From positions 672,001-736,000 of the forward strand of contig OZ242358.1 of the NCBI GenBank assembly GCA_965208835.1: 64,000 nt of DNA. The letters are read 5' to 3'. Under the pieces are notes generated by a model, which was not told where the DNA came from, searched no databases, and saw nothing but the letters and a program-made list of their open reading frames with translations. This document shows, piece by piece, positions 1 to 64,000 of this stretch. Every line of letters starts with the position of its first letter. Position 1 is the stretch's first letter. A program made the translations under genes and the position numbers. The stretch is from Candidatus Latescibacterota bacterium. Lineage in GTDB: Bacteria > Latescibacterota > UBA2968 > GCA-2709665.

Positions 1-1180
1 CCAGCAGTTGTGGGTGTACTTCACGCAGTACTCGATGGTCCACGTGAGCCTGAATTTCTATACCATCGGGTTCGCGTACATGACCGGCCTGGACCTGCTG
101 CTGAGTATCTGGCTGTTTCATCTGTTCTACATTCTGGAGATCGCGGCGTTCGCCAGGATTGGACTGGGTGTTGCGGGATTCTCCGGGGGAGACGTGTCGT
201 GGCAGGGCGGCGGCGCGATGATGTGTTACGTGGGCCTGGCGCTGTGGACGGCCCGGGGGCACCTCGGGCGGGTGGTTCGCCGCGCGCTGGGTCGAGCGGA
301 CGGAGCAGAGGACGCCGGGGAGCTGATGAGGTACCGATGGGCGGTGTGGGGGCTGGTTCTGGGAATGGCTTTTGTCATCTGCTGGTTGCGGATGGCCGGT
401 ATGGGACTGCTCCTGTCCGCGGCGTTGACCGTGCTGCTGTTCCTCAGTTACCTGGGTCTCACGCGGATCGTGGCGCAGACAGGTCTGCTCTACGTCAACT
501 TGCCGCAGAGCGCCCAGGGGCTTATTCTGGGCACCGCGGGCGCGGCGTCCATTCCGGCGCCGGGGCTGACGGCCATGGCGTTTACCAATGTCTTCGCCAA
601 TGATCACATGGGGTTGTTCATGCCAGCCTTTGCGCAGATTGCAAAGCTGGCCGAACGGGTGGAGCGCCACCGAAGGCGGCTGGGGTGGGTGGTGGGGCTG
701 GGCCTGTTGACGAGCATCGCGACGTCCGTGGCTCTTACACTTTATTGGGGATATTCCGGCGGGGCGTACAATTTCGGCAGTATCGCGCTCTTCCGGAGAA
801 CGGTCCCGAGCGTGAACGGATACGTGAGCCACATGCGCAGCCCGGACCCCGTTCACGCGGCGTCGTTCATCCTCTTCGCGGCCGGCGCCGCGGGAATGGC
901 CCTGCTGGCGTTCCTGCGATACCGATTCAACTGGTGGCCGGTGCACCCGGCCGGGCTGGCGGTGGGCTACACCGGCATGACAAGGCACGCGGCCTTCAGC
1001 ATCTTCGCCGCATGGGTTTGCAAGTTTATCGTGATCAAGACGGGCGGCATGCTGCTTTACCGGAGGACCGTGCCGTTCTTTATCGGGACCATCGTCGGAT
1101 ACGCGTTGGCCGTTCCCCTGGGTTACGTGCTGGACGTGATCTTTTTCCCGGGTCAGGGGCACGGAGTTCACGCGTATTGA
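1..1180 (+). CDS. DUF6785/DUF6784-type polytopic membrane protein (putative transporter), 5'-truncated by window edge
   Basis: Frame is open from the window start. Many hydrophobic segments. Motifs NFYTIGFAY, GAYNF, LRYRFNWWPVHP and PFFIG..GY...D.IFFPGQGH are shared with the paralogues at 59911 and 62293. Confidence 0.75.
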   Translation, partial: QQLWVYFTQYSMVHVSLNFYTIGFAYMTGLDLLLSIWLFHLFYILEIAAFARIGLGVAGFSGGDVSWQGGGAMMCYVGLALWTARGHLGRVVRRALGRADGAEDAGELMRYRWAVWGLVLGMAFVICWLRMAGMGLLLSAALTVLLFLSYLGLTRIVAQTGLLYVNLPQSAQGLILGTAGAASIPAPGLTAMAFTNVFANDHMGLFMPAFAQIAKLAERVERHRRRLGWVVGLGLLTSIATSVALTLYWGYSGGAYNFGSIALFRRTVPSVNGYVSHMRSPDPVHAASFILFAAGAAGMALLAFLRYRFNWWPVHPAGLAVGYTGMTRHAAFSIFAAWVCKFIVIKTGGMLLYRRTVPFFIGTIVGYALAVPLGYVLDVIFFPGQGHGVHAY

Positions 1181-1216
1181 CTTAGAAGCTCCATATGTAA
1201 CGAAGGGAGTGATCCG

Positions 1217-4200
1217 ATGCGTATTCCACCGGTGTACACGGAACTGAAGGACCTGAATCTCGATACTGAACTGGTCCGGAACGGCCGGCCGAACGCAACG
1301 ATCGTGGTTCCGGAAGGCGGACGATATGCCGGGGCCGCGAATCGCGTTCAGGCAGCGATTCAGGCACGTACCGGGGTGCTTGTACCCGTTGACGATGACT
1401 TGTCCGCGGCCGGCGCCGTGCCCATCTCGCGGCATCTGATCGTGCTGGGCAACCGGTCCAGCAATCGAACGATAGAATCGCTATATAACCAATACTACAC
1501 GCTGCTGGACCTGCGCTATCCGGGCCCGGGCGGGTACGAGGTCCGGTCGCTCCACAATCCGTTCGGCAACGGGCACAATGTAATCTTCGTGGGCGCCAGC
1601 GACGCGGAGGGTGTGGAAGCGGCCGCCGACACGCTGGCGGGGAAGGTGTCGGAAGCGAAGGCCGGGGAAGACGGGTTTTCGCTGGGGCGCCTGATGGAGA
1701 TCGAGCTGGGGCGGGGGATCCGGGTCCCCGATGACATCCGGGAATTCGAGACATGGGAGGCGTCCGCCGGTTACGGTTCGGTGGGGTATTTCGGATGGAA
1801 CAGTATCAGCAAGCGAATGGCGATGTACTACATGACCGGAGACGCCTTCCACGCCCGGGAAGCCATCCGCCTGGCCTTCCCGGACGACCTGGCGATGGCG
1901 GAGATTACGGAAATCGACGGAGAGCGGATCGAGAACAAGGACGAGCCGCTGAGCGGACCCTACCACTATAACGCGCACATGATGATCCTGTACTGGGATC
2001 TGATAGAAGAAAGCCCGGTATTCACCGATGAAGAGCGATTGCGTGTGACGAACGCGTTCGCCGCACAGTTCGGCCACGCGCAGGACCAGGGCGCCAGGCG
2101 GCGCGTGGTGGAGAACGTGCGTAGCGGTACGAGTGGATTCGCAGATCCCCCGCACAGCGTGGGTTCGCGGCACGGGCAGTGGTCCGCGATTTCGTTATAC
2201 TGTCTGGGCCGTTACTTTAACAACCACTACCCGAGCGTGCTGTGGGAGCAATCCATGGAGGCGGCCAGGTGGCATTTCGCATCGCTGCATCACCACGCCC
2301 TGGTGGACGGGGAACACGACAATCTGTTCTGGTACAATACGGGAATGGCGCCTGTTCTGAGCTATATGCTGCTCACCGGCGACCGTAAACCCATTGAAAA
2401 CGGCGTAATGGCCAACCTGCTTCGCGGGCAGGAGATCCTCGCCTCGGGGCGCGAATCCGATTGGGCCCTGAATTCCGCGTCCATCGGATTTCTCAACAAG
2501 GCCGCCTATCTGACGGGTGACGGCCGCTACCGCGAGTACCTGCGCCGGACCGGGATGGACCTGAACATCTTCCGGCTGGGGCAGTCCTTCTGGCCGGAAG
2601 ACGATATCGAGCCCCGCCTGCCCACGGATCTTGTGAACCGGTGGTCCATCCATCCCATCCCCGAGCCGCTGTGGCAGGAGCGTCACAGCGGACTGCCGCT
2701 GGACGAGTCGTATCTGTTCGGCAGTTTTCGCAGCGAGGCGGATTCAACCGGCGATTTCATTCTGATGAAGGGGATGAACGGCGCGTCCCGAAACGCGTAT
2801 CACACCTTTGTCGTCCTGGAACTCCGGCTGGATGGAGAGACGTTGCTGGAAGGCTACCTGAACCAGGTGTTGACGCGTTCCGAAGGGATGGTGGAGCCGG
2901 TGGTGGCGATGGATTCCGCGCTGAAGTACCGGGACGTGGTCGGGGGAACCGCCGTGGTCGCGGCAGAGGTTCCGAGGGCGGCGTTCTGCAGCTGGCGCAG
3001 GACGCTTGCGCAGCGCGTCGGCCGGTACGCGCTGTTTGTCGACCGTCTGACGTTCCGGGCGGACAGCGAGGAACTGGAGGTGGAGTTCCTGTGGCAGGGG
3101 AAGGGCGCGTGGGAGGCACTGCCGGATGGCGGCGCCGCGCGTATCCGGGATAACGCCCGGATCTGCATGTCGGATCCGCTAGAGACGGACGTTGAGGACA
3201 GCCAGGCCAGCATGCTGTGGCGGGGGGCCGTGCAGAAGGGAAGTGGGGGATGCTGGTTTTCGCTGCTGGCGGGCGACGGGACGGTGTGCGCGCGGTTGGC
3301 TGAAAACGCGGCCGCATTGGCGCTCCCGGAGGCCGCCGTGGCCGCCGTGGGAGATTACGAGGGACTGAACGGCGATCTGGTGGTGCTGGCCGGAAGCCAT
3401 CTGCACGGCGTCAATCTGACAGGCGTGGCAATGGGCGCGTCGCTGTTCCGCGCGAGTGCGCCGGTTCAGGTCGACTGGGACTTTCACGTTGGCGCGCTGG
3501 AAGTGGTCGCGGCTGAAGAGACCGAGATTTGGCTGACCGTTTCCGATCCGGACGGGGTGCGCGTCGGCGGAAGCGTCCCGGAGTACGGGGGAGATGGAAC
3601 GGATCCGGGTTCGGCGACCATCCGAATCCCCGCGGGGAGGCATTCAATTACCGGCGCGGCGCCCGATGCGGCCGCGCTTGAAAGGGTGACGGCGCGGCTC
3701 TCGGGCCTTCTGGAGCAGGGCCGGGATGCCAGACGGCGATCCGCGGCCGCGTCATCGCCCGTCTTGCCGGAGGTGCCGTCTGCAACTTCGGTTTTCGCAT
3801 CGCGGGTGGGCGGCGCCATAGTAGACCTGGTCGCGGTCGACTCGGGCGGACAGACGCTGATCTGTGCGGCCGAAGACCGGAATATCCACGTGTTGTCGCA
3901 GGGGGGCGAGAAACTCCGGACCATGCCGACCGACGGTCCTATCCGTCTCCTCCACTGGTGGGAGGAGCACAACCTGCTTCTGGCGGGATGTGAGGACGAG
4001 AAGGTCATCGCGTTCGATCCGGATTCCGGCGACCGGAGATGGGTCTTCGTCTCGGAGGAAGACCCCGCCGTGTTCAGGGCCGCTAAACCCTACTGGTTCA
4101 AGACGGCGCCGGGACACGCGGGTGTTCATGGACTCCATTCGGGTGTTTTTCTGGATGGCAGAAGCCAGGCATTCGTGGGCAGCGCCTGCACGCTCGAGAT

Positions 4201-4939
4201 TCTGGATGAAAACGGGAACCTGGTGAAACGGCTTCCGGTATTCTGGGGGCCGGGTTCGCGGTTCGCCCTGATCGACGGACCCGAAGGCAGCATCGACCTG
4301 CTGATCGCGAGGCAGCCCACGGACTCCCACGCGATGGCCGTCGTGAACAACCGCGAACTGGATCCGAAGCAGCGCGCCTTCCACGACGTGCCGGACGGAC
4401 ATACGAGTATCGGCGGGTGGGCGTGCATGAGCCGGAAGCACATCTTTTACGGCGACCTGGACGGGGACGGCAGGAAAGAAGTCGTCAGCGAGATCAACGG
4501 GACGTGGAACCGGGTAACGGTCTGGTCTCGGGACGGGCGCGCCCTGCACAACGTTCACCTGGGGCCGGGGCAGCGCATTCCGGCGAACAACGTCCGGGAC
4601 TTCGACGTGATCGACCTGGATGGCGACGGAAGAAAGGAGCTTCTCGCGGCGCTTTCGGGCGGGCTGATCCTGGCCCTCGACCACCAATGCGAAAGGATCT
4701 GGTCGAAGCGATTGCCGTCCCCGCCGACGGTGATGGCGGCTCTGGGGGTGGAGGGCGGCGCCAGGGTGGCGGCCGGCTGCGAAGACGGGACACTGGTCGT
4801 CCTGGACGGCGACGGACGGGTTGTCCTTTCGGGGAGATTGACCGGGAGGCCGACCTGCATCGTGGCGGTGGACGGAACGGTTGTACTGGCGACGGACCGG
4901 GGGGAGATCAGCCGGTGGCGGGCGGATGACGGCCGATGA
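1217..4939 (+). CDS. Large lyase-like protein, paralogue 1 (alpha/beta N-domain + alpha/alpha toroid + heparinase II/III-like sandwich + FG-GAP/PQQ propeller)
   Basis: 1240 aa, GGGAG RBS. Family motifs LGN..N..LY...DL.YPG.GGYEVRSLHNPFGNG.N and WDLIEESPVFTDEERL. C-terminal DLDGDGRKE repeats. No signal peptide. Confidence 0.7.
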   Translation: MRIPPVYTELKDLNLDTELVRNGRPNATIVVPEGGRYAGAANRVQAAIQARTGVLVPVDDDLSAAGAVPISRHLIVLGNRSSNRTIESLYNQYYTLLDLRYPGPGGYEVRSLHNPFGNGHNVIFVGASDAEGVEAAADTLAGKVSEAKAGEDGFSLGRLMEIELGRGIRVPDDIREFETWEASAGYGSVGYFGWNSISKRMAMYYMTGDAFHAREAIRLAFPDDLAMAEITEIDGERIENKDEPLSGPYHYNAHMMILYWDLIEESPVFTDEERLRVTNAFAAQFGHAQDQGARRRVVENVRSGTSGFADPPHSVGSRHGQWSAISLYCLGRYFNNHYPSVLWEQSMEAARWHFASLHHHALVDGEHDNLFWYNTGMAPVLSYMLLTGDRKPIENGVMANLLRGQEILASGRESDWALNSASIGFLNKAAYLTGDGRYREYLRRTGMDLNIFRLGQSFWPEDDIEPRLPTDLVNRWSIHPIPEPLWQERHSGLPLDESYLFGSFRSEADSTGDFILMKGMNGASRNAYHTFVVLELRLDGETLLEGYLNQVLTRSEGMVEPVVAMDSALKYRDVVGGTAVVAAEVPRAAFCSWRRTLAQRVGRYALFVDRLTFRADSEELEVEFLWQGKGAWEALPDGGAARIRDNARICMSDPLETDVEDSQASMLWRGAVQKGSGGCWFSLLAGDGTVCARLAENAAALALPEAAVAAVGDYEGLNGDLVVLAGSHLHGVNLTGVAMGASLFRASAPVQVDWDFHVGALEVVAAEETEIWLTVSDPDGVRVGGSVPEYGGDGTDPGSATIRIPAGRHSITGAAPDAAALERVTARLSGLLEQGRDARRRSAAASSPVLPEVPSATSVFASRVGGAIVDLVAVDSGGQTLICAAEDRNIHVLSQGGEKLRTMPTDGPIRLLHWWEEHNLLLAGCEDEKVIAFDPDSGDRRWVFVSEEDPAVFRAAKPYWFKTAPGHAGVHGLHSGVFLDGRSQAFVGSACTLEILDENGNLVKRLPVFWGPGSRFALIDGPEGSIDLLIARQPTDSHAMAVVNNRELDPKQRAFHDVPDGHTSIGGWACMSRKHIFYGDLDGDGRKEVVSEINGTWNRVTVWSRDGRALHNVHLGPGQRIPANNVRDFDVIDLDGDGRKELLAALSGGLILALDHQCERIWSKRLPSPPTVMAALGVEGGARVAAGCEDGTLVVLDGDGRVVLSGRLTGRPTCIVAVDGTVVLATDRGEISRWRADDGR

Positions 4940-4963
4940 GCCGGACCTTTGGCAGGAGGAACT

Positions 4964-7900
4964 ATGAAATCGGACCAGGAGTCGGTCGGACTTAAAGTCG
5001 ACGAATTGAAGGACATGCACCTGGAGACGTTACTGGCGGCCGACGGCCGACCCGGAGTGAAGATCGTCATCGGGGACAGCCCCGCCCACCGGCGTCTGGC
5101 TGTGCGAATCGTCGAACGGATTGAGGCCACCACAGGCGCCCGTTTGCCGGTCGTCCGCGCCGACGATGCGTCAGCCGCCAGGGGACTGTTCGACACACAC
5201 GTGGTCGCACTGGGAAACATGGCGGACAACCCCTTCGTCCGCTGGCTGTATTACCAGTGGTGGGCGATCGAAGATCTCTGTTATCCAGGTGAGGGAGGGT
5301 ATACGCTGCGGACGCTGCACAACCTGCTGGGAAACGGAAGGAACGCGGTCCTGTTGGGAGCCAGCGACGAAGCCGGTCTGGACCGCGCGGCTTCGCGGTT
5401 TCTGGAGCGAGTCGGCACGGGCGCGAGGCCGCGTTTCGGATGGCTGATGGACGTCGAGCCCGGCACGGCCTTCGATTCGCTCCAGCAGCCGCCTGACGGC
5501 TGGCTGGACGAGCGACGCGAGGACTACATCCGGCAGGTCAGCCAGCCGCATGCGTCCAAGGCCGGGGCGGGGCACGGGATGGTTACCGAGGCGGGAAGGC
5601 AGGGGTTCGCGTATCATCGGACGGGATATGAGGTCCATGCCAGAGCATTACGCGAAGCGGTGGATGCGCACCTGAAGATGGGGGAGCACGGCGTGATGGC
5701 GCATTTCAACGTGTGGTGGCTGGCGGTGATCTGGGACCTGATCGAGGAGAGTCCGGTTTTCTCCGATGCGGACCGCCTGCGGATCACGCGCTATCTGCTG
5801 TGGCTGATGGACTCGAACGAAGGCGCATACAACAGGTTTTTCCGTGAGGGCGTTGGTCACAGGATGGTGAGACAGAACCACCAGACGCTGGTGGGCCTGT
5901 CGTCGTGGTTCGCGGGTCGATACTTCGCCACTCACTATGGCATGCCTGAGGCAGCGGAATGGCAGGCGGCGTCCGCGGACCTGTTCAAGGGACAGGCGGC
6001 ATCGTTCAAGCCCACAGAGGATGCGAATGCCTACCAGTGGACGACGCTGGATCATCTTCTGACCTATACGCTCGCAAGCGGGGACATGACGTACGTGGAC
6101 AACGGAAACTGCCTCCGGTCGCTGGACCAGGCGGTGTTGTACTGCAACAACCGCGGCGCGATGCCGCCGTTCGGCGACTCCGGTGGATGCCAGGTGCCGC
6201 CGCCTGCCAGTTTCCTGGCCAAGGCGGGGCACGTGCTGGGGGACGGACGCGCGGAGTTCCTCATTCGCTCACATTCGGACCGGGTGTCGCTCATCCATGG
6301 ATTCGAGAAATATTGCGGCGACGGACTGGCGCCCGAAGCGCCCTCGGATATGTCCGGCGTGCGGGTGCTGGAGGTCGCGAAGGGCTTCTACGAATTCGCC
6401 ACCGAGCCGAAAGCCCGTCCCTCCGAGGTAAAGCGTTTAAACCTGCCTCGTGACGAGGCCTTCGACACCCTGTGTTTTCGCGAGGGGTTCGACCGGGAGG
6501 ATCAGTACCTGATGATCCACGGGATATCATACGGTAACCACGGGCACGACGACGGAAACACCATCGTGGAGTTTTCGGCGAACGACCGGGTGTTCCTGGT
6601 GGATGCCTCGTACACGGAGGGGCCCACCCTGAAACATCACAACGGCGTGACGGCGGTCCGGAACGGAGAGCCCTGGGAGGTACCTGCACTGTGCGGGCTC
6701 GATGGATTGGCGGACCTGGACCGGACGGGCATGAGCCGGACCTCGATGGCTGGGGCGTGGGGAGCGCGATGTACAAGGAACGTGGTCTGGATCAAGGGGC
6801 GTTTCTTCGTGGTCATCGACGAGATCGAGGCCACGGAGGCCGGGACGTTCGCGCTGGAATGCAACTGGCGGTCGCTGGGAACGCCGACGCTGGATCGAGA
6901 TCGGCTGGAGACCGTGCAGCGCGACCCGGACAGCGGGCGGGAGGACCGGTTTGTCCTGGAAGGCGCCGGCGGAGACCGGGTGACGATGGAACGGGACTGG
7001 GAGGCCTTCGGGCACTGGTGGAAGGACTATCCGTATTCCGACGATTACGTCAATATTCTGCGTCAGTCCGTCAGCCGCGAGATGGCGGCGGGCGACCGGC
7101 ACACGTTCATCAATCTGTTCTACGCGACAAACGATGCGAAACCGCTGGACGTGCACATGCGGCGCGTCGGGGAGAACGCGGTCCTCGTGGAGGGATCGGA
7201 AGGGCGGATGTTGATCGGGACAGGCGGCGCGGACGGCACGTTTGCGGTTGGCCCGATTTCGGGAAGTGCGGACGTGTACGCGATCGGAGAGGGGTGGTTC
7301 GCCCTGCTCGGAGGCACGTTGTTGCGGGGAGACGCAACGCTTTTCGAGAGCGACGCGCGGGTGACGGTCGAGTTGGACCTGGCGTCCGGCGAAGGCGTGC
7401 CGACTGCGCTGTGGAGACTTCCTGAATGGCGTCCCGATGGTGGATCTGCTATCCGGAAGGAGTCGGCGCCGCCCCTGCGTGCTCTTTGGTCGCGTGACTT
7501 CGGGTCCGCGGTCCGATGCGCGGCGCGCAGGGGAGAGGGCGTGGTTGCGGGGACGCAGGACGGGCGCGTGGTGGCGCTGTCTCCCGATGGAGAAACCGAT
7601 TGGACGTTTCAGGCCGGGGACGCGGTGCTTTCGGTGTGTGCGGCGGGGCGGAACGGCGACGAGAGCGGTCCGGTGGCAGTCGGCACCAATGACCGATGTC
7701 TCTACTATCTGGATGGCGAAGGCGCCGTGCAGTGGTCGCACAGGTTCGAGATCTTTCGGGGAGGGTGGGCATGGTATACCCGCAATTCTTCCGTCGAGCT
7801 TGTCAAGGCCGCGGACCTTCGAGGCACGGGTCGGCCGGATATCCTGGCGGCGGTCACCGACCGGCAGCTCCATTGTTTCGACGCTGACGGCAACAAGCGC

Positions 7901-8560
7901 TGGAATTTCTTCATCTACGGGATCTTCGACCCGTTCTGCCTGGCCGACGTGGACGGCGACGGGCTGCCCGAGGTGATCGGCGGACCCGGGAGGATATCCT
8001 GCGGGGGTACCTGCTATGTGCTGGATGCGGACGGAAATGAGATCGCACAAAACGGGCTGGACGGATGGCCGTCGATGCTACCGGGGTGCGATGTGTATCT
8101 GTACGGGAGCGGCGACAATCTGATCGCGTGCGGAACGACCCGGTCGAAGGTACACGCGCTGAGACTCGACGGTCAGAAGCTGGCGCACCTTTGGACCCGG
8201 GACGTGGGCGAAGAGGTGCACGCGGTCGCCGCGGTGGATCTGGATGGCGACGGGAAGCCCGAGGTGGCGGCCGGTTCGGACTGTTACTACCTCTACCTGT
8301 TCGACGAAAACGGGACCGAGCGATGGCGGCGCAACCTGGAGGCCCCGGTGCGGCGGCTGTTTGCCTCCGACGTGAATCAGGATGGCGCGCCGGAGATCGT
8401 CGCCGGGTGTGAAGACGGGAGCGTCTGGATCCTGGACGGAGACGGACGGACCCTCGGCCTTCACCGTACCGAGGCAAAGATTCACGCCCTGACGCCGCAC
8501 GAGGACGGCCGCCTTCTGCTTGGATCTTCGGACGGGACGTTGTCGATGCTGGGTCTGTGA
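4964..8560 (+). CDS. Large lyase-like protein, paralogue 2
   Basis: ATG at 4964 after AGGAGG. Motifs WDLIEESPVFSDADRL, VRQNHQT, GNHGHDDGN.IVEF...D (heparinase II/III-type H-x-H-x-D), HHNGV, and FG-GAP repeats DVDGDGLPE/DLDGDGKPE. Confidence 0.75.
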   Translation: MKSDQESVGLKVDELKDMHLETLLAADGRPGVKIVIGDSPAHRRLAVRIVERIEATTGARLPVVRADDASAARGLFDTHVVALGNMADNPFVRWLYYQWWAIEDLCYPGEGGYTLRTLHNLLGNGRNAVLLGASDEAGLDRAASRFLERVGTGARPRFGWLMDVEPGTAFDSLQQPPDGWLDERREDYIRQVSQPHASKAGAGHGMVTEAGRQGFAYHRTGYEVHARALREAVDAHLKMGEHGVMAHFNVWWLAVIWDLIEESPVFSDADRLRITRYLLWLMDSNEGAYNRFFREGVGHRMVRQNHQTLVGLSSWFAGRYFATHYGMPEAAEWQAASADLFKGQAASFKPTEDANAYQWTTLDHLLTYTLASGDMTYVDNGNCLRSLDQAVLYCNNRGAMPPFGDSGGCQVPPPASFLAKAGHVLGDGRAEFLIRSHSDRVSLIHGFEKYCGDGLAPEAPSDMSGVRVLEVAKGFYEFATEPKARPSEVKRLNLPRDEAFDTLCFREGFDREDQYLMIHGISYGNHGHDDGNTIVEFSANDRVFLVDASYTEGPTLKHHNGVTAVRNGEPWEVPALCGLDGLADLDRTGMSRTSMAGAWGARCTRNVVWIKGRFFVVIDEIEATEAGTFALECNWRSLGTPTLDRDRLETVQRDPDSGREDRFVLEGAGGDRVTMERDWEAFGHWWKDYPYSDDYVNILRQSVSREMAAGDRHTFINLFYATNDAKPLDVHMRRVGENAVLVEGSEGRMLIGTGGADGTFAVGPISGSADVYAIGEGWFALLGGTLLRGDATLFESDARVTVELDLASGEGVPTALWRLPEWRPDGGSAIRKESAPPLRALWSRDFGSAVRCAARRGEGVVAGTQDGRVVALSPDGETDWTFQAGDAVLSVCAAGRNGDESGPVAVGTNDRCLYYLDGEGAVQWSHRFEIFRGGWAWYTRNSSVELVKAADLRGTGRPDILAAVTDRQLHCFDADGNKRWNFFIYGIFDPFCLADVDGDGLPEVIGGPGRISCGGTCYVLDADGNEIAQNGLDGWPSMLPGCDVYLYGSGDNLIACGTTRSKVHALRLDGQKLAHLWTRDVGEEVHAVAAVDLDGDGKPEVAAGSDCYYLYLFDENGTERWRRNLEAPVRRLFASDVNQDGAPEIVAGCEDGSVWILDGDGRTLGLHRTEAKIHALTPHEDGRLLLGSSDGTLSMLGL

Positions 8561-8648
8561 TCACGTAGACCGCGCGGCAGTTGTCCCTGGTAGCGGTCGC
8601 CGTGAATTCGAAATCGCCCCGCTCCGGAGCACTCTACAGGAGATTACC

Positions 8649-9641
8649 ATGTCGAAAATGCTGCGTGTCGGGTTGGTCGGATGCGGCGGGCAGAGCCGCC
8701 TCAATCTCGCTCCGGCTTTCTCCCGGACAGACTCCGCCCGGCTGGTTTCGTGCGCTGACGTGGATGAAGTCAGGGCGCGACAGGTGGCCGACGCGTTCGG
8801 AATCGATGCGGTACACGATTCCGCGGAGGAAGTCACGGAATGCGTCGACGTGGACGCGGTGGTCGTGGCCGTCCCTCACCGCTTCCTCAAGGACGTGGCC
8901 CTGTCGGCCATCGACGCCGGGAAGCACGTCTTTATCGAGAAGCCCATGGGTCTCAATGCGGCGGAAGGCGCCGAGGTGGTGGATGCCGCGGAAAGCCGGG
9001 GTGTGGTGGCCATGGTCGGCTATTGCATGCGCTATTCTCTCAGCAGGATGTTCATCAAGTCCCTGCTTGATCGAGGCGCTGTCGGAGACGTCAGCTTCGT
9101 GGCGGCCGGAAAGGGCGGCGGTCCATTGGGAGGGTGGCTCGGTGGACCATACGCGGAAGGCGGCGGTCAGCTCCTCTTTCTGGGCTCCCACCTGACCGAC
9201 CAGGTACTCTGGATGACGGGCGACGAGGCCGAGTCGGTTTCGGGAATCGTGAGATGGAACGCGGGAGGGACGGACGAGACGTCTGCCTATACCGTGCGGC
9301 TCAAGGGAGGCGCCGTGGCGACGTTTTCCGTCTCCCAGGCATCCGGCGTCGGGTACGACTTCGTCGACGTGTACGGAACCCGCGGGCGGGTTCGTGGCGA
9401 CTGGAAGGGCGACGTCGTGACCGTGGAGAGCCGGGTGATCCCTGAATACGCGCATCCCACCGTCCTGCGCATTCCCGGCGACAATCTCGAAGAGATGTGC
9501 TACCGGGAACTGGCCGCGTTCGTCGAGGCCGCAAACTCCGGAGTACGTGCTCCCGTCCCGGTATCGGACGGTCTTCGCGTGCTCCGAATCCTCGACGCCG
9601 TCGTCACATCGTCCAATTCGGAGAGCTGGATCGAGTTGTAG
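8649..9641 (+). CDS. Gfo/Idh/MocA family NAD(P)-dependent oxidoreductase
   Basis: ATG at 8649 after CAGGAG. Rossmann motif RVGLVGCGG, plus GKHVFIEKP and GGGQLLFLGSHLTD. Confidence 0.9.
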   Translation: MSKMLRVGLVGCGGQSRLNLAPAFSRTDSARLVSCADVDEVRARQVADAFGIDAVHDSAEEVTECVDVDAVVVAVPHRFLKDVALSAIDAGKHVFIEKPMGLNAAEGAEVVDAAESRGVVAMVGYCMRYSLSRMFIKSLLDRGAVGDVSFVAAGKGGGPLGGWLGGPYAEGGGQLLFLGSHLTDQVLWMTGDEAESVSGIVRWNAGGTDETSAYTVRLKGGAVATFSVSQASGVGYDFVDVYGTRGRVRGDWKGDVVTVESRVIPEYAHPTVLRIPGDNLEEMCYRELAAFVEAANSGVRAPVPVSDGLRVLRILDAVVTSSNSESWIEL

Positions 9642-9674
9642 CCGCAGGGCGGGGGCAAGACCTCGCCCTCCGGC
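9641..9674. repeat. Intergenic GC-rich stem-loop (REP-like)
   Basis: GCCG-C-AGGGCGGGG-GCAAGA-CCTCGCCCT-C-CGGC, overlapping a GTAG at the stop codon of the upstream gene. Confidence 0.4.
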
Positions 9675-9709
9675 CCCTCAGACAAAGCTGTCAGCCAGAG
9701 GCGAAAGGC

Positions 9710-10882
9710 ATGTGGAAAGACCACGCGGTGATCCGATTGAATCCGGACGGAGAACCGGTTGAACTCCCCGCCCGCTCTCAGATCGTGACCGAGAGCTGGA
9801 ACCGTGTGGTTGCCGTGCCCCATATCGTGTATATGCCGGAAGAAGACCGCGTGCTGATGTTGGCGGGCTGCGATTATCCGGGCAGTCCCTGGGTACACTA
9901 CGCCATAGTCCTGTCCAGCGGCGACAGGGGCGCTACATGGAGCGCCCCCACGTACGTACATACCGACGCGCAGGGCAACCCCGCCTGCGGGCTCGGCCAC
10001 GCGCTGACCTATCTGGGTGAGGGCAGGGTGATGATGTATTCCTGCCATCCGCCTTCGCGATGGTTCAGCTCGGATTTTGGAGAGACGTGGGGCGACACGG
10101 TGCCCGTGGAGCCGGCGCCGGGCGGGAGGACGTGGATGGCCTGGGACCCGGTTCTGGTGGACAGAGATCCCGGGACCGGCAGGGTGACGCGTCTGATGGA
10201 AACGGGCTATTGGGGCGATTCCGTGACCATGGACTCGCAGGCCTACGTCAGATTCAGCACGGACGGGGGACGAACATGGACCGGCGCGCATCACGTACCG
10301 GAGTTCGCAGGCGTCAACGAGGTCTGCCCTGTTCGGGCGACGAACGGCGACATCGTTGCAACCTGCCGGACGGATCCTCCTGAGGCCTATAAGGGCCTTC
10401 AATTCGATCACTACGAGGGTTTCGGGATTTCCATCTCACGAGATAACGGTTATACGTGGAGTGAAGTCGACCAACTCTTCGACTGGGGGCGCCACCACGC
10501 CAGCACGGTGCTTCTGCCATGTGGCGCCATTGCAGTAACGTACGTGGTTCGTCTTGGCTACTCCGACACCGGTGAAGGATTTCCCCGGTTCGGTATCGAG
10601 GCGGTCGTGAGCCGCGACAACGGGCGCACGTGGGACCTGGACCGCCGTTACATCCTCGCCGCATGGACGGGAAACAGGAAGGGTTCGCCGTCGCCCGAAG
10701 GCAAGCTGCGCTCCGGCGGCTGGCATGCGAGCCCCCACACGACGTCCTCACTTGTGCTCCCGGACGGGTCCATACTGACGGCGTACGGGACGGGTTACCG
10801 CCAGCGCGACGATGCCTTTGGACCCGGACTTTACGGCCCGCGAGACGTGGGTCTGGTCGAATGGAAAATCGAGACGGAATAG
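9710..10882 (+). CDS. BNR/Asp-box repeat sialidase-like beta-propeller protein
   Basis: Five Asp-boxes: SGDRGATW, SSDFGETW, STDGGRTW, SRDNGYTW, SRDNGRTW. ATG at 9710 after AAAGG. No signal peptide. Confidence 0.8.
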   Translation: MWKDHAVIRLNPDGEPVELPARSQIVTESWNRVVAVPHIVYMPEEDRVLMLAGCDYPGSPWVHYAIVLSSGDRGATWSAPTYVHTDAQGNPACGLGHALTYLGEGRVMMYSCHPPSRWFSSDFGETWGDTVPVEPAPGGRTWMAWDPVLVDRDPGTGRVTRLMETGYWGDSVTMDSQAYVRFSTDGGRTWTGAHHVPEFAGVNEVCPVRATNGDIVATCRTDPPEAYKGLQFDHYEGFGISISRDNGYTWSEVDQLFDWGRHHASTVLLPCGAIAVTYVVRLGYSDTGEGFPRFGIEAVVSRDNGRTWDLDRRYILAAWTGNRKGSPSPEGKLRSGGWHASPHTTSSLVLPDGSILTAYGTGYRQRDDAFGPGLYGPRDVGLVEWKIETE

Positions 10883-10981
10883 GGACTGCGCGCGGTCGTC
10901 TCCCTGGGGGAGCGAGCCGCCACCCTGCAAGCCTTAATCGAGACCGCCGAACAGGCGTTCGTCACAGCGAAAGGGGCGGGT

Positions 10982-11752
10982 ATGATTACCGATCAACAGG
11001 TCGAATTCTTCCAGACGTTCGGCTTTCTTCCGCTGCGAGAAGCGTTCAGTGCGGATGAAATGACCGCCATCGGAGACACGTTCGACGACATGTTGGCGAA
11101 AGACCGGGAGGGTCGGCCGTTTCCAGGCGAGACGAGGCAGGCGCTCTACGGAATCGCGGAACGAAACCCGCTGCTGGCGGACCTGGCCCAGGACGACCGC
11201 ATCTATTCAACCGTGGAACGCCTGCTGGGGCCGGGATTTCACTGGCTCTGCTCCGAGGGCAATCTGTACGTGGGTGAAACGGAATGGCATCCCGATGGCA
11301 GCCGGCTGAACTTTCCGCCGATGAAGGTCTCGCTCTATCTGGATACCCTCACAAGAGCCACGGGCTGCCTGCGGGTGATCCCCGGATCTCACCGCCTGCC
11401 GTTACACGAGGCGCTGAGGCCTATTGAAAAACTGGGCGTGCCCGGCACGGACGTACCGTGCCACTTTCTGGAGTCCAATCCGGGCGACGTTCTGTTCCTG
11501 AACATGAACATCTGGCACGCGGCCTATGGCGGCGCGGTGGGACGACGCCACCTTGCGGTGAATTTCGTTCCTGAGGCCACGGAGCCTGAGCACGTCGAGT
11601 TGATGAAAACGAACCACCGCACCCTGATCAATCTCATGGAGCGGTTTCAGTACAGCCAGCCGGGCCGGGCTTTCACCGACGATTTTCTGAACAGCGAAAG
11701 GCCGCGTATCCGCCGCATGGCCTCGAAGTGGGTGGAACTCGGCCTGCAATAG
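10982..11752 (+). CDS. Phytanoyl-CoA dioxygenase (PhyH) family Fe(II)/2OG oxygenase
   Basis: MITDQQVEFFQTFGF start, WHPD (HxD), GCLRVIPGSH, distal WHAA. Confidence 0.9.
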   Translation: MITDQQVEFFQTFGFLPLREAFSADEMTAIGDTFDDMLAKDREGRPFPGETRQALYGIAERNPLLADLAQDDRIYSTVERLLGPGFHWLCSEGNLYVGETEWHPDGSRLNFPPMKVSLYLDTLTRATGCLRVIPGSHRLPLHEALRPIEKLGVPGTDVPCHFLESNPGDVLFLNMNIWHAAYGGAVGRRHLAVNFVPEATEPEHVELMKTNHRTLINLMERFQYSQPGRAFTDDFLNSERPRIRRMASKWVELGLQ

Positions 11753-11839
11753 TGTTCTTTCACGGCAGCTGATCGCCGGATGGTGACACGTTTCCGGGAC
11801 TGGACACGGAAGATCGTGTCGAATTTGGGAGGCATCGGA

Positions 11840-12811
11840 ATGCGCAAACGGATCCGCATTTCCGAAAGGGACGGGTTCAATAGAAGGAATTTCCCGTGCG
11901 CGGTAGCGGTGGACTTCAAGCCCGGCGAGTTCGCCGATGAATGCCAAGCACGCATAGTAGACGCTGGCGGGGAACCACGACCCATGCAGGTGGACGCGCT
12001 GGAGACCTGGGAAGACGGCAGCGTGAAAGCCGCGGAGGTCTCGTTTCCTGCGCGCCTTCCCCCCGGAGGGGAGGAGGTCCTCGCGTTCGAATACGGAGAG
12101 GGGACGCCACCTCCTCCGAGGCAGCAGAACCCCATCAAGGTTCGCGATCGCAAAGACCCGATCGAGGTGCAGCAGGGGCCGGTGATTTACCAGGTCCGGA
12201 AGTGGCGTTTCAACTTCGTGGAGAACGTGATTTTCGACGGCAGGGCGTTTCACGGACCGGGAGCGCCCGGGCCGGCGCTCCTGCGCAAGGACGGCAGGAT
12301 CCTGTTTCCGTCGGGGGAGGTCCGGATCGATGTTGAAACACGGGGTCCCCGGTCGGCCCGCCTGCGAGTGGACGGGAACTACGGCGGTGGATACGAGTTT
12401 GTCGCGTATCTGACCTTTTATTCCGGGGTTTCCTGGTTCCGTGCGGAACACGAGGTCGTGTCGGGCGATGTGTCGCAGATTGCGACAGTAGTCGTCGAAA
12501 ACACCTTCAGCCTGCCGGATGGGCCCCTGGTTTCGGCGTTCGGAGCACGTCAACGGGCCGACGGCGAGGGCACGAGTTGGGCCGTGGTTACGGACAATGC
12601 GGCGACCGTGGACGTCGCGGCCGTCGGCGCGTGGTCGGGGACAGGCTCGGTGCGCTACGAAGTCGAAGCCAACGGGCGCTTCCGTACGGTTTTTCCATCT
12701 CCCGGCGAGCCCGGCGTCTTCTACGTACACTACCTGACGACCCCGCCGATGGACCACCACCATACGCCGGCGGCGGCGATGGCGACGGACCTGGAGTGCC
12801 GGGTATTGTAG
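11840..12811 (+). CDS. Hypothetical protein resembling the N-terminal beta domains of PcRGLX/YetA (PL26-like) lyases
   Basis: ATG at 11840 after GGAGG. Pattern R.NFP....F.PGE...I.D.GG...PMQ...LETW.DGSVK. Beta-rich, with no helical catalytic barrel. Confidence 0.55.
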   Translation: MRKRIRISERDGFNRRNFPCAVAVDFKPGEFADECQARIVDAGGEPRPMQVDALETWEDGSVKAAEVSFPARLPPGGEEVLAFEYGEGTPPPPRQQNPIKVRDRKDPIEVQQGPVIYQVRKWRFNFVENVIFDGRAFHGPGAPGPALLRKDGRILFPSGEVRIDVETRGPRSARLRVDGNYGGGYEFVAYLTFYSGVSWFRAEHEVVSGDVSQIATVVVENTFSLPDGPLVSAFGARQRADGEGTSWAVVTDNAATVDVAAVGAWSGTGSVRYEVEANGRFRTVFPSPGEPGVFYVHYLTTPPMDHHHTPAAAMATDLECRVL

Positions 12812-12831
12812 AGTCAGAGGCAGGCGAGACC

Positions 12832-13884
12832 GTGAACAAGACGACGTACCGCGTGGGGATCATCGGCTGCGGGCGCATGGCCAGTACGATGGACGACGAG
12901 AAGCGCCGGCAGCCGGGCCGAGTACCCCAGCCCGGTGTCCTGGCGGGCGCCTACGGGCAGGTGGAAAGAACCCGGGTCGTGGCCGCGGCGGATATCCACG
13001 AGGAGAAACTGGCGGATTTTTCCGCCCGCTGGGGCGTACGTAGCCTCTATACCGACTATCGCGAAATGCTGGCGGCGGAAGCGCTGGACATCGTCAGCGT
13101 GGCGACGCATGCGCATCTGCACGCAGAGATGACGGTGGCGGCCGCCGAAGCGGGCGTGAAAGCAGTCCTGTCCGAGAAGGCGATGGCAACCAGCCTGCCG
13201 GAAGCGGACCGCATGATCGAAGCCTGCCGCGAGGCGGGAACCACGCTGGCGATCCTCTATCACAACAGGTGGGATCCGCTGATGGTCCGCGTGAAAGAAC
13301 TGATCGCCGAGGGCACGATCGGGGAGCTGATCAGCATCGCGGGCAATATGGGCCCCGAACTGGTGCACGAGGCGACCCACATGTTCGACCTGATGCGGTT
13401 CTGGTCGGGCGGCGAGGCGGAGTGGGTGTTCGGCCAACTTGACGGCGCGCGGGAGCCCCACGAAGACCCGGGAGGCAGCGGATACATTCAGTTCCATAAC
13501 GGAATGCACGCCTTCGTAAACGCCGTTGAAGGTTGTCCTGTGGGATTCGAATTCGACCTGGTGGGCACGAATGGGAGGATCCGGATCGGTTACCACGTCG
13601 ACGAACTCTGGACCTTGTCGGAAGACGTCTATGAGGGACGTGCCCTGATCGGGCGGAAGATACCCCAGAATATTGAAGCCAGGAGCGGGGTCGTAAAGGC
13701 GATCGAGGAACTGGTAACGTGTATCGATGAGGGAAAGACGCCTTCCTGCACTGGCGAGGACGGTCGCAGGGCGCTGGAGATCGCGCTGGCATTCCACATA
13801 TCCCACCGCGAGGGTGGGTCGAAAGTCACATTGCCGCTGCAGGATACCTCTTTGACGGTTACGAACCCGAAGTATTATAGTTGA
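12832..13884 (+). CDS. Gfo/Idh/MocA family oxidoreductase
   Basis: GTG start. Motifs YRVGIIGCGRM, LYTDYREML..E.LDIVSVAT, EKAMA and THMFDL. Confidence 0.9.
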   Translation: MNKTTYRVGIIGCGRMASTMDDEKRRQPGRVPQPGVLAGAYGQVERTRVVAAADIHEEKLADFSARWGVRSLYTDYREMLAAEALDIVSVATHAHLHAEMTVAAAEAGVKAVLSEKAMATSLPEADRMIEACREAGTTLAILYHNRWDPLMVRVKELIAEGTIGELISIAGNMGPELVHEATHMFDLMRFWSGGEAEWVFGQLDGAREPHEDPGGSGYIQFHNGMHAFVNAVEGCPVGFEFDLVGTNGRIRIGYHVDELWTLSEDVYEGRALIGRKIPQNIEARSGVVKAIEELVTCIDEGKTPSCTGEDGRRALEIALAFHISHREGGSKVTLPLQDTSLTVTNPKYYS

Positions 13885-13890
13885 GAACAA

Positions 13891-14009
13891 GCAGCTGTCA
13901 GCCGTCAGCCATCAGCCTGAATCGAGACCTCTCTCCCCGGCCCCTCTCCTGAAGGAAAGGGGGAGGAAACCAGCCACCAGCCGTCAGCGATCAGCATTTC
14001 AGCCTGAAT
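13891..14009 (+). repeat. Heptamer tandem repeats (AGCCGTC/AGCCATC variants) around a C-rich/G-rich palindrome
   Basis: CAGCTGTCAGCCGTCAGCCATCAGCCTGAAT ... CTCTCCCCGGCCCCTCTCCTGAAGGAAAGGGGGAGG ... CAGCCACCAGCCGTCAGCGATCAGCATTTCAGCCTGAAT. Confidence 0.7.
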
Positions 14010-14069
14010 AAAAGAACCCCGAACAGTTCACGTCTGTGACGACTGCTCGTTCAAATTTATGTCATCTGC

Positions 14070-14106
14070 TTGACATCGGGTCGTAGTATACATACATTGT
14101 ATGTAT
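14070..14106 (+). promoter_or_regulatory. Sigma70 promoter of brnTA with overlapping palindromic operator
   Basis: TTGACA (14070-75), N17, TACATT (14093-98). Perfect inverted repeat ATACATACA-T-TGTATGTAT at 14088-14106. Confidence 0.75.
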
Positions 14107-14398
14107 GGAGAGAATCCGGTTTGGATGGGACGTTCGAAAGGAACGAGCGAACTACAGGAAACATCGGGTCTCGTTCGAAGAGGCGAGGACGGCCTTTTAC
14201 GATGAAAACGCGGTTCAATTCTTCGATCCCGACCATTCAGAAGATGAAGACCGGTTCCTGCTGCTGGGTATGAGCTTTAAACTGCGTGTGCTTGTTGTCT
14301 GCCATTGTTTTCGAGAGAGTGAAACGATCGTACGCATCATCTCCGCTCGAAAGGCCAATAAGACCGAAGAACTTGACTACTGGAGGAGACGCTCATGA
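14105..14398 (+). CDS. brnT: BrnT family ribonuclease toxin
   Basis: FGWD..K...N..KH.VSFEEA...F.D...DPDHSEDEDRF...G......RIISARKA pattern. Confidence 0.92.
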   Translation: MERIRFGWDVRKERANYRKHRVSFEEARTAFYDENAVQFFDPDHSEDEDRFLLLGMSFKLRVLVVCHCFRESETIVRIISARKANKTEELDYWRRRS

Positions 14399-14613
14399 GA
14401 GACCACTACGATTTTTCAGAGATGAAGGGGCGCAAGAATCCCTACATCAAGCACCTGAAGCAGCCAGTTACCATGCGGCTCGATCGGGACACGGTCACCT
14501 ATTTCAAGGATATGGCGGCGGAAGCGGGCATTCCGTACCAGACCTTGATCAATCTCTACCTTCGCGATTGCGCGGTCCATAAACGAAAGCTGCAGATGGA
14601 GTGGGCTACGTAG
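14395..14613 (+). CDS. brnA: BrnA family antitoxin (RHH)
   Basis: ATGA overlap with brnT. MRDHYDFS...KNPY...K.PVTMRLD.....YFK.......IPYQTLINLYLRDC. Confidence 0.9.
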   Translation: MRDHYDFSEMKGRKNPYIKHLKQPVTMRLDRDTVTYFKDMAAEAGIPYQTLINLYLRDCAVHKRKLQMEWAT

Positions 14614-14653
14614 CGGCACGTGTTTGAAAAGAAGCTATCAGCCATCAACAAAA

Positions 14654-14783
14654 GCGGGTAGACGCAAGCCGGTAGACGGGAGAAGAGATCTTTGCCGGTC
14701 CTTTCCTCCTTTACGCCTCCGGCATAAACTGAAACCCAACGAGGCGAGTCATCTCTAACCTCTTACGTCTTACGTCTCACCGC
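14654..14783 (+). mobile_element. ~130-bp MITE-like/structured repeat, copy A
   Basis: Ends GCGGGTAGA...TCTCACCGC, inverted heptamer arrays (AGACGGT/TACGTCT type), and a core that aligns with copies B and C. Confidence 0.55.
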
Positions 14784-14901
14784 CTTTAGACGACCCCTCC
14801 CCCAAGCCCTCTCTTCGGTGGGGAAAGGGGAAGCAAAGCCAGTGGATTCCCGAATTCGCATCGTGGTCGTGTCTGAAAGGATGCACGAGAGGAGTAACAG
14901 C

Positions 14902-17307
14902 ATGATTGGGATATTCGTCATTGTTGGCGTGGTTCTGCTGCTTATGGCGGCATCGCAGACCCTGGCAGCCGAAAACCCGTCGATCGACGAGACGCCGGGC
15001 AAACCCGGCGAGTGGGGCTTTCGCCCCGCCGACGGCAGCGTCTCTCAGGTGACGCCTCCGGGGTTTTCATGGCGGCCGCAGAAAGACGCCGCGAGCTACG
15101 AACTTCAGTGCGCTGCAGACAGTGCCTTCGCGGATGTGGATTACGAGGCGACAAGCATCACTTTCAACGTCCACTGTCCGCCTCGTACGTTCTCGCCCGG
15201 CCGCTGGTATTGGCGATTCCGTTATAACGATCAGTCGGGTGCTGCTTCCGACTGGAGCGTCGTGCGCATGTTTACCGTTGCAGCAGATGCAAACCCGTTG
15301 CCGCTGCCCTCTCGCGATGACCTGCTCGCGCGCATTCCAACCGGCCATCCGCGCCTATTCGTGCGGCCGGAGCAGATTCCGGAATATCGGCGACGTGCGA
15401 AGTCCGACCTCTCGGTCCATTATGGAAAACTCGTGGCCGCGTCCGAGAAGCTGCTCGAGAATCCGCCGCCCACTGAAGAGCCGCCCCTCTATCCGGAAGG
15501 GACGGTCCGGCTCAGCGAGGAGTGGCGGGCGATCTGGTGGCCGAACCGGGAGTATACGATCGCGGCCCTGAACGGCGCGGCCACCCTGGCATTTACCCGG
15601 CTGCTCGGCGGTCGCGAGGAGTACGGGCAACTCGCCAGGAAGATTCTGATGGCCTGCGCCGAATGGGACCCGAAAGGGGCGACGGGCTTCAGGTATAACG
15701 ACGAAGCCGGGATGCCCTACGCGTATTATTTCTCCCGTACCTACAGCTATCTCCACAATATGCTGACGGAGGACGAGCGCGAAACCTGTCGCCGCGTGAT
15801 GAGAATCCGGGGGAAAGAAATGAACGCGCATCTGAATCCTCGCTTCCTCTGGCGTCCGTACGGGAGCCACGATACCCGGTCGTGGCATTTTCTGGGTGAG
15901 GTGGGCATCGCGTTTCTGGATGAGATCCCAGAGGCCGCGGACTGGGTGTGGTTCGCGGCGAACGTGTTCGCCAACACGTACCCCGTGTGGAGCGATGACG
16001 ACGGTGGCTGGCACCAGGGCATGGGCTACTGGCGAAGCTACATCCAGCGGTTCACCTGGTGGGCGGACATTATGCGCGAGGCAATGGGTATCGACGCCTT
16101 CGACAAGCCCTATTTCTCGCAGGTCGGCTACTATCCGATGTATCTGCAGCCACCTGGTACGCGAGGCGGAGGCTTCGGCGACCTGACGGCTCACCTCGAG
16201 TCCGGCCAGAACCGCGGCGTGATGGCGCTGTTTGCCGCCCAGGCCCGAAATCCGTACTGGCAGTGGTACGTGGACGCGCACGGCGGATCGCCCTCCGAGC
16301 CGGGTTATATCGGCTTCGTCCGGGGCGCGCTTCCGGAGGTTAAAGCGAAGCGGCCGGTCGACCTGCCCACGTCCCGCTGTTTTCGGGGGACGGGCCAGGC
16401 CGTACTCAATGCGAATCTGGAGGACGCGCGGAACAACTTGGAGGTGATCTTCAAGAGCAGTCCTCTCGGGTCCCACAGCCACGGGTACGAAGCCCAGAAT
16501 TCCTTTTTGCTCTACGCATTCGGAGAGCGGCTGCTGATCCGAACCGGACGGCGCGACATCCACGGCAGCGAGCACCACAGACAGTGGATGCACCACACGA
16601 AATCGGTAAATTGCGTCACCGTCAATGGGGAAGGGCAGCTGCCGAACGCCAGCGATGCCCAGGGGGAAATCCTTGATTTCCACACTTCAGAGCATCTCGA
16701 CTACGTTTCCGGAGAGGCGTCGCGCGCGTACGCGGGCAGACTGGAACGGTTTACCCGCCGCATCCTGTTCCTGAAACCGGAAGCGGTCCTCATCTTCGAT
16801 ACCCTGCGCGCGCCCGAATCCGCCCAATTCGAATGGCGGTTGCACGCGCCCGTGGAGATGGACGTCCGGAACCAGCGGGACATCCGGGTTGTCAACGAAG
16901 CAGCGGCCTGCCGGGTGTCGTTCCTGTGGCCCGGCGGCCTGTCGCTGAGCCAGACCGACCGGTTCGAGCCGCCGCCCCGGCCTCGCATAAAGCTGATAGA
17001 GTATCACCTGACGGCGATTCCGTCCTCGCCTGCCCGGGACCAGACGTTCGTGACGCTTCTCAGGCCGCATCGGGTGGGGAAGTCGCCGGCCGGAGAAGCG
17101 CAGTTCGAGGAGATTGACGGCGGGTACGCGTTCACCGTACCCCTTGCTAGAGGCCGCGCCGTCGTGCTCCTGCAGCCTTCCGGCGGAAGCGTCCTGACGG
17201 GCGCGGGCATCCGGACCGACGGCGAGGTCGGCGCCGTTGCATTCGACGAGCGGGGAGAAGTGATGCAGACGCTTGTTGCCGGGGGTACTCTCATCGAAGC
17301 CCGATGA
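14902..17307 (+). CDS. Secreted DUF4962 + heparinase II/III-like polysaccharide lyase (PL15-like)
   Basis: ATG at 14902 after GAGGAG. Signal peptide MIGIFVIVGVVLLLMAASQTLA. Motifs PPGFSW, HPRLF, WHQGMGYW, SHGYEAQNSF, W..HTKS.N.V.VNG.GQ. Confidence 0.8.
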   Translation: MIGIFVIVGVVLLLMAASQTLAAENPSIDETPGKPGEWGFRPADGSVSQVTPPGFSWRPQKDAASYELQCAADSAFADVDYEATSITFNVHCPPRTFSPGRWYWRFRYNDQSGAASDWSVVRMFTVAADANPLPLPSRDDLLARIPTGHPRLFVRPEQIPEYRRRAKSDLSVHYGKLVAASEKLLENPPPTEEPPLYPEGTVRLSEEWRAIWWPNREYTIAALNGAATLAFTRLLGGREEYGQLARKILMACAEWDPKGATGFRYNDEAGMPYAYYFSRTYSYLHNMLTEDERETCRRVMRIRGKEMNAHLNPRFLWRPYGSHDTRSWHFLGEVGIAFLDEIPEAADWVWFAANVFANTYPVWSDDDGGWHQGMGYWRSYIQRFTWWADIMREAMGIDAFDKPYFSQVGYYPMYLQPPGTRGGGFGDLTAHLESGQNRGVMALFAAQARNPYWQWYVDAHGGSPSEPGYIGFVRGALPEVKAKRPVDLPTSRCFRGTGQAVLNANLEDARNNLEVIFKSSPLGSHSHGYEAQNSFLLYAFGERLLIRTGRRDIHGSEHHRQWMHHTKSVNCVTVNGEGQLPNASDAQGEILDFHTSEHLDYVSGEASRAYAGRLERFTRRILFLKPEAVLIFDTLRAPESAQFEWRLHAPVEMDVRNQRDIRVVNEAAACRVSFLWPGGLSLSQTDRFEPPPRPRIKLIEYHLTAIPSSPARDQTFVTLLRPHRVGKSPAGEAQFEEIDGGYAFTVPLARGRAVVLLQPSGGSVLTGAGIRTDGEVGAVAFDERGEVMQTLVAGGTLIEAR

Positions 17308-17375
17308 TCACAATCGTCGTAAATGGAAGGTGCCAATGCATTTCGAATCTTGACCATTCTCAATGAGTGACACCG

Positions 17376-17624
17376 ATGCCGCTGAACCTGTATCCGGACA
17401 TCTATGGGTCCGGATCTGTACCACAGGATTGGGTACCCAACCGGGGAGGTACCTTAAAATATCCGGTACGCAACCGTGCAGTGTTACGTGAATTACGGCG
17501 ATTGCGCCGCAGCAGATGGAGAAAGGTCATCAGGCAGGGTAATCGCGGGGAAGCTCATTACTTTGAACACGAATCCGGAAACGTCGCGGGAGTCAAATTC
17601 TATTCGAGGACGACATCGCCATGA
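17376..17624 (+). CDS. Small basic hypothetical protein, toxin-like
   Basis: Arg-rich 82-85 aa ORF (start 17367 or 17376) with WRKV....G..GEAHYFEHESG.V..VKF. Its stop overlaps the next ATG (ATGA). Confidence 0.55.
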   Translation: MPLNLYPDIYGSGSVPQDWVPNRGGTLKYPVRNRAVLRELRRLRRSRWRKVIRQGNRGEAHYFEHESGNVAGVKFYSRTTSP

Positions 17625-17998
17625 AAAAGAACTATCCGTTTCGAATTGACCTTTCGGATACGTGTCGTGACATCGGCGTGATTCAACGGTTGGAACACTT
17701 CGCACTGCTGAATTTGGGCATGGTGCAGTCATTAGGCGCCGGGATTCTGGGTGGAACAGAGGCGATTCAACGCTTCTACCATGCGGACAACTGTCTCTAC
17801 GTGCGCAAGCATCTGAAAAACAGACACGCCAACGCGATCATGGGCCACGGGATACAATTACCCGATCTATTCGACAGCTTACCGGCGGAGGAAGCGCAAC
17901 GCGAGTTCCTACACGAACTTGAGACCATGCGATCTCTGTGTTTAAAGCTTCTGGAGAACGTCAGATCGCCAGACTTTGCCGGTCCCGCGCAAGCATAG
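17621..17998 (+). CDS. Helical hypothetical protein, putative immunity protein/antitoxin
   Basis: 125 aa, translationally coupled to the upstream small ORF. Visibly lower GC than the flanks. Confidence 0.6.
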   Translation: MKKNYPFRIDLSDTCRDIGVIQRLEHFALLNLGMVQSLGAGILGGTEAIQRFYHADNCLYVRKHLKNRHANAIMGHGIQLPDLFDSLPAEEAQREFLHELETMRSLCLKLLENVRSPDFAGPAQA

Positions 17999-18101
17999 GA
18001 AATTCACCGGATGTCCGTCTGACGAAGAATCAGATACGTTCACAATTTTGTTCGGACCTCCACAAGACAGGACGCACGGGGACATTTTAGAGGTGAAGAC
18101 A

Positions 18102-21100
18102 ATGGCCGAAACAGGAGGACGAAGCGCGCGCAGGCGTCGGCAGGAGTCGTACGACATCGAGATCGTGAACAGAGAGATCCCGACGCTGAAGGATCTTCAT
18201 CTCGAGACCGACCTGTCCGGAGATGTGCTGGTGGTGCCTCCCGACGGCGATTCCGGTGCCGAAATCGGCCGTAGAATCGCCGAGGCACTGGGAAGCGCTG
18301 CCGAAGTCAAGTCCGGTTCGGAGGTCGGCGGCGGGGACTGGAACAACGCACACATCGTCGCGGCGGGAAACGTCTTCAACAACACGGCGATCCTGCGCCT
18401 GGGGATGAATTTCTACGCGTGGACGGACGAGTACTACCCCGGCGGGGACGGGTACGAGGTGAGAACGGTCCACAATCCCTTCGGGACCGGCCGGAACGTG
18501 GTCCAGCTGGGAGGAAGTACGCCTGAAGGCGTGACGCGGGCGGTGGACGAATTCCTCTCGATCGTGGAGCGGGAGGGGCCGCGCATCGGTCGGATCAACC
18601 GGCCGGTGTCCCGGCAGAACCCGGAATCCCCGCCCACGGACGCCGAAGCACGGAAGATCATCGACACGGTCAACGAGCAGGTCGCGCTATCGGGAAGCCA
18701 GGGACCGCTGCGCCGCATGGTGGACCACGCCATGCTCTATTATCTGTCGGGCGACGAGGTCTGGGGTCGAATTTTCAGGGAGGAATTCCTGTTCTTCATC
18801 GATCTCGCCCACGAGGCGGGCGACTGGTGCCTGTCGCAGGGGACGCATCTCTACTTCTGGATATACCGCATGCTGACTGCATGGGACGTGATGGAGGAAG
18901 GGGAGGCGCTGAACGACGACGACCGGCTGAAGATGACGAACGCGATCTACAACATCATCCGGTGGACGTCCGAGCTCACGCATTTCAGGTTCAAGTCTGT
19001 GGACGACGTGGTCCAGAACCAGAACCACCAGAGCTTCGCCGCGCTGAGTCTGGTCATTGGAGCAAGGTATTTCAAGAAGTATTACGGGCTGACGGATTTC
19101 GATGAAAAGCTGCCTTTGGCGCACCGGACCCTGGAACTGCACGCCAGGTCGTACAAGCCGAACGACAACGCGGGGACGGGCTACGTGTGGATTACGCCGG
19201 GGCACCTGATCAAGTACGGGCTGATGACGGACGATCTCTCGTACCTCGAAGACGGTCATCTGGCGCGGCTGCTGGACAGCGCGGTGCTAACCATCGACAG
19301 CCGGGGCGACGACTGCACGTACGGCGACGTCGGTGCGTACAGGGCATCCCGGGCCAGCCGCCCGAGCGGGCTGCAGGCCGCGTCGATAGGCGCATGGTTC
19401 TACAACGACGGGCGTTACCGGTGGCTCTACAACTGGATGGAGCAGGGCCAGCAGTGGCGGGACTCCTTCCAGCGCCAGAGGAACTGGGGGATCGGCGGAT
19501 GGGAGGTGTACGACGGATTTTTCTTCAGGGACATCGCGCCCGTCGAACCGGCGGAACTGCTGGGGGTACGCGCGTCGATGCTGGACGGGGCGGCGCACGA
19601 CTTTGCCCGGGATCGGGCGCGGAAGACGGGTCAGTACCACGGAGACCCCCTGGTGGAATCGGACGTCCCCCTCGCGGAGGCGTTCGACAAGCTGGCGTTC
19701 CGGCGAAGCTTCGACAGGCGCAGCGAGTACCTGTTGATCGACGGGCCTACAGGCTTCTCCCATTCCCAGGAGGACGGGAACTCGATCATCCGCCTCTGCT
19801 GGAACGACCGCATCTGGCTGGCGGACCTGGACTACATCCGCCGGTTGGCGAGATACCACAACACGGTGGTAATCGTGAAGGACGGGACGTGTTATCCCAA
19901 GCCGTCGCAGGTGGCGCTCAGGGCGATTGGAGATTTCGAAGACTGGGGGTACAGCCAGACGGTATCGCCGGGGGATAACGGCACGGACTGGGCACGAAGT
20001 ATCTTCTGGAGGAAGGGTGCGTATTTCCTGGTAATCGACTCGGTGGACGCGCGGGAGGGCGGTGATTATCTCCTGGACGCCATCTGGAGGGTACTCGGAC
20101 AGGTGGACGCGTCAGAGAGCGCATTGCGCATCGAACAGGACGGCGAGCGGCTTCACATCGTGAACGCGGACGGCTCCGAAAAGTCACTGACGGACCGCGA
20201 GGCCGACTTTGCGCCGGACTGGGAGGCCAACTGGAAGAATTACGAGCACGCGGACGGGACCGTACGGATGTGGCACCAGAAGATACGGCTCTCCATGGAA
20301 GCGGGTGACCGGACTGCTTTCGTGAACTTGCTGTATCCGTCCAATGACGGATCGCCGCAGGCGTTCGACGTGGAGCGCGTGGGTCCGTCCGCCGCCGTGG
20401 TCCGCGACCGGCGGTCGGGAGAGGCCGTGATGGCCGGCGTCGGCGCGCCGGATTATGGCGGACTGGACGTGGACGGAAAGTTGTTCCGGATCGACAGCGA
20501 CGGATTTGCACTCGTGGAGGGAACACAACTGGCGTGGGAAACGCCGCTATTCAGGAGTTGGGCGCCCGTTTCGGTGGAGATGGACCTCGCGCGGGGGAAG
20601 GGGATTGTCGAAACCCGGACAGAGACCCGCGTTGGCATCCGTGCGGAGGAGGTCCGTCTGAACGGAGAGCGGATTTCGGCGGGAGGCGAGGGCAAACTGG
20701 TCTGGTTTACGCTGGCGGCCGGCCGGCACGACCTGGAGATCCTGCCCCGCGCGTCCGGGACGTTTGACCGATTGCTGCGGGAGGCGACGTCATACCGGCC
20801 CGGTCCTGTATCCATCAATCCGGGACCTGTGGTCGGAAGCGGTATCGAACCCCTGTGGAGGTACGATGCCGGATCGGGCGTGACCGCCGTGGACTCCGAT
20901 GTATCGGCCGGGACGCTTTTGGGAACCGCCAATGGAGACGTCAGCCTGCTCGGACCGGACGGCACGAGGAATTGGTCGTTCCCGGCGCAGGGCGAAGTCC
21001 GCGCCGTGCACCTCGCGGATATTGACGGGGACGGCGCGCCGGAAGCTGTTGTCGGCACGCGCGACTGCCGGCTGTACGTTCTGGGCGCCGGCGGCGAGGT

Positions 21101-21953
21101 GCGCTGGGAGCACGAGTTTCCGCCCGGCAGCGGGATGCGCCCGCAGCGGTTGACGACCGTGTCATCGGCCGACCTGGACGGCGACGGCAGGAAGCAGGTT
21201 CTGGCCGGGGCCGAAGGATGGCTGCTGCACGTTTTCGAAGCGGACGGATCGCTGAAATGGCAGACCGAGACCCACTATCACTGTATCACCGGATGCCTGG
21301 CCGTGGACCTGGACGGGGACGGAAGGGACGAGCTGCTGGTGGGCACCGAGTATTATACCATCAATTGTCTGAATCCCGACGGTACGGCGCGGTGGCGGCG
21401 GAGTACGGGATGCGTCTCGCCGACGATCCTCGCCGCCGACCTGGATGACGACGGGGTGATCGAGGTCGTGTACGGGGACTGGCGGGCGGTGAACGCGGCG
21501 ACGAGCGGCGAACTGTTCGGTCAGACCGGCCTGGGAGGCAGCGGAAAATTGAAGGCGCCGGGCGCGTTGTCGTGGCGCGTGAATATGGGCGGCGAGGTGG
21601 AGGACATCGCCGTTGCGGACGTGAATGGCGACGGCAGACCCGATGTGGTCGCGGGCAGCGACGTGGGGCAGCTGGCCTGCGTCGCGGGCGATGGAGAGGT
21701 CATCTGGCGCCGGGACCTGGAGGATAAAATCACGTGGCTGACCACGTTCCGGGACAATGGATCCGTGAAGATCCTGGCAGGATTCGATACGGGCGAGATC
21801 CGGACCCTTGATGCCGGCGGGGTGCTGATCGCAAGGGACAGCGTCGAAGGGGAAATCAAACATCTTCGCTCCCTCGGCGACCGGGTCGTATGCGCCACCT
21901 CGGCGGGGACGGTGATGGCCTTCCGGCCGGTCGATCGGGAAACAATCTTGTGA
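18102..21953 (+). CDS. Large lyase-like protein, paralogue 3
   Basis: ATG at 18102 after GAGGTG. Motifs YPGGDGYEVRTVHNPFGTGRN, WDVMEE...DDDRL, NQNHQS, GFSHSQEDGN, YHNTV, and multiple DxDGDG FG-GAP repeats. Confidence 0.75.
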   Translation: MAETGGRSARRRRQESYDIEIVNREIPTLKDLHLETDLSGDVLVVPPDGDSGAEIGRRIAEALGSAAEVKSGSEVGGGDWNNAHIVAAGNVFNNTAILRLGMNFYAWTDEYYPGGDGYEVRTVHNPFGTGRNVVQLGGSTPEGVTRAVDEFLSIVEREGPRIGRINRPVSRQNPESPPTDAEARKIIDTVNEQVALSGSQGPLRRMVDHAMLYYLSGDEVWGRIFREEFLFFIDLAHEAGDWCLSQGTHLYFWIYRMLTAWDVMEEGEALNDDDRLKMTNAIYNIIRWTSELTHFRFKSVDDVVQNQNHQSFAALSLVIGARYFKKYYGLTDFDEKLPLAHRTLELHARSYKPNDNAGTGYVWITPGHLIKYGLMTDDLSYLEDGHLARLLDSAVLTIDSRGDDCTYGDVGAYRASRASRPSGLQAASIGAWFYNDGRYRWLYNWMEQGQQWRDSFQRQRNWGIGGWEVYDGFFFRDIAPVEPAELLGVRASMLDGAAHDFARDRARKTGQYHGDPLVESDVPLAEAFDKLAFRRSFDRRSEYLLIDGPTGFSHSQEDGNSIIRLCWNDRIWLADLDYIRRLARYHNTVVIVKDGTCYPKPSQVALRAIGDFEDWGYSQTVSPGDNGTDWARSIFWRKGAYFLVIDSVDAREGGDYLLDAIWRVLGQVDASESALRIEQDGERLHIVNADGSEKSLTDREADFAPDWEANWKNYEHADGTVRMWHQKIRLSMEAGDRTAFVNLLYPSNDGSPQAFDVERVGPSAAVVRDRRSGEAVMAGVGAPDYGGLDVDGKLFRIDSDGFALVEGTQLAWETPLFRSWAPVSVEMDLARGKGIVETRTETRVGIRAEEVRLNGERISAGGEGKLVWFTLAAGRHDLEILPRASGTFDRLLREATSYRPGPVSINPGPVVGSGIEPLWRYDAGSGVTAVDSDVSAGTLLGTANGDVSLLGPDGTRNWSFPAQGEVRAVHLADIDGDGAPEAVVGTRDCRLYVLGAGGEVRWEHEFPPGSGMRPQRLTTVSSADLDGDGRKQVLAGAEGWLLHVFEADGSLKWQTETHYHCITGCLAVDLDGDGRDELLVGTEYYTINCLNPDGTARWRRSTGCVSPTILAADLDDDGVIEVVYGDWRAVNAATSGELFGQTGLGGSGKLKAPGALSWRVNMGGEVEDIAVADVNGDGRPDVVAGSDVGQLACVAGDGEVIWRRDLEDKITWLTTFRDNGSVKILAGFDTGEIRTLDAGGVLIARDSVEGEIKHLRSLGDRVVCATSAGTVMAFRPVDRETIL

Positions 21954-21963
21954 GACTTCATTT

Positions 21964-22827
21964 ATGGCCGGTCTGAGTGAGGAGCAGCTTTCCGATTATC
22001 TGAACGACGGTTACCTGTTGCTGGAGGACGTGCTGACGCCGGAGGACCTGCAGCCGCTGATCGACGACATCGCCGAGGGGATCGATCGCAAGGCGCGGGA
22101 GGCCCGCTCCAATGGCAAGCTGTCCGATCCGTTCGAAAACGCGCCCTTCGACCGGAGACTGGCGCGTCTGCGGGACACGATGGACGATGCGTCGGAAATC
22201 GAGAAGGCGGTGACGGGAAAGCGCCTCAAGACCGCGGGGATGTTTGCCGTGATCACGCACCCGGCGATTCTGGACATCGTGGAGTCCGTCATCGGCCCGG
22301 AGATCCTGGCCCATCCCCAGTTCAACTGCCAGGCGAAGATGCCCAACGAAGCCCGGTCGCAGATCCCGTGGCACCAGGACCTGGGGTTCCTGCATCCCGA
22401 AGCGGAAGCCACGTTCATGGTGAACTTCTGGATTCCGCTGGTGGACGTTTCGGTGGAAAATGGATGCCTGGAGGTGATTCCGGGCAGTCACCGCGCCGGT
22501 CTGATGCCGCATGGTGAGGTGGCGGGCTATCCGAACGAGGGGATCCGGAAAGGGTGGGTTCCGGATGGCGTGCCCGTCGCCTGTCCGGTGCGAAAGGGCG
22601 GTGTGGTGGTGTTCCAGCACAAGATGGCGCACCGGTCCTTTCCCAACCGGACGGACCGCATCCGCTGGAGCCTGGATATTCGTTACTCGGACCCGTCAAT
22701 GCCGACGGGACGGGACGAGGTACCGGGATTCCTGGCACGGAGCGACGCGCACCGCGGGCGGGTGGCGAAATCACACCTGGATTGGCTGAAACTGATGCGA
22801 GGCGTAGATGAGCGACTGCACGAGTAG
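21964..22827 (+). CDS. PhyH family Fe(II)/2OG oxygenase
   Basis: IPWHQD, NFWIPL.D...ENGCLEVIPGSH, distal AHRSFPN....RWSLDIRY. Confidence 0.92.
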   Translation: MAGLSEEQLSDYLNDGYLLLEDVLTPEDLQPLIDDIAEGIDRKAREARSNGKLSDPFENAPFDRRLARLRDTMDDASEIEKAVTGKRLKTAGMFAVITHPAILDIVESVIGPEILAHPQFNCQAKMPNEARSQIPWHQDLGFLHPEAEATFMVNFWIPLVDVSVENGCLEVIPGSHRAGLMPHGEVAGYPNEGIRKGWVPDGVPVACPVRKGGVVVFQHKMAHRSFPNRTDRIRWSLDIRYSDPSMPTGRDEVPGFLARSDAHRGRVAKSHLDWLKLMRGVDERLHE

Positions 22828-22874
22828 GATCCCGCGCACCGCTAGCAGCAACGACGGGAACGCCCCCGGGCCCG

Positions 22875-23708
22875 TTACGCGGGAACCGGATAATCGGGCT
22901 TTCCATAAAAATAATTGTGAAATACCTGCCAGAAGGACTCGCCTTTGCAGCGGATCGTGCGGTCGTCGACCCGCTCGACGCCTTCCCGCACGGAGAGTCG
23001 ATCGGGTTCGGGATGCGTCATCTCCATCACCAAAGGACTTTCTGCGATGAGCGGTTCGATGTCTTCTGCGACCGCAACGGCCTCCTGAACGCGAGTCTTG
23101 ATCAGGGCGCGGGCATCTGCCGGCGCCATGTGCAAGGCACACAATTCTCCCAGGCCTTCCTTTACGGGGGCCGTGACGATGCCGCTGACCCATCGTTCGG
23201 ATTCGGTACATGCGTGCCGGTCGCCGGATGTGAAGACCCAGGGAATGCCCAGATGGCCACACAGGTACGCCGCCATTTCCATCTCGCCGACTTCGGCGCC
23301 GTTGACGCGACAGACCATATCGCGGCTCATCGAATGTGCAAGGCATCCGTTGGGCGTTCCGGTCATTGCGTGCATGCCCACCTGGATCAACGCGTCGTAT
23401 CCGGGCGACAGGCCGGGCAACCAGCAAGGACGCTTGACACCCTTTACCAGCTTCACGCCAGAGACCAATTCTTCTGACAGGATCGTGCGCCCCGCCCCAT
23501 GCGCGTCATTGATGGTCACTTTTTCGACACCTGCGGCAAACAAGCCTTCAGCCGCGGCATTGACTTCGCCCGTCAACAGGCGCTGCATCTCGGCGCGGTC
23601 ATACACGCCTTTGGACGTTGTCGCGTCGTCCCGGTGCCTCGGGTCCCAATCGTCGACGCCGGCCACGCCTTCCAAATCGGTCATCATATAGACGGATTTC
23701 ACGGTCAT
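22875..23708 (-). CDS. M55 family D-aminopeptidase (DppA-like)
   Basis: YMMTDLEGVAGV, TGEVNAA, INDAHGAG, VGMHAM.G...G.LAHS, SGD. Confidence 0.9.
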   Translation of the reverse strand: MTVKSVYMMTDLEGVAGVDDWDPRHRDDATTSKGVYDRAEMQRLLTGEVNAAAEGLFAAGVEKVTINDAHGAGRTILSEELVSGVKLVKGVKRPCWLPGLSPGYDALIQVGMHAMTGTPNGCLAHSMSRDMVCRVNGAEVGEMEMAAYLCGHLGIPWVFTSGDRHACTESERWVSGIVTAPVKEGLGELCALHMAPADARALIKTRVQEAVAVAEDIEPLIAESPLVMEMTHPEPDRLSVREGVERVDDRTIRCKGESFWQVFHNYFYGKPDYPVPA

Positions 23709-23767
23709 GGGATTCTCCTGTTTTCAGGGTATTTCCGAGACGTGTTGCGCATGTCGCGATGTGGTTG

Positions 23768-25588
23768 TCAGCCTCCCGCGTTCGCCAGTGCTTCATCGAC
23801 CCTCTCAGTCCACGGGTCCGCGACGCGCGCTTCGTACCTGCCGTCGTTGAAATAGGCGGACTTGGGCATGTTACGGTCCTCCAGCACGGCCTGGCGGTAT
23901 GTCCTCTTGAGGCGCGGCCTGAGTTTCCGCAGATCTCCCGCCCTTTGTCTGGCCGCGGGTCCCTGCTGCAGGCCAAGGAGTTCATCGGCTCCGTGCCAGC
24001 CGCGGATGAGGGTCGCGGGAAAGGCAAACCAGCGGCGGATGTAGTCGATCCTGAGACGGACGAGAGGGTCGCGCGTGGCCTTGTACGCGCGGTCCAGCGC
24101 GGCTTCGAGGGCGTCCGCGTCGTCGGAATCGTAACAGGGTACCTGGTCGCGCAGCCCGCGCAGACCCTGAAACCACCGGCCCTCCCGCGGTCGGCGCCAG
24201 ATGGCTTCGAGGAGGTCGTAAAAAGCGCGGACCTCCCCCGCGGCACCGCGGAACAGCCGAGAAAAGAACTCATCGAGGAGCTTTTCCGGGTCCTGGCCGG
24301 CGTCCCACCAGAGTTTGGATGCCAGCCAGATCTGCGGACCGGCCGCCGGCCAGTGGGGATAGGCTTCGGCATAGAAGCCCTTGACGCCCGCGCTGTGCTG
24401 GAACTTGATGTCGTCGGCCATCAGGCCCGGAAAGTAGCGCGGCAGCACCCAGCCCAGGCCGTAGTAATCGTACTTGCAGACGTGGTCGCACTGCTCGAGC
24501 CAGGAGAGGATGAATTCACGGTCCTTGTCCCGATATTCAGGGTCCAGGTGCTGTGCGGTATCCTGCGTCAGATAAATAGCGGCGTTGGGCTCGAGGCGTG
24601 CGATGCGTCTGGGCGGCTCCTCCACGTTATGGTAGGCCAGACATCCCACGAATTTACCGGGATGGGATTCCTGCAGCGCGCGTGCGACCGCGTTGAAGTA
24701 GGTGAACCACCGGTCGGAGTAGATCGGGCGGTCCCGGAATTTCAGATCCGGAATGTCGAGGGCGCGGCAGTTGTTGCAAAGGCAGAAGTTCCCGTTATCA
24801 TTCATCCCCAGCGAGAAGCAGTGCGCCTCGGGGTACTCGTCGAAGTAGGCGCGCGTGGCCTTTATGGTGACGTCGACGACTTCGGGGTTGCTCGTGCAGG
24901 GCTGGCCGAAAAGGCCGTTGCTTACGGCGTCGCTTTCGGGTATCAACCGTGCACCGTCGATAAGCGCGTAGTACTCAGGATGGGTCTTTCCGTATTCGGC
25001 AACGGGGAAAATCTTGTACAGGGCGTGGTGGAAGCCGGCATAGGGCAGTTCGTGCCTCCGGCTGGAGACGCGGTTTCGGCGTTCCCAACGATGTCCTTCC
25101 AGCCCGGCGATTCCGCTGAAGACGCGGAAGAGGAAGTCAGGAGTATGCGTCTCGTTTACCGGTGCGATTCTAAGGGTGGTTTGCATCGGGATGTCTTCGA
25201 AGAGTTCCCCGGGCATGAACCAGCGAACGTCGAGATGGTCTTCCAGCAGGCCGAAGACGCCGTAGGCCGTGCCGCTGTCGCTGCCGCCGAGGATGAAGAG
25301 ATCCCTGCCGGCAGTGTGGATGCGGTAACCCTCGACGCCTGCGTTTCCGGCGTCCAGGTTCAGCGACCGGGCGTACGCGGTGGCCCCGACGTGTATTGCC
25401 GTTCTGCCGCGGGGCGCCGGATTGCCGCCGTCCGTGCCCATCGGGGGCGCCATGCCCGTCATCTTTTCAAGCGCTGTTTGCAGTTCCGAGGCGGCGTCGC
25501 GGAGGATATCTCCGGCGCCATCCGGGACGACGATGGCGGTACGGGGTTGACCCCGGTCGGCCAGGGTGAGCGTTCTGTATTGGCGCAT
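23768..25588 (-). CDS. DUF4838-domain putative glycoside hydrolase
   Basis: ATG at 25588 after AGGGGG. Motifs G.EGY.I...G.DL.I.GG...GT.YGV...LE..L.VRW.MP, Y.KTHPEYYAL, QPC.SNPEV, SLGMND...FC.C..C. Confidence 0.8.
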   Translation of the reverse strand: MRQYRTLTLADRGQPRTAIVVPDGAGDILRDAASELQTALEKMTGMAPPMGTDGGNPAPRGRTAIHVGATAYARSLNLDAGNAGVEGYRIHTAGRDLFILGGSDSGTAYGVFGLLEDHLDVRWFMPGELFEDIPMQTTLRIAPVNETHTPDFLFRVFSGIAGLEGHRWERRNRVSSRRHELPYAGFHHALYKIFPVAEYGKTHPEYYALIDGARLIPESDAVSNGLFGQPCTSNPEVVDVTIKATRAYFDEYPEAHCFSLGMNDNGNFCLCNNCRALDIPDLKFRDRPIYSDRWFTYFNAVARALQESHPGKFVGCLAYHNVEEPPRRIARLEPNAAIYLTQDTAQHLDPEYRDKDREFILSWLEQCDHVCKYDYYGLGWVLPRYFPGLMADDIKFQHSAGVKGFYAEAYPHWPAAGPQIWLASKLWWDAGQDPEKLLDEFFSRLFRGAAGEVRAFYDLLEAIWRRPREGRWFQGLRGLRDQVPCYDSDDADALEAALDRAYKATRDPLVRLRIDYIRRWFAFPATLIRGWHGADELLGLQQGPAARQRAGDLRKLRPRLKRTYRQAVLEDRNMPKSAYFNDGRYEARVADPWTERVDEALANAGG

Positions 25589-25589
25589 A

Positions 25590-26834
25590 TCAGTGTCCCC
25601 CCTGCTGAGGTGGAGTGGCTTTCTCCGGGTGCGGAAAACGCGGCGCCAGGCGCCGGCTGATTTCCGGATAGATGGCGATGAAGTGGTCCCGCATGGTCGG
25701 AAACTGGAAATCCTCGGCGGTTTCGAACCCGGTTTCCAGGTCCTGTTTTCGGGGCATATGGCAGTCGATGCAGTTGGACTGCATCGCGTCACCCAGTTCG
25801 GCGGACATACCGCAAGCGTGGGTCTCGTGGCACGCCGCGCAACGCCGGGAGAACAGGGACAGGTTCCCACGCTCGAGGGCGTGCGGGTTGTGGCAGGTGA
25901 TGCAGGTCATCGCCGAACTCTGCTGGAAACACTTCGACTTGGTCAGCCGCGGCAGCTGGTTGGTGCTGTGGACCCCTATCCTGTTCAGCTCTTCGTGGGG
26001 GTCCAGTTTGAGAAAATCACTGAGGGACTCCCCGGGCCGGAAGGAGAAAGGCCGCTGGCTCGGCACGCCGACACCGGAGTGGCATTGCGCGCAGAGATCG
26101 ATCAGCCGCGGCGGATCGAGTCCGCCCGGGTGCAGGATGTGCGGCGTGTCCTTCGCGTCGGGATTTGCGCGTTGATAGGCCGCGTGTTCCGCTCCGGGGC
26201 CGTGGCAGCGCTCGCAGGAGACGCCAAGAACGAAGTGTTCCTTGTTGTATGCGTTACTGGTATAGGATTCGGATTCGAACCAGGTGGCGTGGCACTCCAG
26301 GCATCGGGGGACGACGCCGCGTGAGAAGTTCACTTCGCCGTCGGGATAACCCGGGCTGTTGATCCACCGCTGCTGCTGCGTGAAATACGAGATCGGAAGC
26401 TGATAAAGGAAATCGCCCTGCCAGAAGAGATAGGTCTGGCCGATTTTCCCGGAGCCGGTGACAATGTCGATGCGCTCCGTCCGCCGGTAGCTGCCTTCTC
26501 CTCTTCCAATGATGGCCGTCTGATAGTATCCGTCACGATCAGAGGTGATTTCGAAGCGGAGATTGGCGTTCCGGGTCCGGACGATTGCCTGGTCGGGAGA
26601 GAAGCTGCCGGGAATCGATTCGGGATCTGGAAAGCGTGAGGTGAGATGGTGGGCCGTGCGCCGGTACTCTTCGAACCGGTCCCGGTGACAATCCGCGCAG
26701 GCCTGCGCGCCGGTGTATCCCGCTGAACGGGTCTCGCCGTCCGCATTCCCGGCGTCCGCAAAAAGAAGAGGACCGCCCAGCGCCAGGCCCGCCGAAAGGC
26801 CGAGAACGACCGATCTGAAGACAACCCTTGCCAT
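25590..26834 (-). CDS. Exported multiheme c-type cytochrome
   Basis: Signal peptide and seven CxxCH motifs: CADCH, CLECH, CERCH, CAQCH, CITCH, CAACH, CIDCH. Confidence 0.88.
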   Translation of the reverse strand: MARVVFRSVVLGLSAGLALGGPLLFADAGNADGETRSAGYTGAQACADCHRDRFEEYRRTAHHLTSRFPDPESIPGSFSPDQAIVRTRNANLRFEITSDRDGYYQTAIIGRGEGSYRRTERIDIVTGSGKIGQTYLFWQGDFLYQLPISYFTQQQRWINSPGYPDGEVNFSRGVVPRCLECHATWFESESYTSNAYNKEHFVLGVSCERCHGPGAEHAAYQRANPDAKDTPHILHPGGLDPPRLIDLCAQCHSGVGVPSQRPFSFRPGESLSDFLKLDPHEELNRIGVHSTNQLPRLTKSKCFQQSSAMTCITCHNPHALERGNLSLFSRRCAACHETHACGMSAELGDAMQSNCIDCHMPRKQDLETGFETAEDFQFPTMRDHFIAIYPEISRRLAPRFPHPEKATPPQQGGH

Positions 26835-27090
26835 AGCAGTCCGTTGATAAAGTCGCTCTGCAGGCGAGGCCGAGTCATTGTGGCCGAAGACAAGGCGCGC
26901 GACCGAATCGAATCCGTGGATTCGAGGAGGGAGCGCAACGCCGTAATTCGGTCATAAGGGCCGGACGCAGCCCGGATGGGCTTTATTAACGGGCTGACTA
27001 CCTTGCCATTTCAGTTGGAAGGTGGGAGGGTTTCTCAAAGCATACCCCTGCCGCGTGTGGTTGTCAATCGAAAACTAGAAAGGCGACGCC

Positions 27091-28143
27091 ATGTCGATAG
27101 TACGATTCGCGATTGTGGGGGCAGGAAACATCGCGGAGCTAAGGGGCAAGGCGTTGCCGGACACCGTTCCCGCGAAAATCTGCGGCGTGGCCACCGGTGT
27201 TAAACTCGCGATGGCGATTGTACTCGTTGCGTTGAGTTGGTTCCTGGCTCCCATTGGATTGAGCGCCCAGGGACAAGACGGGTTCTATCTGCGCGGCGAT
27301 TTCGGGGATTCGGACGCGTTGACGATTCGAGGGAGCATCGAGGGCGTCGATCAGCGGACGCGTTGTGACAGGGCGTTGTATCCGGATCCGGCCGCCGTCC
27401 CGCGCGATCCTGCCTGCTCTGAAACTGCGTCCGGAGCGTACGCGACAATGGCGTTTGACCGGGGCGCGGAAACCATGACCAGCGCAACCTCCCTTGCATT
27501 GGGGTACTCCCACGGCTGGCTCCGGCTGGAAGCCGAACTGAACAACACCGTGTTGGGTGCAACCTCGGCGCCGATGGTGGACGCGGGCCGGCTGGCGCCG
27601 GAGAGGGTACGTGAGTGGAGTGCTGTCGAAGAACCCCAGGCCAGGGTTTCTGGTTTCAACATTACAGACCTGTTTTTGAATGTGCTTCTCGACTACAACA
27701 ATTCTTCGCGCTTCACGCCATTTGTTGGCGTTGGAGGCGGCGTGTCGAATGTCATTCTCGTTTTCAAGGGACTGCGGGTCCGCCGAACGCTCGCTGACGG
27801 ATTCGCGCCGGAAGGCGGCGTCGATCCTGGCGCAGAAGTCGCCATTCCTGCATGGCAGACGCGGGCCGCGGGCACGGCCGATTCCGCGTGGCTACGACTG
27901 GCTGAATCGACGATCGGGACGAATCTGATCGGCGGTGTGGCGTACGAAGCGAACGAGCGATTCGGCATTGCGCTGCGGGGGCGTTACGCGCGTTACGGGG
28001 ATGTCCGGAAACCTGGAAAATGGGACCAGGTGCGAAGTCACGCGCCGGTGCTTGCAAACGGGAACACGCCCGCAACGTTCGACCTGGTGCTCAGTGATAT
28101 CGTCTTCTATGCGGTCACCATCTCGTTCGCGTACGACCTCTAA
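27091..28143 (+). CDS. Outer-membrane beta-barrel protein (OmpA/opacity-like) with a Gfo-derived N-terminal extension; alternative start 27211
   Basis: Signal-like MAIVLVALSWFLAPIGLSA|QG. Motifs GFYL, LRLEAE, LN..LD....SRFTPFVGVGGG. Amphipathic final strand FYAVTISFAYDL. Confidence 0.7.
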   Translation: MSIVRFAIVGAGNIAELRGKALPDTVPAKICGVATGVKLAMAIVLVALSWFLAPIGLSAQGQDGFYLRGDFGDSDALTIRGSIEGVDQRTRCDRALYPDPAAVPRDPACSETASGAYATMAFDRGAETMTSATSLALGYSHGWLRLEAELNNTVLGATSAPMVDAGRLAPERVREWSAVEEPQARVSGFNITDLFLNVLLDYNNSSRFTPFVGVGGGVSNVILVFKGLRVRRTLADGFAPEGGVDPGAEVAIPAWQTRAAGTADSAWLRLAESTIGTNLIGGVAYEANERFGIALRGRYARYGDVRKPGKWDQVRSHAPVLANGNTPATFDLVLSDIVFYAVTISFAYDL

Positions 28144-28274
28144 CCATGTTTCGTTAATTTTCGTGGACATTAGATCGAATTTGTGCAAGCCAAAAAAGGC
28201 GATTGAACTGCGGATTGCCAGGATACTCCAGGGTACTGGACGTGTTCGTGACCTCTCCTCTCATCCCCTCGGAA

Positions 28275-28405
28275 GCGGGTAGACGGGAGACGGTAGACGG
28301 GAGAGATTTCCTGCCCTGTGGAGTCTCTTCTCCTGCCGGAGGCAAGAAGGAATAAAGGATCGGGCAAGGGTTTCTTCTACCGTCTTCCCTCTACCCTCTA
28401 CCCGC
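28275..28405 (-). mobile_element. ~130-bp MITE-like/structured repeat, copy B (inverted)
   Basis: Perfect 9-bp terminal inverted repeats GCGGGTAGA/TCTACCCGC. Reverse complement of the core aligns with copies A and C. Confidence 0.6.
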
Positions 28406-28614
28406 ATTGAAGCTCTTTGTGGTCAATTTGGTTGTTGTATTCTTTCGAATTGAGGCGAACAGGCCGGCATTCCCGGTAGATAATATGGACGAACACGCTC
28501 CGATTTCGCGTCCGGAGTGAAGAATCGGTTCGAAGGTCGATAGACCAGCGTCCATAACCGGAAGGATAGGACGTTTATCCAAAGCGCAGTTAAAAAACGG
28601 CGAGGGAAAACCCC

Positions 28615-29637
28615 ATGTCGAAAATACGTATCGCGGTTGTGGGCGCCGGGAACATGGCACGGGTCCGTGGCCAGGCGTTTCTGGATACGGGGCGGGCGGA
28701 AATCTGCGGCGTTGCCGCCCGTCGAAGGGAGACCGCCGAATGCTGTGCGGCGGAGCTGGGGTGCGCGGTTTTTGGCGATGATTATCGGAAATTGGCCGGC
28801 ACCCGCCCGGACGCCGTCCTGATCGAAGTACCGCATCGCGTTCAGGACGAGGCGACGATGTGGGCGCTGGATGCCGGCTACGACCTCCTCATCGGCGGCT
28901 GTCTCGCGTCGTCTCTGGAGAACGGAAAACGGATTGTGGAGATGACAAACCGGTCAGAGCGGATCGTGGAGGCGGGGTTTCAGCGCCGGTACGACCCGGC
29001 GTGGGAAGAGATCAGGCGCCTGGTGGCGGGAGGAGAACTGGGGCCGCCGGTGATGGCCGTGACCAGGGCACTGTGGAATCCGGACCCGGATGCCTGGTAC
29101 TACGATCAGGAGGCCAGCGGGGGCATGCCGCTGACCCACATGAGCTACTGTTATCTGAATGCGGTCCGCTGGATTCTCGGCAGGCCGACCACCGTTTCGG
29201 CGATGGCCAACCGGAAGCGGAATACGGCGCCCGGCCACGTTGCCGAGGAGACGTGCGGGGCGCTGATCGGATTCGAAAACGGGGCTTTCGCTTCGGCTAC
29301 GGCCAGCTATATCGGCCCGGACGGGATGTCCGACCCGCAGCCGCGATTCATTTGTGCCAACGGCGGAATTCAGACGAATGCCGAGAGCCCGCCCGGCAAG
29401 GACGCCATTACCGTGTATTGGGAAGGTCGCTCCGAAGTCCGGAGCTTTGAGGCGGAACCGTCGTCTATGTTGAGGCAGGCACACGCGTTTCTGGATGCCA
29501 TGGAACGTCGGCGCGAAGCCCTGAATCCTCCCGAGGATGCCCTGCTGGACGTTGAGATCGCCGAAGCCATTTCCATCTCTGCACAGGAAGACCGTACCGT
29601 TTCGTTGGGGGGAATCAGATCCGGAGGTTGGGAATGA
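28615..29637 (+). CDS. Gfo/Idh/MocA family oxidoreductase
   Basis: IRIAVVGAGNM, PDAVLIEVP, GFQRRYDP, WYYD...SGG. The usual EKP motif is replaced by GGC. Confidence 0.85.
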   Translation: MSKIRIAVVGAGNMARVRGQAFLDTGRAEICGVAARRRETAECCAAELGCAVFGDDYRKLAGTRPDAVLIEVPHRVQDEATMWALDAGYDLLIGGCLASSLENGKRIVEMTNRSERIVEAGFQRRYDPAWEEIRRLVAGGELGPPVMAVTRALWNPDPDAWYYDQEASGGMPLTHMSYCYLNAVRWILGRPTTVSAMANRKRNTAPGHVAEETCGALIGFENGAFASATASYIGPDGMSDPQPRFICANGGIQTNAESPPGKDAITVYWEGRSEVRSFEAEPSSMLRQAHAFLDAMERRREALNPPEDALLDVEIAEAISISAQEDRTVSLGGIRSGGWE

Positions 29638-29682
29638 CAGTGATGGAATTCTGGCCGGGTCAAGTTTCGGGAGATGTGAAAG

Positions 29683-32487
29683 ATGCTTTGTCGTCTGTTC
29701 GTCGCGATGCTATTCATCACCTTGCAAACGTACGCGGAGGAGGTCCACGTCATGAAAACCGGAGTCAGTACGAGTACTGCCGAGCCGACCGGGTTTGTTT
29801 CCGTTAACGGAACGGTCGTCATTCAGGCGGAGGCCGCCGGGATCGATCCCGGTCGTGCAGAGATCGTAACGCAGATTTCGTTTTCCAGCGAGAAGGGCGT
29901 TTCGCTCAAGGCCGGTGTGGCCGCCAACGTGGGCTCGCACGGCGCCGGACCGGACCTGGTTTTCAAAGTGCGGGCGTCCCGGGCCGGGAGGTACGTGATT
30001 CGTACGCACGCGGCCACGGACGCGAGGGGCAGCGAGGCAATGCGAAAGGCAAAAAGCAAGTTTGACTCGTTGCACCTCAAGATCGCCGTCGGCGATGCAC
30101 GCCCGACAAGACGCGTGGTATTCGTGCCCTGGAGCCGTTCGGAGAGCTGTACACAGACGACCGGAAAGTTTGAATTCAACGGACAGGAACAGGAGATCCG
30201 GATCTGGCTGCCGGAGGGCGTGCGTCTGGACCACCTCGAAGTCGGCCCGTACAGGCCGCCGGAAGTCCCGGCAGCCGCGACCGACTACCGGCCGATGGTG
30301 GCTCCGCCGGCATCCCGACCACGCATCTGGGTGAACGAGCAGTCGCTGCCGAAGGTTCGGGCGAATCTTACGAAGGGCGAAAACGCGCCCCTGTGGGCAG
30401 AGGTCAGGGCAGCGGCGGCCGAACCCTGCGCGTTTGGAGCTGAACCGGATACGGAAGTCGCCTATGACGCCAAACTCGAAAAAGTCGCCGTCGCCAGGGC
30501 TTTCGTTTACCTGATGAACGGCGAAGAGACGCCCGGCCGGGAAGCGGTGGCGCTGATCCGCGACTATCTCGCCGCGGTCGAATTCGGAAACCTGCTCGAT
30601 ATTACCAGGGAAATCGGTCGCGCCATCTACTCTGCCGCGCTCGTCTACGACTGGTGCTACGATTTGATGACACGCGATGACAGGGACAGCATCCGCGGCA
30701 ATCTCATGCGTCTTGCCGACGATATGGAGATCGGCTGGCCGCCGTTCAAGCAAATCATCGTCAACGGCCATGGCAACGAGGCGCAGGTCAACCGCGATCT
30801 GCTCTGCATGGCCATTGCCATCTACGACGAGGACCCGGTACCGTATCGATACTGCGCCTACCGCCTGCTGGAAGAACTGGTTCCAATGCGCCGGTTCGAA
30901 TACCGGTCCCCGCGCCACAACCAGGGCGTGAGTTACGGGCCGTACCGGTTCGGGTGGGATATGCACGCCGCCTGGCTGTTTTACCGTATGACCGGCGAGC
31001 GGGTCTTCGACGACAACATCGCGGACGTCTGCAAGTTCTGGCTTTACATGCGCATGCCGAACGGAGAGACCCTGCGGGACGGCGACGGATTCTCCGACGG
31101 AAGCCCCGCAAGTCTCGGAGCTACCGCACTGCTGAGTTACGCGTACAGCAGCGATCCGGTCATCAAACGCGACTTCGAGCGACAGGGCGGGCTGCCGGCC
31201 GACCCGATCCTGGTGCTGCTGCTGAACGACCCCGACTTGAAGGCAGCCGAGGATTTCTCTTCATTGCCGCTCACCCTGGATTTTGGACCGATCCTCGGTT
31301 CGATGGTCGCCCGGACCGGATGGAATATGGGCGTGGGCGTGTCCGACGTGGTCGTGGAAATGAAGGGCGGGGGGTATCACTTCGGCAATCACCAGCACGC
31401 CGACGCGGGGAGTTTCCAGATCTACTACCGCGGGCTGCAGGCGGCCGACCTGGGGCAGTACCATTTCTACGGAACGCCCTACGACTTCAACTTCTGTAAA
31501 CGTTCGATTTCGCACAGCATGATGCTGGCGGTCGATCCTGAGGAGCAATTTATCCGCAATACGGTCAACGACGGAGGCGCGCGCTTCATTCAATCCTGCC
31601 CGACCACACCGGACCAGGCGCTTTCTGATCCGACATTCGCCAATGGGGACGTCCTCTCAGCCGACTTCGGACCGTCTCCACAGCGGCCGTTCTACAGTGC
31701 CTTCTCGGTCAACCTGACGTCGGCTTACAGCAGGAAGATCGTGGACTACGTGCGCACCTTCTGCTTCCTGAACCTCGATAACGAGCAGACTCCCGCGGCG
31801 CTGATCGTCCTGGACAACATGACCACCGCCAGACCGGAGTTCAGGAAATACTGGCAGGTCAACACCCTCAACCCGCCCGAAACGACGGACGATGGCGTTA
31901 TCCTGAGAAACAGCGACGCTGACGGGAGCGGCAAGGTCGTTCTCAGGATGCTGCGACCGGGGTCGGATGAGCGGGACCTGCAGGTCAGGAGCGGCGATGA
32001 AGCCTACAGCGTGTTCGGACAGTTCTTCACACCACCAAAACCGGACCGTCCTGAAGCGAACGGCCATCGCGTGATGTTCTCACCCGCGAAAGAGCGGAGC
32101 AACGATGTGTTTCTGACGGTGATGACGATGTGTGACGAACAGGAGGAGCAGCTGCCGGTCGACTTCGTTGAACTCCCGGAAGCCTTCGTTGTCACGCTGG
32201 CGGACCGGGTGGTGGTCTTGAGCCGGACAGGCAAGCTGCTGGAGCAGACGCTGCAGGTGGAGGTCGCGGACGGCGAAAGCCGACAACTGCTGTTGACCGG
32301 CCTGGCGCCTGGCGACTGGAGTATCCGCGACAGGGACGGTATTGTCCGGTACAGCGCCCGGGTCGACGCGCACAGGAATACCGCTTTTTTCGTGGTTCCC
32401 GGGGGGAAATATACCGTTCAACCCAGAGCCATCTCCGGCGCGGGGGAGTTCCAGGCCTCACAGGATTTCATGCCCGCCGTCAGATAG
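29683..32487 (+). CDS. Secreted heparinase II-like (PL21-type) glycosaminoglycan lyase
   Basis: Signal peptide MLCRLFVAMLFITLQTYA. Motifs ALVYDWCYDL, GHGNEAQVNRDLL, HNQGVSY, ARTGW and FGNHQHADAGSFQIYYRG match heparinase II motifs as recalled. Confidence 0.8.
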   Translation: MLCRLFVAMLFITLQTYAEEVHVMKTGVSTSTAEPTGFVSVNGTVVIQAEAAGIDPGRAEIVTQISFSSEKGVSLKAGVAANVGSHGAGPDLVFKVRASRAGRYVIRTHAATDARGSEAMRKAKSKFDSLHLKIAVGDARPTRRVVFVPWSRSESCTQTTGKFEFNGQEQEIRIWLPEGVRLDHLEVGPYRPPEVPAAATDYRPMVAPPASRPRIWVNEQSLPKVRANLTKGENAPLWAEVRAAAAEPCAFGAEPDTEVAYDAKLEKVAVARAFVYLMNGEETPGREAVALIRDYLAAVEFGNLLDITREIGRAIYSAALVYDWCYDLMTRDDRDSIRGNLMRLADDMEIGWPPFKQIIVNGHGNEAQVNRDLLCMAIAIYDEDPVPYRYCAYRLLEELVPMRRFEYRSPRHNQGVSYGPYRFGWDMHAAWLFYRMTGERVFDDNIADVCKFWLYMRMPNGETLRDGDGFSDGSPASLGATALLSYAYSSDPVIKRDFERQGGLPADPILVLLLNDPDLKAAEDFSSLPLTLDFGPILGSMVARTGWNMGVGVSDVVVEMKGGGYHFGNHQHADAGSFQIYYRGLQAADLGQYHFYGTPYDFNFCKRSISHSMMLAVDPEEQFIRNTVNDGGARFIQSCPTTPDQALSDPTFANGDVLSADFGPSPQRPFYSAFSVNLTSAYSRKIVDYVRTFCFLNLDNEQTPAALIVLDNMTTARPEFRKYWQVNTLNPPETTDDGVILRNSDADGSGKVVLRMLRPGSDERDLQVRSGDEAYSVFGQFFTPPKPDRPEANGHRVMFSPAKERSNDVFLTVMTMCDEQEEQLPVDFVELPEAFVVTLADRVVVLSRTGKLLEQTLQVEVADGESRQLLLTGLAPGDWSIRDRDGIVRYSARVDAHRNTAFFVVPGGKYTVQPRAISGAGEFQASQDFMPAVR

Positions 32488-32521
32488 TTGGCAGGATGAG
32501 AACAAGCTTGATTGGATTGCT

Positions 32522-33547
32522 TTACGCTGGTTTGCGGGCGTGAACGAGGTACATCGGCGTGAAGATCCCGAGCCGGCCGGCTTCGACCATGGCTTCCGCG
32601 CAGAGCTCCAGGGTGTCCGCTACGCGTACCGATCCCTGCGGCGCCATGCGGATCGCCTCGAGCGCCTTGAGGGAATTCGTAGTGACCCAGCGCCCGACCC
32701 TCGATCTGCGGAAGCCGGTCAGAGAGAGACCGGAACCGATCAGAGGTTGATACCAGGGGATGGACGGACCATTCTGGATCGAAAGATCCCGGGCTTCCAA
32801 TACCTCAAAGCCAACAGTTCGAAGCGCTTGATCGACCGCGTGGGTGTCGTCGATCACGAACAGACTGCCTCCCAGCTGAATGTCGGCCTTGATCCTGAGA
32901 TGGTGGGGATCGTTGGCGTCGAAGCGATCGGTCATACAGTATTCGTACGCAGCGAAGCACGCGCCCGGCTTCAGCAGACGATGTACCTCGCTGTAGATGC
33001 TGACTTTGTCCGGCGCACAGCAAGATGCCTCGATGGAGTAGGCCGCATCGAACGACTCGTCCGGAGCGTCCACATGCAGGAAGTCGCAGTGCAGGAACTC
33101 GGTCAAATGCGCCAGGCCCGCTTCTTCGGAAAGTCTCCGGGCACGTTCGAGTTGGTAGGCATTGCTGTTTATGCCGACGACTCTGGCGCCGGAAAAGCGG
33201 GCGATTTCCAATAACGGCCCTCCGACGCCGCAACCCAGATCGGCAACGACCATCCCGGTTTCGAGTTCGAGTACCTGCGCCACGTAGCGTTCGTGGCGAG
33301 CAAGCGATTCCTTGAAGCTCTCTCCGAGGACGCGCGGGGCGAAGTGAAAGGACCTGCCCCATCCAAACTCAAAGAAGTCCGTTACCACGTCATAGTAGAG
33401 ATTGTTGACCTTCCACTCGGCAGGTTTCTCCTCCTCCGGTGGAACCTGGCCGGCCATTTTGAAGCTATGTTCGTATTCGCTTATGGTCGAAGCGATATCG
33501 GCATCGCTGTCTTTATGCCTGAGGCTTTTTGAGAGCTTGACTGACAT
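32522..33547 (-). CDS. Sterol 24-C-methyltransferase (Erg6/SMT-like)
   Basis: Region I YYDVVTDFFEFGWGRSFHFAPR, SAM motif DLGCGVGGP, YSIEASCCAP, LKPG..F..YE, C-terminal GIFTPMY...ARKP. Confidence 0.9.
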   Translation of the reverse strand: MSVKLSKSLRHKDSDADIASTISEYEHSFKMAGQVPPEEEKPAEWKVNNLYYDVVTDFFEFGWGRSFHFAPRVLGESFKESLARHERYVAQVLELETGMVVADLGCGVGGPLLEIARFSGARVVGINSNAYQLERARRLSEEAGLAHLTEFLHCDFLHVDAPDESFDAAYSIEASCCAPDKVSIYSEVHRLLKPGACFAAYEYCMTDRFDANDPHHLRIKADIQLGGSLFVIDDTHAVDQALRTVGFEVLEARDLSIQNGPSIPWYQPLIGSGLSLTGFRRSRVGRWVTTNSLKALEAIRMAPQGSVRVADTLELCAEAMVEAGRLGIFTPMYLVHARKPA

Positions 33548-33731
33548 CGAAACGTCCTCCGACAGGTTTGCTTTTCAGGTACCGCCCCATTTACAGCAAC
33601 CTGCGAGCCGGGTCGGCTTCCATTTCGAAATGTATGGGAAAAGCACGGCGCCCGCCATAGTACACATTAAATCGGCGCGCGTTGGAAACGGGAGGCGCCG
33701 ATCAGTCCAGCCGTTTGTATCTTTCACATCC

Positions 33732-34820
33732 TCAATCGTTCGTTTCTTCCTCTCCCGGCGGGGAATCGTGTAGCGGAAACCGTGTCTTGAACGCAGGTGT
33801 GGCGCGGAACGCCACGTCTCCCGAGTGCGGGTCAGCGGATAAGAAGCACGCGGCGATGCCGCGCTCCGCGGCCCATGAGATCCCCTCCTTTCTACCCATG
33901 ACGAACAGCGCCGTCGAGAGTACGTCCGCGACGAATGCGTTTTCGTGCCAGACGGCGACCGACCCGGTTCGGTCGACCGGCCGGCCGTTGCGCGGGTCGA
34001 CGATGTGGCCGATGCGGCGTCCGTCCGCCGTGTCCGGGTCCTGCTCGGATCCGCTGCTCGTGGCGATTGAGCCGGCGGCGAGAGTTAACTCGAGAACCGC
34101 CTTTTGGCGCTGCGCCGGATGTGCAAGGCCGACTGACCACGGGCCATCGGACGATTCACCGGACACGGCCACCTGCCCGCCGAAATCGATGAACCATGCG
34201 CCGCGCCGGTCGCGCTCGGCCTCTCGGACCCGATCCAGCGCCTCGCCCTTGCCGAATCCGCCCGCGTCCAGAATGACCGCTGCGCGCCGCGTGACGGCGC
34301 ACGACTCTGCATCGAGTACGAGCTTGTCGAAGCCGGAAGCGGCCAGCGCCGCCAGCGCCTCGCCGGCATCCGGTTCCCTGCCTTCTCCGCGCAGATCCCA
34401 CGCCTTGATGAGATTGCCTACGGCCGGATCGAACGCGCCGTCCGTGGCCGCATGCCACTGCGCAATGCGGGAGAAGAGTCCGCAGATGGCGGCCGGAACA
34501 GGCAGCGGTGTTCCCACTGGCTGTCCATTCACGGCGCTGAGGACGCTGTCGTCCCGCCAGGTGCTGAGTTCAGCTTCGGTGACCTCGATGACGCGGACCA
34601 TACGTTCCAGCTTCGCCAGACCGGTCTGACGATCCACGGTCTCAACCACGAAGGTGGCGTACGTGCCCATGAGGAACACGGCGCGCTCGATGCGGACTGG
34701 ATACGTCCCACCCGTGTCGCGCGCGGAAGCCGACCCCGTTGCGAAGGCCGCGGCTCCCAACCACAGGACCCACGGTACCGCGCGACGCACCGCGAGCCGG
34801 TTCAGGGTGAGCGTCCTCAT
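33732..34820 (-). CDS. apbE: FAD:protein FMN transferase ApbE
   Basis: LMGT, GAFDPAVG.L...W, LDAGGFGKG.ALD, DFGGQ, IATS, GHIVDPRNG, ADVLSTALFV. Confidence 0.92.
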   Translation of the reverse strand: MRTLTLNRLAVRRAVPWVLWLGAAAFATGSASARDTGGTYPVRIERAVFLMGTYATFVVETVDRQTGLAKLERMVRVIEVTEAELSTWRDDSVLSAVNGQPVGTPLPVPAAICGLFSRIAQWHAATDGAFDPAVGNLIKAWDLRGEGREPDAGEALAALAASGFDKLVLDAESCAVTRRAAVILDAGGFGKGEALDRVREAERDRRGAWFIDFGGQVAVSGESSDGPWSVGLAHPAQRQKAVLELTLAAGSIATSSGSEQDPDTADGRRIGHIVDPRNGRPVDRTGSVAVWHENAFVADVLSTALFVMGRKEGISWAAERGIAACFLSADPHSGDVAFRATPAFKTRFPLHDSPPGEEETND

Positions 34821-35281
34821 GTTCTAGGCATTCGCGAGGCGGTGGCATTCGCCCTGCGGGGAGTGATCCGCCAGCCGTTGACGAGATGGACGCCGTAGCC
34901 GATAACGAAAACTGCGCTGGCCGCGACGTGGATCCAGATGAAGAGAGTGATGAGCGCCGGCGTGGTCGCGACCTGGATCAGATAGCCGCTGAGGGCCATC
35001 ACCGTGAAGCTCAGAAGCGAGGTCCATCCGGACCGTCGGTTTGCCGGCTTTCGTGAACGTAGCTTCCGGAACGAGTGCGAGCGGAACAACATGCCGAAGA
35101 AAGCGACGAACAGCGGCGCCGCGAGGATGTGAACCGACAGTGTCGAAGATTGCCACGGATGGTTGACGACGGCGAACGGGTCATCGGTCGTCATCGCGTA
35201 CTTCATGTAAAAGTAGACGATCCCGGTTCCCGTGACAATGACGTGGAAAGTATTGAAACCCCAGCGTTCCCACCAGGTCAT
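34817..35281 (-). CDS. Small four-TM membrane protein with His residues, typical of ApbE clusters
   Basis: Hydrophobic helices with H residues (FHVIV, VHILA, IHVAA, VHLV). 4-bp overlaps with both neighbours. Confidence 0.65.
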   Translation of the reverse strand: MTWWERWGFNTFHVIVTGTGIVYFYMKYAMTTDDPFAVVNHPWQSSTLSVHILAAPLFVAFFGMLFRSHSFRKLRSRKPANRRSGWTSLLSFTVMALSGYLIQVATTPALITLFIWIHVAASAVFVIGYGVHLVNGWRITPRRANATASRMPRT

Positions 35282-35865
35282 TGCCCTTCCCTCCCAGGCT
35301 CGCGTCCCTCCAGCACCATGTCGAGGGCCAGCACGCGGCGCACGGCGGCGTTGACGGCGTGCGCGGTCAGCGTCGCCCCCGCGATGGGTCGGATCGCACG
35401 GTGGAGAGCGACGTCGTCAACGAGCGGTTTCCCGTAGTACTGCCCTTTCCATCGCTCGGAGGGGATGTACTCGGGGGGCTCGAGAAATGCGGTCACGTCG
35501 ATGCGCCGCACCCGCCCGTCCGATTCGAGCGAGATGAGCAGGCTCTCGCGCTTGGTCCGCACCACGTGCGTGTCGGCGTACGCCCTGCCGACGACGACGC
35601 CATCGCGCCGCGCCACGTAGCGGGCGTAGATGCGGGTCCGCACGTCCTCGCGCGCCAGCTCGGCTATCCGTTCCACCTGCTCGAACGTCAGGTAGACGCG
35701 ATCCCCGGTGATTGTCGCGCCTGCGAAGACCGCGTTCAGCGCTTCCTGGCGCGACACGACACCGGACTGTTCGGAAGCCGCGCCGCCTGCGAGCACGAGC
35801 CAGGTGACCAGAACGCTCGCAACGCGCCTGTGCGCCGCCCGCCCAGCGGTCGACTTCTGCACCAT
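35278..35865 (-). CDS. Exported FMN-binding (flavinylated) protein
   Basis: Signal-like helix, F.EPPEY.P...W..QY, IAGATLT flavinylation-type motif. ATG at 35865 after GGGAGAAGG. Confidence 0.8.
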   Translation of the reverse strand: MVQKSTAGRAAHRRVASVLVTWLVLAGGAASEQSGVVSRQEALNAVFAGATITGDRVYLTFEQVERIAELAREDVRTRIYARYVARRDGVVVGRAYADTHVVRTKRESLLISLESDGRVRRIDVTAFLEPPEYIPSERWKGQYYGKPLVDDVALHRAIRPIAGATLTAHAVNAAVRRVLALDMVLEGREPGREGQ

Positions 35866-36033
35866 GATCGGCCTTCTCCCAGTGTCATGTCCGGAAAATA
35901 AGTTGCCAAAATTCGCCCGTCGAGTCAACCGTCCAGCAAGGCGACTGAACGCAGACGACCTGCGCAGGGTCGGCCCAACGCCGTGAGACGGGATGAATCG
36001 GCGGGCGAATGGAGAGGAATCAACGGGACAGGA

Positions 36034-37410
36034 CTAGAACGCGTACCCGACGTTGACGTTGAACTGGTTGACGCCGCTGTCGGCGGGGTTGTTTACCCAC
36101 ATGTGGTCGACCTTGACGACGACGCCCGGTGTTGGCTTCAGATCGAGTCCGAACGTCGTGTACGTATTGTCCTTGGAGGCGCTCCGTGTGAATCCGGTCG
36201 CGACGGCCGCGTGTGTGTCGACCTTCTCGTAGCGGATGTAGGGAGTGAGTGCCACGTCGCCGGTCCCCGACGCCTGCGACAGCAGGTCATAGCCGATCTG
36301 CACGTAGCCGCCCTGCAGCTTCTTGCCTACGCCGCTTGATCCGGTAAGTTCGAGTACATGGTTCAGCTGGGGTGTGTCCTCTATCTGCGCCTGTGCGAAG
36401 AGACCCCGGAGGTCGAAGCCGCGCATCTGGACCTGCGCGTGGACGTCGAAGATGTTCGTACGGACGCCATAATTCCTGCCGTCGACCACGATGTCTCCCT
36501 GTCCGGAATTTCCGGTGTAGAAGCTGGCACCGAGGAACACGCCTGGAGTCGGCGTGAAATCGAGGCGACCCGTCAATGCGAAATCGTTCGCCTTGGCCTT
36601 CCCACCTTTCTGCCGGCCGCCTCGAACGCCGCTCGACGAGAAGGCGGAACCGTTGAAGCCATTGACGACGTAGGCGCGGAAGGCGAACTTGTCGTACGCG
36701 CCGTAGACGCCGCCACCGTTTTCCCGCCAGGTCGACGGGATGATCTTGTTCTCGGTCACCGGTCGTTCGGCTCCGAGGAAGACAGTCGGCTCGTGGAACT
36801 CGTTGACCAGTCCCATCGGGACCAGCAGCATGCCGGCCCGAACGCCGACATTCTCGTTTGCGAGGAAGTCGACGTACGCGAACTCGACGAAAATCTCCTT
36901 GGCGTGCTCGACCTCGATCTCCGAATTGAACAGGAACCGGTCGTTGAACCGGTAGCCGGCGTACAGGATCGCCCGCAGGTAGTCGAACTGGTCGGTCTTG
37001 TCCGAGGCGTAGTTCTCATAGAGCGCTTCGCCGTACCCGGCGATCGATACGCCCGATTTGATCTTGTAGGTCGCGGCCGCCGACGGCGCCAGCCCAAGCG
37101 CGCGGACCTGGTCGAGCGTCATCTCGTACTCGGGCTCGCCGCTGCGCAGCCGCTCGAGCTCCTCGGCGAGCAACTCGATCCGACGCTCGAGTTCCTTGAT
37201 GTCGACCTCATCCACCCTGGTATCCTGCTCCTCCGCCTCGTCCCTGGCCATCTCGCCCTCTGTGCTCGTTACATCACTGTCCGTTCCGGAGGCTGCGCCG
37301 TCCTGTGCTGCTGCGGTTTCGAGAGTGAACACGAGGAAGCCGGGAAACAGCATCAGCAGGATGAACTTCCATGACGCGGCGGTGCCTGATCTAATTCGAT
37401 CTCTTTTCAT
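36034..37410 (-). CDS. Outer-membrane porin-like beta-barrel protein
   Basis: Signal peptide, coiled-coil LERRIELLAEELERL, GYGE..Y, FNSEIEVEHA, EFAYVDF, HEPT.F...RP.....IIPSTWRE, C-terminal VGYAF. Confidence 0.8.
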   Translation of the reverse strand: MKRDRIRSGTAASWKFILLMLFPGFLVFTLETAAAQDGAASGTDSDVTSTEGEMARDEAEEQDTRVDEVDIKELERRIELLAEELERLRSGEPEYEMTLDQVRALGLAPSAAATYKIKSGVSIAGYGEALYENYASDKTDQFDYLRAILYAGYRFNDRFLFNSEIEVEHAKEIFVEFAYVDFLANENVGVRAGMLLVPMGLVNEFHEPTVFLGAERPVTENKIIPSTWRENGGGVYGAYDKFAFRAYVVNGFNGSAFSSSGVRGGRQKGGKAKANDFALTGRLDFTPTPGVFLGASFYTGNSGQGDIVVDGRNYGVRTNIFDVHAQVQMRGFDLRGLFAQAQIEDTPQLNHVLELTGSSGVGKKLQGGYVQIGYDLLSQASGTGDVALTPYIRYEKVDTHAAVATGFTRSASKDNTYTTFGLDLKPTPGVVVKVDHMWVNNPADSGVNQFNVNVGYAF

Positions 37411-37573
37411 GCTTCTTTACTCCCTTCGTTTGATACCTGTGAATCGTTGTGCCGCACCCGATTGGGCAATACGCTGTTTACTTCAAGCCGCCCTGAGATT
37501 CGACGTCAAAGGGTGCGAATGTGGGCATCGGGAAGCTTTCCGGCTCAGAAAAAGCGCTCCTGCCCAACGTCCG

Positions 37574-38182
37574 TTATTTCGAATAGAGCTCGACGATTAG
37601 CTGTTCTTCAACCGTCGTTGGTATTTCATCTCGCATTGGATATTCCAAAAGCGTCCCACTCAAGTTTACTTTATCCACCGAAAGCCACGATTGGCCTGCA
37701 TCACCGGCGCGGCTGAGTGCATCGTGAACGAGTTGCATCTGACGGCTTCCGGCGCGGATCTGCACGGTATCGCCAGGCGCAACCTGGAATGACGGAATAT
37801 TCACGATTCGCCCGTTGACAACGATGTGGCGATGATTCACGAGTTGCCGTGCCGATCGTCGTGTTGGCGCAAAGCCCAGACGGAATATCAGGTTGTCCAG
37901 ACGACATTCGAGCGTCTGCAACAGCAACGCTCCGGTCACGCCCTTTCTGCCGGCGGCTTTTTGATAGTACCCTCGAAACTGTTTCTCCAGTACGCCGTAG
38001 ATACGCTTTGTCTTTTGTTTTTCGCGCAGCTGGAGTGCGTATTCCGATGGTTTACGACCCATTCTCTGTCCGTGCATGCCAGGCGGATAGTCTCGCTTCT
38101 CGAATGCGCAGTTTTTCTTGTCGCACAGTTTGATTCCTTCCCGGCGGCACAGCTTGCAGATCGGGCCGGTGTACCTCGCCAT
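37574..38182 (-). CDS. rpsD: 30S ribosomal protein S4
   Basis: MARYTGP.CK.CRREG, PPGMHG, SEYALQLREKQK, LE.RLDN..FRLGFA.TR..ARQLV.H.H, EQLIVELYSK. Confidence 0.97.
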   Translation of the reverse strand: MARYTGPICKLCRREGIKLCDKKNCAFEKRDYPPGMHGQRMGRKPSEYALQLREKQKTKRIYGVLEKQFRGYYQKAAGRKGVTGALLLQTLECRLDNLIFRLGFAPTRRSARQLVNHRHIVVNGRIVNIPSFQVAPGDTVQIRAGSRQMQLVHDALSRAGDAGQSWLSVDKVNLSGTLLEYPMRDEIPTTVEEQLIVELYSK

Positions 38183-38320
38183 TCGATGTCTCCCTGTTTT
38201 TTGTATTGGCCGTGAAGTCATTCAAGGGGGGCGGCACGACCACCGTCGAAGCAATCCCGCTCCGCGTACCTGATCTGTTAATCGGAATCGGATGATTACT
38301 CTGTTTGAAACAAATAGGTT

Positions 38321-38405
38321 ATATTATAAACGTTAATTTGTATAGTCAATAATTTGTTTTAGATATAAAACAACCGAATCGACTTGTCAAGGTTTTTTTA
38401 AAAAA
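38321..38405 (-). promoter_or_regulatory. Tandem sigma70-like promoters with A/T tracts upstream of rpsD
   Basis: On the minus strand: TTGACA (38390-85) N17 TATATC, and TTGACT (38349-44) N17 TAATAT, which overlaps a TATAAT. The most AT-rich stretch of the window. Confidence 0.65.
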
Positions 38406-38831
38406 TCCCCGTTCAACACGCTAATCTTGGTCTTAAGTCAGCTAGAATCACTGTTCGTCGAGTACTGTTCCTTCGGCCTCAGACCCTGTTCGATCTGTTT
38501 TCGGCGGCCAGTTACCAACGCCGTGCCGACCCGGCCCGTGAGGAGAATCGACACCTCCTGGTGGGGTGGGAACATAGGATCCAGGCAATAGACGTTGCGT
38601 TGAATCTGTGCTATACTGTCACGGTGGGTGGAACTGTGATCAGGATACCGATTGACATCATAAGGGATTTTAATCATGGTTGGATCAGGGTAGAAAATAG
38701 CAGGTCGGTCGCGCAAGTTTTCAATCTGTATGGGCATCAGAACACTGGCGGCACAAACAACGCAACGAGCCGCCTGAATGCATCGTCAGGTCAAAATTTC
38801 GGGATAAATGCATGATGACAGGAGCGTATGA

Positions 38832-39611
38832 ATGAAATCGACTCTACGGCAGGAATATGATGAAAAGGGTTTCTGCATCGCGCACGGGGCTGTCGACGCA
38901 GGTCTTGCGGCCGAGACGGTTGAGCATGTGCAGTGGCTCGTCAAGAGGCATCCCGACACGCGGCCCGAGAAATTGCACCACAGCCTCCTTGTGGACGATC
39001 CCTTTATGCACCGCGTGGTCTGCGACGACCGGCTGCTGGATATCGCGGCACAGTTCATCGGACCCAACCTGGCGATGTTCGGCGCGCACTATATCGCCAA
39101 GAAGCCCGAGACCGGACAGGCCGTACGTTGGCACCAGGACGGATCCTACTGGCCGCTGGAGCCAATGGAGGTGACGACGCTGTGGGTCGCCGGCACGGAC
39201 TCCACCGTGGAAAACGGGTGCATGCGGGTACTGCCGGGGTCACACACCCGGCGTTTGCTCAAACGCTCGGAGATGGTCGAGCTGGATACCGATAAGTACG
39301 TACTCGGCATCGGGATGCGCCCCGATCAGATCGATGAAGCCGACGCCGTGGACGTGGAACTCAAGGCGGGAGATATTTCCATCCACCACCCCAATATCAT
39401 CCACGGCTCCAACTACAATACGTCGGACCACTGGCGCGTGGGACTCACCCTTCGCTACATTCCCACCAGCACCCGCGTGACACGGAAAACACAGCGGTCC
39501 ATCCTGTGCTGCGGGGAGGTGGTCCCCGAGGTCGGAAACCACTATGTGCCGCGGCCGAAATACGTCGTAGGAAAACACATGCAATTCGCCGGATGCGAGG
39601 CCTGGGCGTAG
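38832..39611 (+). CDS. PhyH family Fe(II)/2OG oxygenase
   Basis: AGGAG RBS, VRWHQDGSYWPL, ENGCMRVLPGSH, HHPNIIHGS..N....R.GLTLRY. Confidence 0.92.
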   Translation: MKSTLRQEYDEKGFCIAHGAVDAGLAAETVEHVQWLVKRHPDTRPEKLHHSLLVDDPFMHRVVCDDRLLDIAAQFIGPNLAMFGAHYIAKKPETGQAVRWHQDGSYWPLEPMEVTTLWVAGTDSTVENGCMRVLPGSHTRRLLKRSEMVELDTDKYVLGIGMRPDQIDEADAVDVELKAGDISIHHPNIIHGSNYNTSDHWRVGLTLRYIPTSTRVTRKTQRSILCCGEVVPEVGNHYVPRPKYVVGKHMQFAGCEAWA

Positions 39612-39730
39612 TCCGCCGTTCCCGGGATCGACGACATCGTTGCCCTTGATGGGTAGGCGGGGGTAGCCAGACGCTGGAATTCGTTAACCATCTGTTTGAC
39701 GAGTCGTAGCCAAGAAGAGGAGGAAACGTC

Positions 39731-39961
39731 ATGGCTGGTCAAGGTTCGGGCGGCAACGTCCTTGCAGCTTTGTGCAGTCTGGTAATTCCAGGCCTGGGTC
39801 AGTTGCTTCAGGGACGATTCCTGATAGCGCTCATCCAGTTTTGCCTGGCCGCCGTACTGTGGGTCTTCCTGTTAGGGTGGTTGATTCACCTTTGGTCGAT
39901 TCTGGACGCGGCCCGGTGGAAGCCGTCAGAAAGTCCACCTCCTGCGAGCGGCACGGGTTGA
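39731..39961 (+). CDS. Small membrane protein (TM2-like)
   Basis: GAGGAGG RBS. LAALCSLVIPGLGQLLQGR followed by a hydrophobic helix and HLWSILDAA. Confidence 0.75.
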   Translation: MAGQGSGGNVLAALCSLVIPGLGQLLQGRFLIALIQFCLAAVLWVFLLGWLIHLWSILDAARWKPSESPPPASGTG

Positions 39962-40198
39962 ATGCCCGCGGTTCGCCGGGCGGCCTGTGATCGTGGCGCT
40001 GGTCGATGTGGTCGCCAACAGCAACCAAAGATTGTAGCGTTCGCGAAAAAGGCCAGGGACGATGCGGGCGGGGGGCCCGTGGGTGGGGGGTACTGCGGGG
40101 TGCCCCTTGTTTCGTTTAGGAGTGTTGACGTCGTCGTACGACCTGGAAGAACTGGCGTTGGATGCCCTGTATCAGAGAATTGAGAGGTCACCTTCTAC

Positions 40199-40220
40199 TC
40201 GAGGGCAGGGATGCCCTCGA
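40199..40220. repeat. Perfect 9-bp stem-loop (REP-like)
   Basis: TCGAGGGCA-GGGA-TGCCCTCGA. Confidence 0.55.
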
Positions 40221-40334
40221 ACCGCACAGTCGTAGATCACGTCGTGATGGAGGGCGGGATGGGGGCGGTCGGGGTACGCGAAGGGCCGTCTCTTATTAAT
40301 ATTCGGTTTTCGAATCAAACAGAAGGGGTGAACC

Positions 40335-43300
40335 ATGGCATTCTCACCTGCGATTCATGAAACGGATCTTGGGCTGGGGGTCTGTATTTCGGCGCCTGCG
40401 GGGGATTCCTACCAGAATGCGGCCGGCAGTCTGAAGGCGGTCCTCGAGGATACCATTTCGGGGCGCGTGGACGTGCTGCCGGACGATAAACTGGATGCAG
40501 ACGGCCGGCACGTGATCGCGCTGGGGAACATGATGGACAGCGCGTTCCTGCGAACCCTCTACTTCCGGGCTTACGACCTGACCGACCGCGTGTGGCCGGG
40601 TCCCGGCGGGCGGGTGGTGCGCACAATGCCCCATTCGTTGGCAGAAGTGGGGCACGTTGTGGTGGCGGGCGCGAGCAGCGCGGAGGACATTGGCGATGCG
40701 GCCGGGGCGCTGGGTCGTTCGATAGCGGAAGGTGGACCGATACTGCCGTTCCAATATCAGGTAGATCCGGGCACATGGTCCGATCTGTACGTGGAGCCGG
40801 CGAATGAGTTGCTGGCCAAGAGCAACCGGGACATCGAGCAGGAATCCATCGGCGGAGGATCGGGTGACTGGACCTATATGATGGTTATCGCCGATATCGG
40901 GATGCTCGCGGTGCAGACGGGAAACGACAGGTTGATGTCGATGTTCTGCCATCAGATCCGCCACTTCGCCCGCACGCGCTGGTTCGAGCGGACGCTGGAG
41001 GACCCCACGTTGATCCACGGGTTCATCCGCGTGCTTCTGCTGCCGTTCACGATTCTTGAAAACCATCCCTCGCTTCCCGCCGAACAGCGGGAGGAGACGC
41101 TCGAAACGCTGCTGGGACTCTTCAGGTCCGCGGAGGGTGCAGGCAATGCCGGACTGTTGAGTTGCGTGGGCGTGGACCGGGTGCGCCAGAACCATCAGAC
41201 CCGTTCCGCGCTCGATCTGTTTTACGGAGGCCGGTATTTCCACCAGGTACACGGGCTCGCAGAGGGGTTGGCGTGGATGAAGCTGGCGGAGGTCTTCTTT
41301 GCGCCGCAGATGGGATCGAACAAGCCGGTGTGCGACTCGTGGGGCCATCAATGGGGGGCCTCTCTGTTCAACACGGCTGACTACGCGCTGGCGGCAGGGA
41401 AGATGGAATACTTTTCGAGCCCGCCCTACCTGGAGGGCGTGGACCGTGCGCTCATGGCACACAGCAACCTGGAACGAGGACCCGAACAATACTGCCGTAT
41501 GGCCGCGGCGGTAACGGGCAATGACGAATACCTGCAGCTTTGTGAATCCATTGACGAAGGCGCGGCGGCGGAACGGACCATTCGAGGCGCCGAGGAGCCC
41601 CTGCGGACCTGGGTGACCGGGCGACGGGCGGCGGTGCCGGAACGGTTGGGCCGGGTCGGCGTGGCCCCCCTGTCGCGATTGTTCTACGATTCTCTCGAAG
41701 AATACACCACGTTTGCGCCGGTGAACGGCATCTATCTGAGGAATCTGCCCTACGAACAGACGTTCGACAAGGTGTTCTTCCGTTCCGGATGGACGGACCA
41801 GGACGACTATCTTCTGCTGGACGGGATCTCGGGGGGCTCGCACTCCTATCAGGACGGCAACTGCATCGTGCGTTACACCAGCCGCGGCGCCTCCTGGTTC
41901 AGGTTTGCCGGAGGCCACCAGCCAGCGACGGTCCGGGACTACACGGGCGTGAGCGTATCCGTAGACGGCGCCGGCCCGGGGTGCGAGTCCAGGTACGCGG
42001 CCCTGCGGTACCTGCACGAAGGGCAGAACCTTGCCGCGGCAGGCACGTCGATGACCTATCCTGAGCAGGGCGACTGGTACCGGCATATCGTGTACAGCCG
42101 TGACGGGTGGTTTCTGGTGATCGACGAGGTGTGGCCCGTGGTGGCGGGAGAGTTTCTCGTGGAGTGTCGGTGGCACGTTCTGGGCGACGCGACCCTGACA
42201 GACGGCCGGTTGCAGTCGGTTCAGGGCGACGCGCAACTGAACATGCGCCACGCGGGGAGCGGGCGCCAGGAACTGGCGGCATCGGACTACTGGTGCGCGG
42301 AAGACCATTCGCGGTGGGTCCAGCGTTCCCTGGCGGCGCTCCGGCCTGGAACGGGGACCCGGATGGCGACGCTGTTCTGGACCGACCCGCTGGGTGATGG
42401 CAGGCATTTCAGTCTGGTCGAGGAGAAGAACGGTTATCTCGTCGAAGGGGGCCGCGAGCCCGTCACGGTTGCACTTACGGAGACCGCTGAAACCCCGGAG
42501 GTTTCTGCATCCGTCGCAACGCTGCCCACGGCCGGTCGGGTTGCGGATGGGTCGGATTCCGCGCCATTTCAGATTGCCGGCGGCAAAGCGAAGCCCGTCT
42601 GGCGAACCCGGTGTGCGGATGCCGTGACGGCGCTGGATATCGGAACGGACAAATGGTTCGGCGGCGACGGCGGCGGGCTGACAGCGTTTAATTCTAACGG
42701 CGATCAACTGTGGAAACGCGAGATCGACGGCGGCGTCTGCGCCATTGCGGCCATGGACGATGGCGGCGCTGCCGCGGGCGGCGGCGGGGAAACCGTACAC
42801 CGGCTGGATGCATCGGGAGAAACCCTCTGGTCCTATCGGATCGAATGGCAGCCGATGAACTGGGACAGCTGGTCCAGGAAGAACTGCGTGGTTTTGAGCC
42901 TCGCGTCGGGCGACATCGACGGCGACGGACGGGAGGAGATTCTGGCGGGGTGCGCCGACCGTCACGTATACGCATTCGACCACGGGGGCAGCCTGCTCTG
43001 GCGTTCCCCCTGCCAGTGGGGACCGCCGGTGTGTCTGGATACCGCGCGGCTGACAGATGGGCCGGAGCGGGAGACGCTCGCCGGCCTGGCGGACCCGGCC
43101 ATTCACGGGCACACGCTGGTTTTCGGGAAGGACGGGACGCTCTGGAAGCCCCTTAGGAGGCCGGACATCGTCAGCTGGTCGATTCCCTCCTGGTCGCGCT
43201 GCCTGCGCGTAGCGGACCTGAACGGGGACGGCCGGGACGAAGTGATCAGCGGGGTGGATACCAATCACCGTCAGTTGATCGTCTACGGGCGGGACGGCGA

Positions 43301-43649
43301 GGTGATCTGGGACGCGGACGCGGGCGGCGCCGTGCTCGCCGCGGAGGTCCGGGACGGACGCCTGTATGCCGGGGCGTCCAACGGTTTCGTGCAGTGCTTC
43401 GACGCCGCCGGCAGCCGCCTGTGGCGGCGGCTTCTCGTAGAGCCCGTGGCCGGCCTGGCGCCGGCTGGAGATGGAGGATGCCTGGCGGCACTGAGAGGCG
43501 GGCGCGTGGTGTACCTCGACGGCTCCGGAGAGATCCGGACGACTGACGCCGGGGAGTCTGAAGCGACGGTTACAGACTGGACATCCGGCTGGCCGGAAGG
43601 GGGACTGCTGGTGGGCCGAAAGGATGGCGCGCTCGAACTCTTCCGGTAG
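40335..43649 (+). CDS. Large lyase-like protein, paralogue 4
   Basis: 1104 aa. ALGNMMDS...LY..AYDLTD..WPGPGG, VRQNHQT, FDKVFFRSGW...DDYLLLDGISGGSHSYQDGN, DIDGDGREE/DLNGDGRDE. Confidence 0.75.
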   Translation: MAFSPAIHETDLGLGVCISAPAGDSYQNAAGSLKAVLEDTISGRVDVLPDDKLDADGRHVIALGNMMDSAFLRTLYFRAYDLTDRVWPGPGGRVVRTMPHSLAEVGHVVVAGASSAEDIGDAAGALGRSIAEGGPILPFQYQVDPGTWSDLYVEPANELLAKSNRDIEQESIGGGSGDWTYMMVIADIGMLAVQTGNDRLMSMFCHQIRHFARTRWFERTLEDPTLIHGFIRVLLLPFTILENHPSLPAEQREETLETLLGLFRSAEGAGNAGLLSCVGVDRVRQNHQTRSALDLFYGGRYFHQVHGLAEGLAWMKLAEVFFAPQMGSNKPVCDSWGHQWGASLFNTADYALAAGKMEYFSSPPYLEGVDRALMAHSNLERGPEQYCRMAAAVTGNDEYLQLCESIDEGAAAERTIRGAEEPLRTWVTGRRAAVPERLGRVGVAPLSRLFYDSLEEYTTFAPVNGIYLRNLPYEQTFDKVFFRSGWTDQDDYLLLDGISGGSHSYQDGNCIVRYTSRGASWFRFAGGHQPATVRDYTGVSVSVDGAGPGCESRYAALRYLHEGQNLAAAGTSMTYPEQGDWYRHIVYSRDGWFLVIDEVWPVVAGEFLVECRWHVLGDATLTDGRLQSVQGDAQLNMRHAGSGRQELAASDYWCAEDHSRWVQRSLAALRPGTGTRMATLFWTDPLGDGRHFSLVEEKNGYLVEGGREPVTVALTETAETPEVSASVATLPTAGRVADGSDSAPFQIAGGKAKPVWRTRCADAVTALDIGTDKWFGGDGGGLTAFNSNGDQLWKREIDGGVCAIAAMDDGGAAAGGGGETVHRLDASGETLWSYRIEWQPMNWDSWSRKNCVVLSLASGDIDGDGREEILAGCADRHVYAFDHGGSLLWRSPCQWGPPVCLDTARLTDGPERETLAGLADPAIHGHTLVFGKDGTLWKPLRRPDIVSWSIPSWSRCLRVADLNGDGRDEVISGVDTNHRQLIVYGRDGEVIWDADAGGAVLAAEVRDGRLYAGASNGFVQCFDAAGSRLWRRLLVEPVAGLAPAGDGGCLAALRGGRVVYLDGSGEIRTTDAGESEATVTDWTSGWPEGGLLVGRKDGALELFR

Positions 43650-43856
43650 ACTCAATTCCAGAAAAAGCAACGCCGCGCCGCCGGGAATCCATCCGAAACG
43701 GGTCGAAATGGTCGTCCGGAAGGATGTATCTTCCGTTCACGTCAAGTCACCTGAAGTTTCCTGGCAATCCGACGTCAAATCGCCTCTATCCGCTTGCCTG
43801 TATTCGACTTTGCGTCCCGGAAGAAGTGACGAATCAATGCTGTCAGACTCGACCTC

Positions 43857-45833
43857 CTATTGCTGGTCCAACACAATCACACCGCAACCGATACGCGCGC
43901 CGGCATTGCCCGAGGGTTGTGAGACGAAATCATCCGCGCCCGCATGGACGACGATCGCCTTGCCGATGACATCAATCGTTGAGCCGGTATCGATCTCCCA
44001 GAGATTCGTCGTTAATTCGATTCCGCCTGCGCCCTGGTCATTGACACTCGCATTGCCAATGTCGCCGAGGTGGAATTCACCTTCGCCCCATTTGCCGTGC
44101 GCAACGCCCGTGGGATTCCAATGCCCCCCGGCCGATGTCCCGTCCTGCGCACTGCAATCGCCCTTTGCGTGGATATGGACGGCGTGTTCGCCCGGGGACG
44201 CATTCGCCAGCGAAACCACCAGTTGGATGTTTTCGCCAAATTGTGTGAAAGTCGCTTTTCCGGACAATCCGCTGTCATTCGTCTCGCCGATTATCGCGGT
44301 CGCAACCGCGGCAGGCGTTGGATCGAAAACCACAAGTGCGCCGTTCTTGACAGTCAATACCGTCGGGTTGTAGACCCCGTCGCCAACGTTATCGAAAGAA
44401 AACGGACCCAAAACCGTGTCGAAATTCCGAATATTGCGCAACGCATCCCGAATATCTTCGGATTCCGGAGTCTCAGATCCCGATGCAGAGCGGGCATCTG
44501 AAATTGCTTGCGTCAAGATATAAACACTGGCGTAGGATTGTGCGGCAATCACATTGGGTTCAACCCCGTATCTTGACGTATAATTCTCGACGAAGGCGCG
44601 ATTACCAGGTGTATCGGCCATGCTGCTCCAGGCCGTAAACGCAATAACACCCTCGGCAGCGACGCCTGCACGCTTTATGCCGTCTGACGTCAGCACCGAA
44701 GACGTGATAAAGGGAACCTCGGCAGGAATACCGACTTGCCGTCCCTGAATCAGAATATCAGCCATGTCTACAGCTTGAGAAGAAATAAAGACGGCATCCG
44801 GATTCAACGCTCTTATCCGAGTCAGTTGCGCGGAAACATCGGCATCGGCGGTCTGGAAAGTCTCTGTCGTCACAATGTCAACGCCGCCTTCCGTGAGCGC
44901 GTTCCGAATGACCTCGTCGCTGCTTCGGGAAAAAACATCCGCGTCATCGAATATCGTCGCCACCTGCTTGTAGCCGAGCGCCTCCCGCGTCTTCTCGATG
45001 CCGCCGGGCACGTACCGATCTACGGTGAGACTCGCGCGAAAGAGAAAGTCCCCCATCTCACTGATACCTCGTGCGGCAGAAGTCGGACCGAGTGCCACAA
45101 CACGGTTTTCTTGCGCGATGGGAAAGGCCGCCACGGCCTGACTTGAAGTACGAGGACCGAGAATGGCGAGGACGCCATCTCGATGAATCAGCTTCTTAAA
45201 AGCCTCAACGGCACCATCTATCGTGCTGCGGCTATCTTCAATGATGAACTCGAATCTCGGCTCACCGTGCGCGTTATTGATCTCTTCAAGAGCCATTTCA
45301 GACGCGTTTCTCATTGGCGGACGGGGCGAACTGAACACACCGCTCAGATGCGGAACAAGACCGATGGCAATCACACCTATCCTGGATGATCGCGCCACCC
45401 GCGCCTTTCCGCCAACGGGCAACGCGACCAATGTCCTGTAACCATCATTGACCGGGATGCTGGACCAGTGGCCCGTCACGGCGCCATCCTGAGACGCGCG
45501 CGCTTGAAAATAACCCGTCGCCGGACTGGATATCTCCACTGTAACGCGCCCCTTGGCATCGGTCGTTCCCGACCACCGATAATCCGGCTTCCGCCCGGCA
45601 ATGGAACGCGCAAATTCGACCATCACATGTGCCGCGGGCGCGCCATCTCGCGACACAGACGCCTCCACCAGTGCCCCAGATGCACGACCATCGCCCGCTG
45701 CCGCCACCTTGCTCAGCGCGCGGCCAATCCGGTCATCCGACCCGGAAGACTCCAAAACGCGTTCGCGGCCGCAACTCCATGCAAGACCTGCGGCAAGAGC
45801 GACCATCATGACACTGCGAATCCTGTGCGACAT
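43857..45833 (-). CDS. Lipoprotein: LivJ-type ABC substrate-binding domain fused to a C-terminal Cu/Zn superoxide dismutase
   Basis: Lipobox LAWS|C. SBP motifs ALEEIN, EDS.ST, ILGP..S, Q.YAS.YIL..AI, LGPFSFD..GD. SOD motifs HAVHIH..GDC, AGGHWNP, HG...EFHLGD.GN, IVVH...DD, GNAGARIGCGVI. Confidence 0.85.
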   Translation of the reverse strand: MSHRIRSVMMVALAAGLAWSCGRERVLESSGSDDRIGRALSKVAAAGDGRASGALVEASVSRDGAPAAHVMVEFARSIAGRKPDYRWSGTTDAKGRVTVEISSPATGYFQARASQDGAVTGHWSSIPVNDGYRTLVALPVGGKARVARSSRIGVIAIGLVPHLSGVFSSPRPPMRNASEMALEEINNAHGEPRFEFIIEDSRSTIDGAVEAFKKLIHRDGVLAILGPRTSSQAVAAFPIAQENRVVALGPTSAARGISEMGDFLFRASLTVDRYVPGGIEKTREALGYKQVATIFDDADVFSRSSDEVIRNALTEGGVDIVTTETFQTADADVSAQLTRIRALNPDAVFISSQAVDMADILIQGRQVGIPAEVPFITSSVLTSDGIKRAGVAAEGVIAFTAWSSMADTPGNRAFVENYTSRYGVEPNVIAAQSYASVYILTQAISDARSASGSETPESEDIRDALRNIRNFDTVLGPFSFDNVGDGVYNPTVLTVKNGALVVFDPTPAAVATAIIGETNDSGLSGKATFTQFGENIQLVVSLANASPGEHAVHIHAKGDCSAQDGTSAGGHWNPTGVAHGKWGEGEFHLGDIGNASVNDQGAGGIELTTNLWEIDTGSTIDVIGKAIVVHAGADDFVSQPSGNAGARIGCGVIVLDQQ

Positions 45834-46084
45834 AACGACTCCTTATCTATGGACCTGAAGAACGGTTTGAGGTGGTTTCTATGCCCGGGTCATTGTATTT
45901 TGATTGCACAAAATCACCGTAACGCGATGAAATAGACGGATACACCCGTGAAAGTACAAGATAACGGTCACAGGGCTGCGATCGCAAGTCTTTCAGGCAA
46001 TCGGGAAGAAACCGCGTTCGACTCAGGCGCGCCGATCACGACGACACGTTTGCATCCGCGGCCGCGCGCAGAAAGGATTGCGAT

Positions 46085-49000
46085 ATGATCTTCCGCAAAC
46101 CTGTTCACGCGACGGATCTCACTGCCGGCGTCTGTATTTCGTCGCCCGGTGACGAGCCGTATCAGGCCGCTGCGAAGCGCCTTCAGGCGGCCCTGCACGG
46201 TGTGCTTTCGGAAAGCGTTGAAATCCTGCCGGACGCGCGGCTCGATTCGGGCGGGCGTCACGTAATCGCGTTGGGGAACATGATGGACAGCGCGTTCCTG
46301 AAGACGCTGTATTTCCGGGCATTCGATCTGACGGACCGGGTCTGGCCGGGCCCCGGCGGGTGGGCGATCCGTACCGCGCCGCACTCCCTGGACGACGCGG
46401 GGCACGTGGTGGTCGTGGGCGTGAGCGGCGCGGAGGACGTTACCGGGGCGGCGGATGCCCTCGGCAACACCATCGCCGAGGCGGGTATCACGCTTCCGTT
46501 CCAGTACCGCGTGCAGCCGGGGAGGTGGTCGGATCTGTATCTGAGGCCGGCGCGGGAGCGGCTGGAGGCCGGCGACACCCACCTGGAGCGGGAATATACG
46601 AGCGGGGCGGGCGACTGGACCTATATGCGCGCGATCGGGGACATCGGGATGCTGGCGGTCCGGACCGGGCAGGAGGCGTTGATGGAGATGTTCTGCCGGC
46701 AGGTCTGCCAATTTGCGCGTACGCGGTGGTTTGAGCGCCATCTGCCGGACCCTCCGCAGATTCACGGGTTCCTGAGGACCATGCTGCTTCCGTTCACGAT
46801 TCTGGAAAACCATCCGTCCATCCCTGCAGAAATGCGAGAGGAAACCCTGGACGCCCTCCTGGCGCTGTACCGATCGGGGGAAGGGGCCGGGAACAACGGA
46901 TTTCTGAGCCACGTCGGAGTGAAAAGGGTTCGGCAGAACCACCAGACCCGGTCGGCGCTGGACCTCTTTTACGGGGGACGGTATTTCCACCAGGTGCATG
47001 GGTTGGCCGAAGGCAGGGCGTGGATGAAGCTTGCGGAGGTCTTTTTTGCGCCGCAGATGACGTCCAACAAGCCCGTGTGCGACTCGTGGGGCCATCAGTG
47101 GGCCGCTTCATTGTTCAATACCGCGGATTTTGCGCTGGCGTCGGGGCGGTTGGATTACGTTTCGAGCAAGCCGTTCCTGGAGGGCGTGGACAGGGCGCTG
47201 ATTGCGCACAGCAACCTGGAACGAGGCCCGCAGCAGTACTTTCTGATGGCCGCGACGGCCACGGGGAACGATGAATACCTGCACCCCTGCGGCGTCTCGG
47301 ATGAGGATGCCCTGGCCGAACGAACCATAAAGGGACCGGAGGAACCGCTTCGGGCGTGGGTGACGGGGCGCCGGGCGCTGTCGCCGGAGAGGCTGGGACG
47401 GGTGGGTGTGGCGCCGCTCTCGCGGCTGTTCTATGATTCGCTCGAGGGTTCCAGCGGGTTTGCGCCCGAGGGCGTGTATCTGCGCGACGTGCCGTTCGAG
47501 CAGGCATTCGATAAGGTATTCTTCCGGTCCGGCTGGTCGGATGACGACGACTATCTGCTGTTGGATGGCATCTCGGGCGGGTCTCATTCGTATCAGGACG
47601 GCAACTGTATTGTGCGGTATACGGCGCGGGGACGGAACTGGTTCGGAGATCGCGTGGGTCCGGCCTCGGTGCGTGACCACAACGGAGTGAACATCGCAGT
47701 GGACGGGGCGGGCCCCGGACGCGAGTCCCGATACGCCGCCTTGAAATACGTGGAGGAGGGTGAAGCGTTTTCGGTGGCGGGCACTTCGATGCGATATCCC
47801 GGTCAGGGCGACTGGTATCGCCATATCGTATACGGCAGAGCGGGGTGGTTTCTCGTGGTGGACGAAATTTGGGCGCAGGCGGCGGGAGAGTTCCTGGTTG
47901 AGGGCCGCTGGCACGTGCTTGGAGTGGCAACGCTGTCGGATGGGTTCCTGCGCTCGGTCCAGGGGAATGCGATACTGAATATGCGGCACGCTGGAAGCGC
48001 TTCGCAGGATCTGGTGCGGGTGACTTCGGCCCTGGAAAAGGGCGGTATGCGATGGATCCAGCGCTCGTTGAGGACGCTTCAGCCGGGCGAAGGCGTGAGG
48101 TACGCGACCCTTTTCTGGAGTGACGATCAGGAGCAGGCCCGGTCGTACACGCTGGAACCGGAGGGGTCGGGCTATCGCATCGAGGGGCAGGGCAGGACGG
48201 AGACGGTTTCGTTCGCGGCGGAAAGCGAGGGCCCGAACCTGGAAGCCGATGCAGCCGTACTCCCAACGGCAGGCAGCATCGTCGAAACAACGGATCCGCG
48301 GCCGTTTGGCATCGCAAAGGGCGACGCGACGCCGGTGTGGCGCGGCGCATGCGGCGGAGCGGTGGCGTCGGTCGATGCGTGGGAGGGGGGCTGCTTCGCA
48401 GGCGACGACAGAGGAGGCATCACAGCGTTCGACCTGAACGGCGGTATACGATGGACCCATTCGATATCGGGAGGCGTCCGGACGGTGCTGGCCCTTGCCG
48501 ACGGCGGGGTCGTGGCCGGCGGGGAGGCGGAAGCCGTACACCGGCTGGACGGATCGGGCCGTGAGGTATGGTCCTGTCAACTCGAGTGGCAGCCGATGAA
48601 CTGGGACTACTGGACGTGGCTGAACTGCAAGGTGCTGAGCCTGGCGGCCGGCGATATTGACGGCGACGGGAAAGACGAGATTCTGGCCGGATGCGCGGAC
48701 CGCCACGTCTACGCGTTTAACGAGGATGGCTCGCTGCTGTGGCGCTCCGCCTGCCAGTGGGGTCCGCCCACGTGCTTGGCGGTGGCGCGGCTGCGGCAAG
48801 GGGACCGACGTCAGGTGCTGGCGGGGATGGCGGACCCGTCGATTCACGGATGCGTCCGGGTATTCGAATCAGACGGGGCGTGTGAGCAGACGCTGTCGCG
48901 GCCGGATATCATGAGCTGGTCGATTCCGTCGTGGTCGAAGTGCCTCGACGTGGCGGACGTAGACGGGGATGGATGGGAGGAAGTACTCAGTGGCGTGGAT

Positions 49001-49390
49001 ACCAACCACCGTCAGTTGATCGTGTATCGCAGGGATGGGAAGGTGTTGTGGGATGCGGACGTCGGTGGTGCTGTCGTGTCGGTCAACGCCAGTGAGGGTC
49101 GGGTGTACGCGGGGGCATCCAACGGATTTGCGCAGTGTTTCGCGGCGGACGGCACACGCCTGTGGAGCCGGTTTCTGGACGAACCGGTGGTCGGGCTGGC
49201 CCCGCGTGGAGATGGTGGGTCTCTGGCGGCCCTGGGAGGCGGAACGGTCGTCGGTCTGGACGGATCCGGAGCGGTCCGTACGACGCACACCGGGAATCCG
49301 GACGCAACGGCGGCTGACTGGGCATCCGCGTGGCCGGACGGCGGCCTGCTGGTGGGACGGAACGATGGCGCGCTGGAATGCTACCGGTAG
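46085..49390 (+). CDS. Large lyase-like protein, paralogue 5
   Basis: 1101 aa, AAAGGA RBS, colinear with paralogues 4 and 6 over its full length. Confidence 0.75.
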   Translation: MIFRKPVHATDLTAGVCISSPGDEPYQAAAKRLQAALHGVLSESVEILPDARLDSGGRHVIALGNMMDSAFLKTLYFRAFDLTDRVWPGPGGWAIRTAPHSLDDAGHVVVVGVSGAEDVTGAADALGNTIAEAGITLPFQYRVQPGRWSDLYLRPARERLEAGDTHLEREYTSGAGDWTYMRAIGDIGMLAVRTGQEALMEMFCRQVCQFARTRWFERHLPDPPQIHGFLRTMLLPFTILENHPSIPAEMREETLDALLALYRSGEGAGNNGFLSHVGVKRVRQNHQTRSALDLFYGGRYFHQVHGLAEGRAWMKLAEVFFAPQMTSNKPVCDSWGHQWAASLFNTADFALASGRLDYVSSKPFLEGVDRALIAHSNLERGPQQYFLMAATATGNDEYLHPCGVSDEDALAERTIKGPEEPLRAWVTGRRALSPERLGRVGVAPLSRLFYDSLEGSSGFAPEGVYLRDVPFEQAFDKVFFRSGWSDDDDYLLLDGISGGSHSYQDGNCIVRYTARGRNWFGDRVGPASVRDHNGVNIAVDGAGPGRESRYAALKYVEEGEAFSVAGTSMRYPGQGDWYRHIVYGRAGWFLVVDEIWAQAAGEFLVEGRWHVLGVATLSDGFLRSVQGNAILNMRHAGSASQDLVRVTSALEKGGMRWIQRSLRTLQPGEGVRYATLFWSDDQEQARSYTLEPEGSGYRIEGQGRTETVSFAAESEGPNLEADAAVLPTAGSIVETTDPRPFGIAKGDATPVWRGACGGAVASVDAWEGGCFAGDDRGGITAFDLNGGIRWTHSISGGVRTVLALADGGVVAGGEAEAVHRLDGSGREVWSCQLEWQPMNWDYWTWLNCKVLSLAAGDIDGDGKDEILAGCADRHVYAFNEDGSLLWRSACQWGPPTCLAVARLRQGDRRQVLAGMADPSIHGCVRVFESDGACEQTLSRPDIMSWSIPSWSKCLDVADVDGDGWEEVLSGVDTNHRQLIVYRRDGKVLWDADVGGAVVSVNASEGRVYAGASNGFAQCFAADGTRLWSRFLDEPVVGLAPRGDGGSLAALGGGTVVGLDGSGAVRTTHTGNPDATAADWASAWPDGGLLVGRNDGALECYR

Positions 49391-49467
49391 GCGATGAGCA
49401 CGCCCGTCCACACATGTGAATTCACCCTCTGTGGTATCAAAGTCTTACACGGAGAAAGGATTGCGAT

Positions 49468-52400
49468 ATGATCTTCCGCAAACCTGTTCACCAGACGGAT
49501 CTCGCTGCCGGCGTCTGTATTTCGGCGCCCGATTCCGAGCCGTATCAGGCAGCGGCGAAGCGTCTTCAATCCGCCCTGAAGGATGTGCTTTCGGACGGCG
49601 CGGAGATCCTGCCCGACGTGCGTCTCGACGCGGGCGGACGCCACGTGATCGCGCTGGGTAACATGATGGACAGCGCGTTTGTGAGGACGATGTACTTCCG
49701 CGCATACGATCTGACGGACCGGATCTGGCCCGGCCCCGACGGCTGGGTAATCCGCACGGCACCGGATTCTCTGGAAGACGCGGGGCACGTGATCGTTGTG
49801 GGCGTAAGCCAGGCGGATGACGTCGCAGATGCGGCAGGAGCGCTTTCCCGTACGATCCGGGCGTCGGGTGCGGAACTTCCATTTCAGTACCACGTGAATC
49901 TGGGGAGATGGGCCGACCTGTACCTGAAGCCTGCACAGGAGCGGCTGAACCAGGGCGACGAGGCTTTGGAGCGGGAGTTTACGAGCGGACCGGGGGACTG
50001 GACCTACATGTGGGCCATTTCCGAAATCGGGATGCTGGCGGTGCAGACCGGCCTGGAGGAACTCATCCCGATGTTCTGCCGGCAGGTCCGCAACTTCGCG
50101 CGCACGCGGTGGTTCGAACGCCACCTGCCCGATCCGCCGCAGATTCACGGGTTCCTGAGGACCATGCTGCTGCCGTTCACCGTTCTCGAGAATCATCCGG
50201 GCCTTCCCGGAGACCAGCGGGAGGAGACGCTTGAAGCATTCCTGGGGCTGTACCGGTCCACGGAAGGCGCCGGTAATGCCGGATTCCTCAACCACGTGGG
50301 TGTGGACCGGGTGCGGCAGAACCATCAGACCATGTCCGGTCTCGATCTGTTTTATGGTGGCCGGTATTTCCACCAGGTGCACGGGTTGGCTGAAGGGCGG
50401 GCATGGATGAAACTGGCGGAGGTGTTCTTCGCGCCGCAGATGACGTCGAACAAGCCCGTGTGCGATTCGTGGGGGCATCAGTGGTCGTTTTCGCTCTTCA
50501 ATACCGCCGACTATGCATTGGCTTCCGGTAAGACGGATTACTTTACCAGCAAACCCTATCTGGAGGGCGTGGACCGGGCGCTGGTCGCACACAGCAATCT
50601 CGAAGGCGGGCCGCAACAGTACATGTTGATGGCCGCGGCGGTGACGGGAAACGACGAATACCTGCAGCTTTGCGGAACGTCGGACGAGGGCGGCCTGGCC
50701 GGGAAGGCTGTTCGTACGAACGTGGAGCCGTTCCGGACCTGGGTGACAGGACGAGGCGCCGCCACGCCGGAGCGGATGGGCCGTGTGGGCGTGGCTCCGC
50801 TTTCAAGGTTGTTCTACGATTCTCTGGAGGACATCGGTGGATTCGCGCCGGCGGGTGTTTACCTGCGTGACGTGCCTTTCGAACAGACGTTCGACAAGGT
50901 CTACTTCCGTTCCGGATGGACGGATGACGACGACTATCTGCTTCTTTGCGGTATCTCGGGAGGCTCCCATTCGTATCAGGACGGAAACTGTATCGTCCGG
51001 TACACCGGACGCGGAAAGAACTGGTTCGGGGGTCGCGTGGGTCCGGCATCGATCCGGGACCACAACGGGGTGAGCGTCGCGGTTGACGGCGCGGGGCCCG
51101 GCTGTGAGTCCCGGTATGCGGCCCTGCGATACGTCTCGGAGGGAGACCGACTCTCCGCCGCGGGGACGTCGATGGGGTATCCCGGCCAGGCGGACTGGAA
51201 TCGCCATATCGTGAACAGCCGGGACGGTTGGTTTCTGGTCATCGACGAAGTCCGGGCGAAGGCCGAAGGCGAGTACCTGATCGAGTGTCGCTGGCACGTG
51301 TATGGGGACGTGGAATCCTCCAACGGGGTGCTTCGAGCAATCCAGGAAGATGCCCGGCTGGAGATGCGGCATTCGGGTAGCGGCGCCCGGGAACTTGCAC
51401 CGGTGACATCGGCTCTGGCAGAAGGTGGAACGCGGTGGGTGCAGCGCTCGCTGAAGTCCCTCAAGCCCGATGAAGGGGTGAGATTCGCCACGCTGTTCTG
51501 GAGCGACGAAGGGACGCGGCAAAGGACGTTTGCGATGTCTGCCGAAGCGTCCGGCTATCGGGTTGAAGGCGAGGGGACGGTCGCCACGGTCTCCCTTTCA
51601 GCCGGGTGCGACGAAGTCAGGATCGGCGAAGACGCGGCGGTCCTTCCCACGTGGGGCGCCGCCCTGGACGGCTCCGATGCGGGACCGTTCGTCGCCGAGA
51701 AAGGTGGAGCGAAGCCGGCCTGGCGAGGATCGTGCGGCGCACCGGTTACGGCGATGGACGCGTGGGACGGGGGCTGCTTCGCGGGCGACGATGACGGCGG
51801 CGTTACGGCGTTCGACCGAAACGGTGAAAGGCGATGGACCCATCGTCTGTCAGGACGCGTACGAACGGTTCTCGCCCTTGCCGACGGCGGGGTGGTCGCC
51901 GGCGGGGATGGCGAAGCCGTGCGCCGGCTGGACGCATCGGGACAGGAGGTGCGGACGCATCAACTCGAGTGGCAGCCGATGAACTGGGACTACTGGACGT
52001 GGCTGAACTGCAAAGTCCTGAGCCTGGCGTCCGGAGATATCGACGGCGACGGCAGAGACGAGATCCTGGCCGGCTGCGCCGACCGTCACGTTTACGCGTT
52101 CGATGAGGGCGGCGCGCTGTTGTGGCGTTCCGCCTGCCAGTGGGGTCCGCCTACCTGCCTCGCGGTGGCGCGGCTGCGTGACGGGGACGGCCTTCACGTG
52201 CTCGTGGGGATGGCGGACCCGTCGATTCACGGGTGCGTCCGTGTGTTCGATGCCAGGGGCGCGTGCGTGAAGACGCTCTCGCGGCCCGATATCATGAGCT
52301 GGTCAATCCCCTCGTGGTCGAAGTGTCTTAGCGCGGCGGACCTGAACGGAGATGGCGTCGACGAAGTGCTCAGCGGCGTCGATACGAATCACAGACAGTT

Positions 52401-52760
52401 GATCGTCTATGGCGGGGACGGCACGTGTTGTGGGATGCGGACGCGGGCGGCGCCGTGCTGTCAGTGGCCTATGCTGAAGGGCGCATATTCGCGGGCGCCT
52501 CGAACGGTTACGTACAGTGTTTCGAAACAGGTGGCGATAGGCTGTGGCATGGTTTTCTGGCAGCGCCGGTGTTCGGCCTGTCGCCGGGAGAGGGAGGCGG
52601 TTGCCTGGTGGCGCTTGGAGATGGAAGGACGGTGGGCCTGGACGGCAGCGGCGAGATTGGCTGGTCGAGTGGTGGGAATGCGATAACCGCGGCGGCTGCG
52701 CGTCCGGAGGGCGGGATACTTGTAGGCAGGTTGGACGGAACGGTGGAGTGTTTCGCGTAG
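49468..52760 (+). pseudogene. Large lyase-like protein, paralogue 6, with a 1-bp frameshift near 52423-52425
   Basis: Similarity to paralogue 5 holds to ...HRQLIVYGGDG, then continues in ORF 52425..52760 (VLWDADAGGAV...DGTVECFA). Confidence 0.7.
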
Positions 52761-52791
52761 GGTGAGATCGAACAAGGGGGAGGTAACGGCA

Positions 52792-55700
52792 ATGCAAATC
52801 GAACGTCCGCGTCCGCTGGAACCGGAAACGCCTCTTCGCGGGCCGAATGGCGTCCTGGTGGCGGCGCCCCGGTCCGGACATGGCCGGACGGCGGCCCGGC
52901 GCATCCACCGGGCGTTGCGGGATATTAACGCTCACGCCGAGCTTCTGGAGGACCCGCCCGGCGACGCGCTGACGGCGGCTGACCGCCCGGTGATCGTGGT
53001 CGGCAACCTGGCGGACAGCCGGTGCGTGCGCGAACTCTACTTCCGGTTCCTTTGCGCGACGGACCTGTGGTATCCGGGCCCGGGGGGATTCGAACTTCGG
53101 ACGCTCTGCGACCCTTTCGGAACCGGCTGCAACCTCATCCACGCGGGGTACAGCGACGCCGCGGGCGCCGCGTCGGTCACGGACGCGTTTAGTTCGCGCC
53201 TGGACGATCCGATTCCCCATTCTGCGGTGCTGGACGTCACGCGGCTGCCGCTGTCGTCACGCGAAGCGGCGCAAGTCCGGGCGGAGCCGCTTCTTCCTGC
53301 CGCGTGGCAAATCGCGAATACGATGCAGGGAGACCTGAAGGGATATCTCTACTATCTGACGGGAGACCCCGAACTCGGAGAGGAATACCGCCGGGCGTGG
53401 GAAGCGGTTGTCGAAAGCGGATACGTGAAGTCGGAGAAAATCGTCCAGGCACACCTCTACAGCCTCAGCCGCCTGCAGCCCTGGCGGCTGGTTGAGCACA
53501 TGGACCTCTTCAGCGAGGAGGAACGGCTTGCCATCACCCGGTTCATCTACGGCTGGGCCGAAAGCGCCGAAGGATGGCATCATGTAGGGCGCTGTCCCCG
53601 GGTGGTGAGCATGCACGTCCCCAGGCAGAACCACGAACTCATCCCGGCCCTGGCGTTGGCCTGTGCGGCCGCCTATTTCCGGACGCATTTCCCCGAACTG
53701 ACCGGTCCGGAGCAGTGGGAGGAGGTCGCCCGGCGGGCATACGCGCCGTACGGGCCGTCCTGGAAGCCGTTGTGCGACGGTCTCTGCCACGGCTGGTGGA
53801 TGTCGCAACCGGTGATGGTGGAATACGGGCTCAACGACCCCTCGCACGGGTACTTCGAGCAGGGAGGCGCCAGACAGGCCGCGGATGCGGCGTTGGCCGT
53901 GGTGAACAACGAGGGATGGCTTCCTTCGGCCGGAGACAGCGATCTGAACCGCCAGTTTCCCGGGCCCAGCCTGCGGACGGCAGCAGCCTATTTCGACGAC
54001 GGGCGGTACCGGTTCGTCCACGACCTCGCGCCGCCCGAACGCCGCCTGGTGAACCTGACGTCGCTGCCGCGAGCGTTCGACGCGGGTACGGCTCCGAAAG
54101 TGCCGGACGATCGGGTGGGGGTGACTGTCGTTCCGGTGGACCCGCTCCTTTATCACGCGTGGGAACGGGACCCCCAGGGCGCGCCGGGCGTTGTGACCAC
54201 GCCCCCGTCGGTCCCGATCGAACGGTGTTTCGACAAGCTCTCGGTGCGTACGGGATGGGAGCTCGATGACGACTTTCTCCTGATCGACGGTCTGGGCGGA
54301 GGAAGCCATTCGTACGACGACGCGGGCGGCATTCTGGACTACGCGCGTCTGGGTCTCTCGCTGATCGTTCAGGAGGACAGCTTCGTCCACTCCGCGCCCG
54401 AGCACATGTCGGCCGTCACGGTCGTCCGGGACGGGGAGTCCGGCGAGATACCGGGATTCGCGATATTGGAGGCGAACGAGACGGATCCAGACGGAAAAGT
54501 GTACCTGCGGATCCGGTTGAAGGACTACGCGGGCGCGGACTGGGTGCGCGAGGTCCACCTGCTTCCGGCGAGCTGCGTGGTATTCAACGATACCGTCATC
54601 GCGAACCAGGCGGGGGACTATGCCGTCGAGGCCCGTTTCCGATCCCCCGCCCGGCTGGACCTGGACGGCTGCGAGGCGCGTTGCGAGAGGCGCAGCCCGT
54701 CCGCCGGCGACGTGACGTTTCGGATCGAGAACCCTTGTGCGGCCGTTTCGGCGGCGGTCGTTGAAGAGCCCGTCCATCTGCGTTACAAGGATCCCCGGGA
54801 TCAGGAACTGTGGAAGGAGCGCTACCATACGGACGACGTCGTATTATCGACGTTTGTGGCGCGCCGCGCCGTACGACTGGAACCCGGCGAGGGCGTTCGC
54901 CTGACACACGTCGCGCAGGTGTGCGGGCCGGGAGAATCCGCGGTAAACCTTCGCGAGTGGGGCGACGACATCAGCTTTATACAGGGCGAAACATCGCGGC
55001 GTCTCGACGTGCTCCCTGTGCGACCGCCCGCACCGAGGCAATTCTCCGTTGAAGGCCGTCCCGGGGGGGCGGATGCCAACCGCGCGTTTGACGCCGGCGA
55101 ACGAATCCGCGCGATGCGCCCGCTTGGCGATGAATCTCTGGTTGTGGGCTCCGAGAGCGGCGCGGTATCATTCCTCGATCCGGATCGGCGGCCGGTCTGG
55201 TCCGTGGATCTGGACGGTCCCGTGTACGATATCGGCGCGGCGGAGGGCGAGGCGACGGTCCTGGCGGTTGGTCACGGCGCGAGCGGGCTGACCGGCCTGG
55301 ACATCCGGGGACGTTGGATCTGGCAGACGGACATCGAGCGGGAACCCTGTCCGTGGCCCTGGTGGGAACTGCCAACACCGGCCCCCGTACAGGTGGAAGG
55401 CGGGATGTTCAAGGGGGAAGCCTTCTTTGCCGTTGGCTGCGGCGACATCCAGATCCGGGGTTTCGACGGTGCGGGGCAGGAAAGTTGGCGCCAGCGTTAT
55501 AACGAGGGGGTGCCCGGCCGTATACGGATGGCCGACGTGAACGGGTGTGGCGAACCGGAAATCGTGGTCGGGGGCGAGGTGCTCAGCGATACGTCGAAAT
55601 GCCGCATTCTGGACCCGCGCGGGGATTTTCAGGCTCACCTGGACGTGGAGGGCTGGACCAGCATCCTGACGGCGCTTGCATTTGACGAAACCGGCGGCCG

Positions 55701-56115
55701 GCATTTCCTGGGCTGCGGCGCGAACCGCGGCCGTAACATGCACGTGTTCGAACTGGATGCGGGCGGGGAATGGGAAAGGCGCTGGGTGAAGCGGCTGGGC
55801 GGGCGGGTCACCGGCATCCGGTTCCTCGGGTCCGACCAAAACGTGATCACGGGTACGAGCCAGGGATTCCTGCTCTGTTACGACCTGGACGGGAACCGAA
55901 TCTGGCGCCGGCTTTTCGAAAAGGGCATCCGCCACCTGGCGCCGTTTGGAGACGAAACGCTTGTGATCGACGATCAGGGACAGCTCAGCGCGGTCACCGC
56001 ACCCGGAGACGTCCGGACGCTGAGCCGGTTGCCGGGACCATGCGCGATCGCGGAACCCTCCGGTACTGCAACCCTGATGGCATGCGGCAGCGAAGTGTGG
56101 CGAGTTGAACCGTAG
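52792..56115 (+). CDS. Large lyase-like protein, paralogue 7
   Basis: ATG at 52792 after GGAGGT. Motifs DLWYPGPGGFELRTLCDPFGTG.N, FSEEERLAIT, PRQNHEL, FDKLS.R.GW..DDDFLLIDG.GGGSHSYDD, and a propeller C-terminus. Confidence 0.75.
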   Translation: MQIERPRPLEPETPLRGPNGVLVAAPRSGHGRTAARRIHRALRDINAHAELLEDPPGDALTAADRPVIVVGNLADSRCVRELYFRFLCATDLWYPGPGGFELRTLCDPFGTGCNLIHAGYSDAAGAASVTDAFSSRLDDPIPHSAVLDVTRLPLSSREAAQVRAEPLLPAAWQIANTMQGDLKGYLYYLTGDPELGEEYRRAWEAVVESGYVKSEKIVQAHLYSLSRLQPWRLVEHMDLFSEEERLAITRFIYGWAESAEGWHHVGRCPRVVSMHVPRQNHELIPALALACAAAYFRTHFPELTGPEQWEEVARRAYAPYGPSWKPLCDGLCHGWWMSQPVMVEYGLNDPSHGYFEQGGARQAADAALAVVNNEGWLPSAGDSDLNRQFPGPSLRTAAAYFDDGRYRFVHDLAPPERRLVNLTSLPRAFDAGTAPKVPDDRVGVTVVPVDPLLYHAWERDPQGAPGVVTTPPSVPIERCFDKLSVRTGWELDDDFLLIDGLGGGSHSYDDAGGILDYARLGLSLIVQEDSFVHSAPEHMSAVTVVRDGESGEIPGFAILEANETDPDGKVYLRIRLKDYAGADWVREVHLLPASCVVFNDTVIANQAGDYAVEARFRSPARLDLDGCEARCERRSPSAGDVTFRIENPCAAVSAAVVEEPVHLRYKDPRDQELWKERYHTDDVVLSTFVARRAVRLEPGEGVRLTHVAQVCGPGESAVNLREWGDDISFIQGETSRRLDVLPVRPPAPRQFSVEGRPGGADANRAFDAGERIRAMRPLGDESLVVGSESGAVSFLDPDRRPVWSVDLDGPVYDIGAAEGEATVLAVGHGASGLTGLDIRGRWIWQTDIEREPCPWPWWELPTPAPVQVEGGMFKGEAFFAVGCGDIQIRGFDGAGQESWRQRYNEGVPGRIRMADVNGCGEPEIVVGGEVLSDTSKCRILDPRGDFQAHLDVEGWTSILTALAFDETGGRHFLGCGANRGRNMHVFELDAGGEWERRWVKRLGGRVTGIRFLGSDQNVITGTSQGFLLCYDLDGNRIWRRLFEKGIRHLAPFGDETLVIDDQGQLSAVTAPGDVRTLSRLPGPCAIAEPSGTATLMACGSEVWRVEP

Positions 56116-56460
56116 GATCGGGCAAAACCATGTAGTCGCTCCCGGGAAAGCCAACCACACCGGTCCCAGGTCGGTTTCTGTCATGGACAGGTGTGATCTC
56201 AAAACGAACACCAAAACAGTTGTCATGCCCCGTATGGGGCACCCAAAGTGATGAAAATCGTTGCATTGTCAGGCTGACGTGCAACATTTCGGTTTTTGGC
56301 CTCTTGTGGCAATTGATCTCAGCCACGGATTTCGTATTTGGTTTTCAGTTTTCAGTCGCTTCGTCTTTTCGTTTTCTGGTTTATTCGCGTTCATTCGCGT
56401 TATTCGTAGTTTGGTATTTGGTCGTTTCGTCTTGCGTCTTTTCGCCGTTTCGTTTTTCGT

Positions 56461-56548
56461 AATCTCGTAATCTCGTAATCTCGTAATCTCGTAATCTCGT
56501 AATCTCGTAATCTCGTAATCTCGTAGTCTCGTAGTCTCGTAGTCTCGT
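56461..56548 (+). repeat. Octamer tandem array (AATCTCGT)8(AGTCTCGT)3
   Basis: Counted directly. Preceded by degenerate TTCGT/TTCGCG-rich repeats from ~56330. Confidence 0.95.
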
Positions 56549-56607
56549 TTCTTCGCAGTTTATCGTGTTATTTTCCAAGCAGCATCCGCAAAGACACGGA
56601 GGAGCCC

Positions 56608-57492
56608 ATGGACGACTATGAGCGATATCATTTCGACGTGAACGGATTCATTGTTGTCGAGAATATCCTGACAGCCGACGAAGTGGCGGCTCTGAACGAG
56701 GCGATCGACAACAACCCGGACCAGGTCCACATCCGGAAGGACGAGCTGCGGTTGTCCGGCGCCGCCAAACAGCATGGGGGAAAGGCCGCGCCCCTGTTGA
56801 AGGGTTCCCACGGTCGGGGAGATATCTTGAATATCCTGAACTGGCCCAAACCCTGGTGCCAGCCCTTCCGTGACCTGTTGACCCAGCCGCGGACAATGCG
56901 CTACATGCTGGAACTGATCGGCGACGGATTCCGCTACGGAAACGCAAACGGAATCAGCATGACGGCGGGCGCGGAGGGGTTCCTGTTTCACGGTGGAGGT
57001 ACGCCGAGGGGTCCGTATTATTCCGAGTTCCAGGACGGACGGATGTGGAACGGGCTGATGACGGTCTGCTATCAGCTTGCGGATGTCAACCCGGGGGACG
57101 GCGGATTCGCCTGCATTCCGGGCAGCCACCGGGCGAACTATCCCTGCCCGAAAGGTGTTCGGCGGCTGGATGTCCACCCGGAGTGGTTCAGGCATCTCCC
57201 GATGAAGGCAGGCTCGGCGTTGATCTTCACCGAGGCGCTCACCCACGGTACGCTTCCCTGGACGGCGTCGCACGAACGGAGAACCCTGCTCTACAGGTAC
57301 GGCGCGGGAGATATGGTGTTCGGGTCAGGGCCGGCTATCCACCCGGACGGATACGAGTCGTTCAAGGATGAATTGACGCCGTTGCAGCGCGCGTTGATGG
57401 AACCCCCCTATGCCAGCAGGCGGCCCAGCCTCGTGCCGCTGATCGACGAAGAGGAAGCATGCCAGGCGCGTGCGTCCGGAGGTCACGCCTGA
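56608..57492 (+). CDS. PhyH family Fe(II)/2OG enzyme with HGG in place of HxD
   Basis: GGAGGAG RBS. YHFDVNGF, LFHGGG, L.DVNPGDGGF..IPGSH, FTEALTHGT.PW....ERR.LLYRY. Confidence 0.88.
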   Translation: MDDYERYHFDVNGFIVVENILTADEVAALNEAIDNNPDQVHIRKDELRLSGAAKQHGGKAAPLLKGSHGRGDILNILNWPKPWCQPFRDLLTQPRTMRYMLELIGDGFRYGNANGISMTAGAEGFLFHGGGTPRGPYYSEFQDGRMWNGLMTVCYQLADVNPGDGGFACIPGSHRANYPCPKGVRRLDVHPEWFRHLPMKAGSALIFTEALTHGTLPWTASHERRTLLYRYGAGDMVFGSGPAIHPDGYESFKDELTPLQRALMEPPYASRRPSLVPLIDEEEACQARASGGHA

Positions 57493-57523
57493 GTCGCGCC
57501 GCGGAAATCGTCTGGAGAAGGAA

Positions 57524-59878
57524 ATGCTGCTTGCGTCCGAAACAGCCCTCGTGTCCATGGATCTGGTCGTTTTAACAGTGACCCTCGCCGTACCCTGCCT
57601 GGGCGCAGTGTTCTACCTCTTGCCGGATGGCGACGACTCGGGCTCGGGTGGGCGCGGGTCTCCCTGGCAAAGTATCGATCGCGCGAATGCCGGCGCGAGG
57701 CCGGGTGACAGCGTTGTCTTTCTGCCGGGGGTCTACCAGGGCACGATCGCGCCGGAGTCCTCCGGAACACCGGATGCGCCCATCCGATTCCGGTCGGAGG
57801 CGAGGCACGCGGCGGTGCTTGCAGGTGGCGGAGAGAGTCGGTTGGCCGTGGACCTTCAGCGGAAGCGGGACATCAGCATTGAAGACTTTCGATTTGCGCC
57901 GGGCGATGGGCGGTGGATGCGTGCCGATGAATGCCGCCGCCTTTCCGTAACGGGTTGCTATATGGAGAAAGCCGGCGACGCAACCCCGTTCGTGCTGACC
58001 GGGTGCACGCACGTGCGCCTTCTCGACAACGTATTCCGGAAGGACCGCGTCGGCGGCAATATGTGCCAGGTCGTCGAGTGCACGTACGTGCTGATCGAGG
58101 GAAACGCGTTCGCGCGGGTCGGGCACTGCCCGCTGCAGATTTCAATGACGAATAATCTGGTGGTACGGTCGAATTGCTTTCACAACCCGTGGGGGCGCAA
58201 CTATGAATTCTGGGCGTCGGGAAGGGCCCTGGTGGAAGGGAATATCGTTACCGAGGCACTCGACAGCGCGCATTCGGCCGACAGCCGGGCGAAAAACCTG
58301 GTGATCGACGGTATCATCCGCTTCAACCGGGTCTACGGAAACCGGCATACGCCGCTCAACTCATCGAGTTACGTGCCAGTCAACTACCACGTGCGCGATC
58401 CGTTCCGCTTCGTCAATTCCAGGGTGTACCACAATACGATCGCGGACAATCTCGGGTACGGGTGGGAACTTACCGGGATCAACGTAAGCTCGAATGTGTT
58501 TGTAAACAATATCTTCTTCCGGAATGACAAGTACGGGGGCGGCGTCCAGATAGTGAGGGGCGCGGACATAGCAGGCGACAACCTGTTTCTGAACAACGTG
58601 TTCCGCGGCACGGAGGCCGGTCGGCGCGTGGTGCGGTACGGAGACCGGTTCCTGACGGTGGATGAAGCCAACCGGAACTCGGTGGTCCGGGGACACTGGC
58701 GGGAATTTGAGGATAATCTCGACGTGGACCCGGGCTTCACGGATCCGGCAAACCGCGATTTTCGCCTGCGACCGGACAGTCCGTGCATCGATGCGGGACG
58801 GGCGCTGACGCGGACGAGACGTGCCGGGCGGGGTCTAGAGGTCCCCGTCGACGACGGCAGATACTTCTACGACGGGTTCGACATCGAAGGTGAGAAGGGA
58901 GACCGGGTATCCATAGGGTCGGGAGACCGGATTGCCCGAATCGAGAAAGTCCAGCTCAACTATTACCAGCCCGACGTGCTCGTTCTGGACAGGGAGATGG
59001 AGTGGGAGGCCGGTGATCCGGTAAGCCTGCCCTGGTCGGGAGCGGCGCCGGATATCGGCGCCTGCCAGCGTGGACCGGGGAGTCCAGGGAGCATGATCGC
59101 GAAGGTCGAGCCGGTAAGGGCAAGACCCGGGGATGAAGTCAGGTTTCACGTCGAGCCGGCGGGAAAGGACATCGCTTCTGTCCGGTGGGACTTTGGCGAC
59201 GGCGTCACGATGGAGGCGGGCGACGCCGTTCACGTGTATTCGGAGCCCGGTCATTATCCGTCTCGTGTCAGGCTGGAGTACGCGGATGGCGATGCGGAGG
59301 TAGACGTGGCGTTTGTTAAAGTGGAACTGCCGGTTGATCGGGCCGCGCCGATGCTCGCGGTCGATTTCGAAGAAGAGACGACGCTGGATTGGGGCTACCT
59401 GTTCAAGATCTACCGGGGAAACCGGCTGACAGGACACGAATTTGTTACCGGTGGTTTCGGGGGAAGCAGGTGCGTTCGGCTTTTCGCAGAGACCGACGGA
59501 TCCGATCTGGGCTGCAGTCTCGCTCCCGGGGAATGGGATATCGACGCCTATCCGCTCATCCGGTTTGCCTATCGGATACCCGAGGGGGTTCCGGTGGGGC
59601 TGTGGCTCCAACCGTTTCCGGCGGAAGCCTACGGGGAAGGGGTTGTGATTGCGGGAGGTACGTCGTCGCGCGATTGCGGTCCATACCCGGACACGGACAC
59701 ATGCGCGTTACTGGATGACGGCCAATGGCACGTTGCGGAACTGGATGCGCGGACGATTCGCGAACGCATCGAGGAAGTCCGTCATTTGCGGCGCTTCCGG
59801 TTCTATACGCACGGGAACGCAAGAGAAGGACAGCACTTCTGGTTCGACGAGTTCGCGATTCTGCCAGCTGAAGGATGA
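57524..59878 (+). CDS. Right-handed beta-helix protein with PKD domain (putative exported lyase or hydrolase)
   Basis: Hydrophobic N-terminus, Y..PDGDD...G...SPW.SI..A.....PGD.V...PGVY, Asn-ladder repeats, DF.L...SPCIDAG, PKD motif VRWDFGDG. Start uncertain (57470/57524/57557). Confidence 0.75.
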   Translation: MLLASETALVSMDLVVLTVTLAVPCLGAVFYLLPDGDDSGSGGRGSPWQSIDRANAGARPGDSVVFLPGVYQGTIAPESSGTPDAPIRFRSEARHAAVLAGGGESRLAVDLQRKRDISIEDFRFAPGDGRWMRADECRRLSVTGCYMEKAGDATPFVLTGCTHVRLLDNVFRKDRVGGNMCQVVECTYVLIEGNAFARVGHCPLQISMTNNLVVRSNCFHNPWGRNYEFWASGRALVEGNIVTEALDSAHSADSRAKNLVIDGIIRFNRVYGNRHTPLNSSSYVPVNYHVRDPFRFVNSRVYHNTIADNLGYGWELTGINVSSNVFVNNIFFRNDKYGGGVQIVRGADIAGDNLFLNNVFRGTEAGRRVVRYGDRFLTVDEANRNSVVRGHWREFEDNLDVDPGFTDPANRDFRLRPDSPCIDAGRALTRTRRAGRGLEVPVDDGRYFYDGFDIEGEKGDRVSIGSGDRIARIEKVQLNYYQPDVLVLDREMEWEAGDPVSLPWSGAAPDIGACQRGPGSPGSMIAKVEPVRARPGDEVRFHVEPAGKDIASVRWDFGDGVTMEAGDAVHVYSEPGHYPSRVRLEYADGDAEVDVAFVKVELPVDRAAPMLAVDFEEETTLDWGYLFKIYRGNRLTGHEFVTGGFGGSRCVRLFAETDGSDLGCSLAPGEWDIDAYPLIRFAYRIPEGVPVGLWLQPFPAEAYGEGVVIAGGTSSRDCGPYPDTDTCALLDDGQWHVAELDARTIRERIEEVRHLRRFRFYTHGNAREGQHFWFDEFAILPAEG

Positions 59879-59910
59879 GGTCCTGCTGAGAGACACGGAA
59901 AAAGGCGGAT

Positions 59911-61896
59911 ATGGATCGATCCGGGGCGAAATCCCTTTCGGTTTCACGGTCAGCAAGAATGAGGGAAGGGATCACCCTCAGGTCGGTGGTTATCGGTGTG
60001 CTGGCCGTGGTCGCGATCAACCTCTGGGTGACCTACGCGGAGACAGTCGTACGCTCTTCCCGGCTAAACCTGAGTTTCTTTCAACTGACGCTGCTGAGCA
60101 TTTTCATCGCCCTTGTTGGCGGGGTGAACCCGCTGCTCCGGCGGGTCCGCCCCTGCGCCGTTCTGTCGCCTTCCGAGCTGTTGGCGGTGGCGGCGATCGG
60201 GATGGTGGGCTCGGTGGTGCCCACGTCCGGGGTCACCGGGTTCCTGGTGGGGGTGATCGGCAGCCCGATCTACTTCGCAACGCCGGAGAACGGGTGGGCG
60301 GAATACTACCACCCGCACCTGAAGGCGTGGATGGTCCCGTCCGACAGGGTTGCGCTGCGGGCGTTTTTCGAAGGCGGCGCGGTCGGGGTTGACGCCTGGA
60401 AAGCGTGGCTGGCGCCGTTTGCTTGGTGGGGCAGCCTGGTCGCGGCGCTCCTGGTGGGATCGGCCTGTGCGATGGTCATTCTGCGGAGGCAGTGGGCGGA
60501 ACACGAAAAGCTGGTCTATCCCCTGGCCGCGGTGCCGATCGAAATGGCGGAAGGCGCGTCGTCCCGAAGTACGCTTCCGGATTTCATGAGGGGTCGGCTC
60601 TTCTGGTTCGGGGCGGCATTGGCGTTCCTGCTTTTCGCCTGGCACGCGACCTCCTGGTTCTTCCACGGGATGCCCGGCATCCGGTTCTTTCCTCACGCGG
60701 GCTACTTCCGCTTCACGCGCTACTCTCCCGGCGTCTATATCCAGCCCCTGCAGTTCTACACCATCGGGTTCGCGTATTTCGCCAACCTGCAGGTGTTGTT
60801 CAGCATCTGGTTCTTTTTCCTGGTACACGTGGTGGAAGGCGGCATCTTCAACCGCCTGGGGTACCAGATCGAACGGTCCACCGATACCTTCAGCGCGGAT
60901 CCGCCCACCGAGGCGTGGCAGTGCTTCGGCGCGCTGGCCTGCCTGGTCGCCTGGCGGCTGTGGGTGGCCCGCACCCACCTGCGGGACGTCGTCCGCAAGG
61001 CGCTTCGGGCCGACCACCCGCTGGACGACGGCCGCGAGGTCCTGTCGTACCGGGCATCGGTCCTGGGCCTGCTGCTGAGCGCGATATATGCGCTGTTCTG
61101 GCTCCAGCGGTCCGGTATGGACGTGATCTCGGCGTCGATGTTCCTGTTTGCTCTCGGCATCATCTATATCGGACTGGCCCGGGTCGTGTCAGAGGCCGGT
61201 GTGGCGTACGCGCAGGGCACGGTGACGCCGCAGGCTTTCGTGATGGACCTGCGGGGTACCTACGGACTCTCCGGCGCCTGCCTCACGTCCATCGCGCTTT
61301 CCTACGCACTGATCGACTATATGCGGGGACTCTTTACACCCGGTCTGGCGCAGGCGGTGCGACTGGCGGACCGGATCCGCGGAAACCGGCGCCTCCTGCT
61401 GTTGTGCGTAACCGTGGGCGTGTTCGCGGGGCTCGTCTCATCGATCTGGTTTACGCTTCATCTGGGCCATACGCACGGCGCCTACAACTTCTCCCGGCTG
61501 TTCTTCAACGGGAATCCCAAGGCGGTCTTCTCCACCACCCTGGGACAGATGCGTACGCCGGGCGCGCCCGAGTTGAGCCGGGTGTTGTTCTTCGGGATCG
61601 GTGCGGGTCTGATGGCGGTGCTCACGTTCCTGCGGTACCGTTTTTCCTGGTGGCCGATCCACCCCATCGGACTGGCCGTGGCCGCCGCGGACAATGTGTA
61701 CAGCCTGGCGATGCCGGTATTCATGGCGTGGGCTGCAAAAGCAGTTGTCATGCGCGTTGGCGGGGTCGCCCTCTACCGCCGGTCCAAGCCGCTGTTCCTG
61801 GGTCTGCTGGTGGGATACACGGCGGGCGTCGTGCTCGCGTTTACGGTCGACGCCATCTGGTTTCCCGGGCAGGGGCACCAGGTGCACTGGTGGTAG
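59911..61896 (+). CDS. DUF6785/DUF6784-type polytopic membrane protein (putative transporter)
   Basis: 661 aa. GIT.RSV.IG, YFATPENGW, ILRRQW.EHEKLVYPL, FYTIGFAY, GAYNF, WWPIHPIG, FPGQGH. Confidence 0.78.
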   Translation: MDRSGAKSLSVSRSARMREGITLRSVVIGVLAVVAINLWVTYAETVVRSSRLNLSFFQLTLLSIFIALVGGVNPLLRRVRPCAVLSPSELLAVAAIGMVGSVVPTSGVTGFLVGVIGSPIYFATPENGWAEYYHPHLKAWMVPSDRVALRAFFEGGAVGVDAWKAWLAPFAWWGSLVAALLVGSACAMVILRRQWAEHEKLVYPLAAVPIEMAEGASSRSTLPDFMRGRLFWFGAALAFLLFAWHATSWFFHGMPGIRFFPHAGYFRFTRYSPGVYIQPLQFYTIGFAYFANLQVLFSIWFFFLVHVVEGGIFNRLGYQIERSTDTFSADPPTEAWQCFGALACLVAWRLWVARTHLRDVVRKALRADHPLDDGREVLSYRASVLGLLLSAIYALFWLQRSGMDVISASMFLFALGIIYIGLARVVSEAGVAYAQGTVTPQAFVMDLRGTYGLSGACLTSIALSYALIDYMRGLFTPGLAQAVRLADRIRGNRRLLLLCVTVGVFAGLVSSIWFTLHLGHTHGAYNFSRLFFNGNPKAVFSTTLGQMRTPGAPELSRVLFFGIGAGLMAVLTFLRYRFSWWPIHPIGLAVAAADNVYSLAMPVFMAWAAKAVVMRVGGVALYRRSKPLFLGLLVGYTAGVVLAFTVDAIWFPGQGHQVHWW

Positions 61897-61968
61897 CTGG
61901 AATGATCGAGCGACTTCCGCTGATTGTGCCTGCGCCGAGGTCTGGTCGGCAGGCAGGCCCCTCAGAAG

Positions 61969-62227
61969 TGGGTAGCCGGGAGACGTAAGACGGTAGAAGA
62001 AAGGCGGGTAGAGGTGAGAAAATCGGGTAGACGCAAGACGTAAGACGGTAGATGAAATCCTTGCCAGATGAGATATTCCTCCTTGCCTTTGGCACGATAG
62101 GAATCCTCACAAGGCAGGTAATCTCTCCCGTCTCCCGTCTCCCCTCTCACCAGGTGGTGGGCTGTGGTGTGGTCTTCTACCCTCTACCGGCTCCCGTCTC
62201 ACCGCTTTTGGTATACCCTCTACCCGC
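61969..62227 (+). mobile_element. MITE-like/structured repeat, copy C (core ~62024-62151) with extra nested heptamer arms
   Basis: AGACGTAAGACGGTAGA arrays on the left, TCTCCCGTCTCCCGTC/TCTACCC arrays on the right. Core aligns with copies A and B. Confidence 0.55.
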
Positions 62228-62292
62228 ATTCAGGCTCATTGTGGCCAATTTGACTGTTGTCTTTTTTAATTTGAGGCTGATTGACGATATCC

Positions 62293-64000
62293 ATGGAATC
62301 ATCGCAGACACATACCGGGGAGCCACTGACAGAAGCCCCTCGGGATTTGCGAAGCGGAGTCACGCCGAGGTCCGTCGGGATCGGTCTGCTGATGGTGGTC
62401 TTCGTCAATTTCTGGATCCTCTACTCACTGTACCTGATCCGGGCTTCCTGGCTGCAGGTAACGCATTTCCCCATGGGGCTGTTCGTACCCTTCATGCTTC
62501 TGGCGCTGTTTGTCAATCCCGCGCTCAGGGCGCTCGGGCGCGGCAGGGGCCTGTCCCGGTCGGAGATTCTGGTGGTGGCCGCGATGGGGTTGACCGGTGC
62601 GATGGTACCGGGCTTCAGTCTGATGACCACGCTACTGGGAACCATCTCGGTCCCGTACTACCTGGCCACCCCGGAGAACCAGTGGAGCGCCTTCTTCCAT
62701 ATCCACATGCCGGACTGGATCGCACCGTCGAACCGCGGCGGCACCATGAGGATGCTGTTCGAAGGCCTCCCGTCGAAGGATGCTCCGATCCCCCTGGGCG
62801 CCTGGGCCGGGCCGCTGAGCTGGTGGATGGCCCTCGTGGGCGCTTTCGCCTTTGCTTCGATGTGCCTGATGGTAATTCTGCGCCGGCAGTGGGTGGAGTA
62901 CGAACGCCTGGTGTACCCGCTCGCGCAGGTGGCCGCGGACATGGCCGGCGATGTGCGGGACGGAGGCCTGTTTCCGGGATTCATGCGGACCCGTGCGTTC
63001 AAGTTCGGATTCGGGGCCGCCACCCTGGTGATGACCTGGAACATGATGTCGCATTTCGCGCCGGGGTTTCCCGAGATTCCGCTCGGCATCCCGTCGCGAT
63101 GGACCACGTTCTTCAAGGGATTTCCACCGCTCCACACGACCATCAATTTCTACACGATCGGATTCGCGTATCTGGCCAACCTGGACGTGCTCTTCAGCAT
63201 CTGGTTCTTCCACTTCATGGCGATGTGGGAGGTCTTCGCGTTCGGGCGCCTTGGGGTGGGCGGAATCTCGGGCGGGGCGGCCGTGTCGTGGCAGAGTATC
63301 GGCGCGCTGTGTACGCTGGTGGTGTGGGGGCTGTGGACCGCCCGGAAGCACCTGCGCCAGGTCCTCAGAGGGGCGCTCCGTCCGTCCGGCGACGATGCTG
63401 AGGAGATCCTGTCCTACCGGACGGCCGTGTCCGGCGCGGCGCTGAGCCTGATCTTCATCGTTGCGTGGTTTTATAATTCGGGCATGGGTCTGCTTCTTTC
63501 AACGGTGCTGGTTCTGTTGTTTTTCATTACCTACCTGGGCATCGCGCGGGTGGTGGCGCAGTCCGGCCTGCTGTACGTCAGCTCGCCCATGTTCCCGCAG
63601 ACCGCCATCCTGCGCACCGTCGGCCCGGCCGCGATTCCCGGCCGCGCGATGACCGCGCTGGCCTTTACCTTCGCCCTGCGAAACGACGGCCGGGGGCTCT
63701 TCATGCCCGCTCTGGCGCACGTGGCGAAGATCGGCGACCTGATCGGCGGAAACCGGCGGAGGCTGGGCCTTGCCATCGCGCTGGGCCTGGTCGGGGCCGT
63801 GGCGACGTCGGTCGGCCTGACGCTCTACTGGGGATATACGATCGGCGCGTACAATTTCGGGAGCATTGCCCTGCTCCGGCGGACGGTGCCCACCTTCAAC
63901 TCATTCGTGAGCATGATGTCCAGCCCGGACCCGGTGAAGCCTGAAGTTTTCGGGTATTTCGGGGCCGGCGGCATCGCGATGCTCGCGCTCACGTTTCTGC
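62293..64000 (+). CDS. DUF6785/DUF6784-type polytopic membrane protein, 3'-truncated by window edge (absent from the ORF track)
   Basis: Translated by hand from ATG 62293: MESSQTH...GVTPRSVGIG...YLATPENQW...ILRRQWVEYERLVYPL...NFYTIGFAY...YWGYTIGAYNFGSIAL. No stop seen before the edge. Confidence 0.8.
   Translation, partial: MESSQTHTGEPLTEAPRDLRSGVTPRSVGIGLLMVVFVNFWILYSLYLIRASWLQVTHFPMGLFVPFMLLALFVNPALRALGRGRGLSRSEILVVAAMGLTGAMVPGFSLMTTLLGTISVPYYLATPENQWSAFFHIHMPDWIAPSNRGGTMRMLFEGLPSKDAPIPLGAWAGPLSWWMALVGAFAFASMCLMVILRRQWVEYERLVYPLAQVAADMAGDVRDGGLFPGFMRTRAFKFGFGAATLVMTWNMMSHFAPGFPEIPLGIPSRWTTFFKGFPPLHTTINFYTIGFAYLANLDVLFSIWFFHFMAMWEVFAFGRLGVGGISGGAAVSWQSIGALCTLVVWGLWTARKHLRQVLRGALRPSGDDAEEILSYRTAVSGAALSLIFIVAWFYNSGMGLLLSTVLVLLFFITYLGIARVVAQSGLLYVSSPMFPQTAILRTVGPAAIPGRAMTALAFTFALRNDGRGLFMPALAHVAKIGDLIGGNRRRLGLAIALGLVGAVATSVGLTLYWGYTIGAYNFGSIALLRRTVPTFNSFVSMMSSPDPVKPEVFGYFGAGGIAMLALTFL

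Follow-up and report, generated by a model that had tools for sequence, protein, structure and literature searches.

Import of alginate together with cytoplasmic PL15 lyases is a feature of Sphingomonas A1 and Agrobacterium. In Streptobacillus moniliformis, glycosaminoglycans are described as entering by an ABC-dependent route accompanied by a lyase gene cluster (PMC5430744). Members of the Latescibacterota, including some in sponges, have been reported as polysaccharide degraders (PMC8163846, PMC4454575), and glycan import in this group has so far been assigned by annotation only. The stretch of 64,000 nt analysed here (the window) forms the middle of a gene island of about 120 kb in the genome of an uncultured Latescibacterota bacterium. 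Like the ABC-dependent systems for glycosaminoglycans and alginate, the island combines a lyase cluster, an ABC importer with a solute-binding protein and downstream sugar-acid enzymes without SusCD, but it adds many unclassified large proteins (giants), predicted OPT-fold transporters and a TonB/PorV-like cassette, and has no GH88 above the cut-off. With the SusC/SusD loci of the Bacteroidota it shares the clustering of exported and internal glycan enzymes and a TonB-dependent receptor at its head, whereas the partners of that receptor are a secreted protein of 780-810 aa and a PorV-like barrel, and most of its enzymes look cytoplasmic rather than periplasmic; SusD (PF07980) was found in 0/5 genomes of the genus, the Bacteroides control being positive.

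We put at roughly 55% the probability that this island catabolises uronate-containing polysaccharides by means of exported lyases, cytoplasmic lyases of a newly predicted family and more than one importer, among them DUF6785 proteins of predicted OPT fold whose cargo is paralogue-specific. Two enzymes with signal-like N-termini, one PL15-like and one heparinase II-like, would cut the polymer outside the cell or in the periplasm, and the TonB-receptor cassette, which has no SusD, would carry the fragments across the outer membrane. A sugar ABC importer, probably with some of the five DUF6785 proteins of the island, would then move oligomers across the inner membrane, where beta-elimination by the signal-less giants would complete their breakdown, and UxuA and other sugar-acid enzymes would pass the products into central metabolism. 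We infer each activity, location and cargo in this scheme from the observed genes, their order and counts, the model folds, the motif classes and the linkage statistics given below.

Among the 35 ORFs of the window that were scanned for family matches are the gene types listed by an earlier, sequence-only reading: three DUF6785/6784-type membrane genes, two of which cross the window edges; seven signal-less giants with propeller matches and a modelled lyase-type core; three lyase-like genes with hydrophobic N-termini; and, by Pfam, three Gfo/Idh/MocA and four PhyH genes. The island as a whole holds five DUF6785 genes and nine giants, and its gene order, which is kept within one Latescibacterota genus, is found in the genomes G122 and G065. 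With genes called by a dicodon model built for this analysis (3760 genes), the genome totals are 22 DUF6785, 13 giants, 43 HepII/III, 75 PhyH and 98 Gfo; about 60 genes are lyase-like, mostly without a signal peptide. Strong concentration in the window is seen for the giants alone, at 7 per 64 kb against 0.16 expected. DUF6785 stands at 3 against 0.27, a level reached in 3% of sliding windows, PhyH at 4 against 0.91 (5% of sliding windows; 74 of the 75 matches used, one same-frame duplicate being left out), Gfo at 3 against 1.21 (14% of sliding windows) and PF07940 at 1 against 0.53. The PhyH and Gfo numbers are close to the genome background, and giants and DUF6785 are both genome-wide expansions of the Latescibacterota. 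The PhyH-family Fe/2OG dioxygenases (10982..11752, 21964..22827, 38832..39611 and 56608..57492; all coordinates are on the forward strand unless stated) and the Gfo/Idh/MocA oxidoreductases (8649..9641, 12832..13884 and 28615..29637) had been proposed as parts of the same system as the lyases; we rejected them as dedicated partners because both are expanded genome-wide and, away from the island, neither shows enrichment around lyase-like genes.

By sequence, two of the putatively exported enzymes are clearly recognisable as lyases, one being PL15-like and the other heparinase II (PL21)-like. The first (14902..17307), a DUF4962 plus heparinase II/III protein with a hydrophobic N-terminus, is a homologue of PL15 oligoalginate lyase and matches PDB 3a0o at E 2.6e-84; the second (29683..32487), HepB-like and with a signal-like N-terminus, matches NF045571 at E 1.3e-129, below the cut-off, and PDB 2fut at E 2.8e-104. 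The third gene with a hydrophobic N-terminus (57524..59878) encodes a beta-helix plus PKD protein, and is the least certain as a lyase because its match to pectate lyase PelN is weak and confined to the N-terminus. Signal peptides were judged throughout by a hydropathy heuristic on N-termini, not by SignalP. Here the sequence-only reading is supported, for these two enzymes and for the lyase-type core and missing signal peptide of the giants, with lyase activity a prediction for both. The window also encodes a BNR-repeat propeller protein of the sialidase-like fold family (9710..10882) and, on the reverse strand, a DUF4838 protein with a GH67N/GH20b-like N-terminal domain and no signal peptide (23768..25588). 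A UxuA gene comes after a giant in the island, and in family f10 the neighbourhood of a giant includes an altronate dehydratase and a gene of the mannitol dehydrogenase family. No GH88 above the cut-off was found in the genome by profile search and none of its 17 sulfatases lies in the island, so sulfated glycosaminoglycans fit poorly as the substrate.

The seven giants are paralogues of 1072-1283 aa with Pfam matches to propeller families only. None of them matches a lyase model in Pfam or NCBIfam (PF07940, PF16332, NF045571), three isolated cores match no curated lyase profile, and PF07940 detects no giant in this genome; one giant in another genome (G053) exceeds the PF07940 cut-off with 26.2 bits, and at the level of fold, atlas clusters with PF07940 are matched at 0.92-0.93. 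The predicted structure of giant 5 (46085..49390; 1101 aa) consists of an N-terminal alpha/beta domain (1-145), for which Pfam gives no match, a helical toroid (150-420), a beta-sandwich (435-730) and an 8-bladed propeller (746-1101). This model matches PL15 3a0o, HepC 4mmi, 5jmd and GAGase 8khv at E 4e-16 to 3e-14, and further structures also at E <1e-12, with structural identity of 9-14%; its VIA-align matches were taken up by the propeller and bear on that domain. A profile of the giant core matches 4mmh at E 3e-4 and 3a0o at E 8e-4. The giants are thus predicted to be heparinase II/III-type lyase cores joined to an 8-bladed propeller, with a toroid and sandwich like those of the PL12, PL15, PL17, PL21 and GAGase enzymes (4mmi, 3a0o, 4ojz, 2fut, 8khv); they differ from these in their additional N- and C-terminal domains, in the usual lack of a signal peptide and in having two subtypes with altered motifs. 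If they are catalytic, they could found a new lyase family. A hydrophobic N-terminus is absent, by the same heuristic, in 7/7 giants of the window, in 12/13 giants of the genome and in 33/43 HepII/III genes, and their substrates would therefore need to be imported into the cytoplasm.

Three motif sets occur among the 13 giants of the genome: N-H/Y/H in seven, N-H/H/H in four and R-H/L/R in two. Giants 2 (4964..8560; 1198 aa) and 3 (18102..21953; 1283 aa) carry the first, giant 2 retaining N-H, Y-x-W and H-x-H-x-D-x-N; in giants 4 (40335..43649; 1104 aa) and 7 (52792..56115; 1107 aa) the Tyr motif is replaced by His, giant 5 belongs to the same His class, and giant 1 (1217..4939; 1240 aa) is of the divergent R-H/L/R type. 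The tentative mapping of these motifs to catalytic His, Tyr and Asn (residues from PDB titles) is by motif order and one alignment, not superposition, and motifs counted across 181 giants lean towards homologues of giant 5 and do not represent family frequencies. It is improbable, in our judgement, that the giants, or at least the His-for-Tyr and giant 1 subtypes, are instead epimerases, binding proteins or eliminases that act on glycosides oxidised beforehand by Gfo or PhyH enzymes. Such roles would suit the fold shared with dermatan sulfate epimerase 1 (6hzn, matched by the giant 5 model at E 4.5e-14), the loss of the Tyr motif in 6/13 giants (four with His, the other two also without the Asn and His motifs) and the lack of GH88. 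An oxidation-elimination route for glycoside cleavage is known, and the Gfo proteins of the window match glycoside 3-dehydrogenase models, but weakly, far below the cut-off and less well than inositol dehydrogenase. Against such roles, neither Gfo nor PhyH is enriched around lyase-like genes outside the island, and 7/13 giants retain N-H, Y-x-W and H-x-x-x-D-x-N (similar to H-x-H-x-D-x-N), with the N-H aligned to that of alginate lyase 3nfv.

The membrane proteins are encoded by DUF_a (2..1180; the 3' part of a 655 aa protein whose gene starts 787 nt before the window), DUF_b (59911..61896; 661 aa) and DUF_c (62293..64000; ending 263 nt past the window), and a DUF6784 domain lies inside the window in 2/3 of these genes (Pfam). 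The predicted model of DUF_b (pLDDT 92) matches barley YS1 over the whole chain (Foldseek against 7wst: E 7.1e-9, TMq 0.64, TMt 0.69, 682 columns), and YS1 is the sole fold matched, the next standing at E 0.03 and TMq 0.09. The 22 DUF6785 paralogues aligned with a profile of 12 true OPTs in hhalign at E 4e-4 over 421 columns (reversed control E 0.25), at E 8e-6 with one OPT-like protein added and at E 0.005 for a 113-row alignment; reversed controls ranged over E 0.17-0.36 and match probabilities over only 7-83%. From Foldseek and hhalign together, DUF6785 is a predicted secondary transporter of OPT/YSL fold. Like the OPTs (PF03169; 7wst/7wsr), it has an LRRQW..EHE.L.YP segment that aligns with PLRR...EH..L.YPEG, and a long loop joining membrane helices 1 and 2, comparable with the TM1-H1 hairpin described for YS1 (PMC9691689). 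It differs in its 13-15% identity, in its 16-27 matches per genome (five genomes scored in full) and in its charged residues: those conserved include E89, E126, E199, R354, R381 and K610, by alignment rather than superposition, with no Asp triad corresponding to the proton-coupling residues reported for YS1, Asp446/490/494 (PMC9691689). In sequence searches, 0/23 aligned proteins match PF03169 at E 0.1, 0/22 genome paralogues pass its gathering cut-off (best E 1.6e-4, below the cut-off) and a search against PDB gave no match, while one member in another genome (G091) does pass it (36.6 bits). The family comprises 7365 clusters at 50% identity, and among eight long or atypical homologues the only named fusion was to FtsX/MacB (P0296), with none to an enzyme. 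A literature search, with supplements and most subscription journals outside its scope, found no paper on DUF6785 or DUF6784 (PF20581/PF20580), on PhyH expansion in sponge symbionts, or joining TonB-dependent, PorV and Latescibacter.

Glycan import by some DUF6785 paralogues is plausible, if tentative. We think it unlikely, in contrast, that the DUF6785 proteins are dedicated importers of lyase-cut acidic glycans, forming one system with the giants, PhyH and Gfo without SusC/D or ABC transporters, as the sequence-only reading had it. The gene inventory on which that proposal drew is sound, as are the gaps of 36 nt between DUF_a and giant 1 (1180 to 1217) and 32 nt between the beta-helix gene and DUF_b (59878 to 59911), and the proposal would account for the gathering of nine giants and five DUF6785 genes in one island and for how few importers are recognised in the genome (5 SBP_bac_1, 14 MFS, 4 SSF and 2 DctM matches) against 60 lyase-like genes. 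The order DUF_a, giant 1, giant 2 is kept in 12 full-length loci of the genus (L067-L078) and also in L081 and L098; in G065 the beta-helix gene, DUF_c and a giant lie side by side and no ABC operon separates them; and with the island included, a lyase-like gene stands no more than four genes away from 6/16 DUF6785 clusters (null 1.8, P 0.005). The enrichment of DUF6785 beside lyases, a check set in advance, nevertheless fails at the family level outside the island, where 3/13 clusters are near lyase-like genes against 1.4 expected (P 0.17) and where the count within 6 kb of such a gene is 1/23 in each of two other genomes, G007 and G053. Across genomes the copy numbers of DUF6785 are uncoupled from the giants: G049 has 23 DUF6785, no giants and one HepII/III gene, G003 has 21 with neither, and family f10 has giants in 7/11 genomes and DUF6785 in 0/11. 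Orthologues of DUF_b occur in g6 (20/21) and g2 (2/2), both without giants, and the giants persist where DUF_a (in G065) or DUF_c (in G150) survives only as a remnant. DUF6785, PhyH and Gfo appear rather to be general expansions of the lineage that the island has recruited. DUF_a and DUF_c are sister paralogues that each abut giants, which speaks for a closer link of this pair to the giants than we grant the family as a whole.

A dedicated DUF6785 route is further weakened by the presence of other importers in the island. No SusC/D, ABC permease, TRAP or MFS gene is found among the 35 ORFs, as had been noted, but this is an effect of the window edges. A sugar ABC importer (SBP_bac_1, two BPD_transp_1 and MalK; binding protein at genome position 736283) begins 19 nt after DUF_c, past the window, and its orthologue is found with giants in a second family. 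An orthologue of its binding protein is present in 11/11 giant-bearing genomes of genus g18, within 7 kb of a giant core in the 6/6 with both positions on one contig, although this linkage represents one lineage; in G065 (genus g3) the island persists but the ABC operon is missing. The TonB-dependent receptor cassette at the island head, about 35-42 kb upstream of the window (plug domain at genome position 631050), comprises a small barrel, the receptor, an unannotated secreted protein and the PorV-like barrel. The genome has five TonB/PorV cassettes, and the other four are each no more than 13 kb from a DUF6785 gene, as is 8% of the genome (P ~2e-4, in a test chosen after the data were seen), and a cassette is adjacent in 5/10 examined loci of DUF_b orthologues. 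DUF6785 shows no significant association with TonB receptors at large: measured on all 20 plug genes, 4/16 clusters fall within 15 kb of one (null 1.9, P 0.11).

It is also possible, though we regard it as quite unlikely, that the DUF6785 proteins of the island move non-glycan cargo (peptides, amino-sugar or metal-chelate compounds) or serve an FtsX-type module, with lyase adjacency an inherited gene order and the ABC importer alone taking up lyase products. Characterised OPTs carry peptides or iron chelates, and genomic context is reported to indicate peptides for most prokaryotic subclusters (PMC3061005); the passages cited here show glycan transport for no characterised OPT (PMC9691689, PMC3061005). 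Beside other DUF6785 genes there are genes for gamma-glutamyltranspeptidase, M14 and M81 peptidases, aminotransferases or amidohydrolases. DUF_a directly follows an FtsX-type giant, standing third in a module (DUF6785, FtsX-type giant, DUF6785) that starts upstream of the window, and one homologue is fused to a protein of that type (P0296). Many DUF6785 genes, however, stand in same-strand runs with GHL10, HepII/III, xylose-isomerase-like barrels, enolase-family dehydratases and Gfo, and xylo-oligosaccharide uptake has been predicted from context for OPT subcluster 4C (PMC3061005). With the mixed-importer reading that we prefer in mind, a wider proposal, whose chances we would set short of even, is that DUF6785/6784 is an undescribed OPT branch and the main inner-membrane oligosaccharide importer of the Latescibacterota, behind the SusD-free TonB/PorV-like cassette, with DUF_a and DUF_c importing uronate oligomers for propeller-fused lyases of at least three active-site types. 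The island names candidates for the missing steps of import and cleavage, namely the OPT-fold family, the TonB/PorV-like cassette, the ABC binding protein and the unclassified lyases, and a glycan-carrying OPT, if confirmed, would extend the range of that family beyond its known cargoes, peptides and iron chelates.

Giant 6 (49468..52760) is frameshifted near 52422, with its propeller end in another frame (52425-52760). We rejected an assembly error because contigs from three runs of the same sample agree with the window; the frame is intact in a relative from another sample.

The window (genome positions 672001-736000) is the middle part of an island of about 630 to 752 kb in a 5.18 Mb single-contig genome; the island contains five DUF6785 genes, nine giants (propeller-containing paralogues predicted to be lyases), at least six other lyase-like genes and UxuA, and its gene order is conserved in the genomes G122 and G065. 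Genes were called with a dicodon model, and a Pfam and NCBIfam scan of the 35 window ORFs bears out the inventory of the sequence-only reading (three DUF6785/6784 membrane proteins, seven giants, three lyase-like genes with hydrophobic N-termini, three Gfo and four PhyH), as well as its intergenic gaps of 36 nt and 32 nt. Its observation that other importers are absent holds inside the window but not beyond the edge, where 19 nt separate the third DUF6785 gene from an ABC importer for sugars, made up of SBP_bac_1, two permeases and MalK. The whole genome has 22 DUF6785, 75 PhyH, 98 Gfo and 43 HepII/III matches and 13 giants. Seven giants in the window compare with 0.16 expected per 64 kb, a density reached by 0.2% of sliding windows; the corresponding values are three against 0.27 (3%) for DUF6785, four against 0.91 (5%) for PhyH and three against 1.21 (14%) for Gfo, and among the gene types counted it is the giants only that define the island. 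A frameshift interrupts giant 6 near 52422. The window sequence is borne out there by three runs of one sample, and the frame is intact in a contig of a relative. Relatives of about 90% identity carry the label Candidatus Latescibacterota, some of them Gemmatimonadota.

The suggestion that the membrane family transports something is strengthened by predicted structure. The predicted model of DUF_b (59911..61896; 113 sequences, pLDDT 92) has an OPT/YSL transporter fold, with barley YS1 as its sole PDB match (E 7e-9, TMq 0.64; next fold TMq 0.09). A second line of evidence, which does not use the model, is the alignment of a 22-paralogue profile to 12 true OPTs of the phylum over 421 columns (E 4e-4; reversed control E 0.25); the OPT HMM reaches one paralogue in this genome below cut-off (E 1.6e-4), one DUF6785 in G091 passes the cut-off, and PF03169 is found on 11% of members of a neighbouring atlas cluster. 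From the fold match, the profile alignment and these partial HMM matches we predict that DUF6785 proteins work like OPTs, though they lie outside the Pfam OPT definition. YS1 is a proton-coupled elevator transporter in which the TM1-H1 loop forms part of the pocket (excerpt of PMC9691689); the loop that would match it by topology varies among the DUF6785 paralogues, which suggests that their cargoes differ. An oligosaccharide cargo has been predicted from context for one prokaryotic OPT subcluster (excerpt of PMC3061005). Of 151 genomes sampled across the phylum, 140 have DUF6785; the five genomes scored in full give 16-27 matches each, and the family forms 7365 clusters at 50% identity; our literature search found no paper naming DUF6785/6784.

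A dedicated DUF6785-lyase-oxygenase system, as the sequence-only reading proposed, is unsupported at the family level. With the island included, 6/16 DUF6785 clusters have one of the 60 lyase-like genes no more than four genes away (null 1.8, P 0.005); with it excluded the count is 3/13 (null 1.4, P 0.17). The tie between DUF6785 and the lyases is local and not general. Within 6 kb, a lyase-like gene accompanies 1/23 clusters in G007 (null 0.6) and 1/23 in G053 (null 0.4, one fragment left out). Two other genomes have 23 DUF6785 with no giants and one HepII/III (G049), and 21 with neither (G003). Giants occur in 65/151 genomes: in family f10 they are found in 7/11 genomes and DUF6785 in 0/11, and in genus g6 giants are found in 0/21 and DUF6785 in 21/21. 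Orthologues of DUF_b (60-68% identity) are present in 20/21 g6 genomes and 2/2 of genus g2; at 10 hand-picked loci, representing 12 of 61 such matches outside the genus, a TonB/PorV cassette adjoins the orthologue in five, a HepII/III gene in one and a giant in none, the remaining neighbours being GHL10, Gfo, peptidases or aminotransferases. In favour of the local tie are the kept island order, the sisterhood of DUF_a and DUF_c (support 100/100), the giants adjoining both, and the arrangement in G065, where the beta-helix gene, DUF_c and a giant follow in succession and the ABC operon is absent. At E <1e-150 these sisters are found only in genus g1 (14/14) and G065. Against it, DUF_a is also the last gene of an FtsX-type module, and in G065 DUF_a is a remnant. 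The module, just upstream of the window (L003:12483-19178), runs from a DUF6785 gene through a 1570-aa FtsX-type giant to DUF_a. Four FtsX giants of this type are encoded in the genome, and one homologue elsewhere is an FtsX giant-DUF6785 fusion.

The recurring partner of DUF6785 is a four-gene outer-membrane cassette of a small barrel, a TonB-dependent receptor, an unannotated secreted protein of about 750-810 aa and a PorV-like barrel, present in five copies (genome positions 629833-637371, 3582844-3590414, 3749539-3756974, 4183890-4192077 and 4575259-4582481). For four of the five, a DUF6785 gene is no more than 13 kb away (8% background, P ~2e-4, in a test picked after the pattern was seen in other genomes), and three of these cassettes precede the DUF6785 by 3-5 genes with no break in strand (1.7% background); the remaining copy, with an 811-aa secreted protein, heads the island, whose first DUF6785 follows 15 genes downstream. 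For all TonB receptors taken together the link to DUF6785 is not significant. SusD (PF07980) was not found in any of the five genomes of the genus searched; a candidate to take its place is the secreted protein.

The ABC binding protein, the best of five SBP_bac_1 matches in the genome, has orthologues in 13/14 g1, 13/28 g18 and 1/1 g27 genomes. Every one of the 11 g18 genomes with giants has it, and in 6/6 of those with both positions listed on one contig it is no more than 7 kb from the giant core; in G144 it occurs without an adjacent giant. The g18 linkage is one extra lineage and not many independent events; these data suggest that the ABC binding protein is a better-supported partner of giants than DUF6785 is at the family level.

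In the predicted model of giant 5 (46085..49390; 68 sequences, pLDDT 92), an alpha/beta domain at the N-terminus precedes a helical toroid, then a beta-sandwich and finally an 8-bladed propeller (Z ~36). The core of the model matches PL15 3a0o, HepC 4mmi, heparinase III, GAGases and dermatan sulfate epimerase, all at E <1e-13; a sequence profile of 12 giant cores matches 4mmh, 3nfv and 3a0o (E 3e-4 to 8e-4). The motifs N-H, Y-x-W and H-x-x-x-D-x-N are retained in 7/13 giants, His replaces Tyr in four (G4-G7), and Asn, Tyr and His are all lost in two (G1 type); PDB titles of the matched lyases cite His and Tyr mutants, the giants' motifs being mapped by motif order and not by superposition. A hydrophobic N-terminus is absent from 12/13 giants and 33/43 HepII/III genes. 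Signal peptides are found on the G1 paralogue here (L020:8389-12510, minus strand) and an f10 giant (L132:7553-11470, minus strand), and the giant family is therefore not uniformly cytoplasmic. Among the exported enzymes, the 14902 gene is a clear PL15 homologue (E 2.6e-84) and the 29683 gene a clear heparinase II homologue (E 2.8e-104); for the beta-helix gene the only lyase match is a weak one to PelN.

Stripping of substituents by PhyH and Gfo enzymes is possible, but finds no support here: with the island excluded, 5/52 PhyH clusters (null 5.8) and 11/67 Gfo clusters (null 7.5, P 0.12) lie within four genes of a lyase-like gene. Since GH88 is not found above cut-off in the genome and none of its 17 sulfatases is in the island, sulfated glycosaminoglycans are not an obvious substrate; UxuA beside a giant in the island, together with the altronate-pathway genes that lie close to an f10 giant, suggests uronates more broadly. 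The genome has about 60 lyase-like genes and no GH88 above cut-off that would process their unsaturated products.

We propose that a uronate glycan would be cut, likely by the exported lyases, that fragments would cross the outer membrane through the TonB cassette, that oligomers would enter the cytoplasm through the ABC importer and, probably, through some of the DUF6785 paralogues as well, and that giants would complete their breakdown, with sugar-acid enzymes supplying central metabolism. What is observed of this route is its genes, their linkage and the folds of the models; we place the route as a whole a little above even (roughly 0.55). The island parts are real and undescribed in the literature found; by gene layout, the island appears to be a variant on a known kind of glycan system. 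Cytoplasmic alginate lyase systems have a known layout that is nearer to it than a SusCD locus is. The ABC-dependent glycosaminoglycan cluster of Streptobacillus (excerpt of PMC5430744) is likewise closer than a SusCD locus. Lyases and conventional importers have been annotated earlier in Latescibacteria (excerpt of PMC4454575), sponge Latescibacteria have been counted among polysaccharide degraders (excerpt of PMC8163846), and the excerpt of PMC12993501 makes no mention that we found of DUF6785 or the other island families.

Several further genes of the window deserve mention. An unannotated protein (11780-12811, plus strand) that weakly matches the PcRGLX N-terminal RIFT barrel (E 0.003) is retained between PhyH and Gfo genus-wide, and a BrnT/BrnA type II toxin-antitoxin pair lies at 14105-14613 (plus strand). 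The first 34 residues of the 27091-28143 product (plus strand) are 62% identical to those that open the 28615 Gfo gene and are followed by barrel-like sequence (OMP_b-brl E 0.004), a pattern that suggests insertion into a second copy of the Gfo start. The gene for a multihaem cytochrome c (25590-26834, minus strand) ends 1 nt before DUF4838, after which comes an M55 D-aminopeptidase (22875-23708, minus strand); DUF4838 (73% identity) is also near the sole giant of G110. Four minus-strand genes at 33732-37353 (unannotated porin-like, FMN-binding, cytochrome b561-like and ApbE flavin transferase) are probably an extracytoplasmic flavinylation/electron-transfer module, and a solitary ribosomal protein S4 gene (rpsD; 37574-38182, minus strand) stands apart from ribosomal operons. 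Between giants 4 and 5, a fusion protein encoded at 43857-45833 (minus strand) combines a periplasmic binding protein (Peripla_BP_6, E 2e-58) with a domain of Cu/Zn superoxide dismutase (E 2e-36). The gene at 32522-33547 (minus strand) encodes a sterol methyltransferase with a Sterol_MT_C domain (E 1.7e-24), a mostly eukaryotic gene type that is linked with sponge symbionts.
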